64,000 bases of DNA from an uncultured Bacteroidales bacterium (GTDB lineage: Bacteria; Bacteroidota; Bacteroidia; Bacteroidales; UBA932). Under the pieces are notes generated by a model. The model searched no databases and was not told where the DNA came from. It saw only the letters and a list, made by a program, of their open reading frames with translations. Of this stretch, positions 1 through 64,000 are shown piece by piece; position 1 is the stretch's first letter, and the number at the start of each line of letters is the position of its first letter. Both the position numbers and the translations under genes were made by a program. The DNA lies in assembly GCA_945874155.1 (NCBI GenBank), contig CAMCFO010000003.1, positions 8,581 through 72,580 on the forward strand, read 5' to 3'.

Positions 1-1
1 C

Positions 2-592
2 GAATATCTGTGGGCAGAAGGGGCAAAGGTCGGCTACAAGCCTGGAGATGCCAAATTCTGGGACAAGGACGGCAACGGCAAAATAGACGAGAACGACAAG
101 ATGGCTCTCGGCAATCCTTTCCCTTGGCTCACCTACGGTCTCAACTTCAGCCTCGGCTGGAAAGGCATAGATCTCCAGCTCTTCTTCCAGGGAGTATATG
201 GCAATCAGATTTATAACGCCCTTAGAATCAGGACGGAAGGCACAGGTAATGAGGCTACTCTGAGCACGACTATGAGGGATGTCTGGACCACAGCCAATCC
301 CGAAGGCTCCATCCCGAATCCTTTCGGAAACCCAATCAACACGGAAACCAGCAGCCGTTTCGTCGAATCAGGTGCCTACCTCAGGCTCAAGAATCTCCAG
401 CTGGGATATACCTTCCCTAAGGAATGGACTCAGAAAATCAAGATGTCCAGATGCCGAATCTATCTTTCCGGAAGCAATCTCTTCACAGCCACCCGATACA
501 CGGGCTACGACCCTGAAGTCGGAGGCGGAGTGGACTACGGCAACTATCCTCAGTCAAGGACATTTATGGTGGGTCTGAATATCAATTTCTAA
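2..592 (+). CDS. susC: SusC-like TonB-dependent transporter, C-terminal part (gene starts before window)
   Basis: Frame open from base 2; motifs DKDGNGKIDEND, GNPFP..YGLN, SGAYLRLKNLQLGY, YPQSRTFMVGLNINF (terminal Phe); followed by SusD. Confidence 0.95.
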   Translation, partial: EYLWAEGAKVGYKPGDAKFWDKDGNGKIDENDKMALGNPFPWLTYGLNFSLGWKGIDLQLFFQGVYGNQIYNALRIRTEGTGNEATLSTTMRDVWTTANPEGSIPNPFGNPINTETSSRFVESGAYLRLKNLQLGYTFPKEWTQKIKMSRCRIYLSGSNLFTATRYTGYDPEVGGGVDYGNYPQSRTFMVGLNINF

Positions 593-603
593 AACGCAGA
601 ATT

Positions 604-2235
604 ATGAATTGCAGAAATATTATATTGGCCTCTGTTGCCATATTCACTCTGACTTCCTGTGCCGGATGGCTGTCCGAAGACGGGCCTATGACCAACAGGG
701 TGGAGGACTTCTTCACGAGCGAAGAAACTGCCGTTCAGGTCGTCAATGCAGCCTATACTCCTCTGATGTGGGAGTTCCAGAGCACCTACTATTCAGAATT
801 CTTCATCGGGGACATAATGTCCGACGATGCACTCAAAGGAGGCCAGAACATTGCCGATATGGCTGATGCCTACGACCTTGAGAATTTCAAGGCCATATCC
901 AACAATTCCCTCGTTCTGGATTATTACAGGGCAAATTTCCAGGGTATTGCACGCGCAAACCTGGCACTTGAGCAACTTCCGAAAATGGAAGACCTGGACC
1001 AGGCTCTCGCATCCAGGCTCACAGGAGAGGCAAGCTTCCTGCGTGCTCTCTATTACTTCCGTCTGGTGCGTCTTTTCGGAGGCGTCCCTATTTCAGAGTC
1101 CCCGATTTACAGTGCCGATGGATGGAAAATCCCACGCTCGACCGTGGACGAGGTGTACAGCCTGATAGTCTCAGACCTGGAAAATGCAGCCGGTAAACTC
1201 CCGCTCAAGAGCCAATATGCTCCCGAAGACCTGGGAAGGGCAACCAAGGGCGCTGCCGAAGCTATGCTCCTGAAAGTTTACCTCTATTGGGGAGACTGCA
1301 AACGCAATGGCGGAGACACAGCCGGGGCTGCCGAAAAATATTCTTCCGCAAAGACCTGGGGAGGCAAGTTCATCGCAAATGAGGCAGCTGAATACACCCT
1401 ATGCAGCGCATACAGGGACAACTTCACCCTCGACGGCGAAAATGGTCCCGAATCAGTCTTTGAGGTGCAGTATATGGCAGAAGGTACATCCGACTACGGA
1501 GAGGGCAACGGATTCTCCAGAGGAACTTTAGCGACCATTCTCCTGCGTTCCCGTTCTTCACACTTCTCCAACTCCGGTTGGGGATTCTGTCACCCGACCC
1601 AGAATCTCTATGACGAGTACGAGGCTGGAGACCCTCGCAGGGATGCCTCCATATTCACGCCTACTGACGAAGAAATCACGACTCAGGCTGAAGAACTATA
1701 TCTGGGAAACCGCTATCTCACACTCAAAAGAACCATTATGGAGGGCAGGGATTATCCCGCAATAGACCACGCAACCCGTTCCCCTGTCAACAGGATAGAA
1801 ATACGCCTTGCCGACGTCTATCTGCTCTATGCCGAGGCTTGCCTGAGGAACGACGATGCTTCGGAGGCCAAAACCTACCTCGAGAAAGTGCGTGACAGGG
1901 CCCGCGAAGGAGCCTCCATACTCCCGGCTTTTCCGGGCTACAAAGTGCCTGACTATCGCGATGGCTACGCTCTCAGACAATTGCAGGACAATGCTGAAGA
2001 CCTCGAACTGGCAATACGCCACGAACGCCGGGTGGAACTCGCAATGGAGAGCCACCGCTGGTACGACCTCTGCCGTTGGGGCATAGCAAAGGAGGTGATG
2101 GATGCCTATGCACAGACCGAGACAGACCTCGCAAAAGCCAATATGGGCACATTTGTCAAGGGCAAGCACGAACTTCTCCCCATTCCGGACGAGGAAGTAC
2201 GCCTGGGTTCTCTCGAACAGAATTTCGGCTGGTAA
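604..2235 (+). CDS. susD: SusD/RagB-family lipoprotein
   Basis: Lipobox LTSC; GEASFLRALYYFRLVRLFGGVP, RLADVYLLYAEA, IRHERRVELAMESHRWYDLCRWG. Confidence 0.95.
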   Translation: MNCRNIILASVAIFTLTSCAGWLSEDGPMTNRVEDFFTSEETAVQVVNAAYTPLMWEFQSTYYSEFFIGDIMSDDALKGGQNIADMADAYDLENFKAISNNSLVLDYYRANFQGIARANLALEQLPKMEDLDQALASRLTGEASFLRALYYFRLVRLFGGVPISESPIYSADGWKIPRSTVDEVYSLIVSDLENAAGKLPLKSQYAPEDLGRATKGAAEAMLLKVYLYWGDCKRNGGDTAGAAEKYSSAKTWGGKFIANEAAEYTLCSAYRDNFTLDGENGPESVFEVQYMAEGTSDYGEGNGFSRGTLATILLRSRSSHFSNSGWGFCHPTQNLYDEYEAGDPRRDASIFTPTDEEITTQAEELYLGNRYLTLKRTIMEGRDYPAIDHATRSPVNRIEIRLADVYLLYAEACLRNDDASEAKTYLEKVRDRAREGASILPAFPGYKVPDYRDGYALRQLQDNAEDLELAIRHERRVELAMESHRWYDLCRWGIAKEVMDAYAQTETDLAKANMGTFVKGKHELLPIPDEEVRLGSLEQNFGW

Positions 2236-2338
2236 TCAGGACTTTCTCTGCTGGCTTGGCCTTTATACTGAACTGATGAATCTGACAGGACAGAAATCTT
2301 TATACACATTATAATTAACCACTAAACACATCATTATT

Positions 2339-3115
2339 ATGAAAAAGAGTTATTTGGCAATTTTGGCAGTAGCTTCCATCTGCCTCCTCGCTTCTTGCAA
2401 GAAGGACAATCCTTCCACCGGAAACGGCGGACTTAAGGACGATGAAAACACAGAGAATCCGGGCGGTGAGAATCCGGGCGGTAACAATCCGGGCGACGAC
2501 ACCGACCTCCACGCTTCCCTCCAGGGTTCCGCTTACGTGACTGTAGCCCTCGACGCACAGTCCACCGAAGCAATCAAGAGCAAGATCAAGGCAAGCTACC
2601 AGGTGGACGACACCAATGTCTTCCTTTATGTTTGGGAAAATACCTATACCGCAGGCACGGCATCTGGTCTCAACTTCTATGGTGAGGCAGAAAGCTGGAC
2701 TTCACTCGTAGTGGGCAGCGTCGGCTGGTCAGGAGCTGGCTGGTTCGTTAAAACTCCTGAAACCATTCCTGCATTTGTAGAGAGTTCTTCCGACCTTGCA
2801 AACTGGAAATTCCACCTTGCCTACAAGGGCGCTGCAAAGGTTGCGCACATCGTCATCCTCACCTGGAACGGCAGCACCTACAAGTTCGCTATCGGAGAGG
2901 GCTCCCTCGAGGACAGCGGCACCAAATACGATGCCATCTCTCCTGTTGGCGGCACATTCAAGGCAGGCCTCTGGAACGAGTACGAAATTGCTCTCACGGA
3001 CACAGGTCTGAACTACACTCAGGCCGCAAAAGCCGACAATCTCGTGTCCATCCTCAGCGGCGGTGTTACAGGCACCACCCTTGATGTAGATGCCATGTTC
3101 TTCTACAAGAAATAA
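2339..3115 (+). CDS. PUL lipoprotein, probable surface glycan-binding protein
   Basis: Lipobox LASC-KKD, ENPGG-repeat linker, Trp-rich beta domain, position directly after susD; function inferred from context. Confidence 0.7.
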   Translation: MKKSYLAILAVASICLLASCKKDNPSTGNGGLKDDENTENPGGENPGGNNPGDDTDLHASLQGSAYVTVALDAQSTEAIKSKIKASYQVDDTNVFLYVWENTYTAGTASGLNFYGEAESWTSLVVGSVGWSGAGWFVKTPETIPAFVESSSDLANWKFHLAYKGAAKVAHIVILTWNGSTYKFAIGEGSLEDSGTKYDAISPVGGTFKAGLWNEYEIALTDTGLNYTQAAKADNLVSILSGGVTGTTLDVDAMFFYKK

Positions 3116-4155
3116 TGGCTTTCCAGATGCATAAGATGTACGCTCTTTTGCTCTTGTCCATTATGGTCCTTTCCTGCGAACCCATTCATATCGGGATTGA
3201 AGACCAAGACAACAAGGAGCCGGTTGAGAATCCGGGGAATCAGGACAATCCTGATACCCCGGGCGATTCCGGCAATCAGGACAATCCTGACAAGCCGGAT
3301 AATCCTTCCTCTCCTGCCGAAAACGGTTCAGGAGAAACAGAAGGTTACAAACTTGTGTGGGAGGACCTTTTCAATGGCAGCGTCCTTGACGAGTCCGTAT
3401 GGAACATCGAAGTCAACGGAGACGGCGGCGGCAATAACGAACTCCAATATTACCGTGCTGAAAACGTGTCCCTCGGCAAGGAACCGGGTTCAGGTCGCGG
3501 ATGCCTTATTCTGACAGCGAAAAAGGAAGGCTTCGGGGGCAAGAGTTTCACTTCAGGACGAATCAACTCCCGGAACAAGAAGTCCTTCAAGTACGGCAAA
3601 ATAGAATCCAGCATCAAGTTACCGACCACGGCCAATGGTCTTTGGCCGGCATTTTGGATGATGGGAAACAACTATGATTCAGTGGGTTGGCCTAAATGTG
3701 GTGAAATTGACATACTTGAAATGGGCAATGCTCAGGGCATTTCTTCCGGAACCCAGGACCGCTTTTTCAACGGAGCCTGCCATTGGGGCTACTACAAGGA
3801 AGTCTCTCCAGGCAATTGGGCATATCCCAACTATGCCAAGTCTTCCACCTGGTCCTACAGTCTCCAGGACGGAGAATTCCATCTATTCACACTCATCTGG
3901 GACAATGCTGCCGTCAAGATGTACGTGGACCTGGACAAATATCCTTCCTCATCCCCATACTACGAGATGGGCATAACCTCCAGGGAAGATGACTGGGGCA
4001 CCGGATATTATTTCAACCACGACTTCTTCATCCTCTTCAACCTTGCAGTCGGAGGGCACTTTACAGGCATTTTCGACCCGGGGGCAATATCTGCACTCGC
4101 TTCGGGTGAGGCTCGGATGTATGTGGACTATGTGAAAGTATATCAGAAACTTTAG
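3115..4155 (+). CDS. GH16 beta-1,3-glucanase (laminarinase-type) lipoprotein
   Basis: WPAFWMMG and GEIDILE catalytic motif, GGGNNELQYY, FFILFNLAVGG; lipobox VLSC; start may be a later Met. Confidence 0.92.
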   Translation: MAFQMHKMYALLLLSIMVLSCEPIHIGIEDQDNKEPVENPGNQDNPDTPGDSGNQDNPDKPDNPSSPAENGSGETEGYKLVWEDLFNGSVLDESVWNIEVNGDGGGNNELQYYRAENVSLGKEPGSGRGCLILTAKKEGFGGKSFTSGRINSRNKKSFKYGKIESSIKLPTTANGLWPAFWMMGNNYDSVGWPKCGEIDILEMGNAQGISSGTQDRFFNGACHWGYYKEVSPGNWAYPNYAKSSTWSYSLQDGEFHLFTLIWDNAAVKMYVDLDKYPSSSPYYEMGITSREDDWGTGYYFNHDFFILFNLAVGGHFTGIFDPGAISALASGEARMYVDYVKVYQKL

Positions 4156-4164
4156 TATTATTAT

Positions 4165-5436
4165 ATGAAACTTTCCAGACAGCTGATTCTGCTTCTTGCA
4201 ATTCTCTCTTTCTCTGCCTGTCAGAAGGAAGTGGGCCCGGACACCGATACTCCGACCGGGTACGAATCCCTTCAGAGCAAGAGCGAGAAAAGGGGAGTGG
4301 CTTTCAACTTCTCCCAGCTCCCGGACATAGACATTCCCAATCTGGGGCCGGCCTGCAGCTGGTCCTACAACTGGGGCGTCAATCTTTCTACCGAAGCATC
4401 CGCTCTCTTTGCCCAATACGGAATGGATTACTGTCCTATGGCCTGGAACGCCAACTGGAATGAGGATACGTTCAGGGCCTTCAAGAAGGCGCACCCGGAG
4501 TGCAAGTATCTGCTTGCTTACAACGAGCCCAATCTCACGGACCAGGCCAATATGGTGCCGGCAACAGCAGCCGAAGACTGGGGACGACTGGTGGCCATAG
4601 CCAGGGAGCTCGACCTTAAACTCATCGCTCCCGCAATGAACTACGGCACACTCGAGGGTTACCACGACCCTTGGAAATGGTATGACGAATTCTTCGCCAT
4701 AGAAGGAGTCAGCTGGGACGACGTGGACGGAATAGCCCTGCATTGCTATATGGGTTCGGCTGGAGGAGTAAAGCAATTCCTCGACGGCTTTAAGAAATAT
4801 GGCAAACCGCTGTGGCTCACCGAGTTCTGCAACTGGAGCAGCAACAATGTCTCCGCAGACGCCCAGATGAAGTATATGGTCGAGACCATCAATATGCTCG
4901 AAGCCGACCCGGATGTATTCCGCTATGCCTGGTTCATCCCGAGAGGCCACGGAGAGAGCCAGTGCCACAACTCCCTGCTCGGCTCCAAATCCCCGTTTGC
5001 TCTCACCGACCTCGGTAAAGTATTCGTGAATATGTCCACCCAGGACAAGAGTCTTTGGTATAAGGCCGGCACAGTCATTCCTGCGGAGCATTACAACTCC
5101 TGCACAGGTGCCATACACCTTGCTCCAACCGACGATTCTGTGGGAGTGCTTTCGCTCACCGACCTGAAGAAAGACACAGCGGTGGACTATCAGATAGAAA
5201 TCCCGGAAGATGCGACCTACACCCTTACGCTGAGGTTCAGCACCTATTTCGAGACTGCTCTCAGGGTAAGTCTCGACGGAAGCAGCCTCGGTCTTGCAGA
5301 CCTTCCGAACACAGACTACAAGTGGGACATTTTCAAGGTGGACCTTCCTTTGTCCAAAGGCAGGCATACGCTCTCCCTTTCCGGGACCACAGCCTTCCCC
5401 GTGTCTTTGAACTACTTGTCAATCAATAAACTATAA
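4165..5436 (+). CDS. GH128-like beta-1,3-glucanase lipoprotein with C-terminal CBM-like beta-sandwich
   Basis: Lipobox FSAC; KRGVA, WSYNWG, LAYNEPN, ALHCY, PLWLTEF motifs typical of GH128 (Glyco_hydro_cc). Confidence 0.82.
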   Translation: MKLSRQLILLLAILSFSACQKEVGPDTDTPTGYESLQSKSEKRGVAFNFSQLPDIDIPNLGPACSWSYNWGVNLSTEASALFAQYGMDYCPMAWNANWNEDTFRAFKKAHPECKYLLAYNEPNLTDQANMVPATAAEDWGRLVAIARELDLKLIAPAMNYGTLEGYHDPWKWYDEFFAIEGVSWDDVDGIALHCYMGSAGGVKQFLDGFKKYGKPLWLTEFCNWSSNNVSADAQMKYMVETINMLEADPDVFRYAWFIPRGHGESQCHNSLLGSKSPFALTDLGKVFVNMSTQDKSLWYKAGTVIPAEHYNSCTGAIHLAPTDDSVGVLSLTDLKKDTAVDYQIEIPEDATYTLTLRFSTYFETALRVSLDGSSLGLADLPNTDYKWDIFKVDLPLSKGRHTLSLSGTTAFPVSLNYLSINKL

Positions 5437-5447
5437 ATCTCACACTT

Positions 5448-5633
5448 ATGGAGAACAAAATAAATTCAATAATCAATAAGATTGCCTACAATTCTCCCGA
5501 CTTATATTGTAAAGAACTGAAGGTAGAAGGCAGTATGGCAGTCACTTCCGGTACGACTGAATGGTATAAACAGGGTGGTCAGGGCAACTTTACCTACACT
5601 GTCGAAGACGATACAAATACAAGCTGGAAATAA
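5448..5633 (+). CDS. Small 61-aa peptide with YxSP motif preceding a fimbrillin-like lipoprotein
   Basis: ORF fills the gap between GH128 and the 827-aa gene; MENK..AYNSPDL..ELKVEGSMAVTS pattern resembles the peptides at 12161 and 60222. Confidence 0.65.
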   Translation: MENKINSIINKIAYNSPDLYCKELKVEGSMAVTSGTTEWYKQGGQGNFTYTVEDDTNTSWK

Positions 5634-5652
5634 TCTTAAATTGAACTGAACT

Positions 5653-8136
5653 ATGAAATTCAATATAAACAAATTACTCGCAGTGCTTGTTGTGGCATCT
5701 CTTGGAGTTGCCTGCAACAAGGAGCAGCTGCAGGATGAAATCCCTTCTTCCGGCAACGGTACCGTGCAGGTGGTGGTGTCGATAGACAATGGTACCAGGT
5801 CGTTTTCTGATGCTGAAGGTGTCAAGTGGGAAGTCGGCGACCAGATCAAGTATGCCGGCGGAGTGGAACTGACCTCCGAGCCTTTGACAGCTGAGCAGAT
5901 TACTGAGAACGGTTATAAGGCATCTTTCACATTTGACGCATCTTTGATTAAAGCGGACAGAACAGGCTGGTTCTGCTCGACCAAATGCCATCCGACGAAC
6001 TACACCGAAGTTGAGTTTACCCTGGGAACAGACAACGGCAACCTGTTTACCCAGGATGAGGCCGGACAGATGAATTCCCGTTATCTCTTCCTGCATAGCG
6101 GCACCGGAAAGGTAAACATCACTAAGGGTGTGGCTCCTGAGGTGAAGATGGAAATAGCCGGAACTATTTTCAGGGTAATCCCATATACAACGAAGTACAA
6201 CGATGAGAAAATCCTTTCTGTGAAATTGTCTTCCAATACCAAACTGGTGGGAACGGTTTCTTATGACAGGGGTGGCAAAACTTATACCGGAGTAACAGAA
6301 TTGCTTGACGGAGCTGGCTATAAATCATACGATTTTGTCAAAGCAAATCTCGGTACTCCTTTCTCACTGAATGGCATCACAAGTGCAGAAACCAGCAAGG
6401 GCATATACTTCGCTGTTGCTGCAACTCCGGAAGATAAACCTCTCGATGGCTACAAATACGAGGTTGAAACCGACAAGGCGAACTATGTCTTTGATGCAAT
6501 GATCGAAAAACCTGCGGTCGGCAACAATTTTGTCAAGAATGTTTATCTGAATTTGGACAAGGCCACCTCTCGTGTCGAAGGAGAAACCGGACTACTGAAA
6601 TACGATGGTGCGCTTACACTTACTACAATCCCGGCCGCTGGAGCTTCGAATCTTGATGCCGGCTACTGGCAGGCTTCCACTTCCACTGATGGAGGTTCTT
6701 CCTGGACTAAAAGAATCAATGTCGAAAATGCCGCATTCTATTCATCCGTTAAATTCTCTTATGCTGATGTCAAAACAGGCGATCCAGTGGATTGGATTTC
6801 AGTGGTTTACGGCGCAGGCGACCTTTGTCACTGGATGGTTACAGCTAAGGAAAATACCGGTAAGGAGCGTTCTGTGAAAGTAACAGCGACTTATTCAGAT
6901 GTTAAGGGCTATAAGATTATCGAAGGGAGCAAGACCAAGGAGTGGACATTCACCCAGACTGCTGCCGGTGGAAAGAAAATAGTGGAGTATGCATCTGTTT
7001 CTCTGCCGGCTTCCCGGGAGTTCGAAGGAGCAGCCCAGAATGATGTCAATGTGGGATACTGTCTGCTGAAAATTGATGGTTTTGAAAAGAGAGACTGGGC
7101 TGATGCAAACAGTGTTTACGCTCGTTCTCACTTTGCATACATCAGTGAAGACCATTATGCTACAAAGAATTACACTACGGATGTGGATTGGCTCAGCTGC
7201 CATTATGCAAACAATGGCACAGCAATTACTGACTGCGTATGGTTTGTCAGCGCAACCGAAAACACTACAGGTGCACCAAGAACAGCTTATGTGGTTTGTG
7301 TCTTCCCTGAGGATGACGGATATCAATTCCCGGAACCTCGTGCATTGAAGATAACCCAGAAAGCCAATACTATTGTCGTTGCTGAATTCAGCGGCTTCCC
7401 GACAAAGGCAGTTGAGGCAGACGGTGCCACTGTCACAGGTAAACTGAACCTGACAATCAACGGTGAGAATCAAACTGATGTAGCCGCTGCGATTCGGACC
7501 TATGGTCTGAACCTCAGCGCAGACAAGGGGGCAAGCGCAAGTGTCGATGCAGACGGAACAGTGACTGTTGTAATTCCAAAAAATCCTTACAACAACGGCG
7601 GAATCACCTATACTGTAAGTCTGAAGAAAAAAGACGGTTCAGTCGCTGCAAAAGTTGAAATTGCCCAGGCAACTGGAGAGGGAGAAGCGGTAACCCCTTC
7701 ACATACATTTGAATACACTATTTTCAATAACAAAGAGGATGGATCAAAGAATACAGGCTTCGGCAAAGCTGCCGGTTCTGTAGGTGATTATTACAGGATT
7801 GAAAATGTTACAATTGATGGTACCAAATATAATTCGGGGGACGATTTGAGGAATCTTGTTGAAAATACTGAACTGATGTCAGAATTGAAAGCGAAGATTT
7901 TCAGTTTCGGTGAAATTACTAAAGAAGATGTTCAGGTGCCGGATACAGATCCATTGACGACAGATCCTGAATCCTTTGTTGAACTGCAGGCCTGGACAGA
8001 CGGCGGAGCAGCAATTTATTTCAGAATTGTATTCCTCAATGCAAACACTACCGGAGTCAGAAGAACTTTCAAGATTATCACAAAAGACCCTGCAGGTACG
8101 GTGACTTCGACAATAGTCTATTTCCAGAATTCATAA
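5653..8136 (+). CDS. Large surface lipoprotein, fimbrillin/Mfa-like N-terminus, probable BACON-like repeats
   Basis: Lipobox GVAC-NKE, TRSF..WEVGDQI N-terminal pattern, DW(I/L)S...ENTTGAPRTA.V repeated beta modules. Confidence 0.7.
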   Translation: MKFNINKLLAVLVVASLGVACNKEQLQDEIPSSGNGTVQVVVSIDNGTRSFSDAEGVKWEVGDQIKYAGGVELTSEPLTAEQITENGYKASFTFDASLIKADRTGWFCSTKCHPTNYTEVEFTLGTDNGNLFTQDEAGQMNSRYLFLHSGTGKVNITKGVAPEVKMEIAGTIFRVIPYTTKYNDEKILSVKLSSNTKLVGTVSYDRGGKTYTGVTELLDGAGYKSYDFVKANLGTPFSLNGITSAETSKGIYFAVAATPEDKPLDGYKYEVETDKANYVFDAMIEKPAVGNNFVKNVYLNLDKATSRVEGETGLLKYDGALTLTTIPAAGASNLDAGYWQASTSTDGGSSWTKRINVENAAFYSSVKFSYADVKTGDPVDWISVVYGAGDLCHWMVTAKENTGKERSVKVTATYSDVKGYKIIEGSKTKEWTFTQTAAGGKKIVEYASVSLPASREFEGAAQNDVNVGYCLLKIDGFEKRDWADANSVYARSHFAYISEDHYATKNYTTDVDWLSCHYANNGTAITDCVWFVSATENTTGAPRTAYVVCVFPEDDGYQFPEPRALKITQKANTIVVAEFSGFPTKAVEADGATVTGKLNLTINGENQTDVAAAIRTYGLNLSADKGASASVDADGTVTVVIPKNPYNNGGITYTVSLKKKDGSVAAKVEIAQATGEGEAVTPSHTFEYTIFNNKEDGSKNTGFGKAAGSVGDYYRIENVTIDGTKYNSGDDLRNLVENTELMSELKAKIFSFGEITKEDVQVPDTDPLTTDPESFVELQAWTDGGAAIYFRIVFLNANTTGVRRTFKIITKDPAGTVTSTIVYFQNS

Positions 8137-8170
8137 GTCAGAGTTTTATTCCAATTACTCAGACTTGATT

Positions 8171-8215
8171 ATCAGAAAGGGGGGGGGATGACCAATGGCT
8201 ATCCCCCTGATTTTA
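8171..8215 (+). terminator. Probable intrinsic terminator between convergent genes
   Basis: tcag..GGGGG..at / at..CCCCC.tga imperfect hairpin followed by T-run. Confidence 0.5.
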
Positions 8216-8247
8216 TAAACCCCTCAAGTCTGTCTACTTTGAATATG

Positions 8248-9636
8248 CTATTTCTCAATACCTTGCTTTAACTCTTCTATCTTGGCAACAGCATACATCG
8301 GACAAATACGAACATGTCTTACTTCGCCATTGGCTTCATTATCTACATAATCGAACTTTCCAAAATTCTCCATTGAGCATCTAATAGCATAATGAAGCTT
8401 TCTATCACGCATAAATGACCATAGACTCTTCATTCCGCCTTGTTTGTCTGCTTTAACTTCAACAGGAACAACCACCTGCAAATAACTGGATATGTAATCT
8501 ACCTCTGCCTGAGAATTTTTAGCATGTCTTACCCAATAGTATAGATCGTGGCGGATGTTCGGACTCATATGATGTAGCATCTCAAGTCCTACTACCAATT
8601 CTGCCATAGGCCCCTTATTTACCAAATCAGCTGCGCTTGCAGTCAGAATTTGTGTGGTAAGTTCTGATATATCGCCTAAAGACATATTCAATAAGCGAAG
8701 CAATAGCCCTGGATCAAGTAGTAGCATCTTTTGATATGACTCGTCCCTTTCGCTACCTAATGGCAAACCGTTAGCATCCGTGTGTGTTACAGGATGTAAA
8801 ATACCAGCAAGAGTAAGTAATTCTACAGCCTTTTGCACTTCTGCCGTCTTATACCCTGGACCCACCTTTGAGTATACAAACTTTTTAGTGGCTTGAACAG
8901 CTGCACTTCGTAGTGTCTGGCGCAGCAATACAGGATCTACATTTTTCTTGTACTTTGGGAAATCATCTTCATATGTAACAACAATGTCATCTTGAACTTC
9001 TTGACATCTTACATAATCGTGATACTCAACCCAAGTCTTGACAGCTTCAGGCATTCCTCCGACGAGCATATATGTACGAAGATATTCCACTAATTTGTCA
9101 TGTAATGGTTCAGGGAGAGGATTGTCTATTGAAGCTTGATTACGGGCTTCAATGAGTAGTTGCTGTCCGTTTGCTTCAAGGAATTCATCAAAGGTCATTG
9201 GATACATGAACATTGAGTGTATTCTTCCGACTCCGAATGTGGGAAGTTCTTTTAATGCAAACTCAAGGAGAGAACCAGCAGCAATGACATGAAGTTCCGG
9301 CATATCCTCTTTGAAAAAGCGTAAAGCCATAATAGCCTGAGGACACTCCTGAATTTCATCAAGGAATAGAAGTGTTTGACCTGGCTTAATAGATGTTCCA
9401 TGCATTGCGGCTATTTGTGGTACAATACGCTTAACATCCAAGTCATCTTTGAATAGAGCCTTGTATTTAGGCTGCTTTTCAAAGTTTATCTCAACAAAAG
9501 TATCAAACTTTTTAGATAGCTCTTGAACAGCAGTAGATTTTCCAACCTGTCTGGCACCTCTAAGCAACAATGGTTTGTGGATATCTCTTGATGCCCACTC
9601 CGATAGATATTTGTCGATAATTCTTGTGCAATACAT
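8248..9636 (-). CDS. AAA_14 ATPase with DUF4143 C-terminal domain
   Basis: Walker A LRGARQVGKS, Walker B LFLDEIQ, AAGSLL, MYPMTFDEFL, C-terminal EVDY..PVEVK. Confidence 0.9.
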   Translation of the reverse strand: MYCTRIIDKYLSEWASRDIHKPLLLRGARQVGKSTAVQELSKKFDTFVEINFEKQPKYKALFKDDLDVKRIVPQIAAMHGTSIKPGQTLLFLDEIQECPQAIMALRFFKEDMPELHVIAAGSLLEFALKELPTFGVGRIHSMFMYPMTFDEFLEANGQQLLIEARNQASIDNPLPEPLHDKLVEYLRTYMLVGGMPEAVKTWVEYHDYVRCQEVQDDIVVTYEDDFPKYKKNVDPVLLRQTLRSAAVQATKKFVYSKVGPGYKTAEVQKAVELLTLAGILHPVTHTDANGLPLGSERDESYQKMLLLDPGLLLRLLNMSLGDISELTTQILTASAADLVNKGPMAELVVGLEMLHHMSPNIRHDLYYWVRHAKNSQAEVDYISSYLQVVVPVEVKADKQGGMKSLWSFMRDRKLHYAIRCSMENFGKFDYVDNEANGEVRHVRICPMYAVAKIEELKQGIEK

Positions 9637-9697
9637 ATTAAGTGAACATTAAAAATATGCTTTGTTTAGGTCTGCAAAAATAGCAAATCGAAATTAT

Positions 9698-9777
9698 CCA
9701 AACAAATAAATTGCCTAAAAATGCAAAAATCCAAAGAAATAAATGGGCTGTTTCTGTAAAAACCCAAAGAAATAAAT
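9698..9777. repeat. Three direct repeats CCAAA(C/G)AAATAAAT at exact 33-bp period over the ATPase promoter
   Basis: Copies start 9698, 9731, 9764; minus-strand -7 TATTTTTG at 9675-9682, and the -33 TTTG lies inside the first repeat. Confidence 0.8.
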
Positions 9778-9878
9778 CTTAAGTAAGTGATCATACGAAG
9801 TGCAGTTTTGTAGTCCTTCTCTGTCATGATTCCTTTGCTTTTATCATGATGCGAAGGTCGGATTTATACTTAAATTTC

Positions 9879-9993
9879 ACTGCACTCTTGATTCCATTTT
9901 TACTGCATCGCTGATTCCGATTTTACTGTATTACTGATTCCTTTTTCACTGCACTCACGTTGCCAATTTCACTGTATTAGTTGATTCTGTTTA
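9879..9993. repeat. Five degenerate 23-bp tandem repeats (ACTGYA....GATTC..TTT)
   Basis: ACTG starts at 9879, 9902, 9925, 9948, 9971. Confidence 0.85.
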
Positions 9994-10151
9994 CAGCGGC
10001 ATCACATCCACCATCTTGAAGACTTGGAAGAGCAGATGGAACGATAGCGTCCCATCTCCGAATCAGCGAAAGTGGATCAGACCTGAGACTCTTGTTGTTC
10101 CGCTTTCGGTCTTATCGGGTACATTTGGACTGCTGATATCACCTCGCAGGA

Positions 10152-11489
10152 TTACAGGAACATAGTGAGCATGACAGGAAGAAGGAGAGTCTGTTCGTCC
10201 TTGCGCAGGTCCTTGGTATAGAGAAGATACCTGTCACTTACATTGCCGGAATATTTCCTGCAGAACTCGTCAAGCGATTTGTGGGTCTTGTACCCCGAGG
10301 ACTTGACCTCTATGGGACGGAGTTTGGTCCCCTTAGAGAGGAGGAAATCCACCTCGTAATTATGGTTCGATGTCTCCGATCTCCATGTATGATAGAAGAG
10401 CTTGTGACCTGATGCTACAAGCATCTGAGCCACGATATTCTCATAGACATAACCAAGGTCAACTGAAAGTTTGTCACTTAGCAACTTCTCGTAAATCACA
10501 TTATCCGAGAAGTCATTGTCCCAGAAGGCAAGGGTGATGAATAGCCCCGTATCGCCCATATACAGTTTGTATTGTCCATAATCGGTATGCGACGGAAGCC
10601 CCACCTCCGGATTGTCCGAATGATGTGCGAAGTTCACGGTAAGGCTGTCCTCCATATCCCTCAGGAACTCATTCACGGTTTCACTGGGATATCCCCGTCC
10701 GACAATGCTGCTCTGCTGGAAACGTGATGCATTCTTGCTCAGTTGGGCAGGGATGGAGCTGAACATCTTGGATATTTTTCCTGAAGGGTCTATCTTCTGA
10801 AAGTCATCAATATAGATATCGATGATCTCCCGTTTCTTCCTGTCCACATCCGCAAGATTGAGCGTCTCCAGATATGTACTCACCGCTTGGGGCATCCCGC
10901 CGACTAGCATATAGAGTCTGAAGTCCCTGAGCAGCTTGCGTGTCAGGGCGTCACCGAAGGGACGTCTAGCATCGAAGGACTCTCTGAGCAGTGGCACGGT
11001 CACCTCATCCCCGATAGCCCAGCGGAACTCCTCATAATCCAACGGATACATCGTAAGGCGCGTCTCCTCGCTTGGGATGACGATATCCTTTGTGTTCTTC
11101 CTTATGGAAAGCAAGGAGCCGGTCTCTATGTAGTCGTATCTGTGGTCCTTCACAAGGTACTTGATTGCTTCCCGAGCCTTCGGGCATTTCTGAACCTCGT
11201 CAAAGATTATGACGGACTGACGTTCATAGAGCTTGACTCCATAAATGAACTGGAGCCTCGTGAAGAAATCATTCCTGTCGGAAATGACGTTGACCGCCTC
11301 CCAGAGTGCCGCCGGAGCATCTGCGAAATCAACGAGTATGTAACTTCGGTATTCCTTCTTTGCAAATTCCTCCACCAGAGTGGACTTTCCGACACGGCGT
11401 GCACCCTTAAGCAGAAGCGCGGTGGAACCGTCACTCGTCCGCTTCCACTCAAGCATTCTGTCATATAGTTTCCTTCTGAAAACTCTCAT
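10152..11489 (-). CDS. AAA_14 ATPase with DUF4143 C-terminal domain (second, diverged paralogue)
   Basis: Walker A LKGARRVGKS, Walker B IIFDEVQ, IETGSLL, MYPLDYEEF, EVDF..PIEVK. Confidence 0.9.
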   Translation of the reverse strand: MRVFRRKLYDRMLEWKRTSDGSTALLLKGARRVGKSTLVEEFAKKEYRSYILVDFADAPAALWEAVNVISDRNDFFTRLQFIYGVKLYERQSVIIFDEVQKCPKAREAIKYLVKDHRYDYIETGSLLSIRKNTKDIVIPSEETRLTMYPLDYEEFRWAIGDEVTVPLLRESFDARRPFGDALTRKLLRDFRLYMLVGGMPQAVSTYLETLNLADVDRKKREIIDIYIDDFQKIDPSGKISKMFSSIPAQLSKNASRFQQSSIVGRGYPSETVNEFLRDMEDSLTVNFAHHSDNPEVGLPSHTDYGQYKLYMGDTGLFITLAFWDNDFSDNVIYEKLLSDKLSVDLGYVYENIVAQMLVASGHKLFYHTWRSETSNHNYEVDFLLSKGTKLRPIEVKSSGYKTHKSLDEFCRKYSGNVSDRYLLYTKDLRKDEQTLLLPVMLTMFL

Positions 11490-11490
11490 T

Positions 11491-11618
11491 TCCCCATTTT
11501 TATAAGGTTCAGCATTGCAAATATATGCAAATTTTTCAGAATCCCCATTTTTATCTTAGGATTTATATGCATAATCCCCATTTTTAAAACCTGAATCCTA
11601 TGCAGAATCCCCCTTTTT
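11491..11618. repeat. TCCCC(A/C)TTTTT direct repeats, three at exact 33-bp period plus one at the start codon
   Basis: Copies start 11542, 11575, 11608 and 11491; minus-strand -7 TATATTTG at 11518-11525. Confidence 0.8.
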
Positions 11619-11642
11619 GACGTACTTTCTGTACCAGACGCA

Positions 11643-11709
11643 AAAAGTAGACACGAAAATTTTTATTAGTTAATACTTATTTACCGAAGTGGACACCGTG
11701 TCTACTTTT
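11643..11709. repeat. Perfect 13-bp inverted repeat AAAAGTAGACACG / CGTGTCTACTTTT with 41-bp spacer
   Basis: 11643-11655 and 11697-11709; additional degenerate direct copy AAGTGGACAC at 11687-11696. Confidence 0.75.
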
Positions 11710-11723
11710 ACGAGAGCAACAAT

Positions 11724-11795
11724 TGTTAAGTTTTTGTTAACACACTCATTTCCCCAAGAATAATTTTGAATATCAATATTAAATACCGACCTTTG
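11724..11795 (+). promoter_or_regulatory. Cassette-1 promoter with TGTTAA-N5-TGTTAA operator, -33 TTTG and -7 GACCTTTG
   Basis: TGTTAA at 11724 and 11735, TTTG 11765, GAnnTTTG 11788; aligns without gaps to 59732-59803. Confidence 0.75.
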
Positions 11796-11836
11796 CGCGC
11801 TGAAAAGAAAAGGACAACGATAGATCAAAATTGATT

Positions 11837-12058
11837 ATGTTAAGGATGGCATACACCAGTGCTATGTCCGCCTCCGAAATAGTAAATAGGGGGGGGTATG
11901 AGTATGTAGTCCTCATCAGCAATAAACGCCGGTCATTCAGTCCGGCATACAGCCAGGGTGCTGACACCAGAAGTGTCAGTGCCCTTTTTGCGTATGAGCC
12001 AAACCCGTCCCCGGACGGCCCAAAGATACACGGACAAAATTACAATTTTGATAGGTAA
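11837..12058 (+). CDS. Putative leader peptide (73 aa) containing a G8 tract and reading through a terminator
   Basis: A-rich context before ATG; LRM..RGGY..V.L..SPA shared with the ORF at 59851; G8 at 11889-11896. Confidence 0.5.
   Translation: MLRMAYTSAMSASEIVNRGGYEYVVLISNKRRSFSPAYSQGADTRSVSALFAYEPNPSPDGPKIHGQNYNFDR
11956..11989 (+). terminator. Leader terminator/attenuator hairpin, cassette 1
   Basis: GGGTGCTGACAC-cagaa-GTGTCAGTGCCC-TTTTT (12-bp stem with 2 G.U pairs); same stem at 59975. Confidence 0.8.
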
Positions 12059-12075
12059 CACAAGTAGGTAACACA

Positions 12076-12122
12076 AGGGGGTACGTCGATGAGAATCGCC
12101 GGGTGAGTCCGAACAGCCCCCT
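12076..12122 (+). ncRNA. Putative cis-acting structured RNA element (unassigned), cassette 1
   Basis: AGGGGG/CCCCCT closing stem enclosing CGAT-GAGA-ATCG (GNRA loop) and CGGG-TGAG-TCCG hairpins; identical at 60137-60183. Confidence 0.55.
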
Positions 12123-12160
12123 ATTTTTGATTATTGTTGAACAACTAAATAATTAAAACA

Positions 12161-12307
12161 ATGAACAAGAAAACAAAAATTTCAACCTATGAGTCGCCTC
12201 TGGTACTTGAAGAGGTGCTCAACATTGAGCAAGGGTTTGCTCAGAGTTTCGGCGAAGCTGGAAAAGCCGGAGCAAATGGAAGTTATTCATTTGAAGGAGA
12301 TTTTTGA
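12161..12307 (+). CDS. Small 48-aa peptide MNKKTKISTYESPLVLEEVLNIEQGFAQSFGEAGKAGANGSYSFEGDF
   Basis: Translated by hand; strong A-rich initiation context; paralogue at 60222; immediately precedes the lipoprotein. Confidence 0.75.
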   Translation: MNKKTKISTYESPLVLEEVLNIEQGFAQSFGEAGKAGANGSYSFEGDF

Positions 12308-12321
12308 TGGAGGAAAGAGCT

Positions 12322-15300
12322 ATGAAGACAAATTTTAGATTCCTGGCGCTTTCTGCCGCCATACTTTCAATGTTCACCGCCTGCCAGCGCGAAGAACTTG
12401 AGCAGAACCAGAAACCGGAAGCCCTCACCCACAGCGTTACATTTGTGGCTGGTGCTCCTGAAACCAAGACTACCGTAGATATCAGTGATGGTAAGACCGC
12501 TAAGTTTAAGTGGACTAAGGCTGATGAGGGCAGATTTACCGTTTTTGAGAATGGAACTGAAGCAAGAGCGTCTGTTGGTGTTCTTAAGGATGGCAAAATG
12601 ACCATTATTGCAGAATTCGATGGTGATGCCCCTGCTACACCTAAGTATCAAGCATTATACAATTCAGAGGTTAGCGCAAGTCAGAACGTTACTGAAAACT
12701 CTTATGCAGAAGTATCAGATGTGATGGTTTCCAATGTGTTGGATGGTACTCGTGATAATGAGTTCGTTTTCAGCTTCAAGAGAGAGGTTGCATTTGCCAA
12801 GATGACATTGAAGGGCTTGACAAGCGGTGCTCGCGTTTCAAGCGTAACGATTGAATCTGATAAGCCTATTGCAGGTAAATATGATTTGAAGACAGGCACA
12901 TTCGTAAATACTTCAAATGTTATCACTCTTGATGTTTTGACTGATGTTGCTGATGGAAATGCTACGGTATGGTTCACGACTATCCCTGTTGAAGATGCCA
13001 CATTTACTATCACAGCTGAAACAACCAATGATCTTGAGGCTGTTGCAGCTACCTATACAAAAACATTCTCCAAGACCATCACCCTCACCCGTGGCGACGT
13101 GAAGGCCTTCGGCGTTAAGATGAATAAGGATGCGAAAGACCTCTCACTTTCTTTTGATTTTAAGACTCATCCGAGTGGCTGGCCTACATCAAGCGATGCA
13201 GCATCATCTGCAGCTGATTATGTGTATACTTTGAATGGTGTAGATTACAAATTCAGTTGTCCTGCAAAAGCATATTGTGGGGGAACTTCAGAAACTTCAG
13301 GTTATTTGCTTATTCAGTCTTCGACAAGTATGGGCTTGCCTGCTCTTTCAGGGTACAAACTTACAAAGGTAGTCGGGACTTTAAATGATTCAGGCACGCC
13401 ATCAACTTCATCGTCTATCTCTATTACTGATGGAGAGAATGTAGTTTCTGGTGGCACTGCACAAACATGGAGTACCAAGGGGGCCGAATATACATATTCT
13501 TTGACAGACACTGAAGAGAATCAGGTATACTACTTTACTGTCTCCAATAAGAATTGTCAAATGATTAAACTTGTTCTGACATATGAACCTGCGATTGCAA
13601 GAACTAATTTAGCAACCCCAACAAATCTTGCAGTTAGTGCTGAAAAGGTCGTTTCTTGGGATGCAGTTGACGGCGCAGCTTCTTATGTGCTGACTATCGG
13701 AACCGAGGAGTATCCTTGCACAAGCAATTCTTACGATGCTTCTGCCATCGCTGATGAGTATTATGACGTGGCTGTCGTAGCAGTTCCTACCGATACCGAG
13801 AACTACAAGAACTCAGCTGCCGCTACCCTTACCGATGCCAAGTTCGGCACACCGAAACTCGATATTCCTACACTTAAGAAAGGTACTGTTGATGAGTTCT
13901 CTGTAAATGCTACCTGGACAGTTGACTCAAAGGCTACTGCTGGATACAATTGCGAACTCTACAAGGGTGAGACAAAGGTTGGTGACAGCAAGACTGTAAC
14001 TAAAGGATCCGTCACCTTTGATGGTCTCGATGACGGTGTAACCTACACTGTTAAGGTCAATGCAATCGCTGTTGAAGGAACCAAGGCTTATGCAGCGTCC
14101 GCTGTTGCTACAATTGATTTGACAACAACTCCTGCAAGTAAAGTAAGTGATGTTACAGCGGCAGATACATATACTATCAAGAACCTTACAGTATATGCCG
14201 TACCGAACATCAGCCTTGCTATTCTTGGAGATGCTACAGGTTATATTCTTTACTATGTAAAAGGAGGTCATGGATTGTCAGTTGGAAATACTTTGGATGT
14301 AGCTGGTCCAGTTGTGGATTATTATGGATTATGGGAATTCAGTGGGGCAACTGCTTCAAATGTTAAGACTGGTTCTACTCCTGATTATGGAGAACCGGTA
14401 GAGGCAACAAATGAATTTTTGGCCTCTTTTGCGACAAAGCCATTGATAAAGTATATTCATGCTGTTGGCGAACAATCCGGACAAGATATTACTGTCGGAG
14501 AGAATAAGCTTCATTTAAGCGCAGCAAATTCTGCAACAGAGGGAAAGACTGTAAGTGTATATGGTTTCACATATGGATACCATTCTACCAATAAATACGT
14601 TCAGTTTGTCGCAACCTCCATCGCTGAGGACCCTACAGCTCCAAAACTTTCTGTAACTCCTACCTCAAAGACTTGGGCAAGTGAAGAAACCGATGCCGCT
14701 GTTTTCAACGTAACAACCAACACTGAGGGCGAAAACGATTGGTCAGTTTCACCTACCACCCTCGGTTGGGCAACAATCGCTATAGACAAGTCTGCCGGCA
14801 AAATCACTGTTACTCCTAACGATGCTAATACGACAAAAACAGCTCGTGAGGCAACACTCACCGTTACACACTCTGCAGGTACCTTGACTAAGACTATCTC
14901 TCTTAAACAGAGTGCGGCTGGAGCAGTAACAAGTATAGAGTTCTCTCAAACATATTCTTATGGTTTAAAAGATTGGTCATTAACAGAATATACCGACAAA
15001 AGCAGTTATTATCTTGTCCCTTCAGGCACGAATCCTAGTGTTGCAACAATATCAGGTATATTTACAAAGAAGACTATTCAATCTGATGTAGTTATTACAT
15101 TGAATGTCGCAACATTTGGAAGTGGTTTCAATCCTAGTGCACAAACATTCTCTATATATAATGATTCAGGCTGTACAACACCCGTGACTGCGGCTCAATC
15201 TGGTACACTGCCGACAAGCAGTTCATATACAAATGTAGTCTATACGGTTAAAAAAGAGGATGCAACCGCATTAACTTCTAATTTGGCAATTAAGATAACC

Positions 15301-15360
15301 AAACCGGGAAAGCAGATTCGTTTAAAATCAATACAAATCAAATTTAGTTATAGCAATTGA
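12322..15360 (+). CDS. Large surface lipoprotein (fimbrillin-like N-terminus, FN3-like and BACON-like modules)
   Basis: Likely start MKTNFRF at 12322, lipobox FTAC-QREE, ETKTTVD..KWTKAD, LATPTNLAV..VSWDAVDGAASY FN3 pattern, AREATLTVT. Confidence 0.75.
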   Translation: MKTNFRFLALSAAILSMFTACQREELEQNQKPEALTHSVTFVAGAPETKTTVDISDGKTAKFKWTKADEGRFTVFENGTEARASVGVLKDGKMTIIAEFDGDAPATPKYQALYNSEVSASQNVTENSYAEVSDVMVSNVLDGTRDNEFVFSFKREVAFAKMTLKGLTSGARVSSVTIESDKPIAGKYDLKTGTFVNTSNVITLDVLTDVADGNATVWFTTIPVEDATFTITAETTNDLEAVAATYTKTFSKTITLTRGDVKAFGVKMNKDAKDLSLSFDFKTHPSGWPTSSDAASSAADYVYTLNGVDYKFSCPAKAYCGGTSETSGYLLIQSSTSMGLPALSGYKLTKVVGTLNDSGTPSTSSSISITDGENVVSGGTAQTWSTKGAEYTYSLTDTEENQVYYFTVSNKNCQMIKLVLTYEPAIARTNLATPTNLAVSAEKVVSWDAVDGAASYVLTIGTEEYPCTSNSYDASAIADEYYDVAVVAVPTDTENYKNSAAATLTDAKFGTPKLDIPTLKKGTVDEFSVNATWTVDSKATAGYNCELYKGETKVGDSKTVTKGSVTFDGLDDGVTYTVKVNAIAVEGTKAYAASAVATIDLTTTPASKVSDVTAADTYTIKNLTVYAVPNISLAILGDATGYILYYVKGGHGLSVGNTLDVAGPVVDYYGLWEFSGATASNVKTGSTPDYGEPVEATNEFLASFATKPLIKYIHAVGEQSGQDITVGENKLHLSAANSATEGKTVSVYGFTYGYHSTNKYVQFVATSIAEDPTAPKLSVTPTSKTWASEETDAAVFNVTTNTEGENDWSVSPTTLGWATIAIDKSAGKITVTPNDANTTKTAREATLTVTHSAGTLTKTISLKQSAAGAVTSIEFSQTYSYGLKDWSLTEYTDKSSYYLVPSGTNPSVATISGIFTKKTIQSDVVITLNVATFGSGFNPSAQTFSIYNDSGCTTPVTAAQSGTLPTSSSYTNVVYTVKKEDATALTSNLAIKITKPGKQIRLKSIQIKFSYSN

Positions 15361-15390
15361 CTCCAATCCGGCGCCGGGGTGAAGAGCCCA
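15354..15390 (+). other. Conserved cargo-stop element CAATTGACTCC.ATCCG...CGGGGTGAAGAGCCCA, cassette 1
   Basis: Overlaps the TGA stop; same blocks at 63323-63365 although the two coding sequences differ. Confidence 0.7.
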
Positions 15391-15418
15391 AGGCAGTTGT
15401 AAATGCCGTCTAAATTTC

Positions 15419-15465
15419 AAATATCAGTCAGGCAGGGCAAAACTGTCTGACTGATATTTATTTTG
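15419..15465 (+). terminator. Intrinsic terminator after cassette 1
   Basis: AAATATCAGTCAGGCAG-ggcaaaa-CTGTCTGACTGATATTT then T-rich. Confidence 0.85.
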
Positions 15466-15553
15466 CCAAAGAGTTTGTCAAGGGATATATTACCGTTAAG
15501 ATGAATTAACATTGACTCAGCAGACTCGACCGGCAGTACAAACCCATAAAAAC

Positions 15554-15592
15554 AAGTTTGACAGCAACTCCCAACCAGTTGCTGTCAAACTT
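15554..15592 (-). terminator. Perfect 16-bp hairpin, probable terminator of the Rpn gene
   Basis: AAGTTTGACAGCAACT-N7-AGTTGCTGTCAAACTT. Confidence 0.7.
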
Positions 15593-15686
15593 AATTTTTA
15601 TAATCCAAAGAATTGAACTCCGGTCAAAGCCGGACGTGACGCGTTCCATTCCGTGCACTATTGTGCAGGTTATTTTTGGAGGATTA

Positions 15687-16601
15687 CTAAAGCGCTTCAA
15701 TAGTCTCGATAGACAATCCCGTACATTTGGCAATTAGTTCCAACGGGACTCCATTGCATTTGAAGTTTTTAGCTGTCTCAATGCGTCCCTCTTCGCGTCC
15801 CTCTTCGCGTCCCTCCTCGCGTCCTTCGAGCCGTTCCTGTTTGAGTTCCCATCTATAGTCCAGTTCTGTTTTCATATCCATTTCGTAATTTTCAAGTTTC
15901 TCTTGTGAAAAACCGGCAATCCAACTGGCCTCCACAACGTCTTTAATAAGTGGCACATCTTCAAGAGCTTCAGGTATAGACTCATAGGACCAGCTGTACT
16001 TGAACCAGTAGAACAGGAAGTCTCTTCGTGTCTTACATTCTGAAAGTTCGAGCTTGAAACGTGGCAGTTGTGCGAAGATACACAAAATGGTAGAAGGAGC
16101 AAAAATTTTTGTGGATTCTTCAACCATAGTGTACTTTGTGATAATCTTGGAAGAATCAATGCCAGCCTTGTTTTCAAAGTCCAGGGTAAAGTCCAGAAAA
16201 CTGACGATATAGACAGGATGGAGTTTGTCGTAGTCTTCACCTTTCAGAATGGATCTGGAATAGAATCCGGAAGCATAGTAAATGCACCTTTCAAAGAAGA
16301 CAACATCTTTCTTGCACTGAATTTCAACATCAAAGGTCCTCAAATCATCACTGACACAGACAAGGTCAAGGACAGATTTCTTGCTATAGGCAGTCTTGAC
16401 TATCTGTTCCCTGTCCAGATACTTGATGATGTCTTTGATCTGCGCATTCTCAGGCAGGATTTCATTCAATAGTTCAATTAAGAGGCTCTTGTTGTTTATG
16501 TCAGCAAAGACTGCCTTGAAGCCCGGGTCCTGACGCAGGTCAACAAAAATTTGTTTGTTGACCAATTGTTTTGTTTGGCTGTTTGTTTTCATGGTCGACA
16601 T
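15687..16601 (-). CDS. Rpn family recombination-promoting nuclease / PD-(D/E)XK putative transposase
   Basis: DPGFKAVF, LDLVC..DVEIQ..FFERCIYY, PVYIVSFLDF, C-terminal EGREEGREEG..IETAKN..IAKCTGLS; start chosen at MSTMK (ORF track extends to 16697). Confidence 0.9.
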   Translation of the reverse strand: MSTMKTNSQTKQLVNKQIFVDLRQDPGFKAVFADINNKSLLIELLNEILPENAQIKDIIKYLDREQIVKTAYSKKSVLDLVCVSDDLRTFDVEIQCKKDVVFFERCIYYASGFYSRSILKGEDYDKLHPVYIVSFLDFTLDFENKAGIDSSKIITKYTMVEESTKIFAPSTILCIFAQLPRFKLELSECKTRRDFLFYWFKYSWSYESIPEALEDVPLIKDVVEASWIAGFSQEKLENYEMDMKTELDYRWELKQERLEGREEGREEGREEGRIETAKNFKCNGVPLELIAKCTGLSIETIEAL

Positions 16602-16881
16602 TTTTGTTTTTAAAATCGAACCACAAACATATATACAAAAATTTGGGAAAAGCGCAATTGATAAAAAAGTGATGTCGATTTTTTCTTTTTTAATCAAGTC
16701 ATTATAAAAAATTCAGGCAATATCACTTTTCCATCAAAAATAATGTGTCAAAATTTTCAACAGATTTATTTATCACTCAAAAATTTGTCACTTTTTTATA
16801 AGAAATTTTCATACCATTCGTCGGGAATAGCCCCCTCGGCCGGAGCCGTATGTGGAGTTTTGCATAATATTTCATATCTTT

Positions 16882-16926
16882 GCCGCCGGACTAAAACCGC
16901 AAAGCCGCCGGACTAAAACTGCAAAG
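16882..16926 (+). repeat. 22-bp tandem duplication just after a -7 promoter element
   Basis: GCCGCCGGACTAAAAC(C/T)GCAAA twice, following TATCTTTG at 16875-16882. Confidence 0.75.
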
Positions 16927-16951
16927 TCACTGTAAAATAACCACAAAGATT

Positions 16952-17788
16952 ATGATGCAAATAACCAGAATCTACCTTAATCTGCTTAAATCCCTGGCCG
17001 TGATTGGAGGCCTGCTTTTATCCGCAACAGCTGCGAGGGCGCAGGAAATTCCTGTGGTGAACGACGAAGTATTAGGATTTACTGGACGTTTCAGTGCTTC
17101 AGTGGATTGGAAGGCATATAAGGGGCTGCACATAAGTGCAGAATATCAGCTCCGTACTCAGCATCTGTTCACTGCCGTAGAAAGGCATCAGGCATCCCTG
17201 GGACTCTCATACAAGGTCTGTGACTACTTCCGTACTGGCATTGACTATACTTTCATCGGCCACTATAAATCCTCAGACCGGAGTTTCCGTCCACGGCACA
17301 GGGCATCGATTTTCGTGATGGGCATCTACGACCTGGGGATGTGGCGTATGTCTCTGAAGGAAACACTGGAATTCACCCACAAGGCCTATGACCTCAATCC
17401 CTATCAGGACACGCGCAACAGTCTCAATCTCCGTTCACGCTTCAAGCTAAGTTACAGAGGCTACGCTCCATTGGAACCTTATGCCTATGTCGAACTGAAG
17501 AACAGTTTCAACGACCCGGCCTTCGACGCCATATTTGATGAAGATAACCAAATCTGGACCGATTATGAGTTTTTGGGCTACAAAACAGCAATGCTCAACC
17601 GTATCAGGACCTGCTTGGGGGCAGAATGGCACATAACCCGCAACCACAGCATTGATTTCGCTTTGCTGTACCACTGGAATCACTCTCTGGAAATAGACAC
17701 AAACAAAGAGGGCACGAAACTCAAGGCCCTGTATTACGAGAATTCCAACGACCTGGCCCTTTCTATCGGCTACAAATTCTCCTTCTGA
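16952..17788 (+). CDS. DUF2490-like outer-membrane beta-barrel protein
   Basis: Signal peptide (ARA-QE), alternating beta strands, R.RPRHR motif, C-terminal YKFSF. Confidence 0.65.
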   Translation: MMQITRIYLNLLKSLAVIGGLLLSATAARAQEIPVVNDEVLGFTGRFSASVDWKAYKGLHISAEYQLRTQHLFTAVERHQASLGLSYKVCDYFRTGIDYTFIGHYKSSDRSFRPRHRASIFVMGIYDLGMWRMSLKETLEFTHKAYDLNPYQDTRNSLNLRSRFKLSYRGYAPLEPYAYVELKNSFNDPAFDAIFDEDNQIWTDYEFLGYKTAMLNRIRTCLGAEWHITRNHSIDFALLYHWNHSLEIDTNKEGTKLKALYYENSNDLALSIGYKFSF

Positions 17789-17790
17789 CC

Positions 17791-19263
17791 TCAGTGGATT
17801 GCGGAGGCTTTGACCGCAGATTTCCATCCCCGTTCTGTCGCTTTGCGCTGGGCGGGGGTGCTTGTGCTGTCGAATTTGCGCTCCAGCCGCCATCTGTCTT
17901 TCAATTCATCGGTCCCGGACCAGAAACCGGTGGCAAGTCCGGCCATATAGCAGGCTCCGAGGGCTGTGGTTTCCCTCTCCTGAGGACGCAAAACGCTGAA
18001 TCCCAACACGTCAGCCTGAATCTGCATAAGCAGGTTGTTGGCCGAGGCTCCCCCGTCCACCTTCAGGTGGGTAAGAGGTATTTTGGAATCCCTTTGCATA
18101 CACCTGACCACATCTGCCACGCTGCAGGCAATTCCGTCCAGTGCTGCCCTCGCTATATGTGCCGCTGTGGTGCCTCTGCTCAGCCCGGTGATGCAGCCTC
18201 TTGCTTCAGAGTCCCAGTAAGGCGCTCCAAGACCTGTCAGGGCAGGTACGAACCAGACTCCGCCGCTGTTGGGAACCTGTGAGGCCAGAACTTCGATTTC
18301 GGAACTTGACTTGATAATCCCCAGATTGTCCCTGAGCCATTGCACTGCCGCTCCCGCCACGAAAACGCTGCCTTCGAGAGCATAATTCACCTTGTTTCCG
18401 ATTTTCCACGCCACGGTGGTCAGCAGCCTGTTGGAAGACTCCACAGCCTTTTCTCCCGTATTCATAAGCAGGAAGCATCCGGTTCCGTAGGTGTTCTTGA
18501 TTGAGCCTTTTTCCAGACACAACTGCCCGAAAAGTGCAGCCTGCTGGTCTCCTACCATTCCGGCCACGGGAATCTGCACTCCGTCCACTTCCGCATAGCC
18601 ATAGACCTCCGAACAGGATTTGACCTGAGGCAGCATACACCGCGGAATGTCCAAAAGGGCGAGAAGATCGTCGTCCCAGTCCAAGTTGTGGATATTGAAC
18701 ATCATAGTTCTGGAAGCATTGGTCACGTCGGTCACGTGCACCTTGCCGCCTGTGAGTCTCCAGAGCAGGTAGCAGTCCACTGTCCCGAAAAGCAGTCTCC
18801 CTTCTCGGGCAAATTGCCTTGCATCAGGCACATTGTCCAGAATCCACTTGAGCTTGGTCCCGGAGAAATAGGAGTCGGGCAGCAGTCCGGTGCGGCTGCG
18901 TATGAACTCGTCATAACCCTCCTCCGAAAGTCTGCTGCAATACTCCGCCGTCCTGCGGTCCTGCCATACGATTGCATTATAGACCGGCTCGCCGGTTTCC
19001 GCATTCCAGACAAGAGTGGTCTCCCTCTGGTTGGTGATTCCGAGCGCCGCAATGTTTTCAGCCCCTACCTTTCTTGCAACTTCCTCCATCACAATGCGTT
19101 GCGACTTCCATAGCTCTTCTGGGTCGTGCTCCACCCATCCGTTCCTGGGGAAATGTTGCGGAAACTCTTTCTGACTGACTGCAATCTGATGTGAATGGGC
19201 ATCAAAGACTATTGCGCGGGAACTGCTCGTACCCTGATCGAGGGCAAGTATGTAGGGCTTCAT
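17791..19263 (-). CDS. glpK: Glycerol kinase
   Basis: [47 protein letters not shown]; start MKPYI. Confidence 0.96.
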
Positions 19264-19383
19264 AATAAATTTTAATGAAATGTTGCAATGGAGCAATAAT
19301 TTGTTTACGAATTAACGTTTTTATTGCGGAAAATCAAAATTTTTCTTTCATTTGCAGACAGGTATTCATAAACCGCCATTCTT

Positions 19384-20298
19384 ATGAAGACACTAAAACT
19401 GAAATCCCGTTACGACGAGTTGGACCTTTCCGTGTCCATTTTTGAACCCGCAGGCATTCAGCCCAAGGGCATATTACAGATTTCCCACGGTATGGCCGAG
19501 CACAAGGAACGTTATTACCCTTTTATGGAATTTCTTGCTGCAAACGGCTGGATAAGTGTCATCCACGACCATCGCGGTCACGGTGAATCAGTCAAAAGTC
19601 CGGAAGACCTCGGACATATGTACTCAGGGGGTGCCGAAGCACTTGTGGAGGACCTTAAGCTTGTGCAGGACAAGGTGAAATCTGACTATCCGGGACTCAA
19701 ATGGGTGCTTTTCGGCCACAGTATGGGCTCTATGGTCGTGAGGGCTTTCACACGCAAATATGACGACAGCATCTGCTCCCTCATAGTCTGCGGCTGCCCG
19801 TCCGACAATCCCGCAAAGGGAGTAGCCCTCTTTCTTGCAAAGACCATAGGACTGTTTTGGGGAGACCGTCACCGTTCCAAATTCATAAATGCCCTTGCAT
19901 TCGGCTCCTACAACAGGAATTTCCCGAAAGAGGAGGGCGATCTGGCCTGGCTGAGTGCAAACCGGGCAAATGTCGCCGAATACGAAAAAGACCCTCTCTG
20001 CGGCTATTGCTTCACGGCCAACGGCTTTGCCAACCTGTTCAGAATTATGCAGTTGTGCTATAATCCCAAGGATTGGAAAATGTCCAACCCGAGCCTTCCG
20101 GTCCATTTCGTCTCCGGAGGTGATGACCCTTGCCGCATCAGCGACCAAGCATTTGAGGCTGCGGCGGATTTCCTTCGCAAGAGGGGCTATGCCAATGTGA
20201 CCACCCGCCTGTACCCGCACTTGCGCCACGAGGTTATGCTTGAAGGAGACAGACAGGTTTGGGATGACGTGCTTGCCTATATGGAAAAGGATATATAA
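19384..20298 (+). CDS. Alpha/beta hydrolase (lysophospholipase / monoacylglycerol lipase-like)
   Basis: HGMAEH, DHRGHG, GHSMG nucleophile, RHEVM catalytic His. Confidence 0.85.
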   Translation: MKTLKLKSRYDELDLSVSIFEPAGIQPKGILQISHGMAEHKERYYPFMEFLAANGWISVIHDHRGHGESVKSPEDLGHMYSGGAEALVEDLKLVQDKVKSDYPGLKWVLFGHSMGSMVVRAFTRKYDDSICSLIVCGCPSDNPAKGVALFLAKTIGLFWGDRHRSKFINALAFGSYNRNFPKEEGDLAWLSANRANVAEYEKDPLCGYCFTANGFANLFRIMQLCYNPKDWKMSNPSLPVHFVSGGDDPCRISDQAFEAAADFLRKRGYANVTTRLYPHLRHEVMLEGDRQVWDDVLAYMEKDI

Positions 20299-21350
20299 TG
20301 AGAGAGACCCTGCTCACCATAGCCAACCGGCTCGGAATTTCGATGACTACGGTTTCGAGAGTACTCAGCGGCAATGCGGAAAAATACCGCATCAGCAACA
20401 AGACCAGGGATATGGTTATGAATGAAGCCCAGCGCTGCCACTACACACCGAGTGCCGTGGCCCGCAGTCTGCGTACCCAGCGCTCGAATATGATAGGGCT
20501 GATTCTTCCGTCGGTTTCCAACAAGTATTTTGCTGACATTGCGGCAGTTGTGATTTCGGAATGTCGCCAGAAGGGCTATTCGGCGATAGTTATGGACGTG
20601 TCCGAGAACGAAGGTTTCCAGAAGGAGAGCATCAGGTCCCTTGCAGCGAGGGAGGTGGACGGACTGATTATAGCCCCTTGCGGGGATGACCCTTCGCAGC
20701 TGGAAATGGTGGACGAAATGCATTTCCCCGTAGTGCTCGTGGACCGCTATTTTGAGAACTCCAGGCTCTCCTATGTCACCACCAACAACTATCAGGGCGG
20801 AATGACAGCAGTGAGGCATTTGATTTCCAACGGACACTCCCGCATAGCCTGCATTCAGGGCGTGGAAACATCTCTGCCCAACCGCAAAAGGGTGGAAGGC
20901 TATGTCAGCGCAATGAAGGAAGCCGGGCTTGACGAGCATATCAGGGTGACAGGCAATGATTTCTCAGTACAGAACGGCTATGTCGAAACCCGTCTGCTGC
21001 TCAACTCCAGTCCCCGCCCTACCGCCATTTTCGCTCTCAGCAACACCATAGCACTGGGCACCTTCAAGGCAATAAAGGAGAGCGGGCTTAAAATTCCTGA
21101 CGACATTTCCCTCATATCCTTCGACGACAATGTCTATCTGGACTATATGGAGCCTCCTGTGACGAGGATAATACAACCGGTGGAGGATATGGCAAAGCTG
21201 TCCGTCCGCATACTTCTGGGTAAGATTGAAGACCGCCGCCTGCGTTGTGAGTCTGCTGATTCCCCGGGGAAGGACAACAGCAAGTCGGTACTGCACCTGG
21301 CTCCGAAACTCGTCCGTAGGGATTCTGTCTGTGTGCCGTTTTGCGACTAA
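20298..21350 (+). CDS. LacI-family transcriptional regulator
   Basis: N-terminal HTH TIANRLGISMTTVSRVL, YTPSAVARSL, VDGLII, PDDISLISFDD. Confidence 0.93.
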   Translation: MRETLLTIANRLGISMTTVSRVLSGNAEKYRISNKTRDMVMNEAQRCHYTPSAVARSLRTQRSNMIGLILPSVSNKYFADIAAVVISECRQKGYSAIVMDVSENEGFQKESIRSLAAREVDGLIIAPCGDDPSQLEMVDEMHFPVVLVDRYFENSRLSYVTTNNYQGGMTAVRHLISNGHSRIACIQGVETSLPNRKRVEGYVSAMKEAGLDEHIRVTGNDFSVQNGYVETRLLLNSSPRPTAIFALSNTIALGTFKAIKESGLKIPDDISLISFDDNVYLDYMEPPVTRIIQPVEDMAKLSVRILLGKIEDRRLRCESADSPGKDNSKSVLHLAPKLVRRDSVCVPFCD

Positions 21351-21487
21351 ATTTGCGCAGTTTTTTCCTGTCAACCATCAAATAATTTATCTTCATTGGT
21401 GAGATACGCCATCAAAGTTTCTACTTTTGACAAATAACAACGCAATCGTTGTCGTAAATACGGTTGCGAACACTAAAACCAGTAACT

Positions 21488-22375
21488 ATGTCAAAAGGAA
21501 ATATTCTGGTCATCGGAAGCAGCAACACCGATATGACCATCAGGGCATCCAGACTTCCGGCTCCGGGCGAGACCATACTTGGAGGTGAGTTCAAGATGGG
21601 ACGTGGAGGCAAGGGCGCAAATCAGGCAGTAGCCGCCAAACGTCTCGGTGGCAACGTTACTTTCGTGTGCAAAGTCGGAAATGATGTTTTCGGAAATGAA
21701 TCCGTTCAGGCATATGCTGCCGAGGGAATGGACATCTCCCGCATACTCCGGTCTGAAAAACCTTCCGGTACGGCACTCATTATGGTCGATGACTCCGGTG
21801 AAAACTGCATTTCGGTGGCTCCCGGTGCAAACGGGGATATCAGCGTGGAAGACATACGCTCCATAGCCGACCTCATACGCAGCGCATCCTATCTCATTCT
21901 TCAGCTGGAAATACCTGTGGCTGCGGTGGTGGAAGCGGCTCATATTGCTCACGAGGCAGGCGTATGTGTGATTCTCAATCCAGCCCCTGCGACTAAACTT
22001 CCTGAGAGCATCTTCGCGGACATAGACATCCTTACCCCGAACCAGACTGAAACCGCCATTCTTACCGGCATTTCCGACGACCCGGACAAGGCAGTCGCGC
22101 GACTTGCGGAACTCGGTGTGGGACGAATTGTGATGACCAGGGGCAGCAAGGGCAGTGCGGTCTATGAAAACGGCAAATGCACACTTGTGGATGCCTGCAA
22201 GGTGAACGCCATAGATGCTACTGCAGCCGGAGACACCTTCTGCGGAGCGCTCTGTGTGGGTCTGTCCGAAGGTTTGGACCTGGTGGAAGCCGCCCGTTTT
22301 GCCACAAGGGCATCAGCACTGACCGTTCAGAAAATGGGCGCACAGGAATCCATTCCTTACAGGAAGGACCTCTGA
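21488..22375 (+). CDS. rbsK: Ribokinase (PfkB family)
   Basis: GSSNTD, GGKGANQAVAA, LNPAPA, TPNQTE, DATAAGDTFCG. Confidence 0.92.
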   Translation: MSKGNILVIGSSNTDMTIRASRLPAPGETILGGEFKMGRGGKGANQAVAAKRLGGNVTFVCKVGNDVFGNESVQAYAAEGMDISRILRSEKPSGTALIMVDDSGENCISVAPGANGDISVEDIRSIADLIRSASYLILQLEIPVAAVVEAAHIAHEAGVCVILNPAPATKLPESIFADIDILTPNQTETAILTGISDDPDKAVARLAELGVGRIVMTRGSKGSAVYENGKCTLVDACKVNAIDATAAGDTFCGALCVGLSEGLDLVEAARFATRASALTVQKMGAQESIPYRKDL

Positions 22376-22442
22376 ATACGGGTAAGCGTATTGCTTTTAA
22401 GCTCCTGTAACCTATAATAAATATTACTAAAACCACATAATT

Positions 22443-23462
22443 ATGTTTATCGTAAACAGCACACTATTGGCAGTCATATTCTGTTTTGTGACTATGCTCT
22501 GTTGGGGCTCCTGGGGCAACACCCAGAAACTTGCCGCAAAAAGCTGGCGTTATGAGCTCTTCTACTGGGACTATGTAATCGGTATGGTCCTCTTTGCTCT
22601 GCTTATTGCTCTCACTATGGGAAGCATAGGCAATGAAGGTGTGCCTTTCTATAAGAACATTGCTCAGGTGAGCGCCGAAAACTGGGGTTGGATCATACTC
22701 GGAGGAGTGATCTTCAATGCGTCCAACATCCTTCTTTCGGCATCCACTTCTCTCGCCGGAATGGCTGTGGCCTTCCCTCTGGGAGTGGGCATCTCAATGG
22801 CCCTGGGTACCATAAACACCTATATAGTCGAACTTGGACAGGGAGTGCACAACACCAATCCGATCTGGCTTTTCGCAGGTGTGGTGCTCGTTGTGCTTGC
22901 AATAATCTGCAACGGAGTGGCGAGCGGCAAGGTCGGCAACAGTGATGTTCCGGCTTCTTCCAGAAAGAAGGGAATTGTGCTTGCGGTGCTGGCAGGAGTA
23001 CTTATGTCCCTGTTCTACAGCTTCGTGGCAAGGGCAATGGACCTGGAGAACTTCGCAAGTCCGGCTGTCGGCAAAGCGACACCTTACACAGCCATCGTCA
23101 TCTTCTCCCTTGGAGTACTTCTGAGCAACTTCATTTTCAACACCATAGTGATGAAGAAGCCTTTCGTGGGAGAGCCTGTTTCCTATTCCGAATATTTCAA
23201 AGGCAATTTCAAAACCCATCTTGTGGGTGTGCTCGGCGGCTGCATCTGGTGCCTCGGTACCGCGTTCAGCTACATCGCCTCAGGCAAGGCCGGAGCATCT
23301 GTTTCCTACGCACTCGGTCAGGGTGCCCCTATGATTGCAGCCATCTGGGGAGTTTTCATCTGGAAGGAGTTCAAGGGCTCAAACAAACTCGTCTATGGAC
23401 TTCTTACCCTGATGTTCATACTCTTCATCTGCGGTCTCGGATGTATTATTGCGGCCTCTTAA
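22443..23462 (+). CDS. GRP/DMT-family sugar transporter (probable ribose permease, RusT-like)
   Basis: About 10 TM helices, MLCWGSWGNTQK, FYWDY, SYALGQGAPM..WGVFIWKEF; adjacent to ribokinase. Confidence 0.8.
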   Translation: MFIVNSTLLAVIFCFVTMLCWGSWGNTQKLAAKSWRYELFYWDYVIGMVLFALLIALTMGSIGNEGVPFYKNIAQVSAENWGWIILGGVIFNASNILLSASTSLAGMAVAFPLGVGISMALGTINTYIVELGQGVHNTNPIWLFAGVVLVVLAIICNGVASGKVGNSDVPASSRKKGIVLAVLAGVLMSLFYSFVARAMDLENFASPAVGKATPYTAIVIFSLGVLLSNFIFNTIVMKKPFVGEPVSYSEYFKGNFKTHLVGVLGGCIWCLGTAFSYIASGKAGASVSYALGQGAPMIAAIWGVFIWKEFKGSNKLVYGLLTLMFILFICGLGCIIAAS

Positions 23463-23472
23463 TTTCTTGGTT

Positions 23473-26370
23473 ATGAAAAAGTTATTGTTAATTCTGGCAA
23501 TGGTGGCCTTTTCCTCGTCCCTGATGGCACAGACAGGTGGTATCAAGGGTGTGATTTTAGACGAAAAAGGTCAGCCTATGGCGGGCGCAGCAGTGGTTGT
23601 TCCCGGCACTCAGAAATATGCCATCACGGAGAATGACGGTACTTTCTCCATCTCTGCAGTTCAGGGCGAGACTCTGAATATCACTTATCTCGGCTACGAC
23701 GACCTGAATGTCAGCGTCACCTCGGAAAAGAACTACAAACTGACTATGACCCCGTCAGCAGCCACCCAGCTGAATGAAACCGTTGTCATAGGTTACGGCA
23801 CCTCCACCAAGAAGGAAATCACGGGTTCAGTGACGAGTCTGCGCAGTGAGGACTTCGACAAGGGTGCCTTCAACGACGCATCCGCACTTCTCCAGGGCAA
23901 GGTGGCTGGTCTTTCCATCACCAACCCGAACGGAGCCGACCCTAACGGTTCTATGGAAATCCTGCTCAGGGGTACCAACACCCTTTCCGCAGGTCAGGGA
24001 CCGCTTGTGATTATCGACGGAGTGAGCGGTGCAGACCTGAACAGCATCAACTTCCAGGAGGTTGCCACAATCGACGTGCTCAAGGACGGTTCAGCAGCTG
24101 CCATTTACGGAACGAGGGGTACCAACGGAGTCATCATCATCACCACCAAGAGAGCCAAATCCGGCAAGACCTCAGTGGAATATGACGGTCAGGTTTCAGT
24201 TCAGAGCGTCCTTTCACGCGCCGTACCTATGACTGCCGAGCAGTTCAAGTACACTGTGGACAACTATGTCCCGACAGCTGCCGCATCCCTCTACGGGGCC
24301 GAGACTGACTGGTTCGAAGAGGTAACCCGCACCCCTGTCTCACACCGCCATTCACTCGCAGTCGCCGGGGGTTCCGAGAACTTCTCACACAGGACCACTC
24401 TCAATGTGGAGCAGAACCAGGGCCTTCTCAAGAACAATGATGCGAAGAAATATCTCATCAAGACCAATATCCATCAGGAGGCTATAAATGGCTGGCTCAC
24501 ATTTGATTACAATATCAGTTATGCAAAGAGGAAGTACAACGGTACCCGCACGGGCATCTTCCGTCAGGCCTTCTTCCACAATCCGACCGAGCCTGTCTAT
24601 GACGAGAACGACACAGCCCACGGAGGCTACTACACCATCTCCTCTATGGACTACTACAACCCGGTGGCAATGCTCAAGGAGCGCAACAACAACTACGATG
24701 TGGATCTGGTGTCCGCAAACACCCGCGCCACCCTCAACATCCTTCCGGTCAAGGGCCTCAAATGGGACAATTTCGTGAGCTGGACTATGAAGAATTCCCG
24801 CTACACGGACTATAAGACCAAGTACTATCCGGGCGAATGGGGACTCAATGGCTCAGCCGAAATCGCCAACTCCAGAACCTCGGACGTGCAGTACGAGAGC
24901 ACCCTCCAGTATGCCAACACGTTCGGTGACCATTCCGTGCAAGCCATCCTGGGCTATTCTTACGAGCAGAGCGTTTCCGACAGTTCGGATATGTACAACT
25001 ACGGCTTCGACACCGACTGGTTCGGCGTGAACAACATCGGGGGAGGCAAGGCCTTACTCACAGGTAATGCTTCCTTAAGTTCCTACAAGGAATCCAACCG
25101 CTACATAGCTTTCTTCGGCAGGGTGATGTACAACTATGCCGAGAGGTATATGGCATCCGTTTCCCTGCGCCGCGACGGTTCAAGCCGTTTCGGAGCCAAC
25201 AACAAATGGGGATGGTTCCCGGCAGTGAGCCTGGGCTGGCGCATCAGCCAGGAGGGCTTTATGGAGAACGTGAAGTGGCTGGATGAACTCAAACTCAGGG
25301 CCGGATTCGGAATGACCGGAAACCAGGATTTCGCCAACTACAAATCCCTCTTCCTGGTCAAGACCAACGGTAACTTCTACTATGACGGCACCTGGTCCAC
25401 GGCCTATGCCCCTGCAAGCAACGCCAATCCTGACCTCTCCTGGGAAAAGAAATCCGAGTTCAACGTCGGTCTGGACTTCTCCTTCCTCAAAGGCCGTTTG
25501 AGCGGTACCATAGATTACTATTACCGTCTCACCACCGACCTGCTCTACAACTACACCGTTCCTGTGCCGCCTTACGACTACAACTATCTTTTCACCAATG
25601 TCGGCAAAATCAGCAACAGCGGTATAGAAATCACCATCAACGCCATTCCGGTGCAGACCAAGCACGCCAGCTGGCTCACTACCCTGACCTTCTCGCACAA
25701 CACCAACAAGCTCGTGTCCTTCACAAACGAGCAGTTCTCCGGTCAGGAATACCGCATAGGCTGGCTCAATTCTCCTCTTGCCTGCTACAGCCAGAGGCTC
25801 ATAGAGGGCGAGAGCATAGGCACTTTCTACGGTCCTGAGTACGAAGGCCTCCGCAGCAGCGGTTCCATCAAGGTGACCCAGACCAACGAAAAGGAATGGG
25901 TGAAACTCGGAAATGCCTATCCGATTTGCGACCTGGGATGGAGCAACAATGTGAAACTCTGGGACTTCTCCCTCAGCGCCACCTTCAGGGCATCCATAGG
26001 CGGCAAGGCTTTCAACCAGATGCGGGCTGTCTATGAATCCGTGAACGAGTTCGGACTCAAGAACGTGCTTGCAAGCTGGCTGGACGAGCCGGAATTCACC
26101 GGCAGGGTGGTCTATTGCTCGAAATATCTGGAAGATGCTTCCTTCCTCAAGCTGGATAATCTCACTCTTGCGTACAATGTGCCTTTGAAGAACCGCAAAG
26201 TGGTGAAATCCCTCTCCTTCTCCCTCACCGGGCAGAACCTTTTCACACTCACAGCCTACAAGGGAGTGGACCCTGAAGTGTCAAGATCGGGCCTCACCCC
26301 GGGTATTGAGGGCTTGAGCTACTATCCGCGCACGAGGGTATTCACCTTCGGAGCCAGCATCAAATTCTGA
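23473..26370 (+). CDS. susC: SusC-like TonB-dependent transporter
   Basis: ETVVIGYG, PLVIIDGV, VLKDGSAAAIYGTRG, NPDLSWEK, YPRTRVFTFGASIKF; start MKKLL. Confidence 0.96.
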   Translation: MKKLLLILAMVAFSSSLMAQTGGIKGVILDEKGQPMAGAAVVVPGTQKYAITENDGTFSISAVQGETLNITYLGYDDLNVSVTSEKNYKLTMTPSAATQLNETVVIGYGTSTKKEITGSVTSLRSEDFDKGAFNDASALLQGKVAGLSITNPNGADPNGSMEILLRGTNTLSAGQGPLVIIDGVSGADLNSINFQEVATIDVLKDGSAAAIYGTRGTNGVIIITTKRAKSGKTSVEYDGQVSVQSVLSRAVPMTAEQFKYTVDNYVPTAAASLYGAETDWFEEVTRTPVSHRHSLAVAGGSENFSHRTTLNVEQNQGLLKNNDAKKYLIKTNIHQEAINGWLTFDYNISYAKRKYNGTRTGIFRQAFFHNPTEPVYDENDTAHGGYYTISSMDYYNPVAMLKERNNNYDVDLVSANTRATLNILPVKGLKWDNFVSWTMKNSRYTDYKTKYYPGEWGLNGSAEIANSRTSDVQYESTLQYANTFGDHSVQAILGYSYEQSVSDSSDMYNYGFDTDWFGVNNIGGGKALLTGNASLSSYKESNRYIAFFGRVMYNYAERYMASVSLRRDGSSRFGANNKWGWFPAVSLGWRISQEGFMENVKWLDELKLRAGFGMTGNQDFANYKSLFLVKTNGNFYYDGTWSTAYAPASNANPDLSWEKKSEFNVGLDFSFLKGRLSGTIDYYYRLTTDLLYNYTVPVPPYDYNYLFTNVGKISNSGIEITINAIPVQTKHASWLTTLTFSHNTNKLVSFTNEQFSGQEYRIGWLNSPLACYSQRLIEGESIGTFYGPEYEGLRSSGSIKVTQTNEKEWVKLGNAYPICDLGWSNNVKLWDFSLSATFRASIGGKAFNQMRAVYESVNEFGLKNVLASWLDEPEFTGRVVYCSKYLEDASFLKLDNLTLAYNVPLKNRKVVKSLSFSLTGQNLFTLTAYKGVDPEVSRSGLTPGIEGLSYYPRTRVFTFGASIKF

Positions 26371-26394
26371 TAGAATCTCCCAAAAGAAATTAAG

Positions 26395-27936
26395 ATGAAA
26401 AGAAATGTCATAATGATTGCAGCACTTGCAGCCTTTGCTGCAGCCTGCACGAATCTGGATGAGGAGATCTATTCCCAGATTCCAAAGGAAGAGTTCCTGA
26501 AGGAGGATTCCAACGTGGCGCTCTACACCGCCAGACCGTACACCGCCCTCCAGAGCTGGGGCTCCGAGCAGAGTATGCTCACTATGATTATGCAGCTCAC
26601 CGACGAGGTGGCCATTCCGAAGGCCTACAACGGCAGCTGGGGTGAGCCCCGCTATACGGAATTGCAGAAACACACCATCACTGCGGGCAACAAGCTCGTG
26701 CGCTGTGCCTGGGACTTCTGCTTCGACGGCATTGCCGCCTGCAACGACGCCCTCAACGAGCTTCAGAAGCTTCAGCAGTCAGAGACTGTGCAGAGGAATA
26801 TAGCCGAAATCAAGGTCCTCCGGGCCTATTACTACCTGCTTGCAGTGGATTGCTGGGGCACCGTGCCTTTCTCCATAGACAAAAACTCCACAGACTATCC
26901 TGACCCGAAGGACAGGGCCTTTATGCTGCCTTTCCTGGAGAAGGAACTCAAGGACAATATGGATTTGCTTGACGACACCGTCTCCTCCAGGACTTATGGC
27001 CGTGTGACAAAATATGTCGCACAGTTCATTCTCGCCAAGATTTACCTCAACTCGGAAGAATGGCTCGGAACTCCGAGATATTCCGAACTGGAGAGCATCT
27101 GCAAGGATATTATGGGGAGCGGACAGTTCAAGCTCACCGACAATTATGCAGCCAATTTCGCCATCCACAACGAGAACGGCCCGGAAGCGGTGTTCGCCAT
27201 CCCGCACAGCAGCGTCTATACCAACAACGCCTTCTATATCTATGTGATGACCTTCAACGAGGACCTCCAGACCTGCTTCAACATAGGCGAGAGCTGGAAC
27301 GGTTCGATGATAGCACAGCCGGACTTCTTCGATTCCTATGAGGTCGGGGACAAGCGCCGTGACGACACCTGGCTCCACGGACAGGTCTATACCCCTGAAG
27401 GCAACAAGTACCAGTACAAGGTGATGACCGACTCGGGCTTGCAGATGGTGGACTACATCCTCAATCCTTCTCCGATTGACCCATCCAAATTCAGCGACGG
27501 TCTTTCCCGTCTGGACGGTGCACGCATCATCAAGTGGCCATATCAGACTGACGGTACGCTCACTTCCTACAGAATTTCGATGGAAAACGATTTCTATCTT
27601 ATGCGGTATTCGGATGTAGTGCTGATGTACGTGGAGGCACTTGTGCGTCAGAACAGGGCATCAGAGGCCGCTGGCGTGGAAGAATTCAAGAAAATCCGCC
27701 GCAGGGCAGGTCTGGAGCCTATGACGGCTGCCGAGCTCACCCTGGACAATCTGCTGCTGGAGCGTCAGCACGAACTTGCACTCGAAGGTTGGTCCCGTCA
27801 GGACCTCATACGTTTCGGGAAATATACCCGCGCCTGGTGGGCAAAGGATGAGGGCAAGCCTTATATGAAACTCCTCCCTATACCTGATATCCGTAGGGGA
27901 GACAATCCTAAACTCGGTCAGAACGACGGGTATTGA
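26395..27936 (+). CDS. susD: SusD/RagB-family lipoprotein
   Basis: Lipobox AAAC, LRAYYY, MRYSDVVLMYVEA, ERQHELALEGWSRQDLIRFG. Confidence 0.95.
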   Translation: MKRNVIMIAALAAFAAACTNLDEEIYSQIPKEEFLKEDSNVALYTARPYTALQSWGSEQSMLTMIMQLTDEVAIPKAYNGSWGEPRYTELQKHTITAGNKLVRCAWDFCFDGIAACNDALNELQKLQQSETVQRNIAEIKVLRAYYYLLAVDCWGTVPFSIDKNSTDYPDPKDRAFMLPFLEKELKDNMDLLDDTVSSRTYGRVTKYVAQFILAKIYLNSEEWLGTPRYSELESICKDIMGSGQFKLTDNYAANFAIHNENGPEAVFAIPHSSVYTNNAFYIYVMTFNEDLQTCFNIGESWNGSMIAQPDFFDSYEVGDKRRDDTWLHGQVYTPEGNKYQYKVMTDSGLQMVDYILNPSPIDPSKFSDGLSRLDGARIIKWPYQTDGTLTSYRISMENDFYLMRYSDVVLMYVEALVRQNRASEAAGVEEFKKIRRRAGLEPMTAAELTLDNLLLERQHELALEGWSRQDLIRFGKYTRAWWAKDEGKPYMKLLPIPDIRRGDNPKLGQNDGY

Positions 27937-27968
27937 TATGAAACCCGGTCAGAACGACGGTTATTGAC
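27910..27968 (+). repeat. 31-bp-period tandem duplication of the susD 3' end
   Basis: AAAC(T/C)CGGTCAGAACGACGG(G/T)TATTGA at 27910 and 27941. Confidence 0.85.
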
Positions 27969-27983
27969 AAAAATGATAAGATT

Positions 27984-30900
27984 ATGAGAATCAAGACTAT
28001 ATTCACATCTCTGCTGACAGTTTCCCTGCTCATTTCCTGTACCGCTGAAAAGCCTGCGGCAGAAAAGGAGATCTCCTACGAGCAGTTGCGCAGCAAAATC
28101 GCCGGAGCCTGGCTGGGACAGATGGTCGGCAATATCTACGGACTCGAATATGAAAACAAATTCATAGAAGAACCCGGGGAAGGGCCTTTTGTCTGGAACA
28201 AGGCTATGCGCAAAATGACGGCAGTGGACGGGGCTTTCTCCGATGACGATACCGATGTGGAGTATATGTACTTGATAATGATGGAGAAGAACGGAGTGCG
28301 CCCTACCTACGCCCAGATGCGCGAATGTTGGATGTACCATATCCGGGACAGGGTGTGGCTGGCCAACAGGGCAGCTCTGGGAGCAATGCACTACGGTCTC
28401 ACTCCGCCTTTCACCGGGTCTGTGGACAACAATCCGCACTGGTTCCAGATTGACCCGCAGCTCATAAATGAAATCTGGGCCTACACGGCTCCAGGAATGG
28501 TGGACTATGCGGCAGGCATATCCGAATGGGCGGCAAGGGTCACCAGCGACTCCTGGGCCACTTCCCCGACCGTGGTCTATGGAGCTATGTATGCGGGTGC
28601 TTTCTTCGAGTCCGACATACGCCGCCTTATGGAAGATGCCCTGAGGTGCCTCCCGCGCGACGACCGCTTTGCACAGACCGTGCGCGAGTGCATAAAACTG
28701 TATGATGCAGACCCGAAGGACTGGCACGCAGCCCGCGCCTATATAGAAAAGAAATATTACGAAGAGGAGGACTCATTCTCCAGGACCATCTGGAATGCCA
28801 ACTTGAACGGAGCTATGGGTATGCTTGCCCTGCTCTATGGGGAAGGCGACATTGAGAAGACCCTGAACATAGGTTGCGCCCTCGGATTCGACGCCGACAA
28901 CCAGACTGCCACCACCTGCGGCATCCTCGGAGTCATCAACGGAGGCGAGTCTGTGCCTACAGCCTGGTCTATGCCATTCGCACACTGGACCAAGCCTTTC
29001 AATGACAGGTACATAAATGTGACCCGCTACGACCTGCCTGACGCATCCATAGAGGACATCATCGACAGGACCGTGGACATAGCCGTGAAGGTGGTAGAAG
29101 AGAACGGCGGACGCACGGAAATTCGTGACGGACAGAAGTGGCTGGTAATCAACACCGCCGCCAAGTTCAACGCACCTTTGGAATTCTGCGTTGGACCCGC
29201 TCCGAGACTGGTGGCGGGGGAGAAGGCCGATTACGACTTCGCCTGCGTGACCAACAGGGGATACGATTGGAAGATGGTGGACGGATGCCTTCCGGAAGGT
29301 CTGAAATTCAGCAAAGGTAAACTTACGGGAGTGCCTCTCAAGGCCGGCAGAAGCCAGATCAGACTCGCCATTTCGGACGGCAAACAGAGCTTGGAGAAGG
29401 ATTTCGAGCTTGTCGTTAGGGGCAGGAACCTTGCCCGTAGCGGCAGAATAGTCTCCAGCGTGAGCGAAACCAATTTCGAGGTGCTGGATTCCTGCTGGCT
29501 CACCAATTCCCGCGACTGGTACGCACGCAGCGTGGAAGTAATCAACGACGGAGTGCTCACGGGCCCCAATTCGGTCTTCTGCACCCTCCAGTCCAAATCC
29601 CTGGAGCCTCGTCGCGACTGGTTCGGCTATGTCTGGGATACTCCGCAGAAATTTGACAAAGTGGCCTTCCGCTACGGTCCTCTCGAGGAATTCGGAGGAT
29701 GGTACAGCCGTATGCAGGTGGAGATTATGGATGAGGAAGGCAACTGGATTCCGGTCAAGACCAGCGTGAGTCCCGCTCTTCCTTCAAGCGACCTGGTGTT
29801 CATTCAGCCGCACAACGCCGAGTTCCTTTTCAGCTTCCCGGCTGTTCAGAGCAGGGGAGTGAGGGTCATAGGAGACGACCACGTGGAGCATCACTGGCAC
29901 AAATACACCAAGCACGTTTCCTCTTTCATCAACGTGGCAGAGGTCGAGGTCTATGAGGCTGCGCAACCTGACAAGTGCATCACTATGTCCAAGGCAGTTC
30001 TGAGGGACAAAATCGAAGGCGGATGGGCAGGCCAGACCATAGGTGTGGTCTATGGTGCACCGACAGAATTCAAGCACCAGGGCACGCTCATTCCCGATTC
30101 CCAGCCCATTTCCTGGGGAGAAGGCTATGTGAAACACTGGTGGGACCGCAAGCCTGGACTATTCGACGACATCTACAACGACCTCACCTTCGCAGAGGCT
30201 TTCGATCAGTTGGGACTGGACTGCAGCGCTGCGGACCTTGCCCTGCGTTTTGCCACTGCGGACTACCACCTTGCCCACGCCAATCAGGCAGGCCGTTACA
30301 ATGTGCGTCAGGGAGTGATGCCTCCTGCATCTGGACATTGGCTCAATAACCCCCACGCCGATGACCTGGACTTTCAGATTGAGGCTGATTTCATAGGACT
30401 AATGGCTCCGGGTATGCTTCCGAGGGCACTTGAGATAGCCGACACCGTAGGACATATAATGAACAGCGGGGACGGTTTTTACGGCGGTGCCTTCGTGGCA
30501 GGCTTGTATTCAGCTGCCTTCATACTTGACTCTCCTGCAGCCATCCTCGATGCTGCACTTGCCGGCATCCCTGCACAAAGCACTTTCTATCAATGCATTG
30601 ACGATGTTCGCAAGTTCCACGCGAAATATCCTTCCGACTGGAAACAATGCTGGTTCGAAATCGAGAAGAAATGGGGCGCGGACACCGGATGCCCTAAGGG
30701 CGTATTCCTGAGTTTCGACATAGATGCCAAGCTCAATTCCGCCTATGTGGCAATAGGACTGCTTTACGGCGGAGGGGACTTTGCCAAATCTATGGAAATT
30801 GCCACACGCTGCGGTCAGGACTCGGACTGCAATCCGGCCACAGTGGGCGGAGTCCTCGGAGTGATGTACGGCAAGAGCAATATTCCGGAGTTTTGGAAAC

Positions 30901-31514
30901 AGCCTCTCGAAGAAATCTGGGACCTCGACTTTCAGGGTACGGACGTTTCTCTTGCGAAAGGCTCTGATATGTCTATGCGTCACGCCCTTGAACTCATAGC
31001 TGCTGACGGCGGAAACGTCGGAGAGGAAACCGTCGCTATACCTCAATGGCCGGTATGCAAACTGCCTCTGGAGCAGAACTTTACCAATACTTATCCGATT
31101 TACAGGGACCAGAAGGATGCCTGGATGGAAAAGGAATACGAATTCGATTTCACCGGCAACGGCTTCTGCATCTGGGGCAATCTGGTGTGTCTGAGGGGAA
31201 TAAGCCGGGACTATGCCGACAGGGTGTGCAAGAAACACGTGGGCTCGGAGGTCTTTGCAATGGCAGAGCAGCAGGATGATTATGTGGCTGAAATCGAAGT
31301 CTGGATTGACGGCAGGCTCGATCAAGTTTCCGTGCTCCCTATGAAGGGCACCTCCCGCAAGCTCGAACCGGCGTGGAAATACCTTATGCCTGAGGGCAGA
31401 CACCACGTGAGGATGGTGTGGAGAAATCCTAAGCCTGACACCTACCTCCTGAGAATCAATGCTATACAATATTATTCCGAAAACCCGGCTCCAAGCCCGT
31501 ATTATCATAACTAA
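27984..31514 (+). CDS. Lipoprotein with two ADP-ribosylglycohydrolase (ARH/DraG)-fold domains plus Ig-like and CBM-like modules
   Basis: Lipobox LISC; domain 1 GQMVGNIYG, SDDDTD, GFDADN; domain 2 GQTIGVVYG, HADDLD, GQDSDCN; GCLPEGL..LTGVP Ig-like motif. Confidence 0.82.
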   Translation: MRIKTIFTSLLTVSLLISCTAEKPAAEKEISYEQLRSKIAGAWLGQMVGNIYGLEYENKFIEEPGEGPFVWNKAMRKMTAVDGAFSDDDTDVEYMYLIMMEKNGVRPTYAQMRECWMYHIRDRVWLANRAALGAMHYGLTPPFTGSVDNNPHWFQIDPQLINEIWAYTAPGMVDYAAGISEWAARVTSDSWATSPTVVYGAMYAGAFFESDIRRLMEDALRCLPRDDRFAQTVRECIKLYDADPKDWHAARAYIEKKYYEEEDSFSRTIWNANLNGAMGMLALLYGEGDIEKTLNIGCALGFDADNQTATTCGILGVINGGESVPTAWSMPFAHWTKPFNDRYINVTRYDLPDASIEDIIDRTVDIAVKVVEENGGRTEIRDGQKWLVINTAAKFNAPLEFCVGPAPRLVAGEKADYDFACVTNRGYDWKMVDGCLPEGLKFSKGKLTGVPLKAGRSQIRLAISDGKQSLEKDFELVVRGRNLARSGRIVSSVSETNFEVLDSCWLTNSRDWYARSVEVINDGVLTGPNSVFCTLQSKSLEPRRDWFGYVWDTPQKFDKVAFRYGPLEEFGGWYSRMQVEIMDEEGNWIPVKTSVSPALPSSDLVFIQPHNAEFLFSFPAVQSRGVRVIGDDHVEHHWHKYTKHVSSFINVAEVEVYEAAQPDKCITMSKAVLRDKIEGGWAGQTIGVVYGAPTEFKHQGTLIPDSQPISWGEGYVKHWWDRKPGLFDDIYNDLTFAEAFDQLGLDCSAADLALRFATADYHLAHANQAGRYNVRQGVMPPASGHWLNNPHADDLDFQIEADFIGLMAPGMLPRALEIADTVGHIMNSGDGFYGGAFVAGLYSAAFILDSPAAILDAALAGIPAQSTFYQCIDDVRKFHAKYPSDWKQCWFEIEKKWGADTGCPKGVFLSFDIDAKLNSAYVAIGLLYGGGDFAKSMEIATRCGQDSDCNPATVGGVLGVMYGKSNIPEFWKQPLEEIWDLDFQGTDVSLAKGSDMSMRHALELIAADGGNVGEETVAIPQWPVCKLPLEQNFTNTYPIYRDQKDAWMEKEYEFDFTGNGFCIWGNLVCLRGISRDYADRVCKKHVGSEVFAMAEQQDDYVAEIEVWIDGRLDQVSVLPMKGTSRKLEPAWKYLMPEGRHHVRMVWRNPKPDTYLLRINAIQYYSENPAPSPYYHN

Positions 31515-31516
31515 CG

Positions 31517-33034
31517 ATGAAGTCACGCAATTACATATTTACCCTTCTCTTACTTGCAGGATGTTCCGGCAGCGGGATACGCTATGGTGAGCAGGTCACC
31601 TTGTCCCGCGAGGTCCTGGAAGACAAGGTGCGCGGAGGCTGGTTCGCCCAGACCATAGGATGCACCTACGGCGGTCCGACAGAGTTCAAATTCAAGGGAG
31701 GTCTGATGCAGGATGAGCAGACCATTCCGTGGAGCGAAGATTATATCTATGAAACCTTCATCGCGGACCCGGGACTTTATGACGATGTCTATATGGACCT
31801 GACCTTCCTCGAAGTGATGGCGGAGTATGGCATCGACGCCCCTGTGGACATTTATGCCGACCGTTTCGCAAATGCAGATTACAAACTCTGGCACGCGAAC
31901 CAGGCTGCACGCTACAATATCCTCAACGGAATCTATCCTCCCGAGTCCGGACATTGGATGCACAATCCCCACGCGGACGACATAGATTTCCAGATTGAAG
32001 CCGATTTCATAGGTATGCTCTGGCCGGGAATGCCGGACTGCGCAGCACTCACTTGCGACGGTATAGGACATATAATGAACTATGGTGACGGCTATTACGG
32101 AGGGGTTTATGTTTCGGCACTCTACTCCCTTGCATATGTCTGCGACGACATCCCGACTCTTGTGAAGGAAGCTCTTGAAACCATTCCCCGTGGCAGCAAG
32201 TTCCGCAACTGCATAGAGGACGTGATCCGTTTCCACGGAGAGTACCCCGGGGACTGGAAGCGCTGCTGGTTCGAAGTGGACAAATTGCACAGTTTCGACA
32301 TCGGGTGCCCGGAGGGGGTGTGGAACGGTTTCAATATAGATGCTGTGATCAATGCGGCATACATAGTGATAGGGCTGCTCTACGGAGAGGGCGATTTTGA
32401 AAAGACTATGGAAATATCCACCCGCTGTGGTCAGGATTCGGACTGCAATCCGGCTTCCGCAGCAGGCATACTCGGAGTGATGCAGGGCTATTCGGCAATT
32501 CCGGAAAAATACCGCAAGGCTGCCGAGAAAATTGCCGACCTGCCTTTCCCTTACACCAGCCTCAGTCTGAACGAAACCTGTGTGAAGAATATGCAGCTGC
32601 TTGAACAGGCCCTGCTCTCCCAAGGATGTGAGTTTGGCCCGGAGGCTGTGTCCTTCGTGGTGCGCAAACCTGAGCCCGTGGCTTGGGAACAGTCATTCGA
32701 AGGCTTGGTGCCGGTGGACAAGGTGGTGCTCAAGAAGCGTTTCAATTCCTCGGTCGTGCTTGAGTTTACGGGCAACTCCATAGTGGTGGAGGGCAGCGTG
32801 GTCAAGACCGGGCACAGTGACGAGGACTATGTGGCAAGGATTGCGGCCCTGCTCGACGACGAGGTAGTGGAGGTTTTCGCAATGCCTTACGACTATATCA
32901 AACGCAAATATGAAATTTTCTCCAGATACTGTTTTCCTTCCGGCCAGCACAAGCTTGAACTGAGGCTTCTGAATCCTCACCCGGATTTTGAAATCAATGC
33001 CCAGGAAATGGTGGTTTACGATGCTGTTAAATGA
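31517..33034 (+). CDS. ADP-ribosylglycohydrolase-family lipoprotein
   Basis: Lipobox LAGC; AQTIGCTYG, DDVYMDL, HADDIDFQIEADF, GQDSDCN; paralogous to the C-terminal half of the preceding gene. Confidence 0.85.
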   Translation: MKSRNYIFTLLLLAGCSGSGIRYGEQVTLSREVLEDKVRGGWFAQTIGCTYGGPTEFKFKGGLMQDEQTIPWSEDYIYETFIADPGLYDDVYMDLTFLEVMAEYGIDAPVDIYADRFANADYKLWHANQAARYNILNGIYPPESGHWMHNPHADDIDFQIEADFIGMLWPGMPDCAALTCDGIGHIMNYGDGYYGGVYVSALYSLAYVCDDIPTLVKEALETIPRGSKFRNCIEDVIRFHGEYPGDWKRCWFEVDKLHSFDIGCPEGVWNGFNIDAVINAAYIVIGLLYGEGDFEKTMEISTRCGQDSDCNPASAAGILGVMQGYSAIPEKYRKAAEKIADLPFPYTSLSLNETCVKNMQLLEQALLSQGCEFGPEAVSFVVRKPEPVAWEQSFEGLVPVDKVVLKKRFNSSVVLEFTGNSIVVEGSVVKTGHSDEDYVARIAALLDDEVVEVFAMPYDYIKRKYEIFSRYCFPSGQHKLELRLLNPHPDFEINAQEMVVYDAVK

Positions 33035-33072
33035 TTGAATGTTTTGATATTGGATAGTCGTAACTGATAATT

Positions 33073-34584
33073 ATGAACAAAGGAATTTCATACATATTGG
33101 CCCTGGTCTCCCTGCTGACAGCAAGCGCAGTGGGTTGCAGTTCCAAGCCCCAGCTTCCCGATGAGCCGGGTCCGTTACAAAGGTATTCCGAAAACGGGGT
33201 GCTACACAGCGAAATCCTCGGGCAGGACGTGAAGTTTGCTGTGCTGCTGCCTCAGTCCTACAGGGAGGATGCCGACAGACGCTATCCGGTGGTCTATATG
33301 CTTCACGGCTATGGGGACAGCTACACATCCTGGAACGGGAAGTATCTCCAAGCCAACACCCGCATTATATCCCTTGAGGAAGCCGGGAAGATTTCTGAAA
33401 TGATCTACGTCTTCCCTTCAGGCTACAACGACTATTACTGCAATTGGTACAACGGCAAACACAATTATATGGATATGTTCACCCGGGAGCTTATGCCGTT
33501 GATTGACAAGAGTTTCAGGACCATCGCAGACAGGGAGCACAGGGCTCTCACAGGCTATTCCATGGGCGGATTCGGGGCTATGGTACTGGCTGAGAAGCAT
33601 CCTGAACTCTTTTCCTGCAGCGCACCCCTGAGTATGTCCTTCAGGACGGATGCCCAGTATATGACTGAGCCCGGCAGCGGATGGGACGGACAATGGGGAA
33701 GGATATTCGGAGGAGTGGGAATGTATGGACAGGACCGTCTGACACCTTGGTATCTTGCCCACAATCCATATAGGCAGTTCTGCGATGAAAACCGTTCCGA
33801 ACTGGAAAAGGTTAAGTGGTTCTATACCTGCGGGGATGATGAGGAGCAGCTGCTGGTGGCAAATGATTCCCTTCACGTGATTCTCCGCGACCGCAATTTC
33901 GCCCACGAATTCAGGGTCGCCAACGGTGCGCACACCTCATCCTACTGGATGGATGCCCTGAACGAGGTTCTGCCTTGGATAGACCATTGCATCAGCGGGG
34001 GTGCGGCCTGGCCGGAATGTTCAAGGGCATCCATTACCAGGAAGGAAGTCACTTTTGCCTCCGACGGGACTGCAGCCAGCCAGGCATTCCTTGCACAGAA
34101 TCAGGGTCAGGGCGTATTCTTTTTTCACAACGGACTTTCCGAGAGTCAGGTCAGGGATGCGGTTTCGGCAGTATGGACCACCAGCACCAAAGCCTGTTTC
34201 ATTTGCCTGCCTTGCGACCTCAATCTCAAGACCGCAAGCGAGTGGATGGAGGAATGGTCCGGAAAATACAACATAGGCTCGAAGGCGGCCTTCTGCTTCG
34301 ATGAGGCAGGAGAAAAGGTCTCGGCCATATATTCCGAATTCGACTTTATGGTTTACGTCAATTCTCCGGCGGTAGGATTCGAAGCTGATGCGCAGCAGAA
34401 ATACTATTTCGCCCAGACGGACGAGTCACCGTATTACGAGGCTATGGACAATCTTTACCGTTCCTGCAAGCGCAATTCCGCGACATTTGAATACAGGGTC
34501 ATAGATGACAGCGGGGATGAGGATGCGGACAGGTTGAGGTGCCTGAGCAAACTTGCGAATTATATCCCTTATTGGGGAATGTAA
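33073..34584 (+). CDS. Esterase-family (alpha/beta hydrolase, CE1-like) lipoprotein
   Basis: PVVYMLHGYG, GYSMGG nucleophile, CGDDE, GAHTSSYW. Confidence 0.85.
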   Translation: MNKGISYILALVSLLTASAVGCSSKPQLPDEPGPLQRYSENGVLHSEILGQDVKFAVLLPQSYREDADRRYPVVYMLHGYGDSYTSWNGKYLQANTRIISLEEAGKISEMIYVFPSGYNDYYCNWYNGKHNYMDMFTRELMPLIDKSFRTIADREHRALTGYSMGGFGAMVLAEKHPELFSCSAPLSMSFRTDAQYMTEPGSGWDGQWGRIFGGVGMYGQDRLTPWYLAHNPYRQFCDENRSELEKVKWFYTCGDDEEQLLVANDSLHVILRDRNFAHEFRVANGAHTSSYWMDALNEVLPWIDHCISGGAAWPECSRASITRKEVTFASDGTAASQAFLAQNQGQGVFFFHNGLSESQVRDAVSAVWTTSTKACFICLPCDLNLKTASEWMEEWSGKYNIGSKAAFCFDEAGEKVSAIYSEFDFMVYVNSPAVGFEADAQQKYYFAQTDESPYYEAMDNLYRSCKRNSATFEYRVIDDSGDEDADRLRCLSKLANYIPYWGM

Positions 34585-34624
34585 AATGATAACACACACT
34601 ATTACTAACTTAATTTTTATTGCA

Positions 34625-35422
34625 ATGAAAAAGTTTTATGTAATCGCTGCTATGGCAGCTTTGGCAGTTGTTTCAATCTCCTGCAACAAGAACAACACTA
34701 AGCCTGACGGACCTGAGGATCCGGGAACTGTTACCCGTACACACAGGATCAAGACTATGACCAACGACAGCCCGTGGTCAGATGAGCCTACCGTTTACAC
34801 CTTCTCCTACGATGCACAGGGAAGGGTTGCTTCCGTTGTGAGCAAGAGCGACAACCGTGTCTTCACTTACGAGGGCAGCAAACTCACCATCAAGAACGGT
34901 GATGCCATCGAGTACACTATGACTCTCAATGCCGAAGGTTTCGCAACCAAGGTTGAGAATGCAGATCACACTTGGGAAATCACCTATGATGCAAAGGGTT
35001 ATATGACCAAGGGCGTTAAGGACGGTGTTCAATGCACTTCCCAGAAGATTGAGGACGGCAACATTCTCTACTGGACAAGGTATGACAAGGAGAAAGATTT
35101 CTGGAGAATGAAGGATGCAACCTATCTTTCAAAGGCTAACAAGGGCTGCGTTCAGACCCACTATGCTGAGGACCTCGGTTTCTCAAGATGGGCTTGGGAG
35201 GCTCGCCTCTTCGGCAACACTTCAGTAAATGTTATGGAGACTTGCCGCTGGAAGAACTTCGGCGATGTGTATGCCGAAAAGACTGCTGTCTATACTTACG
35301 AGTACGATGCCAACGGGCTCATCACCAAGGAGACCAAGTACTATGGCGTTTGGAACGAGACCGACACCACCGGAATGGAACTTGACGATGCTCAGATCTT
35401 CACTTGGGAGGAAATCAAGTAA
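34625..35422 (+). CDS. Lipoprotein with YD-like repeats (DUF4595-like)
   Basis: Start MKKFY, lipobox ISC-NKN, YTFSYDAQGRV, YEYDANGLITKET. Confidence 0.6.
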   Translation: MKKFYVIAAMAALAVVSISCNKNNTKPDGPEDPGTVTRTHRIKTMTNDSPWSDEPTVYTFSYDAQGRVASVVSKSDNRVFTYEGSKLTIKNGDAIEYTMTLNAEGFATKVENADHTWEITYDAKGYMTKGVKDGVQCTSQKIEDGNILYWTRYDKEKDFWRMKDATYLSKANKGCVQTHYAEDLGFSRWAWEARLFGNTSVNVMETCRWKNFGDVYAEKTAVYTYEYDANGLITKETKYYGVWNETDTTGMELDDAQIFTWEEIK

Positions 35423-35443
35423 ATCCGTCCGAATGTTTTCACG

Positions 35444-35474
35444 GAACGCCCGACAGCTTCGGGCGTTCTTTTTT
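35444..35474 (+). terminator. Intrinsic terminator closing the ribose-type PUL
   Basis: GAACGCCCGA-cagct-TCGGGCGTTC-TTTTTT. Confidence 0.85.
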
Positions 35475-35604
35475 GCAGCACTGCATTCATATTGCACACG
35501 AGGCCGGTCTCACGACCAGCCTCGCATTGTATAAAAAAGGTATTATCTGTTTAATCTATAGGCGGTGCATTATCTTTCAAACACCATACCAAACAGGAAA
35601 ATCA

Positions 35605-36366
35605 TTATAGATTCTGACTTTCGACAAACTGTTTTTCCCTGATGATGTGTCCGATGGTCCTCGGTCCGTCATCCTTGTAGAGTACCTTTATGTAGGCGGC
35701 ATCCTTGAGCAGGTCGATATTGCCTATTTCCACATCCACCGGTTTCACTCCGCACCTTTTCTCGATGTCTGCAAGCAATTCTTCTTTCTTTTCCGGTAAA
35801 ATCAGGTCCAGACGGTCGTAGAGGATGATTTTTGACGAATCGGCCTTGGACGGACGTATGACTTCCAGCGCGAGAATCAGCAATATGGTAATCACATTGG
35901 CTGCAGCGGCAAGCGCAAGGGCACCGGTATTGAGGTAGTAGCAGGCATTCACCGCATCAATCGAATATAGAGGAGCGAGTCCGTTCACAGCCGCCAGAGC
36001 AATAATCACGAAAAGATAGGTCATCTCCCTGATGGGCACGGTCTCGGTGCGGTAACGTATGATGCCGAAGATTGCGAAAAGTCCCAGGGTGAGTCCCACT
36101 CCGACGTCCACCCTGCCCATAATGTAGAGCAGCAGGAGCATTGCGGAAGAAAAGGCAGTGAATGTGAAGAGATAGTCCCTGCGCCGGCTCTTTGGATAGT
36201 AGAGCAGACGGACTATGACCCAGCAGGAGAGCAGGTTGAGAAAGAATCTCAGGGCCAGTTCCGTCAGGTCCTGCGCAGTTGTCATAGTGGGGTCGGCAAG
36301 GTTCTGTATGCCGAGAAGTTCGCTCTCGTCGAGAGAGGCAATGGGAGTTTGAATGATATTCAGCAT
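35605..36366 (-). CDS. DUF4956-domain membrane protein
   Basis: GLTLGLFAIFGIIRYRT..IREMTYLF motif; paired with VTC gene. Confidence 0.85.
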   Translation of the reverse strand: MLNIIQTPIASLDESELLGIQNLADPTMTTAQDLTELALRFFLNLLSCWVIVRLLYYPKSRRRDYLFTFTAFSSAMLLLLYIMGRVDVGVGLTLGLFAIFGIIRYRTETVPIREMTYLFVIIALAAVNGLAPLYSIDAVNACYYLNTGALALAAAANVITILLILALEVIRPSKADSSKIILYDRLDLILPEKKEELLADIEKRCGVKPVDVEIGNIDLLKDAAYIKVLYKDDGPRTIGHIIREKQFVESQNL

Positions 36367-37145
36367 TGTCTGTTTATTTTTTCTATTAGTCTGACTTTTT
36401 CCTTGAAACGGCCGGCTCTGATGCCGGGAGTGGTCATAGTGATGCCGGTGCAGTACTTGCTTATGCGGCAGGGGAGTATCCTGTGACGCAGCAGAATTTC
36501 TCTCATACGGCTCCCGGCCCGGCCGTCCTGTTTCAGCTCTATGATGACGGCATTGCCGAGTCCGGCCTCCATTCCTGTGCGGAAGTTCCTGAATCTCACA
36601 TCCATATCTATTGTGAGTCTTTCGCTGCGTTCCGGATTGACGAGGGTTATGCGTTTGAAGGCGGTGCCGAGTGTAGCCTCGAGGGAGTCGGCATCATATA
36701 AGCATCGCTCTCCAAGCCAGGAGGTTGCAGCTTCGTCGCAAGTATAGTAAGGATAGGCCTCTTCTGTGAGTTGAATCCTCTTTTTCTTTGTGCGTGAGTG
36801 GTTGTTCTTGTTCTTGATTTCGAGGAAGCAGACTCCGGAGGAGGAATAGCGGCGTGTGCGTATTTTCTGCCTCACCAGTTTTCCCCTTCTGTGCTCGGTG
36901 TAGGTCGTGAAGGAGGGTGTGTCGAAATAGACGCTGTCATAGTCCTGAATGCGCAATCCGTTCTGCTCGAACACCATATACCCGCAATCAAGCGCTTCGT
37001 CCAGCAGGTCTTCAAGTCTGGAAAAGGATGTAAGATATTTGGTGTCGATGCGGTTCATAAGGCGTATGCCGTCCATCTCGGAAAGGCTTATGGAAGCGAA
37101 ACCGTCCATAAGCCCCTCAAGCGAAGCAAGTCCCGGCCTATTCAT
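36360..37145 (-). CDS. VTC (polyphosphate polymerase, CYTH-like) domain protein
   Basis: LMNRIDTKY, SVYFDT, RQKIRTRRY, FLEIK, ERLTID, IIELK, ISKYC. Confidence 0.88.
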   Translation of the reverse strand: MNRPGLASLEGLMDGFASISLSEMDGIRLMNRIDTKYLTSFSRLEDLLDEALDCGYMVFEQNGLRIQDYDSVYFDTPSFTTYTEHRRGKLVRQKIRTRRYSSSGVCFLEIKNKNNHSRTKKKRIQLTEEAYPYYTCDEAATSWLGERCLYDADSLEATLGTAFKRITLVNPERSERLTIDMDVRFRNFRTGMEAGLGNAVIIELKQDGRAGSRMREILLRHRILPCRISKYCTGITMTTPGIRAGRFKEKVRLIEKINRQC

Positions 37146-37557
37146 TGCCCTCCTCAACCGAATACTCAAACAATTTGTAGCGTATCAGTTTGCCTTTAGG
37201 GTTGTAAACATATTCGGTTTTCTTGCGCCCAAGTTCATCAAACTCGAATTTGCGTATATTGTCCAGCTTCCCGTTGGGACCATAGACCAATTCCCTCGAG
37301 ACTTTCCCGTTTTCCCCGTATTCGAAAATCTTCCGCCATTTCACCCCGTAGCGGTCGTATTCCGCCTCTTCGATTTTGCGTCCCAGGTTGTCATAGACGG
37401 TGAGATGGTCCATAATCTTGGCCGTGGACCCGGCATCCACGTTCCATTCCTTGACTGTAAGATTTCTCTTGTGCGGTTTGCCCACCTGGGCATCGCTCTG
37501 CATTGCGCCGAACAATAGCAGTGCCACTGCGGCGATGAACTTGAAGCTTGTTTGCAT
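37138..37557 (-). CDS. Secreted hypothetical protein with short YD-like repeats
   Basis: Signal peptide (SDA-Q); repeats YDNLGRK / FDELGRK; co-oriented with ndk and VTC. Confidence 0.6.
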   Translation of the reverse strand: MQTSFKFIAAVALLLFGAMQSDAQVGKPHKRNLTVKEWNVDAGSTAKIMDHLTVYDNLGRKIEEAEYDRYGVKWRKIFEYGENGKVSRELVYGPNGKLDNIRKFEFDELGRKKTEYVYNPKGKLIRYKLFEYSVEEGNE

Positions 37558-37587
37558 TTGTGAATTCGTATCTTGCGGTCTTCCTGT

Positions 37588-38049
37588 TTATTTCTCGTCC
37601 GGTGCGTATTTGAAAGGATCGAGCGGGGAGTCGTATTCGAAATAATCTTCGGCCGTGAAGAATCTGTCCAGTTCGACTGCCGCGTTTTCAATGGAATCGG
37701 AGGTGTGTACTATGTTTTCCTGTGCGCTGAGGGAATAGTCGCCCCGGATGGTTCCCGGAACTGCCTTGCTGCCTTTGGTGGTACCTGCCATAGCCCTTAC
37801 AGCCTGCACGGCATCATAGCCTTCCCAGCAGCAGAGTATTACCGGAGCAGCCTTCATACTTGCCGTAATCCACGGGAAAAACGGTTTGTCGATAAGATGG
37901 GCATAATGTTTTGCAAGGATTTCATCGTCAAGCCGGGCCATCTTGAGGGCCACCAGCTTCAGACCTCTCTTTTCAAATCGTGAGATGACTTCCCCCACGA
38001 TACCCCGCTGCAGCGCACCGGGCTTGAGTATTACAAGTGTTCTTTCCAT
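37588..38049 (-). CDS. ndk: Nucleoside diphosphate kinase
   Basis: ERTLVILKP, PGTIRGDY, NIVHTSDS (phospho-His). Confidence 0.96.
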   Translation of the reverse strand: MERTLVILKPGALQRGIVGEVISRFEKRGLKLVALKMARLDDEILAKHYAHLIDKPFFPWITASMKAAPVILCCWEGYDAVQAVRAMAGTTKGSKAVPGTIRGDYSLSAQENIVHTSDSIENAAVELDRFFTAEDYFEYDSPLDPFKYAPDEK

Positions 38050-38280
38050 AATTTTAGTGTAGTGGTTACTGAAGTACCGTGCTGTCCTTTGCAGACTTCT
38101 CATCGGTACAGCCTACAAATGTAGCAAAATTTTCACACCGCAAGGCATAAGTAATCATTAAAATATCGTCTGCTTCATCTTTTATAATCTACATTTGGTC
38201 TATACAGCTCTGTATAAATTGGAAATTGTGTTTATATTTGCGGCGCTTTTGATAGAAAGATTTTTTTTGAGAATCAGAGT

Positions 38281-38937
38281 ATGAAGGACAAACTTTTCAT
38301 TTTCGATCTCGACGGCACGCTCATAGACTCGGTGCTGGATCTGGCTGCCGCTGGGAATCATACACTTGCTATGCACGGCTTCCCGACACATCCGATGGAA
38401 GCTTACTACAAATTTGTAGGGAACGGAATAGGCAAATTGATGGAGAGGGCTTTGCCGTCTGAAGATGCGGATACGGCAGAGGATTATCTGGATGATTTCC
38501 GTGCATATTACAATGACCATCTCTGCGACCACACCCATCCCTATCCTGGTGTGCCCGAGTTGCTGGAGAAGATTCAGCAGGCAGGGGCCAAAATAGCCGT
38601 GGCATCCAACAAGTATCAGCAGGCCACTGAAATGCTCGTTGGCAGGCTCTTTCCTCAAATCAGTTTTGCGGCAATTTGCGGCCAGCGGGACGGGGTGCCC
38701 CGCAAACCCTCCCCGGAAGTGGTCTTTGAAATCGCTGCACGGACAGGAACTGAACTCGGGAATGTAATCTATGTCGGTGATTCCGATGTGGATATGCGCA
38801 CGGCAGCCAATGCCGGGGTGAAGGCGGTGGGTGTCACTTACGGCTTCTGCCCGCGGGAAATTGTGGCATCTTTCAATCCCTGGATGGTCGTGGACTCGGT
38901 GCGTGAACTTCAGGATGTCCTGTTTCATGTTTGCTAA
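38281..38937 (+). CDS. HAD-family hydrolase (phosphoglycolate phosphatase-like)
   Basis: FDLDGTLIDS, VASNK, KPSPE, YVGDSDVD. Confidence 0.9.
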   Translation: MKDKLFIFDLDGTLIDSVLDLAAAGNHTLAMHGFPTHPMEAYYKFVGNGIGKLMERALPSEDADTAEDYLDDFRAYYNDHLCDHTHPYPGVPELLEKIQQAGAKIAVASNKYQQATEMLVGRLFPQISFAAICGQRDGVPRKPSPEVVFEIAARTGTELGNVIYVGDSDVDMRTAANAGVKAVGVTYGFCPREIVASFNPWMVVDSVRELQDVLFHVC

Positions 38938-39035
38938 AAATTTCGTTGTTCGGTGCAGATATTTTTTGCCATAATAAAAATTAGTTTTATACTTGCACCG
39001 CAATTTGAAAAATAGGATAAAAGAAGATTCACAAT

Positions 39036-39389
39036 ATGGAACAGAAAAAAAGACGTGTTGTAAGTTATGAGAATATGGACGAGGTGCTTGCTGCCGCGTT
39101 CAATGAGAAGTATCCAAAGGGATTTTCGGACTATCTGCCTGATTTGAAGGAGTATCCGAAGCCGGATGGAACCTCTTTCTATGCTGTTACTGTTGAGACT
39201 GAGGATGCGATATGCCTTGTCAAGATAAAAATCAAGACTGACGACGTGGAGGATATCGAGAGATGGCTGGATTCTGAGGACGACGACGAAGGGGAAGAGG
39301 GAGGCTCAGGAGACGATTCGGCTTCTCTTCCGGACGACAACATTGCTCAGTACTCAACCGGTGAGGACGAAACTGTCGACGGAGACTAG
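39036..39389 (+). CDS. Conserved hypothetical acidic protein
   Basis: Clean ORF, RVVSYENM..KYPKG pattern, acidic tail, promoter-like TACTTG upstream. Confidence 0.65.
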   Translation: MEQKKRRVVSYENMDEVLAAAFNEKYPKGFSDYLPDLKEYPKPDGTSFYAVTVETEDAICLVKIKIKTDDVEDIERWLDSEDDDEGEEGGSGDDSASLPDDNIAQYSTGEDETVDGD

Positions 39390-39477
39390 TCTTTGCCGGA
39401 CAGATTTCCGGAAGACAGGAACATTATGCGGGCGGAAGGATTCAATTCCTGTCTGCCCGTTATTGCGTTTGGGTATT

Positions 39478-39552
39478 AGTAATCCTCAAAAAATAACCTG
39501 CATCATCTTTGAAAATCTTTTCGGTCCATATTTCCTCCCTCATCAGTCACAT
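39478..39552 (+). repeat. 75-bp dispersed intergenic repeat, copy A
   Basis: 74/75 identical to the reverse complement of 51055-51129. Confidence 0.9.
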
Positions 39553-39695
39553 AGCTACGGCTATGCTCCTTCTTCGGGTGAAAATCTGGCCTCGAAAATC
39601 TAATTCAAATCTGAGGCAACTTATTATTTTCATATTACTGAAGGAAATATTTTTCTATCTTTGTAGGCTATGTCTTTTGATGACTTGACCCGTTT

Positions 39696-41495
39696 ATGGA
39701 TAAAAATTATTCGCTGAAATTCAGAATACTTGCCAGACTGCGCAAATTCCTGTCGAGATTTCCGGAAAAGAACCTGGTGATGGTGCTTTCCCTATTGGTG
39801 GGGGTGCTTTGCGGTCTTGCGGCGGTTCTTCTGAAATTCCTCATAGAGGGCATACATCACGGCCTGACCTTCTGGTTTGGGGAGAGCGACCTCTGGAACT
39901 ATCTCTTCCTGATTTATCCGGGTCTGGGTATGCTCGTTGCTATGCTCTTCGTGAAATACGTGGTGCGAGACAACATAGGCCACGGAGTGACCAAGGTGCT
40001 GCTGGCCGTTTCCAAGAACGAATCCAAAATCCGCAGCCACAATATGTGGACTTCCCTGCTTGCCAGTTCTGTCACCATCGGTACGGGTGGTTCGGTGGGT
40101 GCAGAGGCCCCGATTGTCTATACAGGTGCTGCAATAGGCTCAAATCTGGCCCGTTATGCAGGATTGTCATATAAGAATGTGACCATCTTGCTCGGATGCG
40201 GAGCCGCAGGGGCAGTGGCCGGCATTTTCAAGGCCCCTCTGGCAGGAGTGCTTTTCACTCTGGAGATACTGCTCTTCAACATATCGATGTCTTCCATCCT
40301 GCCGCTGTTGCTGTCCACTGTGTCTGCAACCGTGGTGTCCTATATCTTTCTGGGCAATGGAGCGGCCTTCAAATGTGATCTGATGCCTTTCACGATGCAC
40401 AATATCCCGTTCTACATCATACTGGGACTGTTTTGTGCCGCCTGCTCCATTTATTTCACAAGGACCACGCTCTGGCTGGAAGACAAAATCAAATCCATCA
40501 AGTCCCCCTATTTGCGCTGGGGTGTCTCTGCATTGGGACTGGGTCTGCTGATTTTCCTCTTCCCTCCGCTCTATGGCGAGGGTTATGGCACGGTCAATGA
40601 CCTTCTCGCTTGCAAACAAATCAATTACGATGGAGACACCTTCCTTGCACCGGTGCTCCATTACCCTTGGGCGGTGCCGCTCTTCTTCCTCGTGGTCCTC
40701 ATACTGAAAGTCTTCTCGATGTCCTTCACAAATGCCGGAGGCGGAGTGGGAGGTACTTTCGGACCCACCCTGTTCATAGGTGCCCTTTCGGGGTTCGTGG
40801 TGGCCCGAGTCATCAACCTCATACTGGGATTTTCCACTTTTTCGGTGCCGGAGCAGAATTTTGTGCTGGTGGGAATGGCTGGGCTCATGGCCGGAGTGAT
40901 GCAGGCCCCGATGACTGCCATCTTCCTCATTGCGGAGATTTCCGGAGGGTATGAACTACTGATTCCTCTCATTCTCACGTCAACCATCTCTTTCGGTCTT
41001 ACTCGTGTCTTCGAGCCTTATTCGATTTACACCAAGCGAATCGCCAAGAGAGGTGAACTGCTGACTCACGACAGCGACCAGGCCGTGCTTACGCTGCTCA
41101 AGATTGATGACTTGATAGAAAAGGACTTCAGCACTGTCCATATAGACGAGACATTCGGACAGTTGCTCGACACCGTTGCAGAAAGCAGCAGGAACATTTT
41201 CCCGGTGGTGGACAATTCCGGCAGGTTCCAGGGCTATGTTAAGCTCGACGACATCCGGCCCGATATGTTCCGTTCGGAGTTCTATGACACCAGACACGTG
41301 TTCAACTATATGAGAAGCGCCCACACATACGTCTATGTGGACGAGAAGATGGAGAGCGTGATGGCAAAGTTTGAAAAGACAGGGGCCTGGAATTTGCCTG
41401 TGGTGACTCAGGACAGGAAATATGTGGGCTATGTGTCCAAGTCCAAAATCTTCTCGGCTTACCGCAGCCAGCTCAAGGAAGTATCTCACGAATAG
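39696..41495 (+). CDS. ClC-family chloride/proton channel with CBS domains
   Basis: GHGVTKV, GGSVGAEAP, GGGVGGTFGP, C-terminal CBS pair. Confidence 0.93.
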   Translation: MDKNYSLKFRILARLRKFLSRFPEKNLVMVLSLLVGVLCGLAAVLLKFLIEGIHHGLTFWFGESDLWNYLFLIYPGLGMLVAMLFVKYVVRDNIGHGVTKVLLAVSKNESKIRSHNMWTSLLASSVTIGTGGSVGAEAPIVYTGAAIGSNLARYAGLSYKNVTILLGCGAAGAVAGIFKAPLAGVLFTLEILLFNISMSSILPLLLSTVSATVVSYIFLGNGAAFKCDLMPFTMHNIPFYIILGLFCAACSIYFTRTTLWLEDKIKSIKSPYLRWGVSALGLGLLIFLFPPLYGEGYGTVNDLLACKQINYDGDTFLAPVLHYPWAVPLFFLVVLILKVFSMSFTNAGGGVGGTFGPTLFIGALSGFVVARVINLILGFSTFSVPEQNFVLVGMAGLMAGVMQAPMTAIFLIAEISGGYELLIPLILTSTISFGLTRVFEPYSIYTKRIAKRGELLTHDSDQAVLTLLKIDDLIEKDFSTVHIDETFGQLLDTVAESSRNIFPVVDNSGRFQGYVKLDDIRPDMFRSEFYDTRHVFNYMRSAHTYVYVDEKMESVMAKFEKTGAWNLPVVTQDRKYVGYVSKSKIFSAYRSQLKEVSHE

Positions 41496-41498
41496 CTT

Positions 41499-43625
41499 AT
41501 GAAGGATTTGTATATAAAGAAAATAGCCTCCATCTTGGGGGTGCGCGACTGGCAGGTGGAAAACACCGTTCAACTCTTTGACGACGGGGCCACCGTGCCG
41601 TTCATCAGCCGTTACCGCAAGGAACGTACAGGCTCTCTTGACGAAGTGGCAATTGCTCAGATCAAGCATCTGTCAGAGGATTTCGGGCGGATGGAAAAGC
41701 GCAAGCAGACCATCCTGGAGACCATCGAGGCTGCCGGTGCATTGACCGGGGAGCTTGCCCGGGCCATCGAAGAATGCGTTGAGGAGAATGTGCTTGAAGA
41801 CCTCTATCTGCCTTTCAAGCCGAAGCGCCGCACCAGGGCCACAGCTGCCCGCGAAGCCGGATATGAACCTTTGGCCGACCTGCTGTGGAACAACCGCAGC
41901 AATGACCCTTTGCGGGATGCTTCAAAATTTGCAGACCCCGAAGCTGCCCTTTCCGGTGCCCGTGACATAATTGCAGAACGCATTTCCGAGACTCCGGCCA
42001 TCAGGGAGGCCATAAGGCAGATTTTCCGCACACGCAGGATAGTCACCCGCAAATCCCGCAACGCCCCCGCAGACAAGGCTGACAAATATCGCAGCTATTT
42101 CGATTATTCCGAACCCCTGGCCCATATCGCTCCGCACCGTCTTTTGGCCATACTTCGCGCCTGTGATGAAGGGGTACTGTCCATAGGGCTGGACTGTGAT
42201 GAGGAAAAGTGCTGCAAGAAAATTTATTACGAATTCTGTCAGGAGCACCGTTACCCGCCCAAAGCCACTGCAGAGCAGATTATGAAGGCAGTTGAGGATT
42301 CCTTCGGGAGATTGTTGGAGCCTTCCATCAGCAGCGAAATCATACGTGAGGCAAAGCAGAAAGCCGATATTGAGTCCATACGCATATTCGGAGACAACCT
42401 CCGCCAGCTCCTTCTCGCCGCACCGGTGGGGCAGAAGCGTACTCTTGCGATAGACCCCGGTTTCAGAACAGGCTGCAAGGTCGTATGCCTGGATGCCGAA
42501 GGAAATCTGTTGCATCACGAAGCCATATTCCCGCATCCGCCTGTCAATGACAAGGTTAAGGCCATAACTGCGGTGTCCTCGATGATTGCGCAATACGGAA
42601 TTGAGGTCATAGCCATAGGCAATGGCACTGCTTCCCGTGAGACTGAGGAGTTCATAAAGAGGGTGCCCAAACCTGCTGGTGTGAAAGTCTTTACTGTGAG
42701 TGAGGACGGGGCATCCATCTATTCGGCATCCGAAGTGGCAAGGGAGGAATTTCCGGAATATGATGTGACCGTAAGGGGTGCCGTTTCCATAGGCCGAAGG
42801 CTGATGGACCCGCTTGCTGAACTTGTGAAAATTGACCCGAAGTCGCTCGGGGTGGGGCAGTACCAGTATGATGTGGACCAGACGGCATTGAGGAACAAGC
42901 TGGACGATGTGGTGGAATCCTGCGTGAACAGTGTGGGAGTCAATCTGAACACCGCTTCCCGACATCTGCTCGCTTATGTGTCCGGCATAGGTCCCGCCCT
43001 TGCGGAAAACATAGTGGAATACCGCCGGGTGAACGGAGCCTACACATCCCGCGACCAGTTGCTGAAAGTCAAGCGCCTAGGTGCCTCCGCCTATCAGCAG
43101 TGTGCAGGTTTCCTGCGCATCAGGGGAGCTGAGAATCCTTTAGACAATTCTGCGGTGCATCCTGAGTCATATCATATTGTGGATAAGATGGCTGCCTCCC
43201 TCGGGGTGGGAGCGGAGGCCCTTGTGGGCAATGCCGAACTTTGCTCGAAAATCAGACCTGAGGATTTCGTGGAGAAGGATTTCGGACTGCCCACCATCAA
43301 CGACATACTCAAGGAACTTGTGAAACCGGGAAGGGACCCTCGGGAGGCTGCCCGCGAGTTTGAGTTCGCAGCAGATGTGCATACCATAGAGGATTTGAAA
43401 TCCGGAATGAAACTCCCTGGAATAGTGACCAATATCACCGCCTTCGGAGCTTTCGTGGACATAGGCATCAAGCAGAACGGCCTGATACACGTCTCCCAGA
43501 TGAGCCTTGCGGGCCGTCGCGTGGATGACCCGTCCAAGGTGCTGAAACTCCATCAGCAGATAATGGTCACAGTGCTTTCCGTGGATCTTGACCGCCAGCG
43601 CATCGCCCTCAGGCTCCTGCAGTGA
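41499..43625 (+). CDS. tex: Tex-family RNA-binding transcriptional accessory protein
   Basis: GATVPFISRYRKE, IDPGFRTGCK, RLMDPLAELVKIDPKS.GVGQYQ, C-terminal S1 domain. Confidence 0.95.
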   Translation: MKDLYIKKIASILGVRDWQVENTVQLFDDGATVPFISRYRKERTGSLDEVAIAQIKHLSEDFGRMEKRKQTILETIEAAGALTGELARAIEECVEENVLEDLYLPFKPKRRTRATAAREAGYEPLADLLWNNRSNDPLRDASKFADPEAALSGARDIIAERISETPAIREAIRQIFRTRRIVTRKSRNAPADKADKYRSYFDYSEPLAHIAPHRLLAILRACDEGVLSIGLDCDEEKCCKKIYYEFCQEHRYPPKATAEQIMKAVEDSFGRLLEPSISSEIIREAKQKADIESIRIFGDNLRQLLLAAPVGQKRTLAIDPGFRTGCKVVCLDAEGNLLHHEAIFPHPPVNDKVKAITAVSSMIAQYGIEVIAIGNGTASRETEEFIKRVPKPAGVKVFTVSEDGASIYSASEVAREEFPEYDVTVRGAVSIGRRLMDPLAELVKIDPKSLGVGQYQYDVDQTALRNKLDDVVESCVNSVGVNLNTASRHLLAYVSGIGPALAENIVEYRRVNGAYTSRDQLLKVKRLGASAYQQCAGFLRIRGAENPLDNSAVHPESYHIVDKMAASLGVGAEALVGNAELCSKIRPEDFVEKDFGLPTINDILKELVKPGRDPREAAREFEFAADVHTIEDLKSGMKLPGIVTNITAFGAFVDIGIKQNGLIHVSQMSLAGRRVDDPSKVLKLHQQIMVTVLSVDLDRQRIALRLLQ

Positions 43626-43649
43626 TGCCTCACCGTCGTTGCCGCTCCG

Positions 43650-44870
43650 TCAGAACCTTTTGCCGAAGGAGAATTCCAGCGTGTCGGAACGGTCGAACTT
43701 GTGGGCACGCATTGCGAAACCGAAGAATATGTTGCCTGCTTTGGGGATGTGGTAGCGGATGAGGGTGCGCTGATAGTTCCAGGTGGAGTCTTCTATGGCG
43801 AGTTTCTTGAAAAGATAGACTCCCAGACCTATGCCGATTTCCACATTTTTGTAGAAGAATGACTGCTGGATGTAGGCACCCAGATATACAGGGCAGGTTT
43901 GAGGCCTAGTGGCGGGCTGTCCGTCGTGGGCTGCCTGGATGGCAGCATATTCAGCAAGGCGTTTCCAGTTCTGGGTGTAACTCAGATCCAGCCCTATGCC
44001 TGTGGCGAAAAGCGGGTGATAACGGTAGGAAACAGTGCCTCCCAGATTCAGGCGCAGCCATTGCGTGGAAGATGCCCATTCGTCGGGACCGCCTGTCTCC
44101 GGAAGAATAATGTCTTGGTACACAACTCTTTCCACATCGCAACTGTGCACGCCTGCGCTGAAATACAGGTCGTAAATCCATTTTTTGTATTCCGGTTCTG
44201 TCGGCTTCGGCCCCCTGTGTCCCAGATGCTTCTCCTCCAGACTATAGCGCAGATAGAGGCTGCCGGCCACCTCGTTCAGGCCGTGATTAGGCACCTTGAA
44301 CATTCCGTTGGACCTGTGGGTAAGCATTGCGTTCAGCCCCACTTCCCATTGCGGTGTGATATGGAAGCCGGCCTCCAGTCCCATCCCGACCATAACCAGT
44401 ACCGGTGTGCCGACAAAGGTGTTAAGCGGATTGCTGACAGCATCCCAGGTTTTTGTGATGTAAGAAGCACCGAATTCCAGATTCGGGCCTATCGTGAAAT
44501 AACGGGATTTGAAAAAGTCGAAATGTGCATACCCGTAGAGTGTGTAGGCATCGCCCAGAGATGAGCCCGGACGACATTGTATGCTGCTCATATTGGAATA
44601 GGAGAAGCCCAGTCCATAATGAGGGAAGTTCCAAGCCCAAGCCCAATAATTGTCGTCCTCAGGCTTTGTGTTCACTCCCACGCTCACTCCTGCAGTCACG
44701 CAGTCCTTTGTGTCAATGAGCTTGTCATAAATCCATAATCCGTTAAGCAAATGGCTTTCACGTACATAGGCATTCACATTCAGGTGTTCCCTGTCCATTG
44801 TCTGCGCTTGAGCCACCATCGGAAACAGGACGATGGCCAAGACTGACACTATGATTTGATATGTTTTCAT
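43650..44870 (-). CDS. Outer-membrane beta-barrel, acyloxyacyl hydrolase (PagL-like) family
   Basis: Signal peptide, H.SNG motif (THRSNG..PNHGLN), C-terminal GKRF. Confidence 0.6.
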   Translation of the reverse strand: MKTYQIIVSVLAIVLFPMVAQAQTMDREHLNVNAYVRESHLLNGLWIYDKLIDTKDCVTAGVSVGVNTKPEDDNYWAWAWNFPHYGLGFSYSNMSSIQCRPGSSLGDAYTLYGYAHFDFFKSRYFTIGPNLEFGASYITKTWDAVSNPLNTFVGTPVLVMVGMGLEAGFHITPQWEVGLNAMLTHRSNGMFKVPNHGLNEVAGSLYLRYSLEEKHLGHRGPKPTEPEYKKWIYDLYFSAGVHSCDVERVVYQDIILPETGGPDEWASSTQWLRLNLGGTVSYRYHPLFATGIGLDLSYTQNWKRLAEYAAIQAAHDGQPATRPQTCPVYLGAYIQQSFFYKNVEIGIGLGVYLFKKLAIEDSTWNYQRTLIRYHIPKAGNIFFGFAMRAHKFDRSDTLEFSFGKRF

Positions 44871-44947
44871 AGATTCGGTTCTTTATGGGCGCAAAGTTAG
44901 TCTATTCCAATGTTTTTTTTGACACATCCTATGTTTTTTTCTTAAAC

Positions 44948-44973
44948 TGTAACATATTCACTAATTGTACGTC
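44948..44973 (+). promoter_or_regulatory. Candidate ECF-sigma promoter
   Basis: TGTAAC-N16-CGTC upstream of the 45068 gene. Confidence 0.45.
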
Positions 44974-45067
44974 TTATTAATGGTGTACTGGGAGTGATAC
45001 TTTTCCGCACGCCACCCCCGGCCAGACCGGGATACTTACACAATATGAATTCAAAAACGTATAGACA

Positions 45068-45847
45068 ATGAAAACTTTTACAAAACTCGCTTTGGGCATA
45101 GCCCTTTTATTTGGCATAACTTCTTGTGCGTCAGCAACTGCTACCGGCAAAATCAAAACCGGAGAAATCCCTGTGTCAAAAGATTATACCGAATTGACGG
45201 TATCTTCAGCAATTAACATCCTCTGGTCTGAAACCGCTGCATCGGCCACTCTTAAGGCTGACGAAGCCGTTTATGACAAAGTCATTTTCGAGAGAAGGGA
45301 AGGCGAACTCAAAATCTATGTGAAGACCATCAGAGGGTTCAAGAATGTCGGTCCAATCGATGTAATCCTTCCGGCATCTCCTGTCATCAAGGACATAGAA
45401 CTGGGCGGCGCGTCCACCTTCAAATCCGCAACCACTCTCAGTGTCCACAAACTTGACCTGGAAGTCAACGGAGCTAGTGAATTCGAAGCCAACATAGTGG
45501 CTGCCAATGAAATAGACATCGAATGTACAGGGGCATCAAAAGTCTTCAGTGACGTGTCCACACCTGATCTTTCCGTCAATCTTTCCGGAGCATCTGAAGC
45601 CTATTTGAGCGGCGCCGCAGGCATAACCGAGATTGAGACTTCCGGGGCATCATCCCTCAATCCGTACAAAGGCAATACCCTCACCACAGGCCACACGGAA
45701 ACAGAGCAATCCGGCTCAAGCAAAGTGACCATCAACTGCACAGGAACACTCAAATGCGAAGCTTCGGGAGCATCATCCCTCCGCCACGGTCCAGCAGCCC
45801 AGGTTATCCACCGCAGAACCAGCGGGGCCGCATCGGTTTCCGAATGA
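45068..45847 (+). CDS. DUF2807 / head-GIN domain lipoprotein
   Basis: Lipobox TSCA; repeated xSGASx beta-helix motifs. Confidence 0.85.
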   Translation: MKTFTKLALGIALLFGITSCASATATGKIKTGEIPVSKDYTELTVSSAINILWSETAASATLKADEAVYDKVIFERREGELKIYVKTIRGFKNVGPIDVILPASPVIKDIELGGASTFKSATTLSVHKLDLEVNGASEFEANIVAANEIDIECTGASKVFSDVSTPDLSVNLSGASEAYLSGAAGITEIETSGASSLNPYKGNTLTTGHTETEQSGSSKVTINCTGTLKCEASGASSLRHGPAAQVIHRRTSGAASVSE

Positions 45848-45960
45848 TTCTGAATCTATATCTGGATGATTTCGAATCTATATTAGGATAATAACCCTAT
45901 TCGGATAATCCGAATCTATATCTGGATGATTCCGGATCCACCTTCGGGTAATCCGGAATC
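45848..45960. repeat. Degenerate ~21-bp repeats ending in a hairpin between convergent genes
   Basis: GAATCTATATCTGGAT recurs; GATTCCGGAT..ATCCGGAATC stem. Confidence 0.6.
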
Positions 45961-46193
45961 AATCAACCTGAAGAGTCGCGAGAATCAGGAAAAGAAAGAA
46001 GACGAAACACCATAGAGCCACGGTCAATACGTCCTTCCTGTCTTCCTCCTTTCTCGCGGCTTTTTCCTGTTCAACTCCCTGACATCCCTCAGGCAAAGAC
46101 TTGCCGAGCAGATACCCTTCCCTCTTAAGGTCTTTAGTGACATTTCCTGCCAATGCATTGGTGGCTATAAAACTGATAAGTGGTCCTAACATA
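45959..46193 (-). CDS. Possible small membrane protein
   Basis: ORF with C-terminal hydrophobic helix; no recognised family. Confidence 0.35.
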
Positions 46194-46281
46194 ACTTCCT
46201 GTATTTTTAAATTCTGAGGCAAAGTTATGCCGACCTTGCGCAAAACAGCTGCACAAGCTGTATTTTTTTTGTAAAATAGTT

Positions 46282-47136
46282 TTATATCAACGCCGCAGGA
46301 CCGGTGAGGAAGACATCGGTGAAGATGGAGCCGGAAGGAGTGAAGTCCACCGCGAGCTCATCTATGCGGGCGTGGACGGCTGTGTGGATGGATTTGGCGG
46401 AAGTGCCGGAACTTGTCTGTGTGTCAGTGCCTGCGTCTTTGTGCCAGGCTTCGAGCTGGGCGGCAAGGGCCGAGGCGGTAATCCCCGTACCGCAGGCAAG
46501 TGTTTCATCTTCAACTCCTTTCTCGAAGGTGCGGACTTTTAGCGAGCCGTCTGGGAGAACTTGCACAAAATTGACATTGGCACCGATTGGGGCAAATTCT
46601 TCAGACCATCTGTAGCGTGGTCCCTCCGTCTCTATATCCACAGCCTCCACATCTTCCACAAATTTTACAAAATGCCTGGTACCCGTGTCCAGAAACCATC
46701 CGTCCGTGCATCGGCGATATTCGGAGACATCCTTCATCTTGAGTTTGACCGTGCAGCTGCGTCCTTTATGAGCGAGAATTTCCCCGGTGTGAGGTCCGTC
46801 GGCTGCAAGGAATTCATAAAACTTACCGTTAGCCGGCACTATACCTAAAAAATCCGCAAAGGCCACTATGCATCGACCTCCATTGCCGCACATCATTCCT
46901 GAAGAACCGTCAGAATTGAAGTATTCCATAACGAAGTCCCAGGCTCCGTCATCAGATGAGGACAGAATCATCACACCGTCGGCTCCTACTCGCCCGTCAG
47001 CCGCCTTGAACCCTGTGTTCCTGTCGCACAAAGTCCTTATAGTCACTTCTTTGCGGTATTCATCCACTCCACCGCTGCGTCCGTCGAGCACAATAAAATC
47101 GTTTCCTGCTCCTGAAAGTTTGTATAATGTTCCCAT
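46282..47136 (-). CDS. dapF: Diaminopimelate epimerase
   Basis: GAGNDF, MCGNGGRC, DTGTRH, NVNF, RTFEKGVEDETLACGTG. Confidence 0.95.
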   Translation of the reverse strand: MGTLYKLSGAGNDFIVLDGRSGGVDEYRKEVTIRTLCDRNTGFKAADGRVGADGVMILSSSDDGAWDFVMEYFNSDGSSGMMCGNGGRCIVAFADFLGIVPANGKFYEFLAADGPHTGEILAHKGRSCTVKLKMKDVSEYRRCTDGWFLDTGTRHFVKFVEDVEAVDIETEGPRYRWSEEFAPIGANVNFVQVLPDGSLKVRTFEKGVEDETLACGTGITASALAAQLEAWHKDAGTDTQTSSGTSAKSIHTAVHARIDELAVDFTPSGSIFTDVFLTGPAALI

Positions 47137-47319
47137 AATCAAGCTATTTTCAAAATCCCCCAAAGTTAGAAAACCTCACCGAAATCTTCGTCACGGCAGC
47201 CAGAATTTCTTCAATATTCCCAAAATAATGTACCTTTGCATTTCAAAATGCTGTGATTATGAAAAAGACTGTTTTTTCATAGTACGAAATTGTTTAAGTT
47301 TTTCATTTAATTTTTTGTA

Positions 47320-48486
47320 ATGAACAGGAGACTGCGTCTTTTTGCTGAAATTATCGCTGTGCTGGCGATTCTTCTCAGCTCTTGTGTGAAGGATTCCCAA
47401 CCCGGGAAGGATGACAATACTGAAGTTGGACCTGGCGGGGACAACAATGGCGGCGACAACGGCGGTGGAGACAATGGTGGAGACAATGGTGGAGACAATG
47501 GTGGCGATAACGGCGGTGACAACGGTGGCGGAGACAATGGGGACAATACCGGCGGAGACAGCGGCGATAATGGCGATAATGGTGACGGTGGCAATACCGG
47601 CGGAGACAGCGGCGATAATGGCGATAATGGTGACGGTGGCAATACCGGCGGTGACAATCCAGTAGAAAGCACCTGCATACATCCGTGGTTTGAACTTCCG
47701 GCGGTGGATTATGCAAAATCCGGCAAATACCTTGTGAGCAAGTCTGACGAAACCCTCTATTTTGCCCATCACTATTGCGCAGGAGGAGAAAAAGGACCTG
47801 ACGGTAAAGTGGCGCGCAACTTCTCTGTTTGTTACAGTTCAAAGTATCACTGTCCAGTATGGGTGGCAGCCCCTCTTCATCAGATGTATAAGGGAAGCGG
47901 CCGTCACGATGCATACAAGAATGACCCTGAAATTCCCGGTGATATTCAACGCGGCAAATGGACTGGATACACGAGGGGACATATGCTCGGCTCCTCTGAC
48001 AGGAACAAGACAACAGCAACCAATCATCAGGTGTTCTATTATTCAAACATTGCCCCTCAGGTGGGCGGGACATTCAATACGGGTGGTGGAGCCTGGAATA
48101 ACCTTGAGGCAAAAGTTGACGGGTGGATGTGCTCCGACACTCTGTATGCTGTAATCGGATGTTATTTCGACAAATTTACGGACAAGTACGGTTCCACAGT
48201 GAATCCGAAAGTCCTGGATAATGGAACTCACTATCCTACAGCATTCTACTATGCTCTCGTCAGAACCAAGTCCGGTTCTTCAAGGAAGTCGTTGAAGAAT
48301 TGTTCGGCATCTGAAATTCAATCAGCAGCATTTATTTTGAGGCACACTATGGAAAAGGGACACAAGCCACAATCAAAGGATATGATGTCAATCAGCGAAC
48401 TTGAAAAACTCACCGGCTTCACCTATTTCACCAACGTCCCTCAGCTGGACAAAACCCAGTGCAAGCCATCAGATTGGGGCCTTTGA
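47320..48486 (+). CDS. DNA/RNA non-specific endonuclease lipoprotein with Gly/Asp/Asn-rich linker
   Basis: Lipobox LSSC; YTRGHM, FYYSNIAPQ..FN...WNNLE His-Me finger motifs. Confidence 0.92.
   Translation: MNRRLRLFAEIIAVLAILLSSCVKDSQPGKDDNTEVGPGGDNNGGDNGGGDNGGDNGGDNGGDNGGDNGGGDNGDNTGGDSGDNGDNGDGGNTGGDSGDNGDNGDGGNTGGDNPVESTCIHPWFELPAVDYAKSGKYLVSKSDETLYFAHHYCAGGEKGPDGKVARNFSVCYSSKYHCPVWVAAPLHQMYKGSGRHDAYKNDPEIPGDIQRGKWTGYTRGHMLGSSDRNKTTATNHQVFYYSNIAPQVGGTFNTGGGAWNNLEAKVDGWMCSDTLYAVIGCYFDKFTDKYGSTVNPKVLDNGTHYPTAFYYALVRTKSGSSRKSLKNCSASEIQSAAFILRHTMEKGHKPQSKDMMSISELEKLTGFTYFTNVPQLDKTQCKPSDWGL
47544..47651 (+). repeat. Exact 48-bp tandem duplication in the nuclease linker (NTGGDSGDNGDNGDGG x2)
   Basis: Direct reading; preceded by 12-bp GGDN-type repeats. 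Confidence 0.85.
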
Positions 48487-48558
48487 TGCAAGTTTTCCAG
48501 TTTTTTGCTTGCATTTTAAAATTTAGTGCATAAATTAGCAGCCGAAAACGAAACGAAT

Positions 48559-48615
48559 ATGATTACAAGAAGAAACAACTGGTGGTGGCGCAACGGACAA
48601 CTTACGGAGTCGTAG
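48559..48615 (+). CDS. trpL: Tryptophan attenuator leader peptide MITRRNNWWWRNGQLTES
   Basis: Three consecutive TGG codons, followed by a terminator, upstream of a TrpB-family gene. Confidence 0.88.
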   Translation: MITRRNNWWWRNGQLTES

Positions 48616-48651
48616 GAGGTCGGTGCCCCTGTGTTGTTGAATACACTATAG

Positions 48652-48682
48652 AGCCCTGCCGCAGCTGCGACAGGGCTTTTTG
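48652..48682 (+). terminator. Attenuator terminator of the Trp leader
   Basis: AGCCCTG..CGCAG/CTGCG..CAGGGCT followed by TTTT. Confidence 0.8.
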
Positions 48683-48864
48683 AATATCTTTTGGGTCTAT
48701 ATTCCTTTTCTCCAAAATCTTATTCAAAAATGTTTACGTTCTTAAAAAAGTTGTTTTGTGTCTTCAATTTTGCAAACGAATGAAGAATAATTGATATACA
48801 ATCATTACAGAATAACGGATATAAAAAGATGTTAAATATCAATAACTTATAAACTTTTGAAACT

Positions 48865-50235
48865 ATGGAAGAGAAAATCCCTTACAAAACCTATCTCAGC
48901 GAGAATGAGATTCCGAAACAATGGTACAATGTGCGTGCGGATATGAAGAACAAGCCCGCACCGCTGCTCAACCCGGGTACGCTCAAGCCTATGACCCTTG
49001 AGGAACTGACTCCCGTATTTTGCGAGGAACTCTGCCGTCAGGAACTTGATAACGACACTCCTTTCTTCGACATTCCTCAGGAAATTCAGGATTTCTACAA
49101 GATGTACAGGCCAGCGCCGCTTGTGAGGGCATACTTCCTGGAGAAAGCGCTTGGAACCCCTGCCAAAATCTACTATAAATTTGAGGGCAACAACACCTCC
49201 GGCAGCCACAAGCTCAACTCGGCCATAGCCCAGGCCTACTATGCGAAGAAACAGGGCCTCAAGGGAGTGACCACCGAGACCGGGGCAGGGCAGTGGGGAA
49301 CTGCACTCAGTATGGCCTGCTCATATTTCGGTCTTGACTGTCAGGTCTATATGGTGAAATGTTCTTATGAGCAGAAGCCTTTCAGACGCGAGGTTATGCG
49401 TACCTATGGAGCGAAGGTCACCCCGTCTCCGAGCAATACTACAGCTGTGGGTCGCAAAATCCTTGAGGAATTCCCGGGCACCACAGGCAGTCTCGGATGC
49501 GCCATTTCCGAGGCTGTGGAGGCTGCAGTCACCCAACCGGGCTATCGCTATGTGCTCGGCTCCGTGCTGAACCAGGTGCTTCTGCATCAGACGGTTATCG
49601 GTCTGGAGGCCAAGGCTGCGCTGGATAAGATAGGGGTTAAGCCGGATATCATCATAGGCTGTGCTGGCGGCGGTTCCAACCTGGGAGGACTCATAAGCCC
49701 GTTTGTAGGCCAGAAACTTCGCGGAGAGGCTGATTATCAGATTATTGCTGTGGAACCTGCATCTTGTCCAAGTCTCACCAGAGGCAAGTATGCCTACGAT
49801 TTCTGTGACACCGGAATGATTTGCCCTCTGGCAAAGATGTACACCCTCGGCAGCCATTTCATGCCTTCTCCAAGCCACGCCGGCGGTTTGCGTTACCACG
49901 GTATGAGCAGTATTCTGTCCCAGCTCTATCACGACGGGTACATTGAGGCAAGGGCAGTGGAGCAGACTTCCGTCTTTGCTGCAGCTGAAATGTTCGCAAG
50001 GGTTGAGGGTACACTTCCGGCTCCGGAAAGCAGCCACGCGATTCGGGCGGCGATAGACGAGGCTCTCAAGTGCAAGGAGACCGGGGAAGAGAAGACCATT
50101 CTTTTCGGACTCACTGGAACAGGATATTTCGACCTCAAGGCCTACGAGTCATTCAATGACGGCACTATGACCGACACCATCCCTACCGATGAGCAAATCG
50201 CTGACTCTCTTTCCAGACTTCCGAAAGTTGAATAA
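48865..50235 (+). CDS. trpB: TrpB-like PLP enzyme (TrpB2, stand-alone tryptophan synthase beta)
   Basis: GSHKLNSA, TETGAGQWG, GGLRYHG, PAPESSHA; no trpA adjacent. Confidence 0.93.
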   Translation: MEEKIPYKTYLSENEIPKQWYNVRADMKNKPAPLLNPGTLKPMTLEELTPVFCEELCRQELDNDTPFFDIPQEIQDFYKMYRPAPLVRAYFLEKALGTPAKIYYKFEGNNTSGSHKLNSAIAQAYYAKKQGLKGVTTETGAGQWGTALSMACSYFGLDCQVYMVKCSYEQKPFRREVMRTYGAKVTPSPSNTTAVGRKILEEFPGTTGSLGCAISEAVEAAVTQPGYRYVLGSVLNQVLLHQTVIGLEAKAALDKIGVKPDIIIGCAGGGSNLGGLISPFVGQKLRGEADYQIIAVEPASCPSLTRGKYAYDFCDTGMICPLAKMYTLGSHFMPSPSHAGGLRYHGMSSILSQLYHDGYIEARAVEQTSVFAAAEMFARVEGTLPAPESSHAIRAAIDEALKCKETGEEKTILFGLTGTGYFDLKAYESFNDGTMTDTIPTDEQIADSLSRLPKVE

Positions 50236-50239
50236 ATAA

Positions 50240-50270
50240 GTAAACGCCCGGCTGGCAGCCGGGCGTTTAC
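50240..50270. terminator. Bidirectional terminator between trpB2 and ppa
   Basis: GTAAACGCCCGGCT-ggc-AGCCGGGCGTTTAC. Confidence 0.85.
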
Positions 50271-50293
50271 TATATTCTAAAATCTACCAATAA

Positions 50294-50920
50294 TCACTTG
50301 GTCAGGCCTTTGCCGTAGAAATCGTCATAGTCCTCCATCGAGCGGCGGATGACTTCTTTAGCAACTTCTGCCCCGTAAGTGCAGACGAACTTCATTCGCT
50401 GATTGGTCTCTCCGGGGATGTCCTTATAGGTCGTGAAATAGTGGATGAGCCTGCGGACAATCTGGACCGGAAGATCTTCGATGTCATCGTATTTGCTGTA
50501 GATTGCATCATTCTTCAAGACTGCGATGATTTTGTCGTCGGCCTGGTTATTGTCCAGAAGCCTGAGCCCTCCAATCGGTTTTGCCCGTACCAGAATGTCT
50601 CCGTGGGTGACATCTTTCTCGGTGAGCACGCATATATCGAGAGGGTCGCCGTCTCCTTCCACATCCAAACGTGCCAGCGCCTTGTTGGTGAGTTCAGCCA
50701 TCTTCACATTGCACCAGGTGCGGGGAATGAACCCGTAAAGCGAAGGAACGATGTTGGAGAATTTCTGTGGCCTGTCAACGGATAGATATCCGCTTTCCTT
50801 GTCAACCTCGTATTTGACCGTGTCGGTCGGGACAATTTCAATGAAAGCCCTCACTTCATCCGGAGTGCCAGGATTGATGCCGTGCCAGGGATGAGATTTG
50901 CATTTGATACTGTAGTCCAT
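50294..50920 (-). CDS. ppa: Family I soluble inorganic pyrophosphatase
   Basis: HPWHG, KYEVDKESG, YGFIPRT, DGDPLDICV, DDKIIAV. Confidence 0.95.
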   Translation of the reverse strand: MDYSIKCKSHPWHGINPGTPDEVRAFIEIVPTDTVKYEVDKESGYLSVDRPQKFSNIVPSLYGFIPRTWCNVKMAELTNKALARLDVEGDGDPLDICVLTEKDVTHGDILVRAKPIGGLRLLDNNQADDKIIAVLKNDAIYSKYDDIEDLPVQIVRRLIHYFTTYKDIPGETNQRMKFVCTYGAEVAKEVIRRSMEDYDDFYGKGLTK

Positions 50921-51054
50921 AGTTTATGTTTACGTCAGTGGCTAGTCTGTGCTTTTCCGAAAGCATTGCAAACTTACTAATTAAAATGGACAATGCCTAT
51001 TTTCCACCGATGATTTTTCATCATATTGTCGGGCTATAAAGAATCGCCAGGGCA

Positions 51055-51129
51055 ATGTGACTGATGAGGGAGGAAATATGGACCGAAAAGATTTTCAAAG
51101 ATGATGCAGTTTATTTTTTGAGGATTACT
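51055..51129 (-). repeat. 75-bp dispersed intergenic repeat, copy B
   Basis: Reverse complement of 39478-39552 with one mismatch; abuts the stop codon of the 51129 gene. Confidence 0.9.
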
Positions 51130-51632
51130 TAGCCTTTTCTTCCGCATATTTCTTCTGCCAGATAAGAAGCCGCCGCTGCTGCAAGAGCAGAACAAGGACG
51201 TTTTCTGTAATACTCCGCAGTCCTGTCCGAAGGCTGGGGTTCTGCACTTACAGGACAGGTGCCGGCAAGCAATTCTCTGCACACTATGGAGCCGTTTTCT
51301 GATTTGAACCTGCCTGCAAGTTTCTGAACCAGAGCATAGTTCTCTGCCTTCATTGCCTTGCCGGAAGCATCGTTTGCCTGGGCTGCAGGACAGATGAACC
51401 CGGCAATGGCTGTCATTCCGCTGACGCATCCGCAAATTTCCCTCATCCTGCCGAAGCCACCTCCGAATCCTGCGCAACTGTTGGTCAGAATGGACCGGAC
51501 GGAATCTTCATCGAGCCCGGTCTTTTCCGCAACATAGTCCGAAAATGCAAGCGCAACGCTCTGTGCGCAGTTGTAGCCCGATTTGAACAGCGACTCGGCC
51601 TGTGCCGCCTTGTTTTCAATATAGTTTTCCAT
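51129..51632 (-). CDS. C_GCAxxG_C_C family putative redox protein
   Basis: GYNCAQSV, FGGG.GR..CGCVSG, GSIVCRELL, CSAL. Confidence 0.88.
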   Translation of the reverse strand: MENYIENKAAQAESLFKSGYNCAQSVALAFSDYVAEKTGLDEDSVRSILTNSCAGFGGGFGRMREICGCVSGMTAIAGFICPAAQANDASGKAMKAENYALVQKLAGRFKSENGSIVCRELLAGTCPVSAEPQPSDRTAEYYRKRPCSALAAAAASYLAEEICGRKG

Positions 51633-51676
51633 ATTACATTTATAATCAAGCAGTTGTTGTATGCAAACTTAGTGAT

Positions 51677-53809
51677 TCAACTCCGGTTGGCTTTTTCCAC
51701 ATTTCTCAAAGCCCTGATCTGGGACAGCACCTTGTCCAGTTCCAGATTGCCCGGAACCGCCAGTTTCAAAGTGATGTCATAGCCTCCGGTGCGAGGATTG
51801 TCCACCACATTGAAGCCTCTCATAGCTGAACGGAAACTGCCCACCACATCCATAATTTCATTGATGACAGATGGTTCGTGTGCGGCAGCAATGCGCAGGG
51901 TCACCTGAAAATTGGAAGTCGAAGGGTTGTCGCTCCAGCGCACCTTCTGTATGCGGTAGGGATACTGTTCCATCAGTCTGGCTGCGTTGGGACAGGACAT
52001 TCTGTGGATTTTGATGCCGTCCAGCCTGCTCACGAAACCGAAAACATCGTCCCCGAACACAGGGTTGCAGCACTTGGCCATCTTGTAGTCCATTCCCCTC
52101 ACGTTCCTCGCGTTGAGCACCAGAATGTCGTCTCCCTTGTCCCTCTCCCCAAGCGAGGTCTTCACCTTTACCTCCTCAGGAGCCTTTGCGGCAGTTTCAT
52201 CTTCCTGAATACGATCCCTGAGTTCGAAAAGATCGATTTCCCCCTCTCCGATAGCCGCATAGAAAGACCTCAGCGTCTTGTGCTGGTACTTTTTCATCAG
52301 CGAGGCCAGCATATCGTCGGACAGGTCAATCTTCCAGTTCTTCATCTTCCGGTTCAGGAGTTCCTTGCCCTCATCAGCTTTGGCAAACTCCACTTCCGCA
52401 AGTTTCTGCTTGATTTTGGACTTGGCCTTGGAACTCACCACTATGTTGAGCCAGTCTGCCGATGGCTTCTGGTTCTTGCTGGAGAGTATCTCCACAATGT
52501 CTCCGGTGTTGAGTTTCTCCCTGATGGACACTGCCTTGCCGTTCACTTTTCCGCCCGTGCACTTTATGCCCAGATTGGAATGTATGTCGAAGGCGAAGTC
52601 CAGCACTGTGGATCCCGCAGCCAACTTGCGTAACTCTCCGCTCGGGGTGAAAACGAAAATCTCATTCTCGGGCGGAGTGGGCAGGTCGTCTTCATAGCCG
52701 GATGATGTCTCGGCCGGATGTTCCAGGATATTTCTCACCGATTTCAGCCAGGTGTCCAGAGTGGCTTCGTGGCTGATGCCCTTGTAGGACCAGTGTGAGG
52801 CCAGACCGCTTTCGGCAGTCTCGTCCATCCTCTTGGTCCTGATCTGCACCTCGATATAGGCCCCGTCCCTATTCCTTACCGTAATGTGCAGGGACTCATA
52901 GCCGTTTGGTTTCGGAAGGGTGAGCCAGTCCCTGAGCCTGTTGGTGTCCTGCTCGTATTCTTCAGTCACATAGCCGAATACCTTCCAGCAGAGAGCCTTT
53001 TCGGTGTCCGGGTCTGGCGGGCAGTCAATTATGAACCTGATGGCAAAAACATCATAGACTCCTTCGAAAGGCACCTTCTGCTTGCGCATCTTGTTGTAGA
53101 TGGACCAGGCTGTCTTGGTCCTGACTTTCAGCTTGTACTTGATACCCTCGTCCGAAAGCTTCTGCTTGAGCGGCTCAATGAACTGAATCATCAGTTTCTG
53201 ACGGTCCTTTTCTGTGGCCTTGAGCTTGTTGGTGATGGCCCTGTACTGCTCCGGGTCGGCATAACGGAAATAAATGTCCTCCATCTCGCTCTTCATATTG
53301 TAGAGACCGAGCTGGTGGGCGAGCGGTATATAGAGGAAAAGTGTCTCAAGATTCTTCCTTTCGCGGGACGCCTTCGGGAACATTCCGAGGTTGCGCATAA
53401 TTTCCAGCCGGTCAGCCAGTTTGATGACCGTCACCCGCGGGTCCCGGGAGTAGGAAACTATGAGCTTCTTGTAGTTTTCGGCTTCGAGCCTGGTGTCCTT
53501 GGGCTTGACGGCTGCAATCTTGTCCAGCCCTTCGACCATTGCTGCAACATCCCGAGGAAAGCCGCTCAAGTGCTGTTTCATTTCATCGAAGCGCCCTGCC
53601 TCGTGCAGAAATACCGCAGCCACACATTCTGCCTGAAGTCCTATTTCTTCGCAGACTATCTTTGCGACATTGAGGGGGTGCTCGAAAAACGGGTGCCCAT
53701 TCTCCCGCACGCGGTCCTTCAACTTTTCTTCAGCGATGCTCATTGCCCTGTCTATCAGCGCTTTACCTTCATCGCTGTATTTTCCGAAATATTCGTCAAC
53801 TTTGTACAT
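51677..53809 (-). CDS. relA: RelA/SpoT homologue (long RSH)
   Basis: KLADRL..MR, synthetase YDVFAIR..PKPNGYESLH, TGS domain, C-terminal ACT; HD site reads LHE. Confidence 0.93.
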   Translation of the reverse strand: MYKVDEYFGKYSDEGKALIDRAMSIAEEKLKDRVRENGHPFFEHPLNVAKIVCEEIGLQAECVAAVFLHEAGRFDEMKQHLSGFPRDVAAMVEGLDKIAAVKPKDTRLEAENYKKLIVSYSRDPRVTVIKLADRLEIMRNLGMFPKASRERKNLETLFLYIPLAHQLGLYNMKSEMEDIYFRYADPEQYRAITNKLKATEKDRQKLMIQFIEPLKQKLSDEGIKYKLKVRTKTAWSIYNKMRKQKVPFEGVYDVFAIRFIIDCPPDPDTEKALCWKVFGYVTEEYEQDTNRLRDWLTLPKPNGYESLHITVRNRDGAYIEVQIRTKRMDETAESGLASHWSYKGISHEATLDTWLKSVRNILEHPAETSSGYEDDLPTPPENEIFVFTPSGELRKLAAGSTVLDFAFDIHSNLGIKCTGGKVNGKAVSIREKLNTGDIVEILSSKNQKPSADWLNIVVSSKAKSKIKQKLAEVEFAKADEGKELLNRKMKNWKIDLSDDMLASLMKKYQHKTLRSFYAAIGEGEIDLFELRDRIQEDETAAKAPEEVKVKTSLGERDKGDDILVLNARNVRGMDYKMAKCCNPVFGDDVFGFVSRLDGIKIHRMSCPNAARLMEQYPYRIQKVRWSDNPSTSNFQVTLRIAAAHEPSVINEIMDVVGSFRSAMRGFNVVDNPRTGGYDITLKLAVPGNLELDKVLSQIRALRNVEKANRS

Positions 53810-53886
53810 AGGCTATGATGTTGCAAACAAAAAAAAGATGCCCAGGTTCAATAGCCCGGACATCGCGTATCCCTTTGTCTCAAATA

Positions 53887-54039
53887 CTAGTATCTGTCTT
53901 CAGATGAGACTGTCAGTTTCTTGCGTCCGTGGCGACGACGGGATGCAAGCACCCTGCGTCCGTTCGGAGTGGACATACGCTCGCGGAAGCCGTGCTTGTT
54001 GCGGCGCTTGCGCTCAGATGGTTGGAATGTTCTTTTCAT
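53887..54039 (-). CDS. rpmH: 50S ribosomal protein L34
   Basis: Hand translation [50 protein letters not shown]. Confidence 0.96.
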
Positions 54040-54130
54040 TGTATCTATTTTTTATATTTTCTTCAAAATCCACAAACGGACTGCAAAGGTAGTATTTTTT
54101 ATCCGAACTGCAAAATATAAATTTGCATTT

Positions 54131-54799
54131 TTAATGCTTTTCCACCCAAACCACATTCTTGCCCTCGAAATACTCATCGTGGAGCAGGGTATTCAATGGC
54201 CACACACCCACAGAGCCTTTAGGGAGCCTGAGCCGCCCCATTGCAAGCGCTGTTTCCTCAGCCAGGTCGCCACCCTTGAGACATAGTACCTGATGGCGGA
54301 ACTTGCCCTTCACCCAAGGCAGAAAATCCTCCAGCGAGGCCACAGCCCGGGAAACCACATAGTCGTATGGACCCGGCAAAGTCTCAGCACGGGCGTTCAC
54401 ACATTCGGCGTTTTCCAGTCCGAGTGCGGATGCAACTTCCCTTGCCACAGTGATTTTCTTGCCTATAGAGTCGCAAAGAGTAAATCTGGTACGCGGGAAG
54501 AGGGTGCTCAGGGGAATGCCCGGGAAGCCTCCTCCGCAACCCAGGTCCAGCACGCTTACCCCTCCTTCAAGCCAGGTCCGGAAAACCTCCGGCTCCCTGT
54601 TCTTGAGGAAAAGTGCAATCCCCAGGGAATGAAGTATGTGGTGGTCATAGAGATGGTCTATGTCCTTGCGTGAAATCACATTGATTTTGGAGTTCCAGTC
54701 CCGGTACAACTCGTCCATCTTTCTGAAACGCTCCAGTGCAAGACCGTCCGCTTCCGGCAGCAATATTCTTATAATTGATTCAAATTCGGTAAATTCCAT
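54131..54799 (-). CDS. rsmG: 16S rRNA m7G527 methyltransferase
   Basis: WNSKINVISR, HILHSL, LDLGCGGGFPGIP, VVSRAV, LKG. Confidence 0.94.
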   Translation of the reverse strand: MEFTEFESIIRILLPEADGLALERFRKMDELYRDWNSKINVISRKDIDHLYDHHILHSLGIALFLKNREPEVFRTWLEGGVSVLDLGCGGGFPGIPLSTLFPRTRFTLCDSIGKKITVAREVASALGLENAECVNARAETLPGPYDYVVSRAVASLEDFLPWVKGKFRHQVLCLKGGDLAEETALAMGRLRLPKGSVGVWPLNTLLHDEYFEGKNVVWVEKH

Positions 54800-54839
54800 A
54801 GGGGATTTGAGTATGTGGGTATATGTCCATTCCGGGACA

Positions 54840-55436
54840 TCAGAGCAGTTCATCGTCTGTGTCCATCATTTTCATCAATTGTGCCCTTGCCCTGCGTATT
54901 TTTGTCTTGACAGTGTTCAGGGGCATATTCAGGGCCTCCGCAATCTCGTTGTAGCCGTAATTGTCAATCAGGAACATTTTTGCCACCTTCTTGTAGTCTC
55001 CCTCGAGCAAGTCTATGACTGTCAGCCATTTGTCGTATTCTTCCTGATGGATGACACTGTCTTCCGGAGAGGTGGCGCCGGAAGGAATCTCCAGCGGAGC
55101 ATCCTGGTTGATGGTCTGCAGGGGCATATTCTCATCCTTGCGCTGGCTGCTGCTCAGGTGGTCGAAGGCCGTGTTCTGCCCGATTCTGAACAGCCAGGTG
55201 GAGAACATATAATCCTCCTTATAGGTGTCGATGCGGCTGAAGGCCTTCTGGAACGACTCTATGCACACGTCCTCCAGCTCCTCCCTGTTGGAAATGAACT
55301 TGGAGACGTGGGCGCTAAGTGCCCCGTAGTAGCGTTGGTAGAGGATGACAAAAGCCATCTGGTCCTGCTTCCGCGCCTTGTCTATGAGTTCCAAATCGCT
55401 CAACTCAGTGAGCTTCGAGCCAGTTTTTTCCTTCAT
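54840..55436 (-). CDS. ECF-family RNA polymerase sigma factor
   Basis: EDVCIESFQKAF, FSTWLFRI, YNEIAEALNMPLNTVKTKIRRAR. Confidence 0.9.
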   Translation of the reverse strand: MKEKTGSKLTELSDLELIDKARKQDQMAFVILYQRYYGALSAHVSKFISNREELEDVCIESFQKAFSRIDTYKEDYMFSTWLFRIGQNTAFDHLSSSQRKDENMPLQTINQDAPLEIPSGATSPEDSVIHQEEYDKWLTVIDLLEGDYKKVAKMFLIDNYGYNEIAEALNMPLNTVKTKIRRARAQLMKMMDTDDELL

Positions 55437-58020
55437 TGCATTCAACTGTTAGAGGGACTGTCAGTCTTACCACATTTTCCATTTCCTCCACCACCATATT
55501 CTTCAAGGTCCCGGCTTCCTCCTGCACGGCATCGAAAAGCAGTTCGTCGTGAATCTGGAGCACCATACGGCTTTTCAGCCCTTCTTCCCGGATGCGTCGG
55601 TCCACATTGACCATCGCAAGTTTGATGATGTCCGCTGCAGTACCCTGAATCGGGGCATTGATGGCATTTCTTTCTGCAAGGGACCTTATTGTGGTATTGC
55701 GGGAATTGATGTCAGGGAGGTACCTGCGTCTGCCGAATACCGTTTCAACATAGCCGTTTTCGCGGGCTGCCGCAAGGGTGTCCTCTATATAATAGGATAT
55801 GGATGGAAAATGTTTGAAATAGTCATCTATGATGCTCTTCGCATCGTTCCGGGGAATTCTGAGCCTCTGCGCCAGTCCGAATGCGGATATGCCGTAGATG
55901 ATGCCGAAATTGGCTGTCTTGGCTATGCGTCTCTGCTCGGAAGTGACCTGGTCCAGAGCAACACCGAAAATCTTGGACGCCGTCATTGCGTGAATGTCCT
56001 CGTTGGCGCGGAAGGCTTCCACAAGGTTGCTGTCGCAGCTCAGGTGGGCCATAATCCTGAGTTCAATCTGGGAGTAGTCAGCGGAAATGATGACCCCGTC
56101 GGGTCTGGATGGCACAAATGCACGCCTGATTTCCTTGCCCCTCTCCGTTCTCACAGGTATGTTCTGCAGGTTCGGCCGGACTGAACTGAGCCTGCCGGTT
56201 GCCGTAAGTGCCTGATTGAAAGTTGTATGGATTTTGCCCGTGACAGGACTCACGAATCCCTGGAAAGGCTCGATATAGGTGTTGAGGAGCTTGCGCACGG
56301 CCCGGTATTCGAGTATGTCCCCGACCACCTCGTTCTTGTCCAGGAGTTTCACCAGAGTGTCCTCATCGGTGGGGTATTCGTAGCGCACCCCGTTCTTTGC
56401 CTTGATTTTCGGGTCGAGCTTCAATTTCTCAAAGAGCAGTACGCCTATCTGTTTGGGCGACAAGATGTTGAGTTGTGGGTCATCGGCCTCCTTCCTGATT
56501 TTGTCCTGAATTGATGCAAGCTCGGTATTGAGATTGTCCGCATAACGCCTGAGCTGGGCCATATCCACCTTCACTCCCTCCACCTCCATACGCGCAAGTA
56601 CCCTTATCAGAGGTTCTTCCATCTTGTCGTAAAGACCTTCCAGAGCCTTCTCCTTTACCGTTTTGCCCACTTCCTTGCCCAGGGCAAGAAAGACTGCCGC
56701 CTCCCGGGATTTGTCCGGAGCATCATCGGGATTGTCGAACAATGAAAGTTCGGAGACATCCTCCTTCTTCTCCTCCAGGCTGACCCCAAGGATGGTCATA
56801 GCCAGCACGTCTGCCTGATGGCTCTTCTCCGGGTTGATGATATAGTCCATCAACTCTATGTCCATCAGTTTTCCATTCATCTCAAGTCCTTCTGAATGAA
56901 GATTCTTCCATATTTCCTTGAGCGAATAGCCGGTCTTGGCGATGTCGGGGTCGCTGATGATGGAAAGAAAATCCGATGCCTTGCCCCTTGCTGTGACTAT
57001 GCCCTTCCCGTCTGAGGCAGCTACGAAAATCTCATCCTTGCCGGCTGCAATGGAGCAGATTCCATCTTTCGCGGCGCAAAGGCAAATCTCTTCTGGATTC
57101 GAGCTCGTGAATGTAAATTCCTTATGCTCAACATTATAGTCGGATGGGGCTTCTCCGAGATACCGTTTGAGGGACTTGAATTCGTATTCGTCGAAGAGTC
57201 TGAATGCCTCGGGACCAAATTGGGTGCTGACTTCCATATCCTTCGTGGAGAACGCTCCCAGGTCCACGTCCGTCTTGATGGTGACCAGGAAACGGCTCAT
57301 TTCAATATGGTCCCTGGCCGCCTCGAACAGTTCCCTCTGCTTGGGCTTGAGTTTGTCCAGATTGGCGTAGATGCCGTCCACTGAACCGAATTCGCGGAGC
57401 AGTTTCTTCGCCCCCACTTCTCCCACTCCCTTGACTCCAGGCACATTGTCGGATGCGTCTCCGCAGATGGTCAGGAAATCTATGACCTGTTCCGGGCGGT
57501 TCACTCCGTATTTTTCGCACACCCGGGCTTTGTCGAAGAGTTCGTTTTCGCTGCCTGCCTTGCCCGGCTTGAGCTGTACCACATTGTCGGTCACCAATTG
57601 CCCATAGTCTTTGTCCGGGGTTACCATATAGACTTTGAAACCTTCGGACTCGGCTTTTTTTGACATCGAGCCTATCACATCGTCAGCCTCGAATTTCGGT
57701 ATCATAAGTACCGGTATATCAAGAGCCTTGCATATTCCGCAAAGTGGTTCGAGGGCATCTATGATGGCTTGGGGCGTGGCTTCACGTGTACCCTTGTATT
57801 CGGGATAGACTTCGTGACGGAAGGTGCCTCCGGGCGGGTCGAAAGAGACTGCAAGATGGGTGGGATGCTCCTTCTCAATGAGTTCAAGCACATATTTGGT
57901 GAATCCGTACAGTATGGAGGTGTCCACACCTTTGGAGTTGATCATCGGGTGACCGCTCAAGGCGTAGTACATTTTGAACACAAGTGCGTGTCCGTCAATC
58001 AGGTATAGTGTCTTTTCCAT
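55405..58020 (-). CDS. polA: DNA polymerase I
   Basis: LIDGH, EADDVIG, GDASDNVPGVKGVG, PNLQNIP, DYSQIELR, KTANFGIIYG, QIHDEL. Confidence 0.97.
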   Translation of the reverse strand: MEKTLYLIDGHALVFKMYYALSGHPMINSKGVDTSILYGFTKYVLELIEKEHPTHLAVSFDPPGGTFRHEVYPEYKGTREATPQAIIDALEPLCGICKALDIPVLMIPKFEADDVIGSMSKKAESEGFKVYMVTPDKDYGQLVTDNVVQLKPGKAGSENELFDKARVCEKYGVNRPEQVIDFLTICGDASDNVPGVKGVGEVGAKKLLREFGSVDGIYANLDKLKPKQRELFEAARDHIEMSRFLVTIKTDVDLGAFSTKDMEVSTQFGPEAFRLFDEYEFKSLKRYLGEAPSDYNVEHKEFTFTSSNPEEICLCAAKDGICSIAAGKDEIFVAASDGKGIVTARGKASDFLSIISDPDIAKTGYSLKEIWKNLHSEGLEMNGKLMDIELMDYIINPEKSHQADVLAMTILGVSLEEKKEDVSELSLFDNPDDAPDKSREAAVFLALGKEVGKTVKEKALEGLYDKMEEPLIRVLARMEVEGVKVDMAQLRRYADNLNTELASIQDKIRKEADDPQLNILSPKQIGVLLFEKLKLDPKIKAKNGVRYEYPTDEDTLVKLLDKNEVVGDILEYRAVRKLLNTYIEPFQGFVSPVTGKIHTTFNQALTATGRLSSVRPNLQNIPVRTERGKEIRRAFVPSRPDGVIISADYSQIELRIMAHLSCDSNLVEAFRANEDIHAMTASKIFGVALDQVTSEQRRIAKTANFGIIYGISAFGLAQRLRIPRNDAKSIIDDYFKHFPSISYYIEDTLAAARENGYVETVFGRRRYLPDINSRNTTIRSLAERNAINAPIQGTAADIIKLAMVNVDRRIREEGLKSRMVLQIHDELLFDAVQEEAGTLKNMVVEEMENVVRLTVPLTVECNEGKNWLEAH

Positions 58021-58022
58021 AT

Positions 58023-59237
58023 TCATACATTTTTGGCGGCCCGGCTTGAAGGAGCCAAAGTCACAAGCCATCCTATCAGGGCGACACTGGCGCAAACCAG
58101 GGCGACGTCTGCCCATTGCAGTATTACCGGATATGCGCTCACCAGAAAGCCTCCGGGCATCTTTACGATTCCGAATTGCTCCTGAATCATCACTACTGCA
58201 ATGCCCACTGCCGCCCCTATGACAAGCCCCACAAGGGTGATGAGCCAGCCTTCAAGACGGAAGATCCTGCGTATCAGCGCGTTGTTGGCACCCATAGACT
58301 TGAGCGTGAATATGTCTTCTCGCTTTTCTATGGTAAGCATAGTCAGGTTGCCGTACACATTCAGCGAAATCACCAGTACCATGAAGATGAGTATCAGGTA
58401 GATGGCTGCCTTTTCGTATCTCATCATCTTGTACAGCGACTCGTTCTGCATATACCTGTCCTTCACCACGAAGTCTTTCCCCAGCCCTTCGCTGACCTTC
58501 TGCCGGACCTCAACCGCATCCCTTGCGCTCAAGCCCTCGATGAACCGTATTTCCACAGCAGACACTTCGTCTTTCAGGTCAAGCAACTCCCTCATAGTCT
58601 CCACGGGCACCAGAACCAGCCTTTCATCCACCTCGCTGTTGATGCGGAAAATACCTGAGGGCCAAACTTTTACGCTCTCAAGCGAGGCTGCGGGATTGAT
58701 GGTTGAAAATTTCCTTGTGCGGGACGGATACCAGATTTCCATAGGGGTCACAAAGGCCGGATTGGCTTCAAGTCGGTGGGCGAGGGCAGTCCCCAGACAG
58801 GCGAGTGGGACGCTGCCGCGGTGCAACTTGAATTCGCCTCTGACTATTTTGTCCTCCACTCTGGCCTCCTGCTCATAGATTTCATCCACACCCCTGACTG
58901 TGGCTGTGGCCTGCTGTTTTCCGTAGGAGATGAATACCGTTTCCTCCAATATGCAACACAGGCTTGCAACTCGCTCGTCATTGTAGAGAGAGTCGTAGAT
59001 TTTCCCCTCGGGCACAAAATACTTTCCTGAGGCGGGAGTGACCAGCAGGTCGGGCTCGATGGAACTCATAGTCGAAGTGACTATGCTGTCGAATCCGTTA
59101 TATACGGACAGGACTATTATCAGCGCAGCGGTGCCCACGGCCATCCCGCAGGCACTGATTGCAGAAATGATGTTGATGACATTCTGCTTTTTCCTGGCGA
59201 AGAGATACCGCCACGCTATTTTCAGTCCTATGCCCAT
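58023..59237 (-). CDS. LolC/E-family (FtsX/MacB-type) ABC permease
   Basis: IAWRYLF, SVYNGF, KREDIFTLKSMGA..IRRIF..EG. Confidence 0.88.
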   Translation of the reverse strand: MGIGLKIAWRYLFARKKQNVINIISAISACGMAVGTAALIIVLSVYNGFDSIVTSTMSSIEPDLLVTPASGKYFVPEGKIYDSLYNDERVASLCCILEETVFISYGKQQATATVRGVDEIYEQEARVEDKIVRGEFKLHRGSVPLACLGTALAHRLEANPAFVTPMEIWYPSRTRKFSTINPAASLESVKVWPSGIFRINSEVDERLVLVPVETMRELLDLKDEVSAVEIRFIEGLSARDAVEVRQKVSEGLGKDFVVKDRYMQNESLYKMMRYEKAAIYLILIFMVLVISLNVYGNLTMLTIEKREDIFTLKSMGANNALIRRIFRLEGWLITLVGLVIGAAVGIAVVMIQEQFGIVKMPGGFLVSAYPVILQWADVALVCASVALIGWLVTLAPSSRAAKNV

Positions 59238-59590
59238 TATTTTTTGAGCAGTTCGTCTATGTGTTCCACGTAGTCGAGGCTGGAGTCGAGGAAGAAGATG
59301 ATTTCAGGCACGATGCGCAGTTGCTTGCCCATAGCCCGTCCGAGTTCGCCCCTAAGTGCTCTGACATTTTCCTTGAGCCTGCCCATCACCGCGTCTGCCT
59401 TTGCGGAAGGGAAGATGCTCACGTAGATTTTTGCCACGGAGAGGTCCGAGCTGATTTTCACTCCGCTGACGCTCACCAAGGCCCCGTCAAATGCGGCCAT
59501 CCCTTTGCTGCGGATAATCTCTGCCATTTCCCTTTGGATTTCCCTCGCCACCTTCAACTGGCGGGTGCTTTCTGCTGTATTGTTTTCCAT
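59237..59590 (-). CDS. rbfA: Ribosome-binding factor A
   Basis: RQLKVAREIQ, DLSVAKIYVS, LRIVPEIIFFLDSSL. Confidence 0.94.
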   Translation of the reverse strand: MENNTAESTRQLKVAREIQREMAEIIRSKGMAAFDGALVSVSGVKISSDLSVAKIYVSIFPSAKADAVMGRLKENVRALRGELGRAMGKQLRIVPEIIFFLDSSLDYVEHIDELLKK

Positions 59591-59731
59591 ATTTTGTTCT
59601 GTTTTTACCTCATCCCCGACCAGTACGGGGAGTCGTTCCAGTGAATAGACAACATTCCCCGCAAAAATAAGTAAATTTTACGGGGAAATGAAATCTTAAT
59701 CAGCTTTGCTGCTTCTTTGTCAAAGGCCCGC

Positions 59732-59803
59732 TGTTAAGATTTTGTTAATAGGGGCAAAAATCATAGAATAATTTTGAATATATGTTTTAAATGTCGAAAT
59801 TTG
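59732..59803 (+). promoter_or_regulatory. Cassette-2 promoter with TGTTAA-N5-TGTTAA operator, -33 TTTG and -7 GAAATTTG
   Basis: TGTTAA at 59732 and 59743, TTTG 59773, GAnnTTTG 59796; constant 48008-bp offset from the cassette-1 elements. Confidence 0.75.
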
Positions 59804-59850
59804 CGGGCTGAAAGAGAAGTCCTGGGATTCCCGGGCAAAGGCAATTGAAA

Positions 59851-60018
59851 ATGAATAATTTGAGAATGAACAGTAATGCGTTGACTCCCAACGGTTTGAG
59901 GGGGGGGTATTATTGCGTCATTCTGAATGAGTTTGACAGTCCGGCTGCATTAGCAGTTGACAAGTATATACAGCGGGTGCTGACACCAAAAGTGTCAGTG
60001 CCCTTTTTTCGTATGTAG
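59851..60018 (+). CDS. Putative leader peptide (55 aa) containing a G8 tract and reading through a terminator
   Basis: MNNLRMNSNALTPNGLRGGYYCVILNEFDSPAALAVDKYIQRVLTPKVSVPFFRM; G8 at 59900-59907. Confidence 0.5.
   Translation: MNNLRMNSNALTPNGLRGGYYCVILNEFDSPAALAVDKYIQRVLTPKVSVPFFRM
59975..60009 (+). terminator. Leader terminator/attenuator hairpin, cassette 2
   Basis: GGGTGCTGACAC-caaaa-GTGTCAGTGCCC-TTTTTT. Confidence 0.8.
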
Positions 60019-60136
60019 TGTTTTGCAGCGGATTGCGTATGTGGTGTTTTGCAGCTGAACTTTGAATTGCAGGCACTCCGCTTTGATTGAGAATTGAGAT
60101 AAACGGACAACATAATCAATTTTGATAGGTAACACG

Positions 60137-60183
60137 AGGGGGTACGTCGATGAGAATCGCCGGGTGAGTCCGAACAGCCCCCT
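60137..60183 (+). ncRNA. Putative cis-acting structured RNA element (unassigned), cassette 2
   Basis: Identical to 12076-12122. Confidence 0.55.
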
Positions 60184-60221
60184 TCTTTTGATTATTGTTG
60201 AACAACTAAATAATTAAAACA

Positions 60222-60377
60222 ATGAACAAGAAAACAAAAATTTCAACCTATGAGTCGCCTCTGGTACTTGAAGAGGTGCTCCACATTGAGCAGGGGTTTG
60301 CTCAGAGTAACTTCGGCGAAGCAAATGAGGCCGGATCAGAACTTACTGAAAATAAGGATTATTCGTATGACCTTTAA
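60222..60377 (+). CDS. Small 51-aa peptide MNKKTKISTYESPLVLEEVLHIEQGFAQSNFGEANEAGSELTENKDYSYDL
   Basis: Hand translation; 28 of the first 29 residues identical to the 12161 peptide. Confidence 0.75.
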   Translation: MNKKTKISTYESPLVLEEVLHIEQGFAQSNFGEANEAGSELTENKDYSYDL

Positions 60378-60389
60378 TCTTATGCTGCT

Positions 60390-63329
60390 ATGAAAAATTT
60401 CTTGATTAAATCTGCAGCATTGGCTGCGTTGACCGTAATCTCTGCGGTTTCTTGTACAAAAGAACAAAATGTGGACGCATCTGTTTCTCAACCAGAATTG
60501 CACTTTATCATAAAGACTGCGGAGAATACTCCTGTAAAGTCCTTTATTTATAATAATCTTGACGGAACATATACTCCGAAGTGGACCAATGGAGACGAAC
60601 TTGCAATCTTCATCGGAACTATTTCTGACAAGACATCTTCCACTACAGCTACGTTATCGAATACAACTGAAACCGGAACGACTGCAAAATTTGAAGGAAC
60701 AGTTCCTACTGGCCTGACAGAAGGCACGTTCCTTTCTTTCAGCCCTGCCGATGCATTTGAGAAAGGATACACAGATGGTACAGTAGGTATAAATTTGTCA
60801 GAGATTCAATCTCCAAGCAGTCTGACCATTGATGAGGCATGCGATGTGTTGGTAGCAAGGCCTTGTGATTATACGGCGGAGAATGGGACTGTAGCAATCA
60901 AGGACTTGTATTTCAAACGAATCTTCTCAATTGTAAAGGTAAATCTCAAAGGCGTAGATGCTCTCAATAGCGAAAAAGTGACTTCGTTCACTCTTAGTGC
61001 ACCTGCAACCCTTACAGGTAGTGCTGCTGTGGATCTCTCTACCGCAAGCATTTCCCAGTGGAATACGAAAAATGAGTCTGTTGTTGCAAATTATACGAAA
61101 GATAATCCTGTATTTGGAGGAGAGGAAGGTTTGGAGAATACTGTATGGCTTGTTGTAAATCCTACCACTGTCGCCTCAGGTTCTGTAGTTACTTTCTCTG
61201 GGGAGACCGATAACTACACATTCTCTAAAGAGGTCACCCTTTCAAAGGATTTAGTTTTCCCTCAGAGCCAGATGGCGGTAATCAATCTTACCATAGGGGA
61301 AGGCAATTATACAGCAAAGACTGCTGAGACCAGAATCTTTGTGGAGGGATTTGATAATGTTGAAACTAAAGAAACTCAACTTCAGCCTTCTGTAACAGGT
61401 GCATCAGGCACGGGTGTGACGGAAGCACTTGCCTATACATATAGTAGTAAGAATACTAATTTGCGTTTTAATAACAATGGTCATTCAAGCACCAATCCAT
61501 ATCTGTATCTTTCGGGTGCAAATGACAATCTGATTATCAGCAACATAAAGATTAGTGGTGAGACGGCATTGAAATTCTCATATCAGGCAAAGACTAATTC
61601 GGGTTCAGCTACTATTACAATCAACTACAAGGAGAGTTCTTCTGATGTTTGGACGAAAGTTGGAACATCTACTGCTGAGACTGGGACATTTGATACGGTT
61701 AACGCCAATGTTTTTAATGTAAGTTCAGAGGCGACTTCTATAGATATTCAGATTGTAGGAAGTGCCGCTGCTCTTGTTGATGACCTTGTTTTGGAATCAT
61801 TCGTTGACACCCGAACCACGCTTTCTACTCCTGCAAACGTATCTGCAAGTGTGGATTCTGAAACCCCTAACAAGGTGAATGTTTCTTGGGGTTCCGTTGA
61901 GAATGCTTCCGGATATGAGGTTGTTCTCAGCTCTGAAGGAAAAGAGGACATTGTTAAGACATCAAGCACTTCTCCTCTTGCAGTTTCAGGCCTTGATTAT
62001 TCTACAACATATTCAGTTAAGGTAAAGGCTACAACTACAGATGTTGAGAACTATATTGAGTCTGAATACTCGGCAGCAGTTTCTGTGACTACTGAAGACA
62101 AGCCGGTAGGAGCAGCCGAGTGGGTGTCTACTTCTTTTGCAAATCTTAAGGCTGGAGATAAGGTTGTTATTGTCAGAAAAAGTGGTACTACCTACGCTAT
62201 GACTAATGGTAATGGTACAAGTAAAGCTCCAACTGCAAAATCTGTAACTGTTACTGGAGATAAGTTAGAAAAAATTCCAGAAAGCGATATCGTATGGTAT
62301 GTCGGAGTAAATGAGTCTAACAAGATATTCTATACATCCAGCGAAATGACGTCTTGGTTGTATTGCACGTCAACCAATAACGGTGTTAGAGTCGGCACCA
62401 ATACTAATAAGACATTTACTTATACTAACAATTATTTACAGCATGTTGGTACTTCGAGATATCTTGGAGTTTACAATAATGCAGATTGGAGGTGCTATAC
62501 TGCTTATGACGCAGAAAATATCAAGGATCAAACTTTCGGCTTCTTTGTTGAACAGTCCGGCTCTTCCGCAGGCGGTTCTGATCCTGTGAAACTGGCTACT
62601 CCTTCAGTGAGTTGCACAGCCAAGACTGCGACCAGCCTTACCTTCTCTTGGGCTGCAGTTGCCAATGCAAGTGGTTATCAGGTGAGCACAGACGGTGGCA
62701 AGTCTTATGGCTCTACACAGACCGAAACCAGCTACACCTGGACAGACCTTCAAGCCAACACTTCTCATACTCTGTATGTCAAAGCCATCGGTGACGGCAC
62801 CAACTACACAGACTCCGATGCTGCAACAGCCACTGGAACTACCACTTCTGGCGGTTCTACTGGTGGAGAACCAACTGTATTATACACATTGGATGCGACT
62901 GGTACTTTACAAGGAACAAATAACAGCTATACTGGCAATTGCGATATTAAATCTGACGGTATAACCTGGAATGTTACCGGTAATACCCAAATTAATCCTT
63001 GGAGAATGGGTGGTAAGTCAATTACAAATGTGGATAGGGCTGCTTATACTAAAACAGCATTCTCTAAAGCGTTAACTTCAATTGATGTAACATTTGGGGA
63101 AGCCTCTTCGATAAAAGTCAATTCTTGCAAGATTGTTTATTCGACTTCTGCTGATTTCAGCAACAGTAAGGAGGCCGTAGGAAAATTTGCAGCTAGTTCT
63201 ACTGTTAAGTTTGAAGCAGATTATCCGGCAAATTGTTATTATAAATTAATACTTAATGTAAGCGTTTCTAGCTCTAAGAGTAATGGATATGTTCAATTGT
63301 CAAAGATTGAATTCATTGGAAACAATTGA
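60390..63329 (+). CDS. Large surface lipoprotein (fimbrillin-like N-terminus, FN3-like modules)
   Basis: Lipobox AVSC-TKE, VKSF..KWTNGDEL, LSTPANV..VSWGSVENASGYEV and LATPSV..FSWAAVANASGYQV FN3 patterns. Confidence 0.75.
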   Translation: MKNFLIKSAALAALTVISAVSCTKEQNVDASVSQPELHFIIKTAENTPVKSFIYNNLDGTYTPKWTNGDELAIFIGTISDKTSSTTATLSNTTETGTTAKFEGTVPTGLTEGTFLSFSPADAFEKGYTDGTVGINLSEIQSPSSLTIDEACDVLVARPCDYTAENGTVAIKDLYFKRIFSIVKVNLKGVDALNSEKVTSFTLSAPATLTGSAAVDLSTASISQWNTKNESVVANYTKDNPVFGGEEGLENTVWLVVNPTTVASGSVVTFSGETDNYTFSKEVTLSKDLVFPQSQMAVINLTIGEGNYTAKTAETRIFVEGFDNVETKETQLQPSVTGASGTGVTEALAYTYSSKNTNLRFNNNGHSSTNPYLYLSGANDNLIISNIKISGETALKFSYQAKTNSGSATITINYKESSSDVWTKVGTSTAETGTFDTVNANVFNVSSEATSIDIQIVGSAAALVDDLVLESFVDTRTTLSTPANVSASVDSETPNKVNVSWGSVENASGYEVVLSSEGKEDIVKTSSTSPLAVSGLDYSTTYSVKVKATTTDVENYIESEYSAAVSVTTEDKPVGAAEWVSTSFANLKAGDKVVIVRKSGTTYAMTNGNGTSKAPTAKSVTVTGDKLEKIPESDIVWYVGVNESNKIFYTSSEMTSWLYCTSTNNGVRVGTNTNKTFTYTNNYLQHVGTSRYLGVYNNADWRCYTAYDAENIKDQTFGFFVEQSGSSAGGSDPVKLATPSVSCTAKTATSLTFSWAAVANASGYQVSTDGGKSYGSTQTETSYTWTDLQANTSHTLYVKAIGDGTNYTDSDAATATGTTTSGGSTGGEPTVLYTLDATGTLQGTNNSYTGNCDIKSDGITWNVTGNTQINPWRMGGKSITNVDRAAYTKTAFSKALTSIDVTFGEASSIKVNSCKIVYSTSADFSNSKEAVGKFAASSTVKFEADYPANCYYKLILNVSVSSSKSNGYVQLSKIEFIGNN

Positions 63330-63365
63330 CTCCCATCCGTCGGTGGCGACGGGGTGAAGAGCCCA
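63323..63365 (+). other. Conserved cargo-stop element, cassette 2
   Basis: CAATTGACTCCCATCCG..CGGGGTGAAGAGCCCA, matches 15354-15390. Confidence 0.7.
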
Positions 63366-63393
63366 CAGCAACAGTAACAACCGACGGAGCAAT

Positions 63394-63435
63394 GAATAAG
63401 AGCCAGACAGGGTCGCCCCTGTCTGGCTCTTATTC
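63394..63435 (+). terminator. Perfect 19-bp hairpin after cassette 2
   Basis: GAATAAGAGCCAGACAGGG-tcgc-CCCTGTCTGGCTCTTATTC. Confidence 0.8.
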
Positions 63436-63589
63436 GTCATTGACAGGTTCGGTAATTGAGGCAGGCTTCAAATGGTCCGACAGTCTGTAAATCTTCCACA
63501 CAGTCATTCTACAAGGATGACACGCCCATCATTAAAAATGAGTGATTCTTTGTAGCCAATGATACCATCCTTAAATTTAGCTGCAAAAG

Positions 63590-63620
63590 TTTGTGGAAAT
63601 CGAAAAAGTCCGTATATTTG
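63590..63620 (+). promoter_or_regulatory. Consensus Bacteroidetes sigma-ABfr promoter
   Basis: TTTG 63590-63593, 19-bp spacer, TATATTTG 63613-63620. Confidence 0.7.
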
Positions 63621-63811
63621 TGGCGTAGTAATACAATGTTTAGCCGAAAGGCTATATTAGGAAAACGAATTAGGTATTCAGCCCCACTACTGAATGCCTT
63701 TTTCTTTTCTTAAAGGATACTAAAGCCGAGGGATGTACTCTCATGTAACCCGAGTTTGTTTCCACTTTTCCTAATAAACGGGATAACGTTGTCCCAATAT
63801 ATTGTATTACT

Positions 63812-63952
63812 ATGAAACAAAAACTTGCTGTCACAGTGAGATTTCAAGTTGAAGTCGACACTGCCAAGATTGTCAAGGTCAAGTCGCACAAGCGGGTTGT
63901 CAATGACAAAACAGTCAAGGTGCGTTCTCACTATCGTGTTATTGGGGGATAA
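63812..63952 (+). CDS. Small basic 46-aa protein with duplicated VKV(K/R)SHxR motif
   Basis: Hand translation MKQKLAVTVRFQVEVDTAKIVKVKSHKRVVNDKTVKVRSHYRVIGG; upstream promoter. Confidence 0.55.
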   Translation: MKQKLAVTVRFQVEVDTAKIVKVKSHKRVVNDKTVKVRSHYRVIGG

Positions 63953-64000
63953 CTCAGTAGTCGAGTAGCACCGACCGCTACCTTGCGGTGATCCACTTCC

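Follow-up and report, generated by a model that had tools for sequence, protein, structure and literature searches.

Allelic replacement between conserved flanks is exemplified by the fimA and ragAB types of Porphyromonas gingivalis and by the pneumococcal capsule loci, and antigenic variation by gene conversion is exemplified by pilE/pilS of Neisseria and vlsE of Borrelia. The phase-variable capsular polysaccharide loci of Bacteroides fragilis carry conserved 5' genes (upxY/upxZ) and invertible promoters. Homopolymer contingency loci are found in Haemophilus, Neisseria and Campylobacter, leader-peptide attenuation in the trp and his operons, and stop-codon read-through with a 3' structure in the A1 protein of phage Qbeta, in gag-pol of MuLV, and at the UGA-C plus stem-loop of alphaviruses and plant viruses. 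Programmed stop-codon read-through with a stimulatory 3' structure has been reviewed (PMC7026636). The Rpn proteins of E. coli promote RecA-independent recombination (PMC5350276); Rpn proteins are now described as toxin-antitoxin modules for phage defence that lack autonomous mobility, and their genes move horizontally as single-gene clusters (PMC10400941).

Here we report a gut Bacteroidales genome, probably that of a Candidatus Cryptobacteroides species of animal gut, in which one gene-control scaffold is present in several copies, and in which the surface-lipoprotein genes inside this scaffold differ strongly between strains. The window is the whole stretch of 64,000 nucleotides that was analysed, and positions are given in its coordinates.

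Four loci with one scaffold

Loci A (11724-15461) and B (59732-63437) have an identical order of components, namely operator promoter, G8 leader ORF, terminator, 47-nt element, small ORF, lipoprotein gene and TGA-structured element. A preliminary description of this DNA had reported the same order at both loci, and every component that it named was found within 0 to a few bases of its expected place. It counted two copies, and would have given up its reading had there been only these; the genome holds four, with locus C (C3:104267-104698) and locus D (on C4) outside the window. A and B are members of this four-copy paralogous family in one genome, and they share the scaffold far beyond chance: a 183-nt core (12065-12247 against 60126-60308), which takes in the first 29 codons of the small ORF, is 97% identical. 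The ends of the unit are sharp and common to the four copies, and it appears to consist of two convergent transcription units, one with P1 and its operator, the leader, an ORF of ~50 aa and a large modular surface lipoprotein, the other with an Rpn-type nuclease gene. That the family has so far been undescribed, as had been proposed, is supported. One distant member of the two-gene module lies in the window and is devoid of the scaffold shared by A and B.

5448..8136, + strand: distant member, small ORF 5448-5633 (..AYNSP..) and 827-aa lipoprotein 5653-8136

Promoter, leader ORF and terminator

11724..11797, + strand: locus A promoter P1; operator 11724-11739, -33 box TTTG 11765-11768, -7-like box GACCTTTG 11788-11795
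59732..59805, + strand: locus B promoter P1; operator 59732-59747, -33 box 59773-59776, -7-like box 59796-59803
11837..12058, + strand: locus A leader ORF, 73 aa from ATG; contains G8 (11889-11896) and spans the terminator
59851..60018, + strand: locus B leader ORF, 55 aa; G8 59900-59907, crosses the terminator 59975-60009
11956..11989, + strand: locus A intrinsic-terminator-like hairpin, 12-13 bp stem, then T5

The operator of A and B is a TGTTAA-N5-TGTTA direct repeat, and Bacteroidetes-type -33/-7 boxes are present at 11765-11797 (A) and 59773-59805 (B), from which we presume, by the Bacteroidetes consensus, that P1 is a promoter. The elements of P1 align across all four loci with fixed spacing. 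The operator pattern has six occurrences genome-wide, where 1.5 would be expected, and is essentially confined to loci A-D, which account for four of the six. A sequence check found no inverted repeats flanking P1.

The leader ORFs of A and B have in common the motif ..LRM..RGGY(Y/E)(C/Y)V(I/V)L, which is also present at C if read as G8. The terminator hairpin (-27.6 kcal/mol, z -4.3) is 95% identical to the copy at B (59975-60015). In a frame test the leader ORF crossed the hairpin with G8 only, the frames with G6, G7, G9 and G10 ending at least 45 nt short of it. Among near-identical metagenome contigs the tract is 6, 8 or 9 long, homopolymer-length differences in assemblies being of a kind that can arise as sequencing errors. 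The poly-G tract might thus provide a slipped-strand ON/OFF switch: only with G8 would ribosomes translate across the terminator, so that termination would be prevented.

47-nt element and small ORF

12043..12122, + strand: locus A P2-like box CAATTTTG (12043-12050) and 47-nt element (12076-12122)
60117..60183, + strand: locus B P2-like box and 47-nt element (60137-60183), the latter identical to the A copy
12161..12307, + strand: locus A small ORF, 48 aa, MNKKTKISTYESPLVLEEVLNIEQGFAQS...
60222..60377, + strand: locus B small ORF, 51 aa; first 29 residues as in A except one, tail different

The 47-nt element is the same in A and B at 47/47 positions, and the block formed by the P2-like box, possibly a second promoter box (P2), and this element hardly varies among A, B, C and 16 metagenome copies, which differ at two loop positions only (GAGA/GUGA and UGAG/UGGG). 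The derived UGAG loop is private to A and B, being absent from 16/16 metagenomic copies, which points to concerted evolution. The element had been called structured, but its predicted fold is no better than those of shuffles (z -1.6). Searches of Pfam and NCBIfam gave no match for the small ORF, whose translation is probably coupled to that of the lipoprotein gene. Its N-terminus recurs in 43 near metagenome relatives whose C-terminal tails differ, and the same genome has at least nine paralogues, each directly 5' of a lipoprotein gene.

Lipoprotein cargo and 3' element

12322..15360, + strand: locus A cargo, 1012-aa lipoprotein, lipobox LSMFTAC
60390..63329, + strand: locus B cargo, 979-aa lipoprotein, lipobox ISAVSC, two FN3 domains
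15358..15461, + strand: locus A 3' element; TGA, internally deleted H1/H2 remnant, long hairpin H3 with T-run (15420-15458)
63327..63437, + strand: locus B 3' element; in-frame TGA, H1, H2 and 19-bp H3 (63395-63434)

The two lipoproteins are ~25% identical, and this only within their first ~300 aa. In A a conserved N-terminal two-sandwich domain of ~270 aa is followed by FN3, BACON-like and other beta-sandwich modules; its Pfam matches to fn3 and BACON are weak, and its AlphaFold model shows beta sandwiches strung one after another. In B, Pfam fn3 is matched at 7.3e-10, which confirms the FN3-like modules noticed earlier; a fimbrillin-like head, also suggested then, found no support in domain searches. 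The N-domain has more than 400 homologues, joined to many different C-terminal architectures, and that of B is 77-88% identical to alleles of 630-716 aa which are otherwise unrelated to it. From lipobox and Ig/FN3 architecture we infer a surface antigen or adhesin.

The element at the cargo stop, noted earlier as conserved, is indeed present at both loci (model R1, 82.9 bits at A and 133.7 bits at B; fold z -4.6 and -7.1). It is no dedicated cassette border, being made up of the in-frame UGA, hairpins and the opening codons of a nuclease extension. Beyond the in-frame TGA, at least 17 congeners have a frame that is open for 285-540 aa, long, conserved and without a start codon; the layout is UGA, linker, FN3 and the DNA/RNA-cutting Endonuclease_NS, and a nuclease domain was encoded in 10/10 extensions scanned. 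The in-frame UGA is conserved, C is often the next base, and H1 of locus B (CCGUCGG-UGG-CGACGG) begins 7 nt past the TGA. The element is found with covariation in 19 other species, including species without the 5' scaffold. A covarying hairpin 7 nt after the UGA suggests programmed read-through, and the element would then mark where a candidate UGA read-through extension begins. In congeners, and in further alleles of this species, the extension appears to be complete; at A and B, judged by the sequence, the nuclease module is decayed and the element a remnant, a G5-to-G4 change at B placing the remnant extension out of frame. There the long hairpin H3 may now act as a terminator.

Rpn-family nuclease gene

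15687..16697, - strand: Rpn-family PD-(D/E)XK nuclease gene with EGRE four-residue repeats, convergent to locus A

This gene matches TIGR01784 (1.5e-28) and PF12784 (6.9e-38). The genome has five Rpn genes, four of them downstream of and convergent to loci A-D; the copies at A and B are 97% identical, and those at C and D 99%. A dispersed repeat of ~125 nt starts with 27 nt that are present at the Rpn stop codons.

Exchange of cargo between strains, and probably between loci

In contigs of the same species whose flanks are ~98% identical to the window, one and the same chromosomal site is occupied by different cargo, which shows that cargo has been exchanged between strains. At locus B, where the window has a B-type cargo of 979 aa, contig L036 has an A-type cargo of 667 aa between flanks that are 97.9% identical over 6.5 kb and 5.9 kb, the replaced stretch corresponding to 60308 to about 64104; L016, L017 and L018 have D-type cargos of 723/955 aa beside an rbfA flank of 95-96% identity. 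At orthologous loci, cargo differs between strains whose flanks are 95-98% identical. The central idea of the preliminary description, interchangeable cargo between conserved flanks, is upheld by these contigs; it had named identical cargo at orthologous loci as contrary evidence, and L036 and L016-L018 differ from the window. L009, with an A-type upstream flank, and L008 and L010, with B-type flanks, carry an identical 645-aa cargo. The contigs used for comparison were all assembled from short reads, and chimeric joins can form at the conserved blocks, which are repeats; such a join is possible in short contigs such as L009 and unlikely in L036, because its transitions from cargo to flank fall at places without similarity between A and B.

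The mosaicism is nested, N-domains of 64-88% identity being joined to unrelated C-termini, and at one chromosomal site each of the three N-domain types has been found. Break points fall where the 47-nt element stops, midway through the small ORF, and where the N-domain stops. Since there are at least three break-point places (three on the 5' side) and no site-specific recombinase is linked to the loci, homologous recombination or gene conversion is favoured over cassette exchange. Of the two mechanisms first proposed, gene conversion is thus among those favoured, and site-specific cassette exchange is not supported. No tyrosine recombinase was found on the contig or near locus D; the earlier remark that the window has no recombinase overlooks the Rpn nuclease gene beside each locus.

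We consider it probable, taking all parts together, that this is a paralogous family whose cargo is replaced via conserved arms, with homogenised flanks and the regulation proposed above. The 5' arm of homology would be the P2-like box, the 47-nt element, the N-terminus of the small ORF or the N-domain itself, and the 3' arm the UGA-hairpin element and the Rpn region. Replacement, whether from strain to strain at one site or from one paralogous locus to another, would affect chiefly the C-terminal Ig/FN3/BACON modules, but also the small-ORF tail and the N-domain type. The flanks are probably alike because they are functional, as is indicated by the cross-species conservation of the 3' element and its covariation, and because they have been homogenised within the genome, as the private variant of A and B and the 97% identity of their Rpn genes suggest.

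It is unlikely that the 47-nt and stop-codon elements are recombination sites cut by a dedicated enzyme, e.g. the adjacent Rpn protein, in a targeted break-and-repair or site-specific swap. Two independent junctions, one between type I and II small-ORF haplotypes and the other at a deletion in locus C, coincide precisely with the 3' end of the 47-nt element and could hint at a preferred break site, but further break points lie mid small ORF and after the N-domain, and the 3' crossover of L036 lies beyond the 3' element, which is itself explained by a conserved RNA structure and coding role in species without the 5' scaffold. The sharp unit ends, the position of four of the five Rpn genes and the recombination promoted by E. 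coli Rpn proteins (PMC5350276) would fit such an enzyme; Rpn proteins are, however, described as phage-defence modules without autonomous mobility (PMC10400941), and no integrase is linked. We regard as more doubtful still that the whole unit from P1 to Rpn is a mobile element inserting at new sites with different cargo: the unit ends showed neither terminal inverted repeats nor target duplications, no strain contig examined had A or B at another chromosomal position, and no empty site was found, although four copies with common sharp ends, the single-gene movement of Rpn genes (PMC10400941) and the ~125-nt repeat opening with the 27 nt of the Rpn stop-codon region would be in line with it. 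Segmental duplication followed by rapid point-mutational divergence of the cargo under diversifying selection, with flanks kept by purifying selection and no exchange, is the most improbable, for although the flanks hold functional elements (promoter, terminator, 3' RNA structure) with diverged spacers between them, cargos of 630-1031 aa with different domains cannot be aligned past the N-domain beside flanks 95-98% identical in the species, one site carries three N-domain types, A and B have a private variant in common, and the orthologous loci contradict it.

Comparison with known systems

Replacement of cargo via conserved arms, our preferred reading, can be set beside the described systems. 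Like the known Rpn (YhgA-like) toxin-antitoxin nucleases (PMC5350276, PMC10400941), the nuclease here has the PDDEXK_2/TIGR01784 domain, a C-terminal four-residue repeat of variable number (here EGRE) and several diverged, partly decayed copies without transposon ends; unlike those, four of five copies are convergent to one surface-lipoprotein operon family, a link not described in either paper. The candidate read-through resembles viral cases (PMC7026636) in its in-frame UGA, often followed by C, its covarying hairpin from 7 nt downstream and its long open frame, but it belongs to a cellular Bacteroidota gene, and would join a surface lipoprotein to an FN3-nuclease module that is decayed in the window.

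The G8 tract is polymorphic in length among near-identical strains, as in contingency loci, and translation of the leader ORF over the terminator would decide read-through, as in leader-peptide attenuation; in the trp and his operons, however, a stalled ribosome selects an antiterminator, whereas in this case mere occupation of the terminator by the ribosome would suffice. With its slippery tract placed in the leader ORF of an attenuator, the arrangement would combine both mechanisms, unlike either class alone, and we know of no described case. As in the B. fragilis capsular loci, a Bacteroidales surface-structure family has a conserved 5' regulatory module with small conserved genes and diverse cargo, but the promoter has no flanking inverted repeats, no invertase is linked, the candidate switch is the poly-G tract in the leader ORF, and the small ORF, without a Pfam match, is unrelated to UpxY/UpxZ.

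With pilE/pilS and vlsE the loci share mosaic surface-protein genes that would arise by recombination of related copies with conserved segments; instead of a single expression site and promoterless, silent cassettes, there are four copies, each with a predicted promoter and a leader of its own. As at fimA, ragAB and the capsule loci, strains of a single species have highly diverged alleles at one site, bordered by conserved flanks, and exchange by homologous recombination is the likely route. Unlike there, the flank is a regulatory leader in several parts, which takes in a portion of a small ORF, the cargo combines an N-domain type with variable C-terminal modules in a nested mosaic, and several paralogous copies share the same flanks, so that exchange would be possible between loci as well.

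Four copies of one scaffold in a single genome

A repeat search and pairwise alignments, with exact positions verified, bore out the preliminary description of twin loci having the same order of components. Loci A (11724-15461) and B (59732-63437) share a 183-nt block that is 97% identical (12065-12247 and 60126-60308), a terminator block (41 nt, 95% identity), a promoter block (49 nt, 82%) and a block 3' of the stop codon of the cargo, the large lipoprotein gene of each locus (33 nt, 82%). The order of these blocks is identical in both loci, and the spacers in between are unalignable. The 183-nt block comprises a 47-nt element, identical in A and B, and the first 29 codons of a small ORF of about 50 aa, which in both loci stops a few bases 5' of the lipoprotein start. 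Elsewhere in the window, a stretch at 30448-30872 is 72-83% identical to one at 32064-32488, 1616 bp apart, in adjacent genes of a polysaccharide-utilisation-like cluster that resemble a tandem pair of paralogues.

Besides A and B, which lie in the window (C3:8581-72580), a BLAST search of the genome assembly (2.59 Mb, 48.8% GC, 97.8% complete) with the scaffold recovered two more copies:

C3:104267-104698, locus C: operator, promoter, G9 tract, terminator and 47-nt element, joined to the middle of a decayed Endonuclease_NS gene
C4, minus strand, locus D: promoter shared with the other copies, a leader unlike theirs, a related small ORF and a 727-aa lipoprotein

The operator TGTTAA-N5-TGTTA occurs six times in the genome (1.5 expected); four of these occurrences belong to loci A-D, where its spacing to the -33 and -7 boxes is fixed. 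The paralogous unit extends from the operator to about 100 nt past the promoter of a neighbouring Rpn nuclease gene and has a sharp limit at either end. A DNA search of 40 related genomes found no match to the 5' core of the scaffold, which is thus species-specific, and Rfam yielded no credible family, either in the whole window at the gathering threshold or in 11600-12400 with permissive settings.

Cargo exchange among strains

Metagenome assemblies contained 43 near relatives of the small ORF, in which the 29-residue N-terminus is almost the same and the C-terminal tails are of several kinds. Several sample names suggest that these samples came from pig and poultry gut studies, and one named homologue of the N-domain (the conserved N-terminal ~270 aa of the locus A cargo) suggests assignment to the genus Candidatus Cryptobacteroides. 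The following contigs carry flanks of loci A or B:

L036, 62.9-kb contig: flanks of locus B that match the window at 97.9% identity (6.5 kb upstream, 5.9 kb downstream)
L016, L017 and L018: upstream flank of locus B at 95-96%, with 723-aa or 955-aa cargos that have an N-domain of the locus D type
L008: downstream flank of locus B, with a 645-aa cargo
L009: upstream flank of locus A (96.8%), with the same 645-aa cargo as L008
L037: orthologue of locus A, with a 1031-aa allele

In L036, the upstream flank genes (relA-gidB-sigma-polA-lolE-rbfA) are followed by a 667-aa lipoprotein which replaces window 60308 to about 64104 and whose N-domain is of the locus A type (89.7% nucleotide identity to 12024-13130). 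The combination of flanks and cargos therefore places all three N-domain types at one chromosomal site in one species, in a comparison of short-read assemblies in which the conserved blocks are repeats and short contigs, e.g., L009, could be chimeric. Chimerism of L036 is unlikely, because its transitions fall where A and B have no similarity. The proposal that cargo is interchangeable between conserved flanks was thus sustained by different cargos at orthologous sites, and the scaffold exists in four copies, not only in the two first recognized. We conclude that these loci constitute an undescribed family in which cargo is exchanged between conserved flanks; a locus type of this kind was not found described in the literature.

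Exchange is also nested: N-domains that are 64-88% identical are joined to unrelated C-terminal parts, and the N-domain of locus A recurs in more than 400 homologues (605-1125 aa) with varied combinations of Ig-like, BACON, Big, Flg_new and FN3 modules. The window contains, directly 5' of locus A, two paralogous AAA_14/DUF4143 ATPase genes (8248-9636 and 10152-11489, both on the minus strand). In the contig of one strain (L007), the region upstream of the scaffold of locus A contains instead an insertion sequence of the rve family and genes of a conjugative transposon (PcfJ/PcfK).

The cargo lipoproteins

The cargos of A (1012 aa) and B (979 aa) can be aligned over the first ~300 residues only, with ~25% identity. 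Pfam recognized FN3 in both and gave a weak match to BACON in A, and a PDB sequence search with the cargo proteins gave marginal FN3 matches only. The full-length AlphaFold model (mean pLDDT 72; >85 for residues 430-860) predicts a chain of beta-sandwiches, for which Foldseek returned generic FN3/Ig arrays. The N-domain was modelled as two sandwiches without a specific Foldseek match, its best E-value being 8e-4 to a glycosidase sandwich domain (a low-confidence model). No type V pilin (FimA/Mfa) was among its top Foldseek PDB matches, a comparison limited by the pLDDT of 63, and no Pfam or NCBIfam fimbrillin model matched the cargo. The label 'fimbrillin-like head' was dropped for want of a specific Foldseek match of the N-domain. 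Surface exposure of the cargo would follow from the lipobox and the K/E-rich residues after its cysteine, which we take to be the Bacteroidetes lipoprotein export signal.

Break points and mode of exchange

The left-hand break between dissimilar alleles lies at one of three places: at the 3' end of the 47-nt element, where the 5'-region multiple alignment separates the small-ORF haplotypes MNKKTKIST.. and MKAKTKTSF..; midway along the small ORF, past ..EQGFAQS (A versus B); or after the N-domain. The right-hand break coincides with the stop codon in some comparisons and in L036 lies past the element at the cargo stop, in the Rpn-proximal region. Site-specific cassette exchange, one of two routes suggested earlier, was not borne out: break points vary within conserved blocks and no linked tyrosine integrase (PF00589) was found, which favours homologous recombination or gene conversion over cassette integration. 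The loop of the 47-nt element reads UGAG in A and B versus UGGG in 16 of 16 metagenomic copies with both flank types; this shared change, at one site only, is a signature of concerted evolution, to which the near-identity within pairs of Rpn genes also points. One scaffold reused at several loci would provide homology arms by which lipoprotein modules might be swapped within and between strains.

Rpn nuclease genes beside the loci

A convergent Rpn gene accompanies each of loci A-D (RpnA-RpnD), and these four are among five in the genome. The one in the window is:

15687-16697, minus strand: Rpn-family PD-(D/E)XK nuclease gene (PF12784, 6.9e-38; TIGR01784, 100.4 bits versus a cut-off of 52.1)

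The preliminary description had stated that no recombinase is present. This holds for tyrosine recombinases (PF00589), of which the genome has five hits, none on contig C3 or near locus D, but it overlooked the Rpn nuclease gene adjacent to each locus. RpnA and RpnB share 97% DNA identity, with an internal deletion in B, and RpnC and RpnD are 99% identical. Their proteins contain EGRE four-residue repeats that differ in number between copies; four-residue repeats of variable number are a hallmark of the RpnL/RpnS toxin-antitoxin phage-defence genes (PMC10400941). Rpn proteins of E. coli promote RecA-independent recombination (PMC5350276). A role of Rpn in starting exchange events is possible.

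A dispersed repeat of ~125 nt has at least 25 copies in the genome (97-99% identity), including window 39478-39600 and 51010-51129 (reverse strand), and C3:105334-105456 between the locus C remnant and the Rpn gene. In the repeat search, its copies at 39478 and 51040 formed the sole inverted pair in the window. A stretch matching its first ~27 nt (GTAATCCTCAAAAAATAACCTGCATC..) is also present at the Rpn stop codons of loci A and D, and the repeat is possibly a miniature element that arose from the ends of Rpn genes or is directed to them.

The 5' control region

Among 15 copies scored, in contigs otherwise near-identical, the poly-G tract of the leader ORF is G8 in nine (A and B of the window and seven contigs), G9 in five contigs, as in locus C, and G6 in one contig, the lengths being read from assemblies and thus open to assembly error. 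In silico, the leader ORF from its first ATG is open across the terminator only with G8; with G6, G7, G9 or G10 it meets a stop 1-9 codons past the tract, with 45 nt or more left to the hairpin. The terminator (12-13 bp stem followed by T5-T6, z -4.3) is overlapped by the leader ORF in A and B. The leader peptides share ..LRM..RGGY(Y/E)(C/Y)V(I/V)L, and the hairpin is crossed in different frames in A and B, so that the act of translation, not the peptide, would matter. The idea of a homopolymer-switched attenuator agrees with this in silico behaviour, and the regulation it implies is predicted from sequence. In the leader of locus D (C4:14759-15019, minus strand) the G tract is interrupted (GGGTGGGG) and the ORF crosses direct and hairpin repeats (ATTGCCGGCCCCGACCGGCAAT, three GTCATTGCCGGCCC units), not the A/B terminator; it may be a fixed-ON variant.

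A conserved CAATTTTG box lies just 5' of the 47-nt element and could be a second promoter. The 47-nt element varies at two loop positions only and lacks stem covariation; its fold is no better than that of shuffles (z -1.6), and it had no Rfam match and was absent from 40 related genomes.

A family of small ORFs

The small ORF is a real family. At least nine copies occur in the genome, each directly upstream of a large lipoprotein gene, and copies also precede homologous lipoproteins in other species. One of these copies, elsewhere in the window, is:

5448-5633: small ORF ahead of a large lipoprotein gene

Its members share the motif (I/L)Y-E/Q/N-S/A/T-P, then ..E-Q/E-G-F-A.., an acidic tail and an aromatic final residue. 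No Pfam or NCBIfam model covers them, and a back-translation scan of species-representative genomes gave no relatives; no more than 22 cluster representatives (E <= 0.001) came from a profile search of the whole library, which points to a family that is narrow or seldom called as a gene. The tail co-varies with the cargo type, which may reflect a physical partnership or mere linkage. In another Cryptobacteroides species (L038:6328-6612), the remnant of an Rpn C-terminus, with (G/E)REE repeats, immediately precedes a homologous small-ORF/lipoprotein locus in the same orientation, indicating that the Rpn association persists in another species with a different geometry.

A candidate UGA read-through signal at the cargo stop

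The conserved element at the cargo stop, which consists of the TGA and hairpins H1, H2 and H3, had been taken for a cassette flank; we reinterpret it as a decayed candidate read-through signal. In two intact alleles of the same species (L016 and L017), the sequence past the TGA runs on into an FN3-Endonuclease_NS gene. Among 150 other species of the genus, a covariance model detected the element in 19, as a rule in one copy per genome. For at least 17 of them, the TGA closes a frame that is uninterrupted for 493-501 aa, back to where each fetched locus begins, and beyond the TGA this frame is open for another 285-540 aa, with Endonuclease_NS in all ten extensions scanned (E 1e-34 to 1e-46). 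The peptide after the TGA has a conserved Gly-rich linker (..S-G-G-G-A-G-G-E-E-P-T-A-T-V-T-T..) followed by ..S-T-G-A-T-L-S-G-S-Y... Codon-position entropy past the TGA has no clear third-position excess, and the coding argument therefore rests on peptide conservation and on the frame, which is preserved over several indels.

H1 (CCGNCGG-loop-CGN'CGG) begins 7 nt 3' of the UGA and is paired in 20 of 20 sequences. One of its pairs is UA in nine, GC in eight, CG in two and GU in one, at the cost of changes in the encoded residues. H3 (15 bp, GNRA-like loop) lies over the first codons of the FN3 domain and has double changes at nine pairs. The covariation of the element was matched by none of 500 shuffles, and the G-U pairs make the structure strand-specific. 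A first RNAalifold consensus, pairing CCGUCGG with a downstream CCGACGG, was replaced by the local H1, which is 100% paired with covariation; pairing between the 5' and 3' ends is not needed, as the 3' element is kept in species without the 47-nt element.

Programmed UGA read-through producing a long lipoprotein-nuclease isoform is the most economical reading. Owing to the hairpin 7 nt past the in-frame UGA, some ribosomes would read on, and the surface lipoprotein would gain the Gly-rich linker, one or more FN3 domains and a non-specific nuclease. With confidence slightly short of even, we propose that the element directs programmed read-through of a UGA in a cellular gene of Bacteroidota, yielding two isoforms in many Cryptobacteroides species, and that with the poly-G attenuator it would make up two devices, for recoding or phase switching, around a cargo that recombines. 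No description of read-through in Bacteroidota was found in the literature.

The alternatives are a conserved split gene with unconventional initiation or a need for a foreign suppressor tRNA. Past the TGA, most species lack an ATG, and a signal peptide, which a secreted-type nuclease made on its own would require, is missing there. A more speculative variant, in which the UGA ties the nuclease isoform to suppressor tRNAs from TGA-recoded phages, is very improbable. Selenocysteine insertion was rejected (ARAGORN: 36 tRNAs, no tRNA-Sec, no UCA anticodon; no SelB, the best selB match having 188.6 bits, under the cut-off of 242, in a genome 97.8% complete), as was UGA reassignment, since TGA is an ordinary stop that ends 434 of 1105 long ORFs and no tRNA has a UCA anticodon.

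In the window, the module of UGA, linker, FN3 and nuclease has decayed. In locus B, as in D, a G4 takes the place of the G5 of the linker; the frame is thereby shifted and the extension ends after about 50 codons. The 3' element of locus A has an internal deletion. In alleles without the nuclease, H3 is lengthened to a perfect 19-21-bp palindrome by two alternative compensatory extensions (AAGAGCC..GGCUCUU or AUCAGUC..GGCUGAU); it probably serves as a terminator, because U-rich sequence comes after it. The linker homopolymer (window 63352-63356; C4:~12395 in D) is G5 in most alleles, and its G4 form could represent simple decay or a second slippery site. At L016:10335-11565, L042, L043 and ~17 other congeneric loci, gene callers set FN3-Endonuclease_NS apart or miss its start; its frame there is continuous with the upstream lipoprotein save for one TGA.

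Significance and comparison with known systems

These loci bear on how the surface-protein repertoire diversifies in an uncultured, abundant livestock-gut lineage of Bacteroidales, and provide defined elements: the operator, the poly-G leader ORF with its terminator, the 47-nt element, a new family of ~50-aa ORFs and the UGA-hairpin element. If the latter proved to be a genuine read-through signal, cellular bacteria would have a rare example with clear comparative support, and gene annotation would have to change, because gene callers split or truncate such genes. The tight pairing with Rpn connects a gene family of phage defence with a surface locus that is hypervariable, a connection that suggests phage pressure to be the driver of the variation.

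Integron- and shufflon-type systems have a linked recombinase gene and a fixed crossover at a core site on both sides, whereas by the PF00589 search only Rpn nuclease genes adjoin the loci described here, with 5' breaks at three places and a variable 3' break. Variation of the pilE/pilS type uses one expression site and silent promoterless donors; here, all four copies have their own promoter (P1, with the operator) and leader. In the invertible promoters of Bacteroides fimbrial and polysaccharide loci, inverted repeats flank the promoter, but the repeat search found none around 11700-12100 or 59700-60200. Simple-sequence contingency loci have a tract of at least 7 with length polymorphism among near-identical sequences, as found here too, and leader-peptide attenuators combine a GC-rich stem, a U run and an overlapping leader ORF, the same arrangement as in the loci studied, where translation of the leader is putative. 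RpnL/RpnS are characterized by a PDDEXK_2/TIGR01784 domain, which the Rpn proteins of these loci have, and by a C-terminal region that combines a variable number of four-residue repeats with an internal start for RpnS; the EGRE repeats correspond to the former of these two. Programmed read-through is marked by a stimulatory RNA structure a short way 3' of the stop, a place taken by H1 with its covariation, and by a conserved in-frame stop and a long open frame without a nearby start, a pattern that the congeners fit and that has decayed in A and B of the window.

Follow-up and report, generated by a model that had tools for sequence, protein, structure and literature searches.

The stretch of DNA analysed here, referred to below as the window, comprises 64,000 nucleotides of one contig of an uncultured Bacteroidales bacterium, the genome of which has a size of 2.59 Mb in 69 contigs and a G+C content of 48.8%. 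The window contains two cassettes with an identical order of parts, each consisting of promoter boxes, a leader ORF with a run of G's, a first hairpin (T1), a second structured element (T2), a small ORF, and a lipoprotein gene of around 1000 aa, which constitutes the cargo of the cassette (Table 1). The promoter layout of the cassettes comprises TTTG, a 19-nt spacer, and GAnnTTTG, followed by an A-rich stretch of approximately 35–45 nt ahead of the leader ATG. Based on their likeness to the Bacteroidetes −33/−7 consensus, we take the TAATTTTG and GACCTTTG boxes to be the promoter. The ATG of the first leader ORF is the first AUG past the predicted transcription start, and translation initiation in Bacteroidales does not rely on Shine-Dalgarno pairing. 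In both window leaders, T1 is located 59–67 nt past the G8 tract, with a stem of 12–13 bp and a run of five or six U's, and the interval between T1 and T2 is a variable stretch of 85–127 nt.

Table 1. Positions of the cassette parts within the window
Feature	Position	Strand	Details
Promoter boxes, cassette 1	11761..11795	+	TTTG 11765–11768 within TAATTTTG; 19-nt spacer; GACCTTTG 11788–11795
Leader ORF 1	11837..12058	+	73 codons; ATG 11837, stop TAA 12056–12058
G8 tract, copy 1	11889..11896	+	Read GG GGG GGG in the leader frame
T1 hairpin and U5, copy 1	11955..11990	+	Stem 11955–11985, 13 pairs, 5-nt loop, then T5; inside the leader ORF
T2, cassette 1	12076..12129	+	47-nt junction closed by AGGGGG/CCCCCU, then AUUUUUG
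Small ORF, cassette 1	12161..12307	+	48 aa, Y-E-S-P ... E-Q-G-F-A-Q-S family; stop overlaps cargo ATG (TGATG)
Cargo 1	12307..15360	+	Lipoprotein of ~1015 aa; weak, sub-threshold fn3 and BACON matches; alternative ATG 12322
Promoter boxes, cassette 2	59769..59803	+	TAATTTTG, then GAAATTTG
Leader ORF 2	59851..60018	+	55 codons; ATG 59851, stop TAG 60016–60018
G8 tract, copy 2	59900..59907	+	
T1 hairpin and U6, copy 2	59975..60009	+	Stem 59975–60003, 12 pairs, then T6
T2 and U-run, cassette 2	60137..60190	+	
Small ORF, cassette 2	60222..60377	+	51 aa, same family as the small ORF of cassette 1
Cargo 2	60390..63329	+	Lipoprotein of 979 aa with fn3 domains (above threshold)

Neither the leader peptides nor the small ORFs had a match in Pfam or NCBIfam. 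In the search against Rfam 15, there was no gathering-score match across the window, and none at E-values up to 1 over positions 11740–12180.

A third copy of the leader is located on the same contig outside the window (C3:104290–104700). Its tract is G9 and its promoter pair is intact (TTTG, 19 nt, GACCTTTG), while its G8 form would end at a TGA within the 5′ arm of the hairpin. This copy is followed by a nuclease gene fragment, with no small ORF there. Contig C4 holds a fourth paralogue, which is more distant; it has the interrupted tract GGGTGGGG, a 77-codon frame across the leader, and no hairpin with a U-run. The arrangement of TTTG, a spacer of 19–20 nt, and GAnnTTTG is common to copies 2 and 3, the C4 paralogue, and other species.

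Reading frame and length of the G tract

The sequence-only reading of this DNA, from which the present analysis started, had described a G8 run in both leaders, lying inside an ATG-started frame that crosses the hairpin. This arrangement was confirmed with correct coordinates, the stem having 12–13 pairs, and the LRM and SPA motifs said to be shared by the two leaders are both present. It had also predicted that G7 and G9 end the leader frame early, and the stops indeed occur exactly as written, 44–54 nt before the hairpin. By contrast, the claim that only G8 permits crossing has to be replaced, since the real rule is tract length modulo 3 and relatives are in frame at G9. The frame in which the hairpin is read differs between the two window copies.

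For each window copy, 16–17% of dinucleotide-preserving shuffles gave rise to an ATG frame running through both the tract and the hairpin. Since such a share of the shuffles gives the same arrangement, the two window copies alone are not compelling, and the significance of the frame logic comes from the relatives beyond them.

The tract was also considered as a mutable repeat against the background of the whole host genome. The G/C runs of lengths 5 to 10 numbered 1226, 36, 8, 11, 10, and 1, respectively, which corresponds to a bimodal distribution with 36 runs of length 6, 8 of length 7, and 22 of length 8–10. Genome-wide, runs of 6–7 were strongly depleted and runs of 8–10 were in excess. 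All 11 of the runs within ORFs or uORFs had G on the sense strand, and most of the 22 long runs were located at the 5′ end of a gene encoding a large outer-membrane or surface protein, in small ORFs before lipoprotein genes, or in leaders. The host genome looks like one carrying a repeat-based set of phase-variable genes.

Many of the G/C homopolymers of the host genome are located at the 5′ end of a SusC-like or lipoprotein gene. Between convergent genes, some of the long G-runs are partnered by a C-run close by, and the two form terminator-like hairpins, such as GGGGGGGG-N-CCCCCCC-TTTT, with examples at positions 8179–8187 of the window and at C5:41701–41708. A long run need not be a coding or leader switch.

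Tract lengths in other strains were obtained from metagenome contigs retrieved via the neighbouring genes, so that the sample was unbiased toward an intact leader ORF. In these consensus sequences of short-read metagenome assemblies, in which homopolymer lengths can be wrong, the copy-1 leader had G8 in six and G9 in nine independent assemblies, and no other length was seen. Both G8 and G9 were found on each of two SNP haplotypes (TCTCC and TCCCC), the flanks of approximately 280 nt being otherwise identical, which indicates that the tract length changed more than once. The copy-2 leader had G8, G9, GAT+G8, or GGT+G8 across strains, whereby the two +3 variants preserve the leader frame, and the loci L011 (G9) and L036 (G8) differ in the tract alone. 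The slippage-prone character that had been ascribed to the tract is thus reflected in length variation among natural populations (G8 and G9 with identical flanks, in consensus assemblies), and the tract is a real contingency repeat.

Conservation of the leader frame and the two structured elements

Homologous leaders with tracts of G7 to G10 were found in at least eight other uncultured Bacteroidales species. Those in genomes of the same genus were reached by small-ORF profile and DNA searches. In addition, a pattern scan (at least seven G's, a gap of 50–78 nt, the conserved hairpin bases, and CGT) was run over one genome per species for 185,579 species, and it returned 15 matches, all of them in MAGs of uncultured Bacteroidales. 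Three other searches gave no usable homologues: the window leader found nothing in a DNA search of same-genus genomes, the exact terminator sequence had 0 matches in the JGI metagenomes, and a small-ORF pattern built from three sequences gave 88 matches, none of which was confirmed.

In 14 of the 15 relatives, an ATG frame enters the tract after 15–19 codons, or more in three of them, and the frame extends into the hairpin or past it for exactly one length class (modulo 3), ending at least 26 nt short of it for the other two. Relative L123 has GTG in place of ATG. As assembled, six relatives are in the long frame and eight are in a short one, a mix that is the expectation for a switching locus. 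The in-frame length is G9 in most relatives as opposed to G8 in the host species, and this difference among loci fits a reading-frame readout, rather than one of spacing, structure, or a fixed length.

The same logic holds across nine diverged leader families, two of which are the window copies: one length class reaches the hairpin, and the other two stop at least 21–26 nt short of it. Between tract and hairpin, the hairpin-reaching frame contains 0 stops, compared with 37 in the other two frames. Shuffling produced the frame arrangement in 18–35% of the trials per family (0.18–0.35), and the product of these values, 5e-6, overstates the significance because the families share ancestry. A simulation within families, using the observed substitution numbers, gave a joint probability of around 0.003–0.03 for the frame staying open. 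The substitutions were distributed over the three codon positions as 19/16/19 upstream of the tract and 16/18/20 downstream, which is no bias. The open frame is retained, whereas the peptide sequence is not. A functional leader peptide was rejected on the grounds that it has no family match and no codon-position bias. That the leader ORF is a decayed member of the small-ORF family is speculation: a few residues near the tract show a PEI-RGG-V-V likeness, but the family HMM misses the leader ORFs.

With regard to T1, the consensus scan called both window hairpins terminator-like, with folding energies of −22.1 kcal/mol for copy 1 and −21.1 kcal/mol for copy 2 (z of approximately −5). A G+C-rich stem, a short loop, and an adjoining U-run give T1 the predicted form of an intrinsic (Rho-independent) terminator. 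When 11 distinct leaders were aligned, 93% of the cells were paired, compared with 36–47% in all sliding controls, and 8 of the 17 pairs had changed on both sides, which argues that the T1 structure is under selection. Most relatives have a longer stem, with 17 pairs and around −38 kcal/mol, and GUCGUAUAUG follows it instead of a U-run; a U-run after T1 is found only in the host species and one other family. For the relatives without it, either the ancestral T1 acted otherwise, through pausing, cleavage, or remodelling, or termination is non-canonical.

T2 lies between T1 and the small ORF and is made up of a 47-nt junction and a U-run. It is kept across species, with the exception of relative L130, and its closing stem covaries between them (AGGGGG/CCCCCU, GAGCCCC/GGGGCUC, and GGGGACC/GGUCCCC), always with a U-run following. 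No Rfam match was found for T2, which may represent a hitherto undescribed RNA of an attenuator or riboswitch-like type and may form a separate layer of control. A three-stem scheme of the trp kind, in which T1 and T2 are linked, was rejected, as the pairing of the T1 3′ arm with the T2 5′ strand in the window is not conserved and the polarity of the T2 stem is swapped in relatives. Moreover, T2 stayed intact in eight of nine loci when ribosome occupancy of T1 was modelled by masking its 5′ arm, and thus a three-stem link between T1 and T2 is not supported.

T2 contains a GNRA-type hairpin, CGAU-GAGA-AUCG in one form and CGUU-GAGA-AACG in another. In the relatives L119–L133, a highly conserved box, TTGAAATTATAAAGGT, is located just 5′ of T2 and has an inverted partner, AACCTTATAA, just before the ATG of the small ORF. 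Relative L130, which is without T2, has the inverted copy only. The two boxes could form a long-range helix or be a pair of recombination sites.

Proposed switch and alternative readings

The poly-G leader ORF is most likely a random on/off switch for the large surface-lipoprotein genes. Within this reading, support is good for phase variation and for the reading-frame logic, while leader translation, termination at T1, and relief of this termination by the ribosome are steps that we infer. The whole chain, from a frame set by slippage through the reach of the ribosome to termination at T1 or read-through into the lipoprotein operon, is in our estimate evenly balanced between holding and failing.

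In this scheme, a Bacteroidetes-type promoter would drive synthesis of a leader RNA, the first AUG of which opens a short ORF holding the poly-G run. Replication slippage would shift the run by one G at high frequency, as is seen in the population polymorphism, and the run length modulo 3 would set the frame past the tract. With the in-frame class, which is G8 here and would also include G5 or G11, the ribosome would translate into and across T1, whereas with the other two classes it would stop 44–54 nt upstream of T1. With a ribosome over or within the T1 5′ arm, the stem would be blocked, so that RNA polymerase would continue to the small ORF and the lipoprotein gene (ON). Where there is no ribosome at T1, most transcripts would end there (OFF). 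Only the reach of the ribosome would matter for this outcome, and not the sequence of the peptide. The sequence-only reading had proposed a switch of this kind. Its account is upheld by the hypermutability of the tract and by the frame logic across nine families, and falls short in that most relatives are without the U-run and T2 is left unaccounted for. Its statement that the antigen gene itself is not frameshifted holds, as the tract sits in a separate leader ORF, outside the cargo gene.

A broader reading, which we put forward tentatively, sees in the leader a portable, genus-wide module of two stages, in which a poly-G uORF gate and T2, together with the conserved N-terminal half of the small ORF, are placed before interchangeable lipoproteins. 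The first stage would be a stochastic gate in which the ribosome must reach the conserved hairpin, perhaps not by way of classical intrinsic termination, since the hairpin has no U-run in most species. In the second stage, T2 may be an attenuator responding to a ligand or protein, given the covariation of its closing stem and the U-run that follows in every case.

The readout of the leader frame could also differ from intrinsic termination altogether. The tract would then still set the frame of a translated leader, with the ribosome at the hairpin melting a structure that would otherwise bring on RNase cleavage, acting on a pause hairpin, shielding the RNA from Rho, or remodelling the leader to allow translation of the small ORF. 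Such a readout would agree with a hairpin that is conserved with covariation while its U-run is not, and with the presence of T2 and its U-run downstream across species. Translational coupling is suggested by relative L048, where the end of the long leader frame overlaps the small-ORF start (ATGA). In the host species, on the other hand, each of the three T1 copies has the complete form of a terminator, and the predicted folding of T2 is unchanged when the T1 5′ arm is masked. In addition, the in-frame leader stop lies 15 to 120 nt past the hairpin across strains and 100–200 nt before the small ORF, and direct coupling is therefore unlikely in the host species. On balance, we consider a readout other than termination unlikely.

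It is more doubtful that translation plays no part and the tract works as RNA or DNA, either as a G-repeat in a 5′ UTR that pairs with a C/U-rich sRNA or protein, as in the RepG–tlpB case of H. pylori, or through folding of the leader, so that the open frame would be incidental. The complete absence of stops from one frame across the nine families stands against this, as do the variation of the in-frame tract length by locus, the preservation of the frame by GAT+G8 and GGT+G8, and the fact that all in-frame tracts have G on the sense strand. What an untranslated tract would explain is the even spread of substitutions over codon positions, the leader peptide without a family match, and the ease with which the frame of a single copy arises in shuffles (16–17%).

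Improbable, in our judgement, is an arrangement in which the segment from the promoter to T1 is an independent sRNA gene of approximately 190–210 nt and the lipoprotein operon has its own promoter. A promoter and a terminator around 200 nt apart have the form of an intergenic sRNA, and the third copy precedes the nuclease gene fragment rather than a small ORF. Nevertheless, all 15 relatives and the host strains join the leader in the same order to T2 (L130 excepted), the small ORF, and the lipoprotein gene. Moreover, no −33/−7 pair was found between T1 and the small ORF in either window cassette, and TATTTTTG at the 3′ edge of T2 is present in copy 1 alone. Lower still we place the possibility that the length differences are assembly or sequencing errors, or neutral slippage without an effect on expression: the strain data are all short-read assembly consensus and copy 1 shows G8 and G9 only, but both lengths recur across assemblers, studies, and two haplotypes, runs of 6–7 are depleted and those of 8–10 in excess, and at least nine species keep the tract at an identical position of the leader.

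Three further designs were rejected. A promoter-spacer switch does not fit a tract whose first G is 93 nt past the GACCTTTG box and 120 nt past TAATTTTG. A coding-region frameshift gene was dismissed, as the cargo and small ORF of both window cassettes are without a G/C run of at least 7, although this design is present at other loci of the host genome. For an amino-acid-sensing attenuator of the trp or his type, there was no codon run beyond the GGG of the tract, and no conserved alternative pairing was seen.

Returning to the proposed switch by ribosome reach, its closest precedent is the pil1 operon of Streptococcus gallolyticus, where GCAGA repeats in a leader-peptide gene determine whether the peptide stops 39 bp short of a premature terminator or reaches into or past it, a scheme that was demonstrated experimentally in that species (PMC3894217). 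The principle of attenuation by a repeat in a leader ORF is therefore not new, and pil1 is its precedent, so far shown only in S. gallolyticus. As in pil1, a hypermutable simple repeat lies within a 5′ leader ORF (G8 in both window leaders), and its number varies within the species (G8/G9, in consensus assemblies). A premature stem-loop terminator, predicted here and without its U-run in most relatives, likewise stands between the leader start and the operon. Short leaders stop before the terminator, by 39 bp in pil1 and by 44–54 nt here, and long ones end within or beyond it, a split of end points that holds for the window copies, their strain variants, and 14 of the 15 leaders of other species. 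In both systems the ribosome would keep the hairpin from forming, and the cargo is a surface structure. The differences lie in the repeat, which is a homopolymer (G8/G9) rather than the GCAGA pentamer, with no sequence homology between the systems, and in the host, a Gram-negative member of the Bacteroidales. Furthermore, the pil1 scheme is experimental and the present one is predicted from sequence; this cassette is multi-copy and genus-wide, with a second structured element and a small ORF.

Other known systems share single aspects of the leader. In the pyrBI attenuator of E. coli, the leader ORF runs through an intrinsic terminator, and a closely following ribosome blocks the hairpin. The leaders described here likewise overlap the terminator, and the position of the ribosome is proposed to decide read-through, but the signal in pyrBI is physiological (UTP-dependent pausing), whereas a heritable frameshift would act here. 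With the poly-G loci of Neisseria, Haemophilus, and Campylobacter, the window leaders share tracts of 8–10 G, slipped-strand mutability, an association with surface proteins, and bimodal run lengths. In those loci the poly-G is in the coding sequence or the promoter spacer, while here the tract is in a separate upstream ORF, approximately 93 nt past the −7 box. The poly-G of uspA1 in M. catarrhalis and the G-repeat of tlpB in H. pylori, which is the target of the RepG sRNA, lie in untranslated RNA and have an effect graded with length (PMC8295292). Like the window cassettes, both have a G-run of variable length within the transcribed leader of a gene for a surface or sensor protein, but the frame periodicity and the conserved open frame point to translation in the present case.

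To our knowledge, the phase variation described for gut Bacteroidales consists almost entirely of promoter flipping by invertases. A literature search for repeat-driven switching in Bacteroidales found no description of it, and a 2025 review of phase variation mentions Bacteroides for invertases only and never mentions leader-peptide attenuation. If the proposed switch is true, an abundant uncultured lineage of the animal and human gut switches its large surface lipoproteins by slippage in a dedicated leader ORF, and a second phylum evolved an attenuator of the pil1 type on its own, using another kind of repeat. The ON and OFF states would then be readable from metagenomes as tract length modulo 3, making surface-antigen states scorable in population data. 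If the two-stage module is true, it would represent repeat-driven antigen switching in uncultured gut Bacteroidales, in parallel to the invertase system of Bacteroides.

Small ORFs and cargo across strains

The small ORFs of the two cassettes belong to a family of 42–52 aa (Y-E-S/T-P ... E-x-G-F-A-x-S) found directly 5′ of lipoprotein genes; in many cases the stop codon of the small ORF overlaps the start codon of the gene that follows. The host genome has at least nine copies, and some genomes of the same genus have 10–14. Further copies of the host genome are located at C4:14595–14741, C4:92674–92826, C18:24071–24223, C39:7189–7320, C33:5891–6025, C26:37113–37241, and C43:12188–12277, and in several copies of the family a poly-G run lies inside the small ORF itself. 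The likeness between the two window cassettes stops within the small ORF, at around codon 29.

The cargo of cassette 1 (12307–15360) was compared with the corresponding loci L134–L142 of other strains. The leader, the N-terminus of the small ORF, and the lipoprotein signal peptide are shared, and the remainder differs by strain, with cargo proteins of 635 to 1134 aa behind the cassette 1 leader and Flg_new or Big_3 domains in some of them. The cassette beside rbfA (59237–63329) is missing from most strains (loci L012–L020), which carry a PD-(D/E)XK (Rpn-type) gene and an acetyl-CoA hydrolase gene at this site. Rpn-type genes also adjoin cassette 1 (15687–16697).
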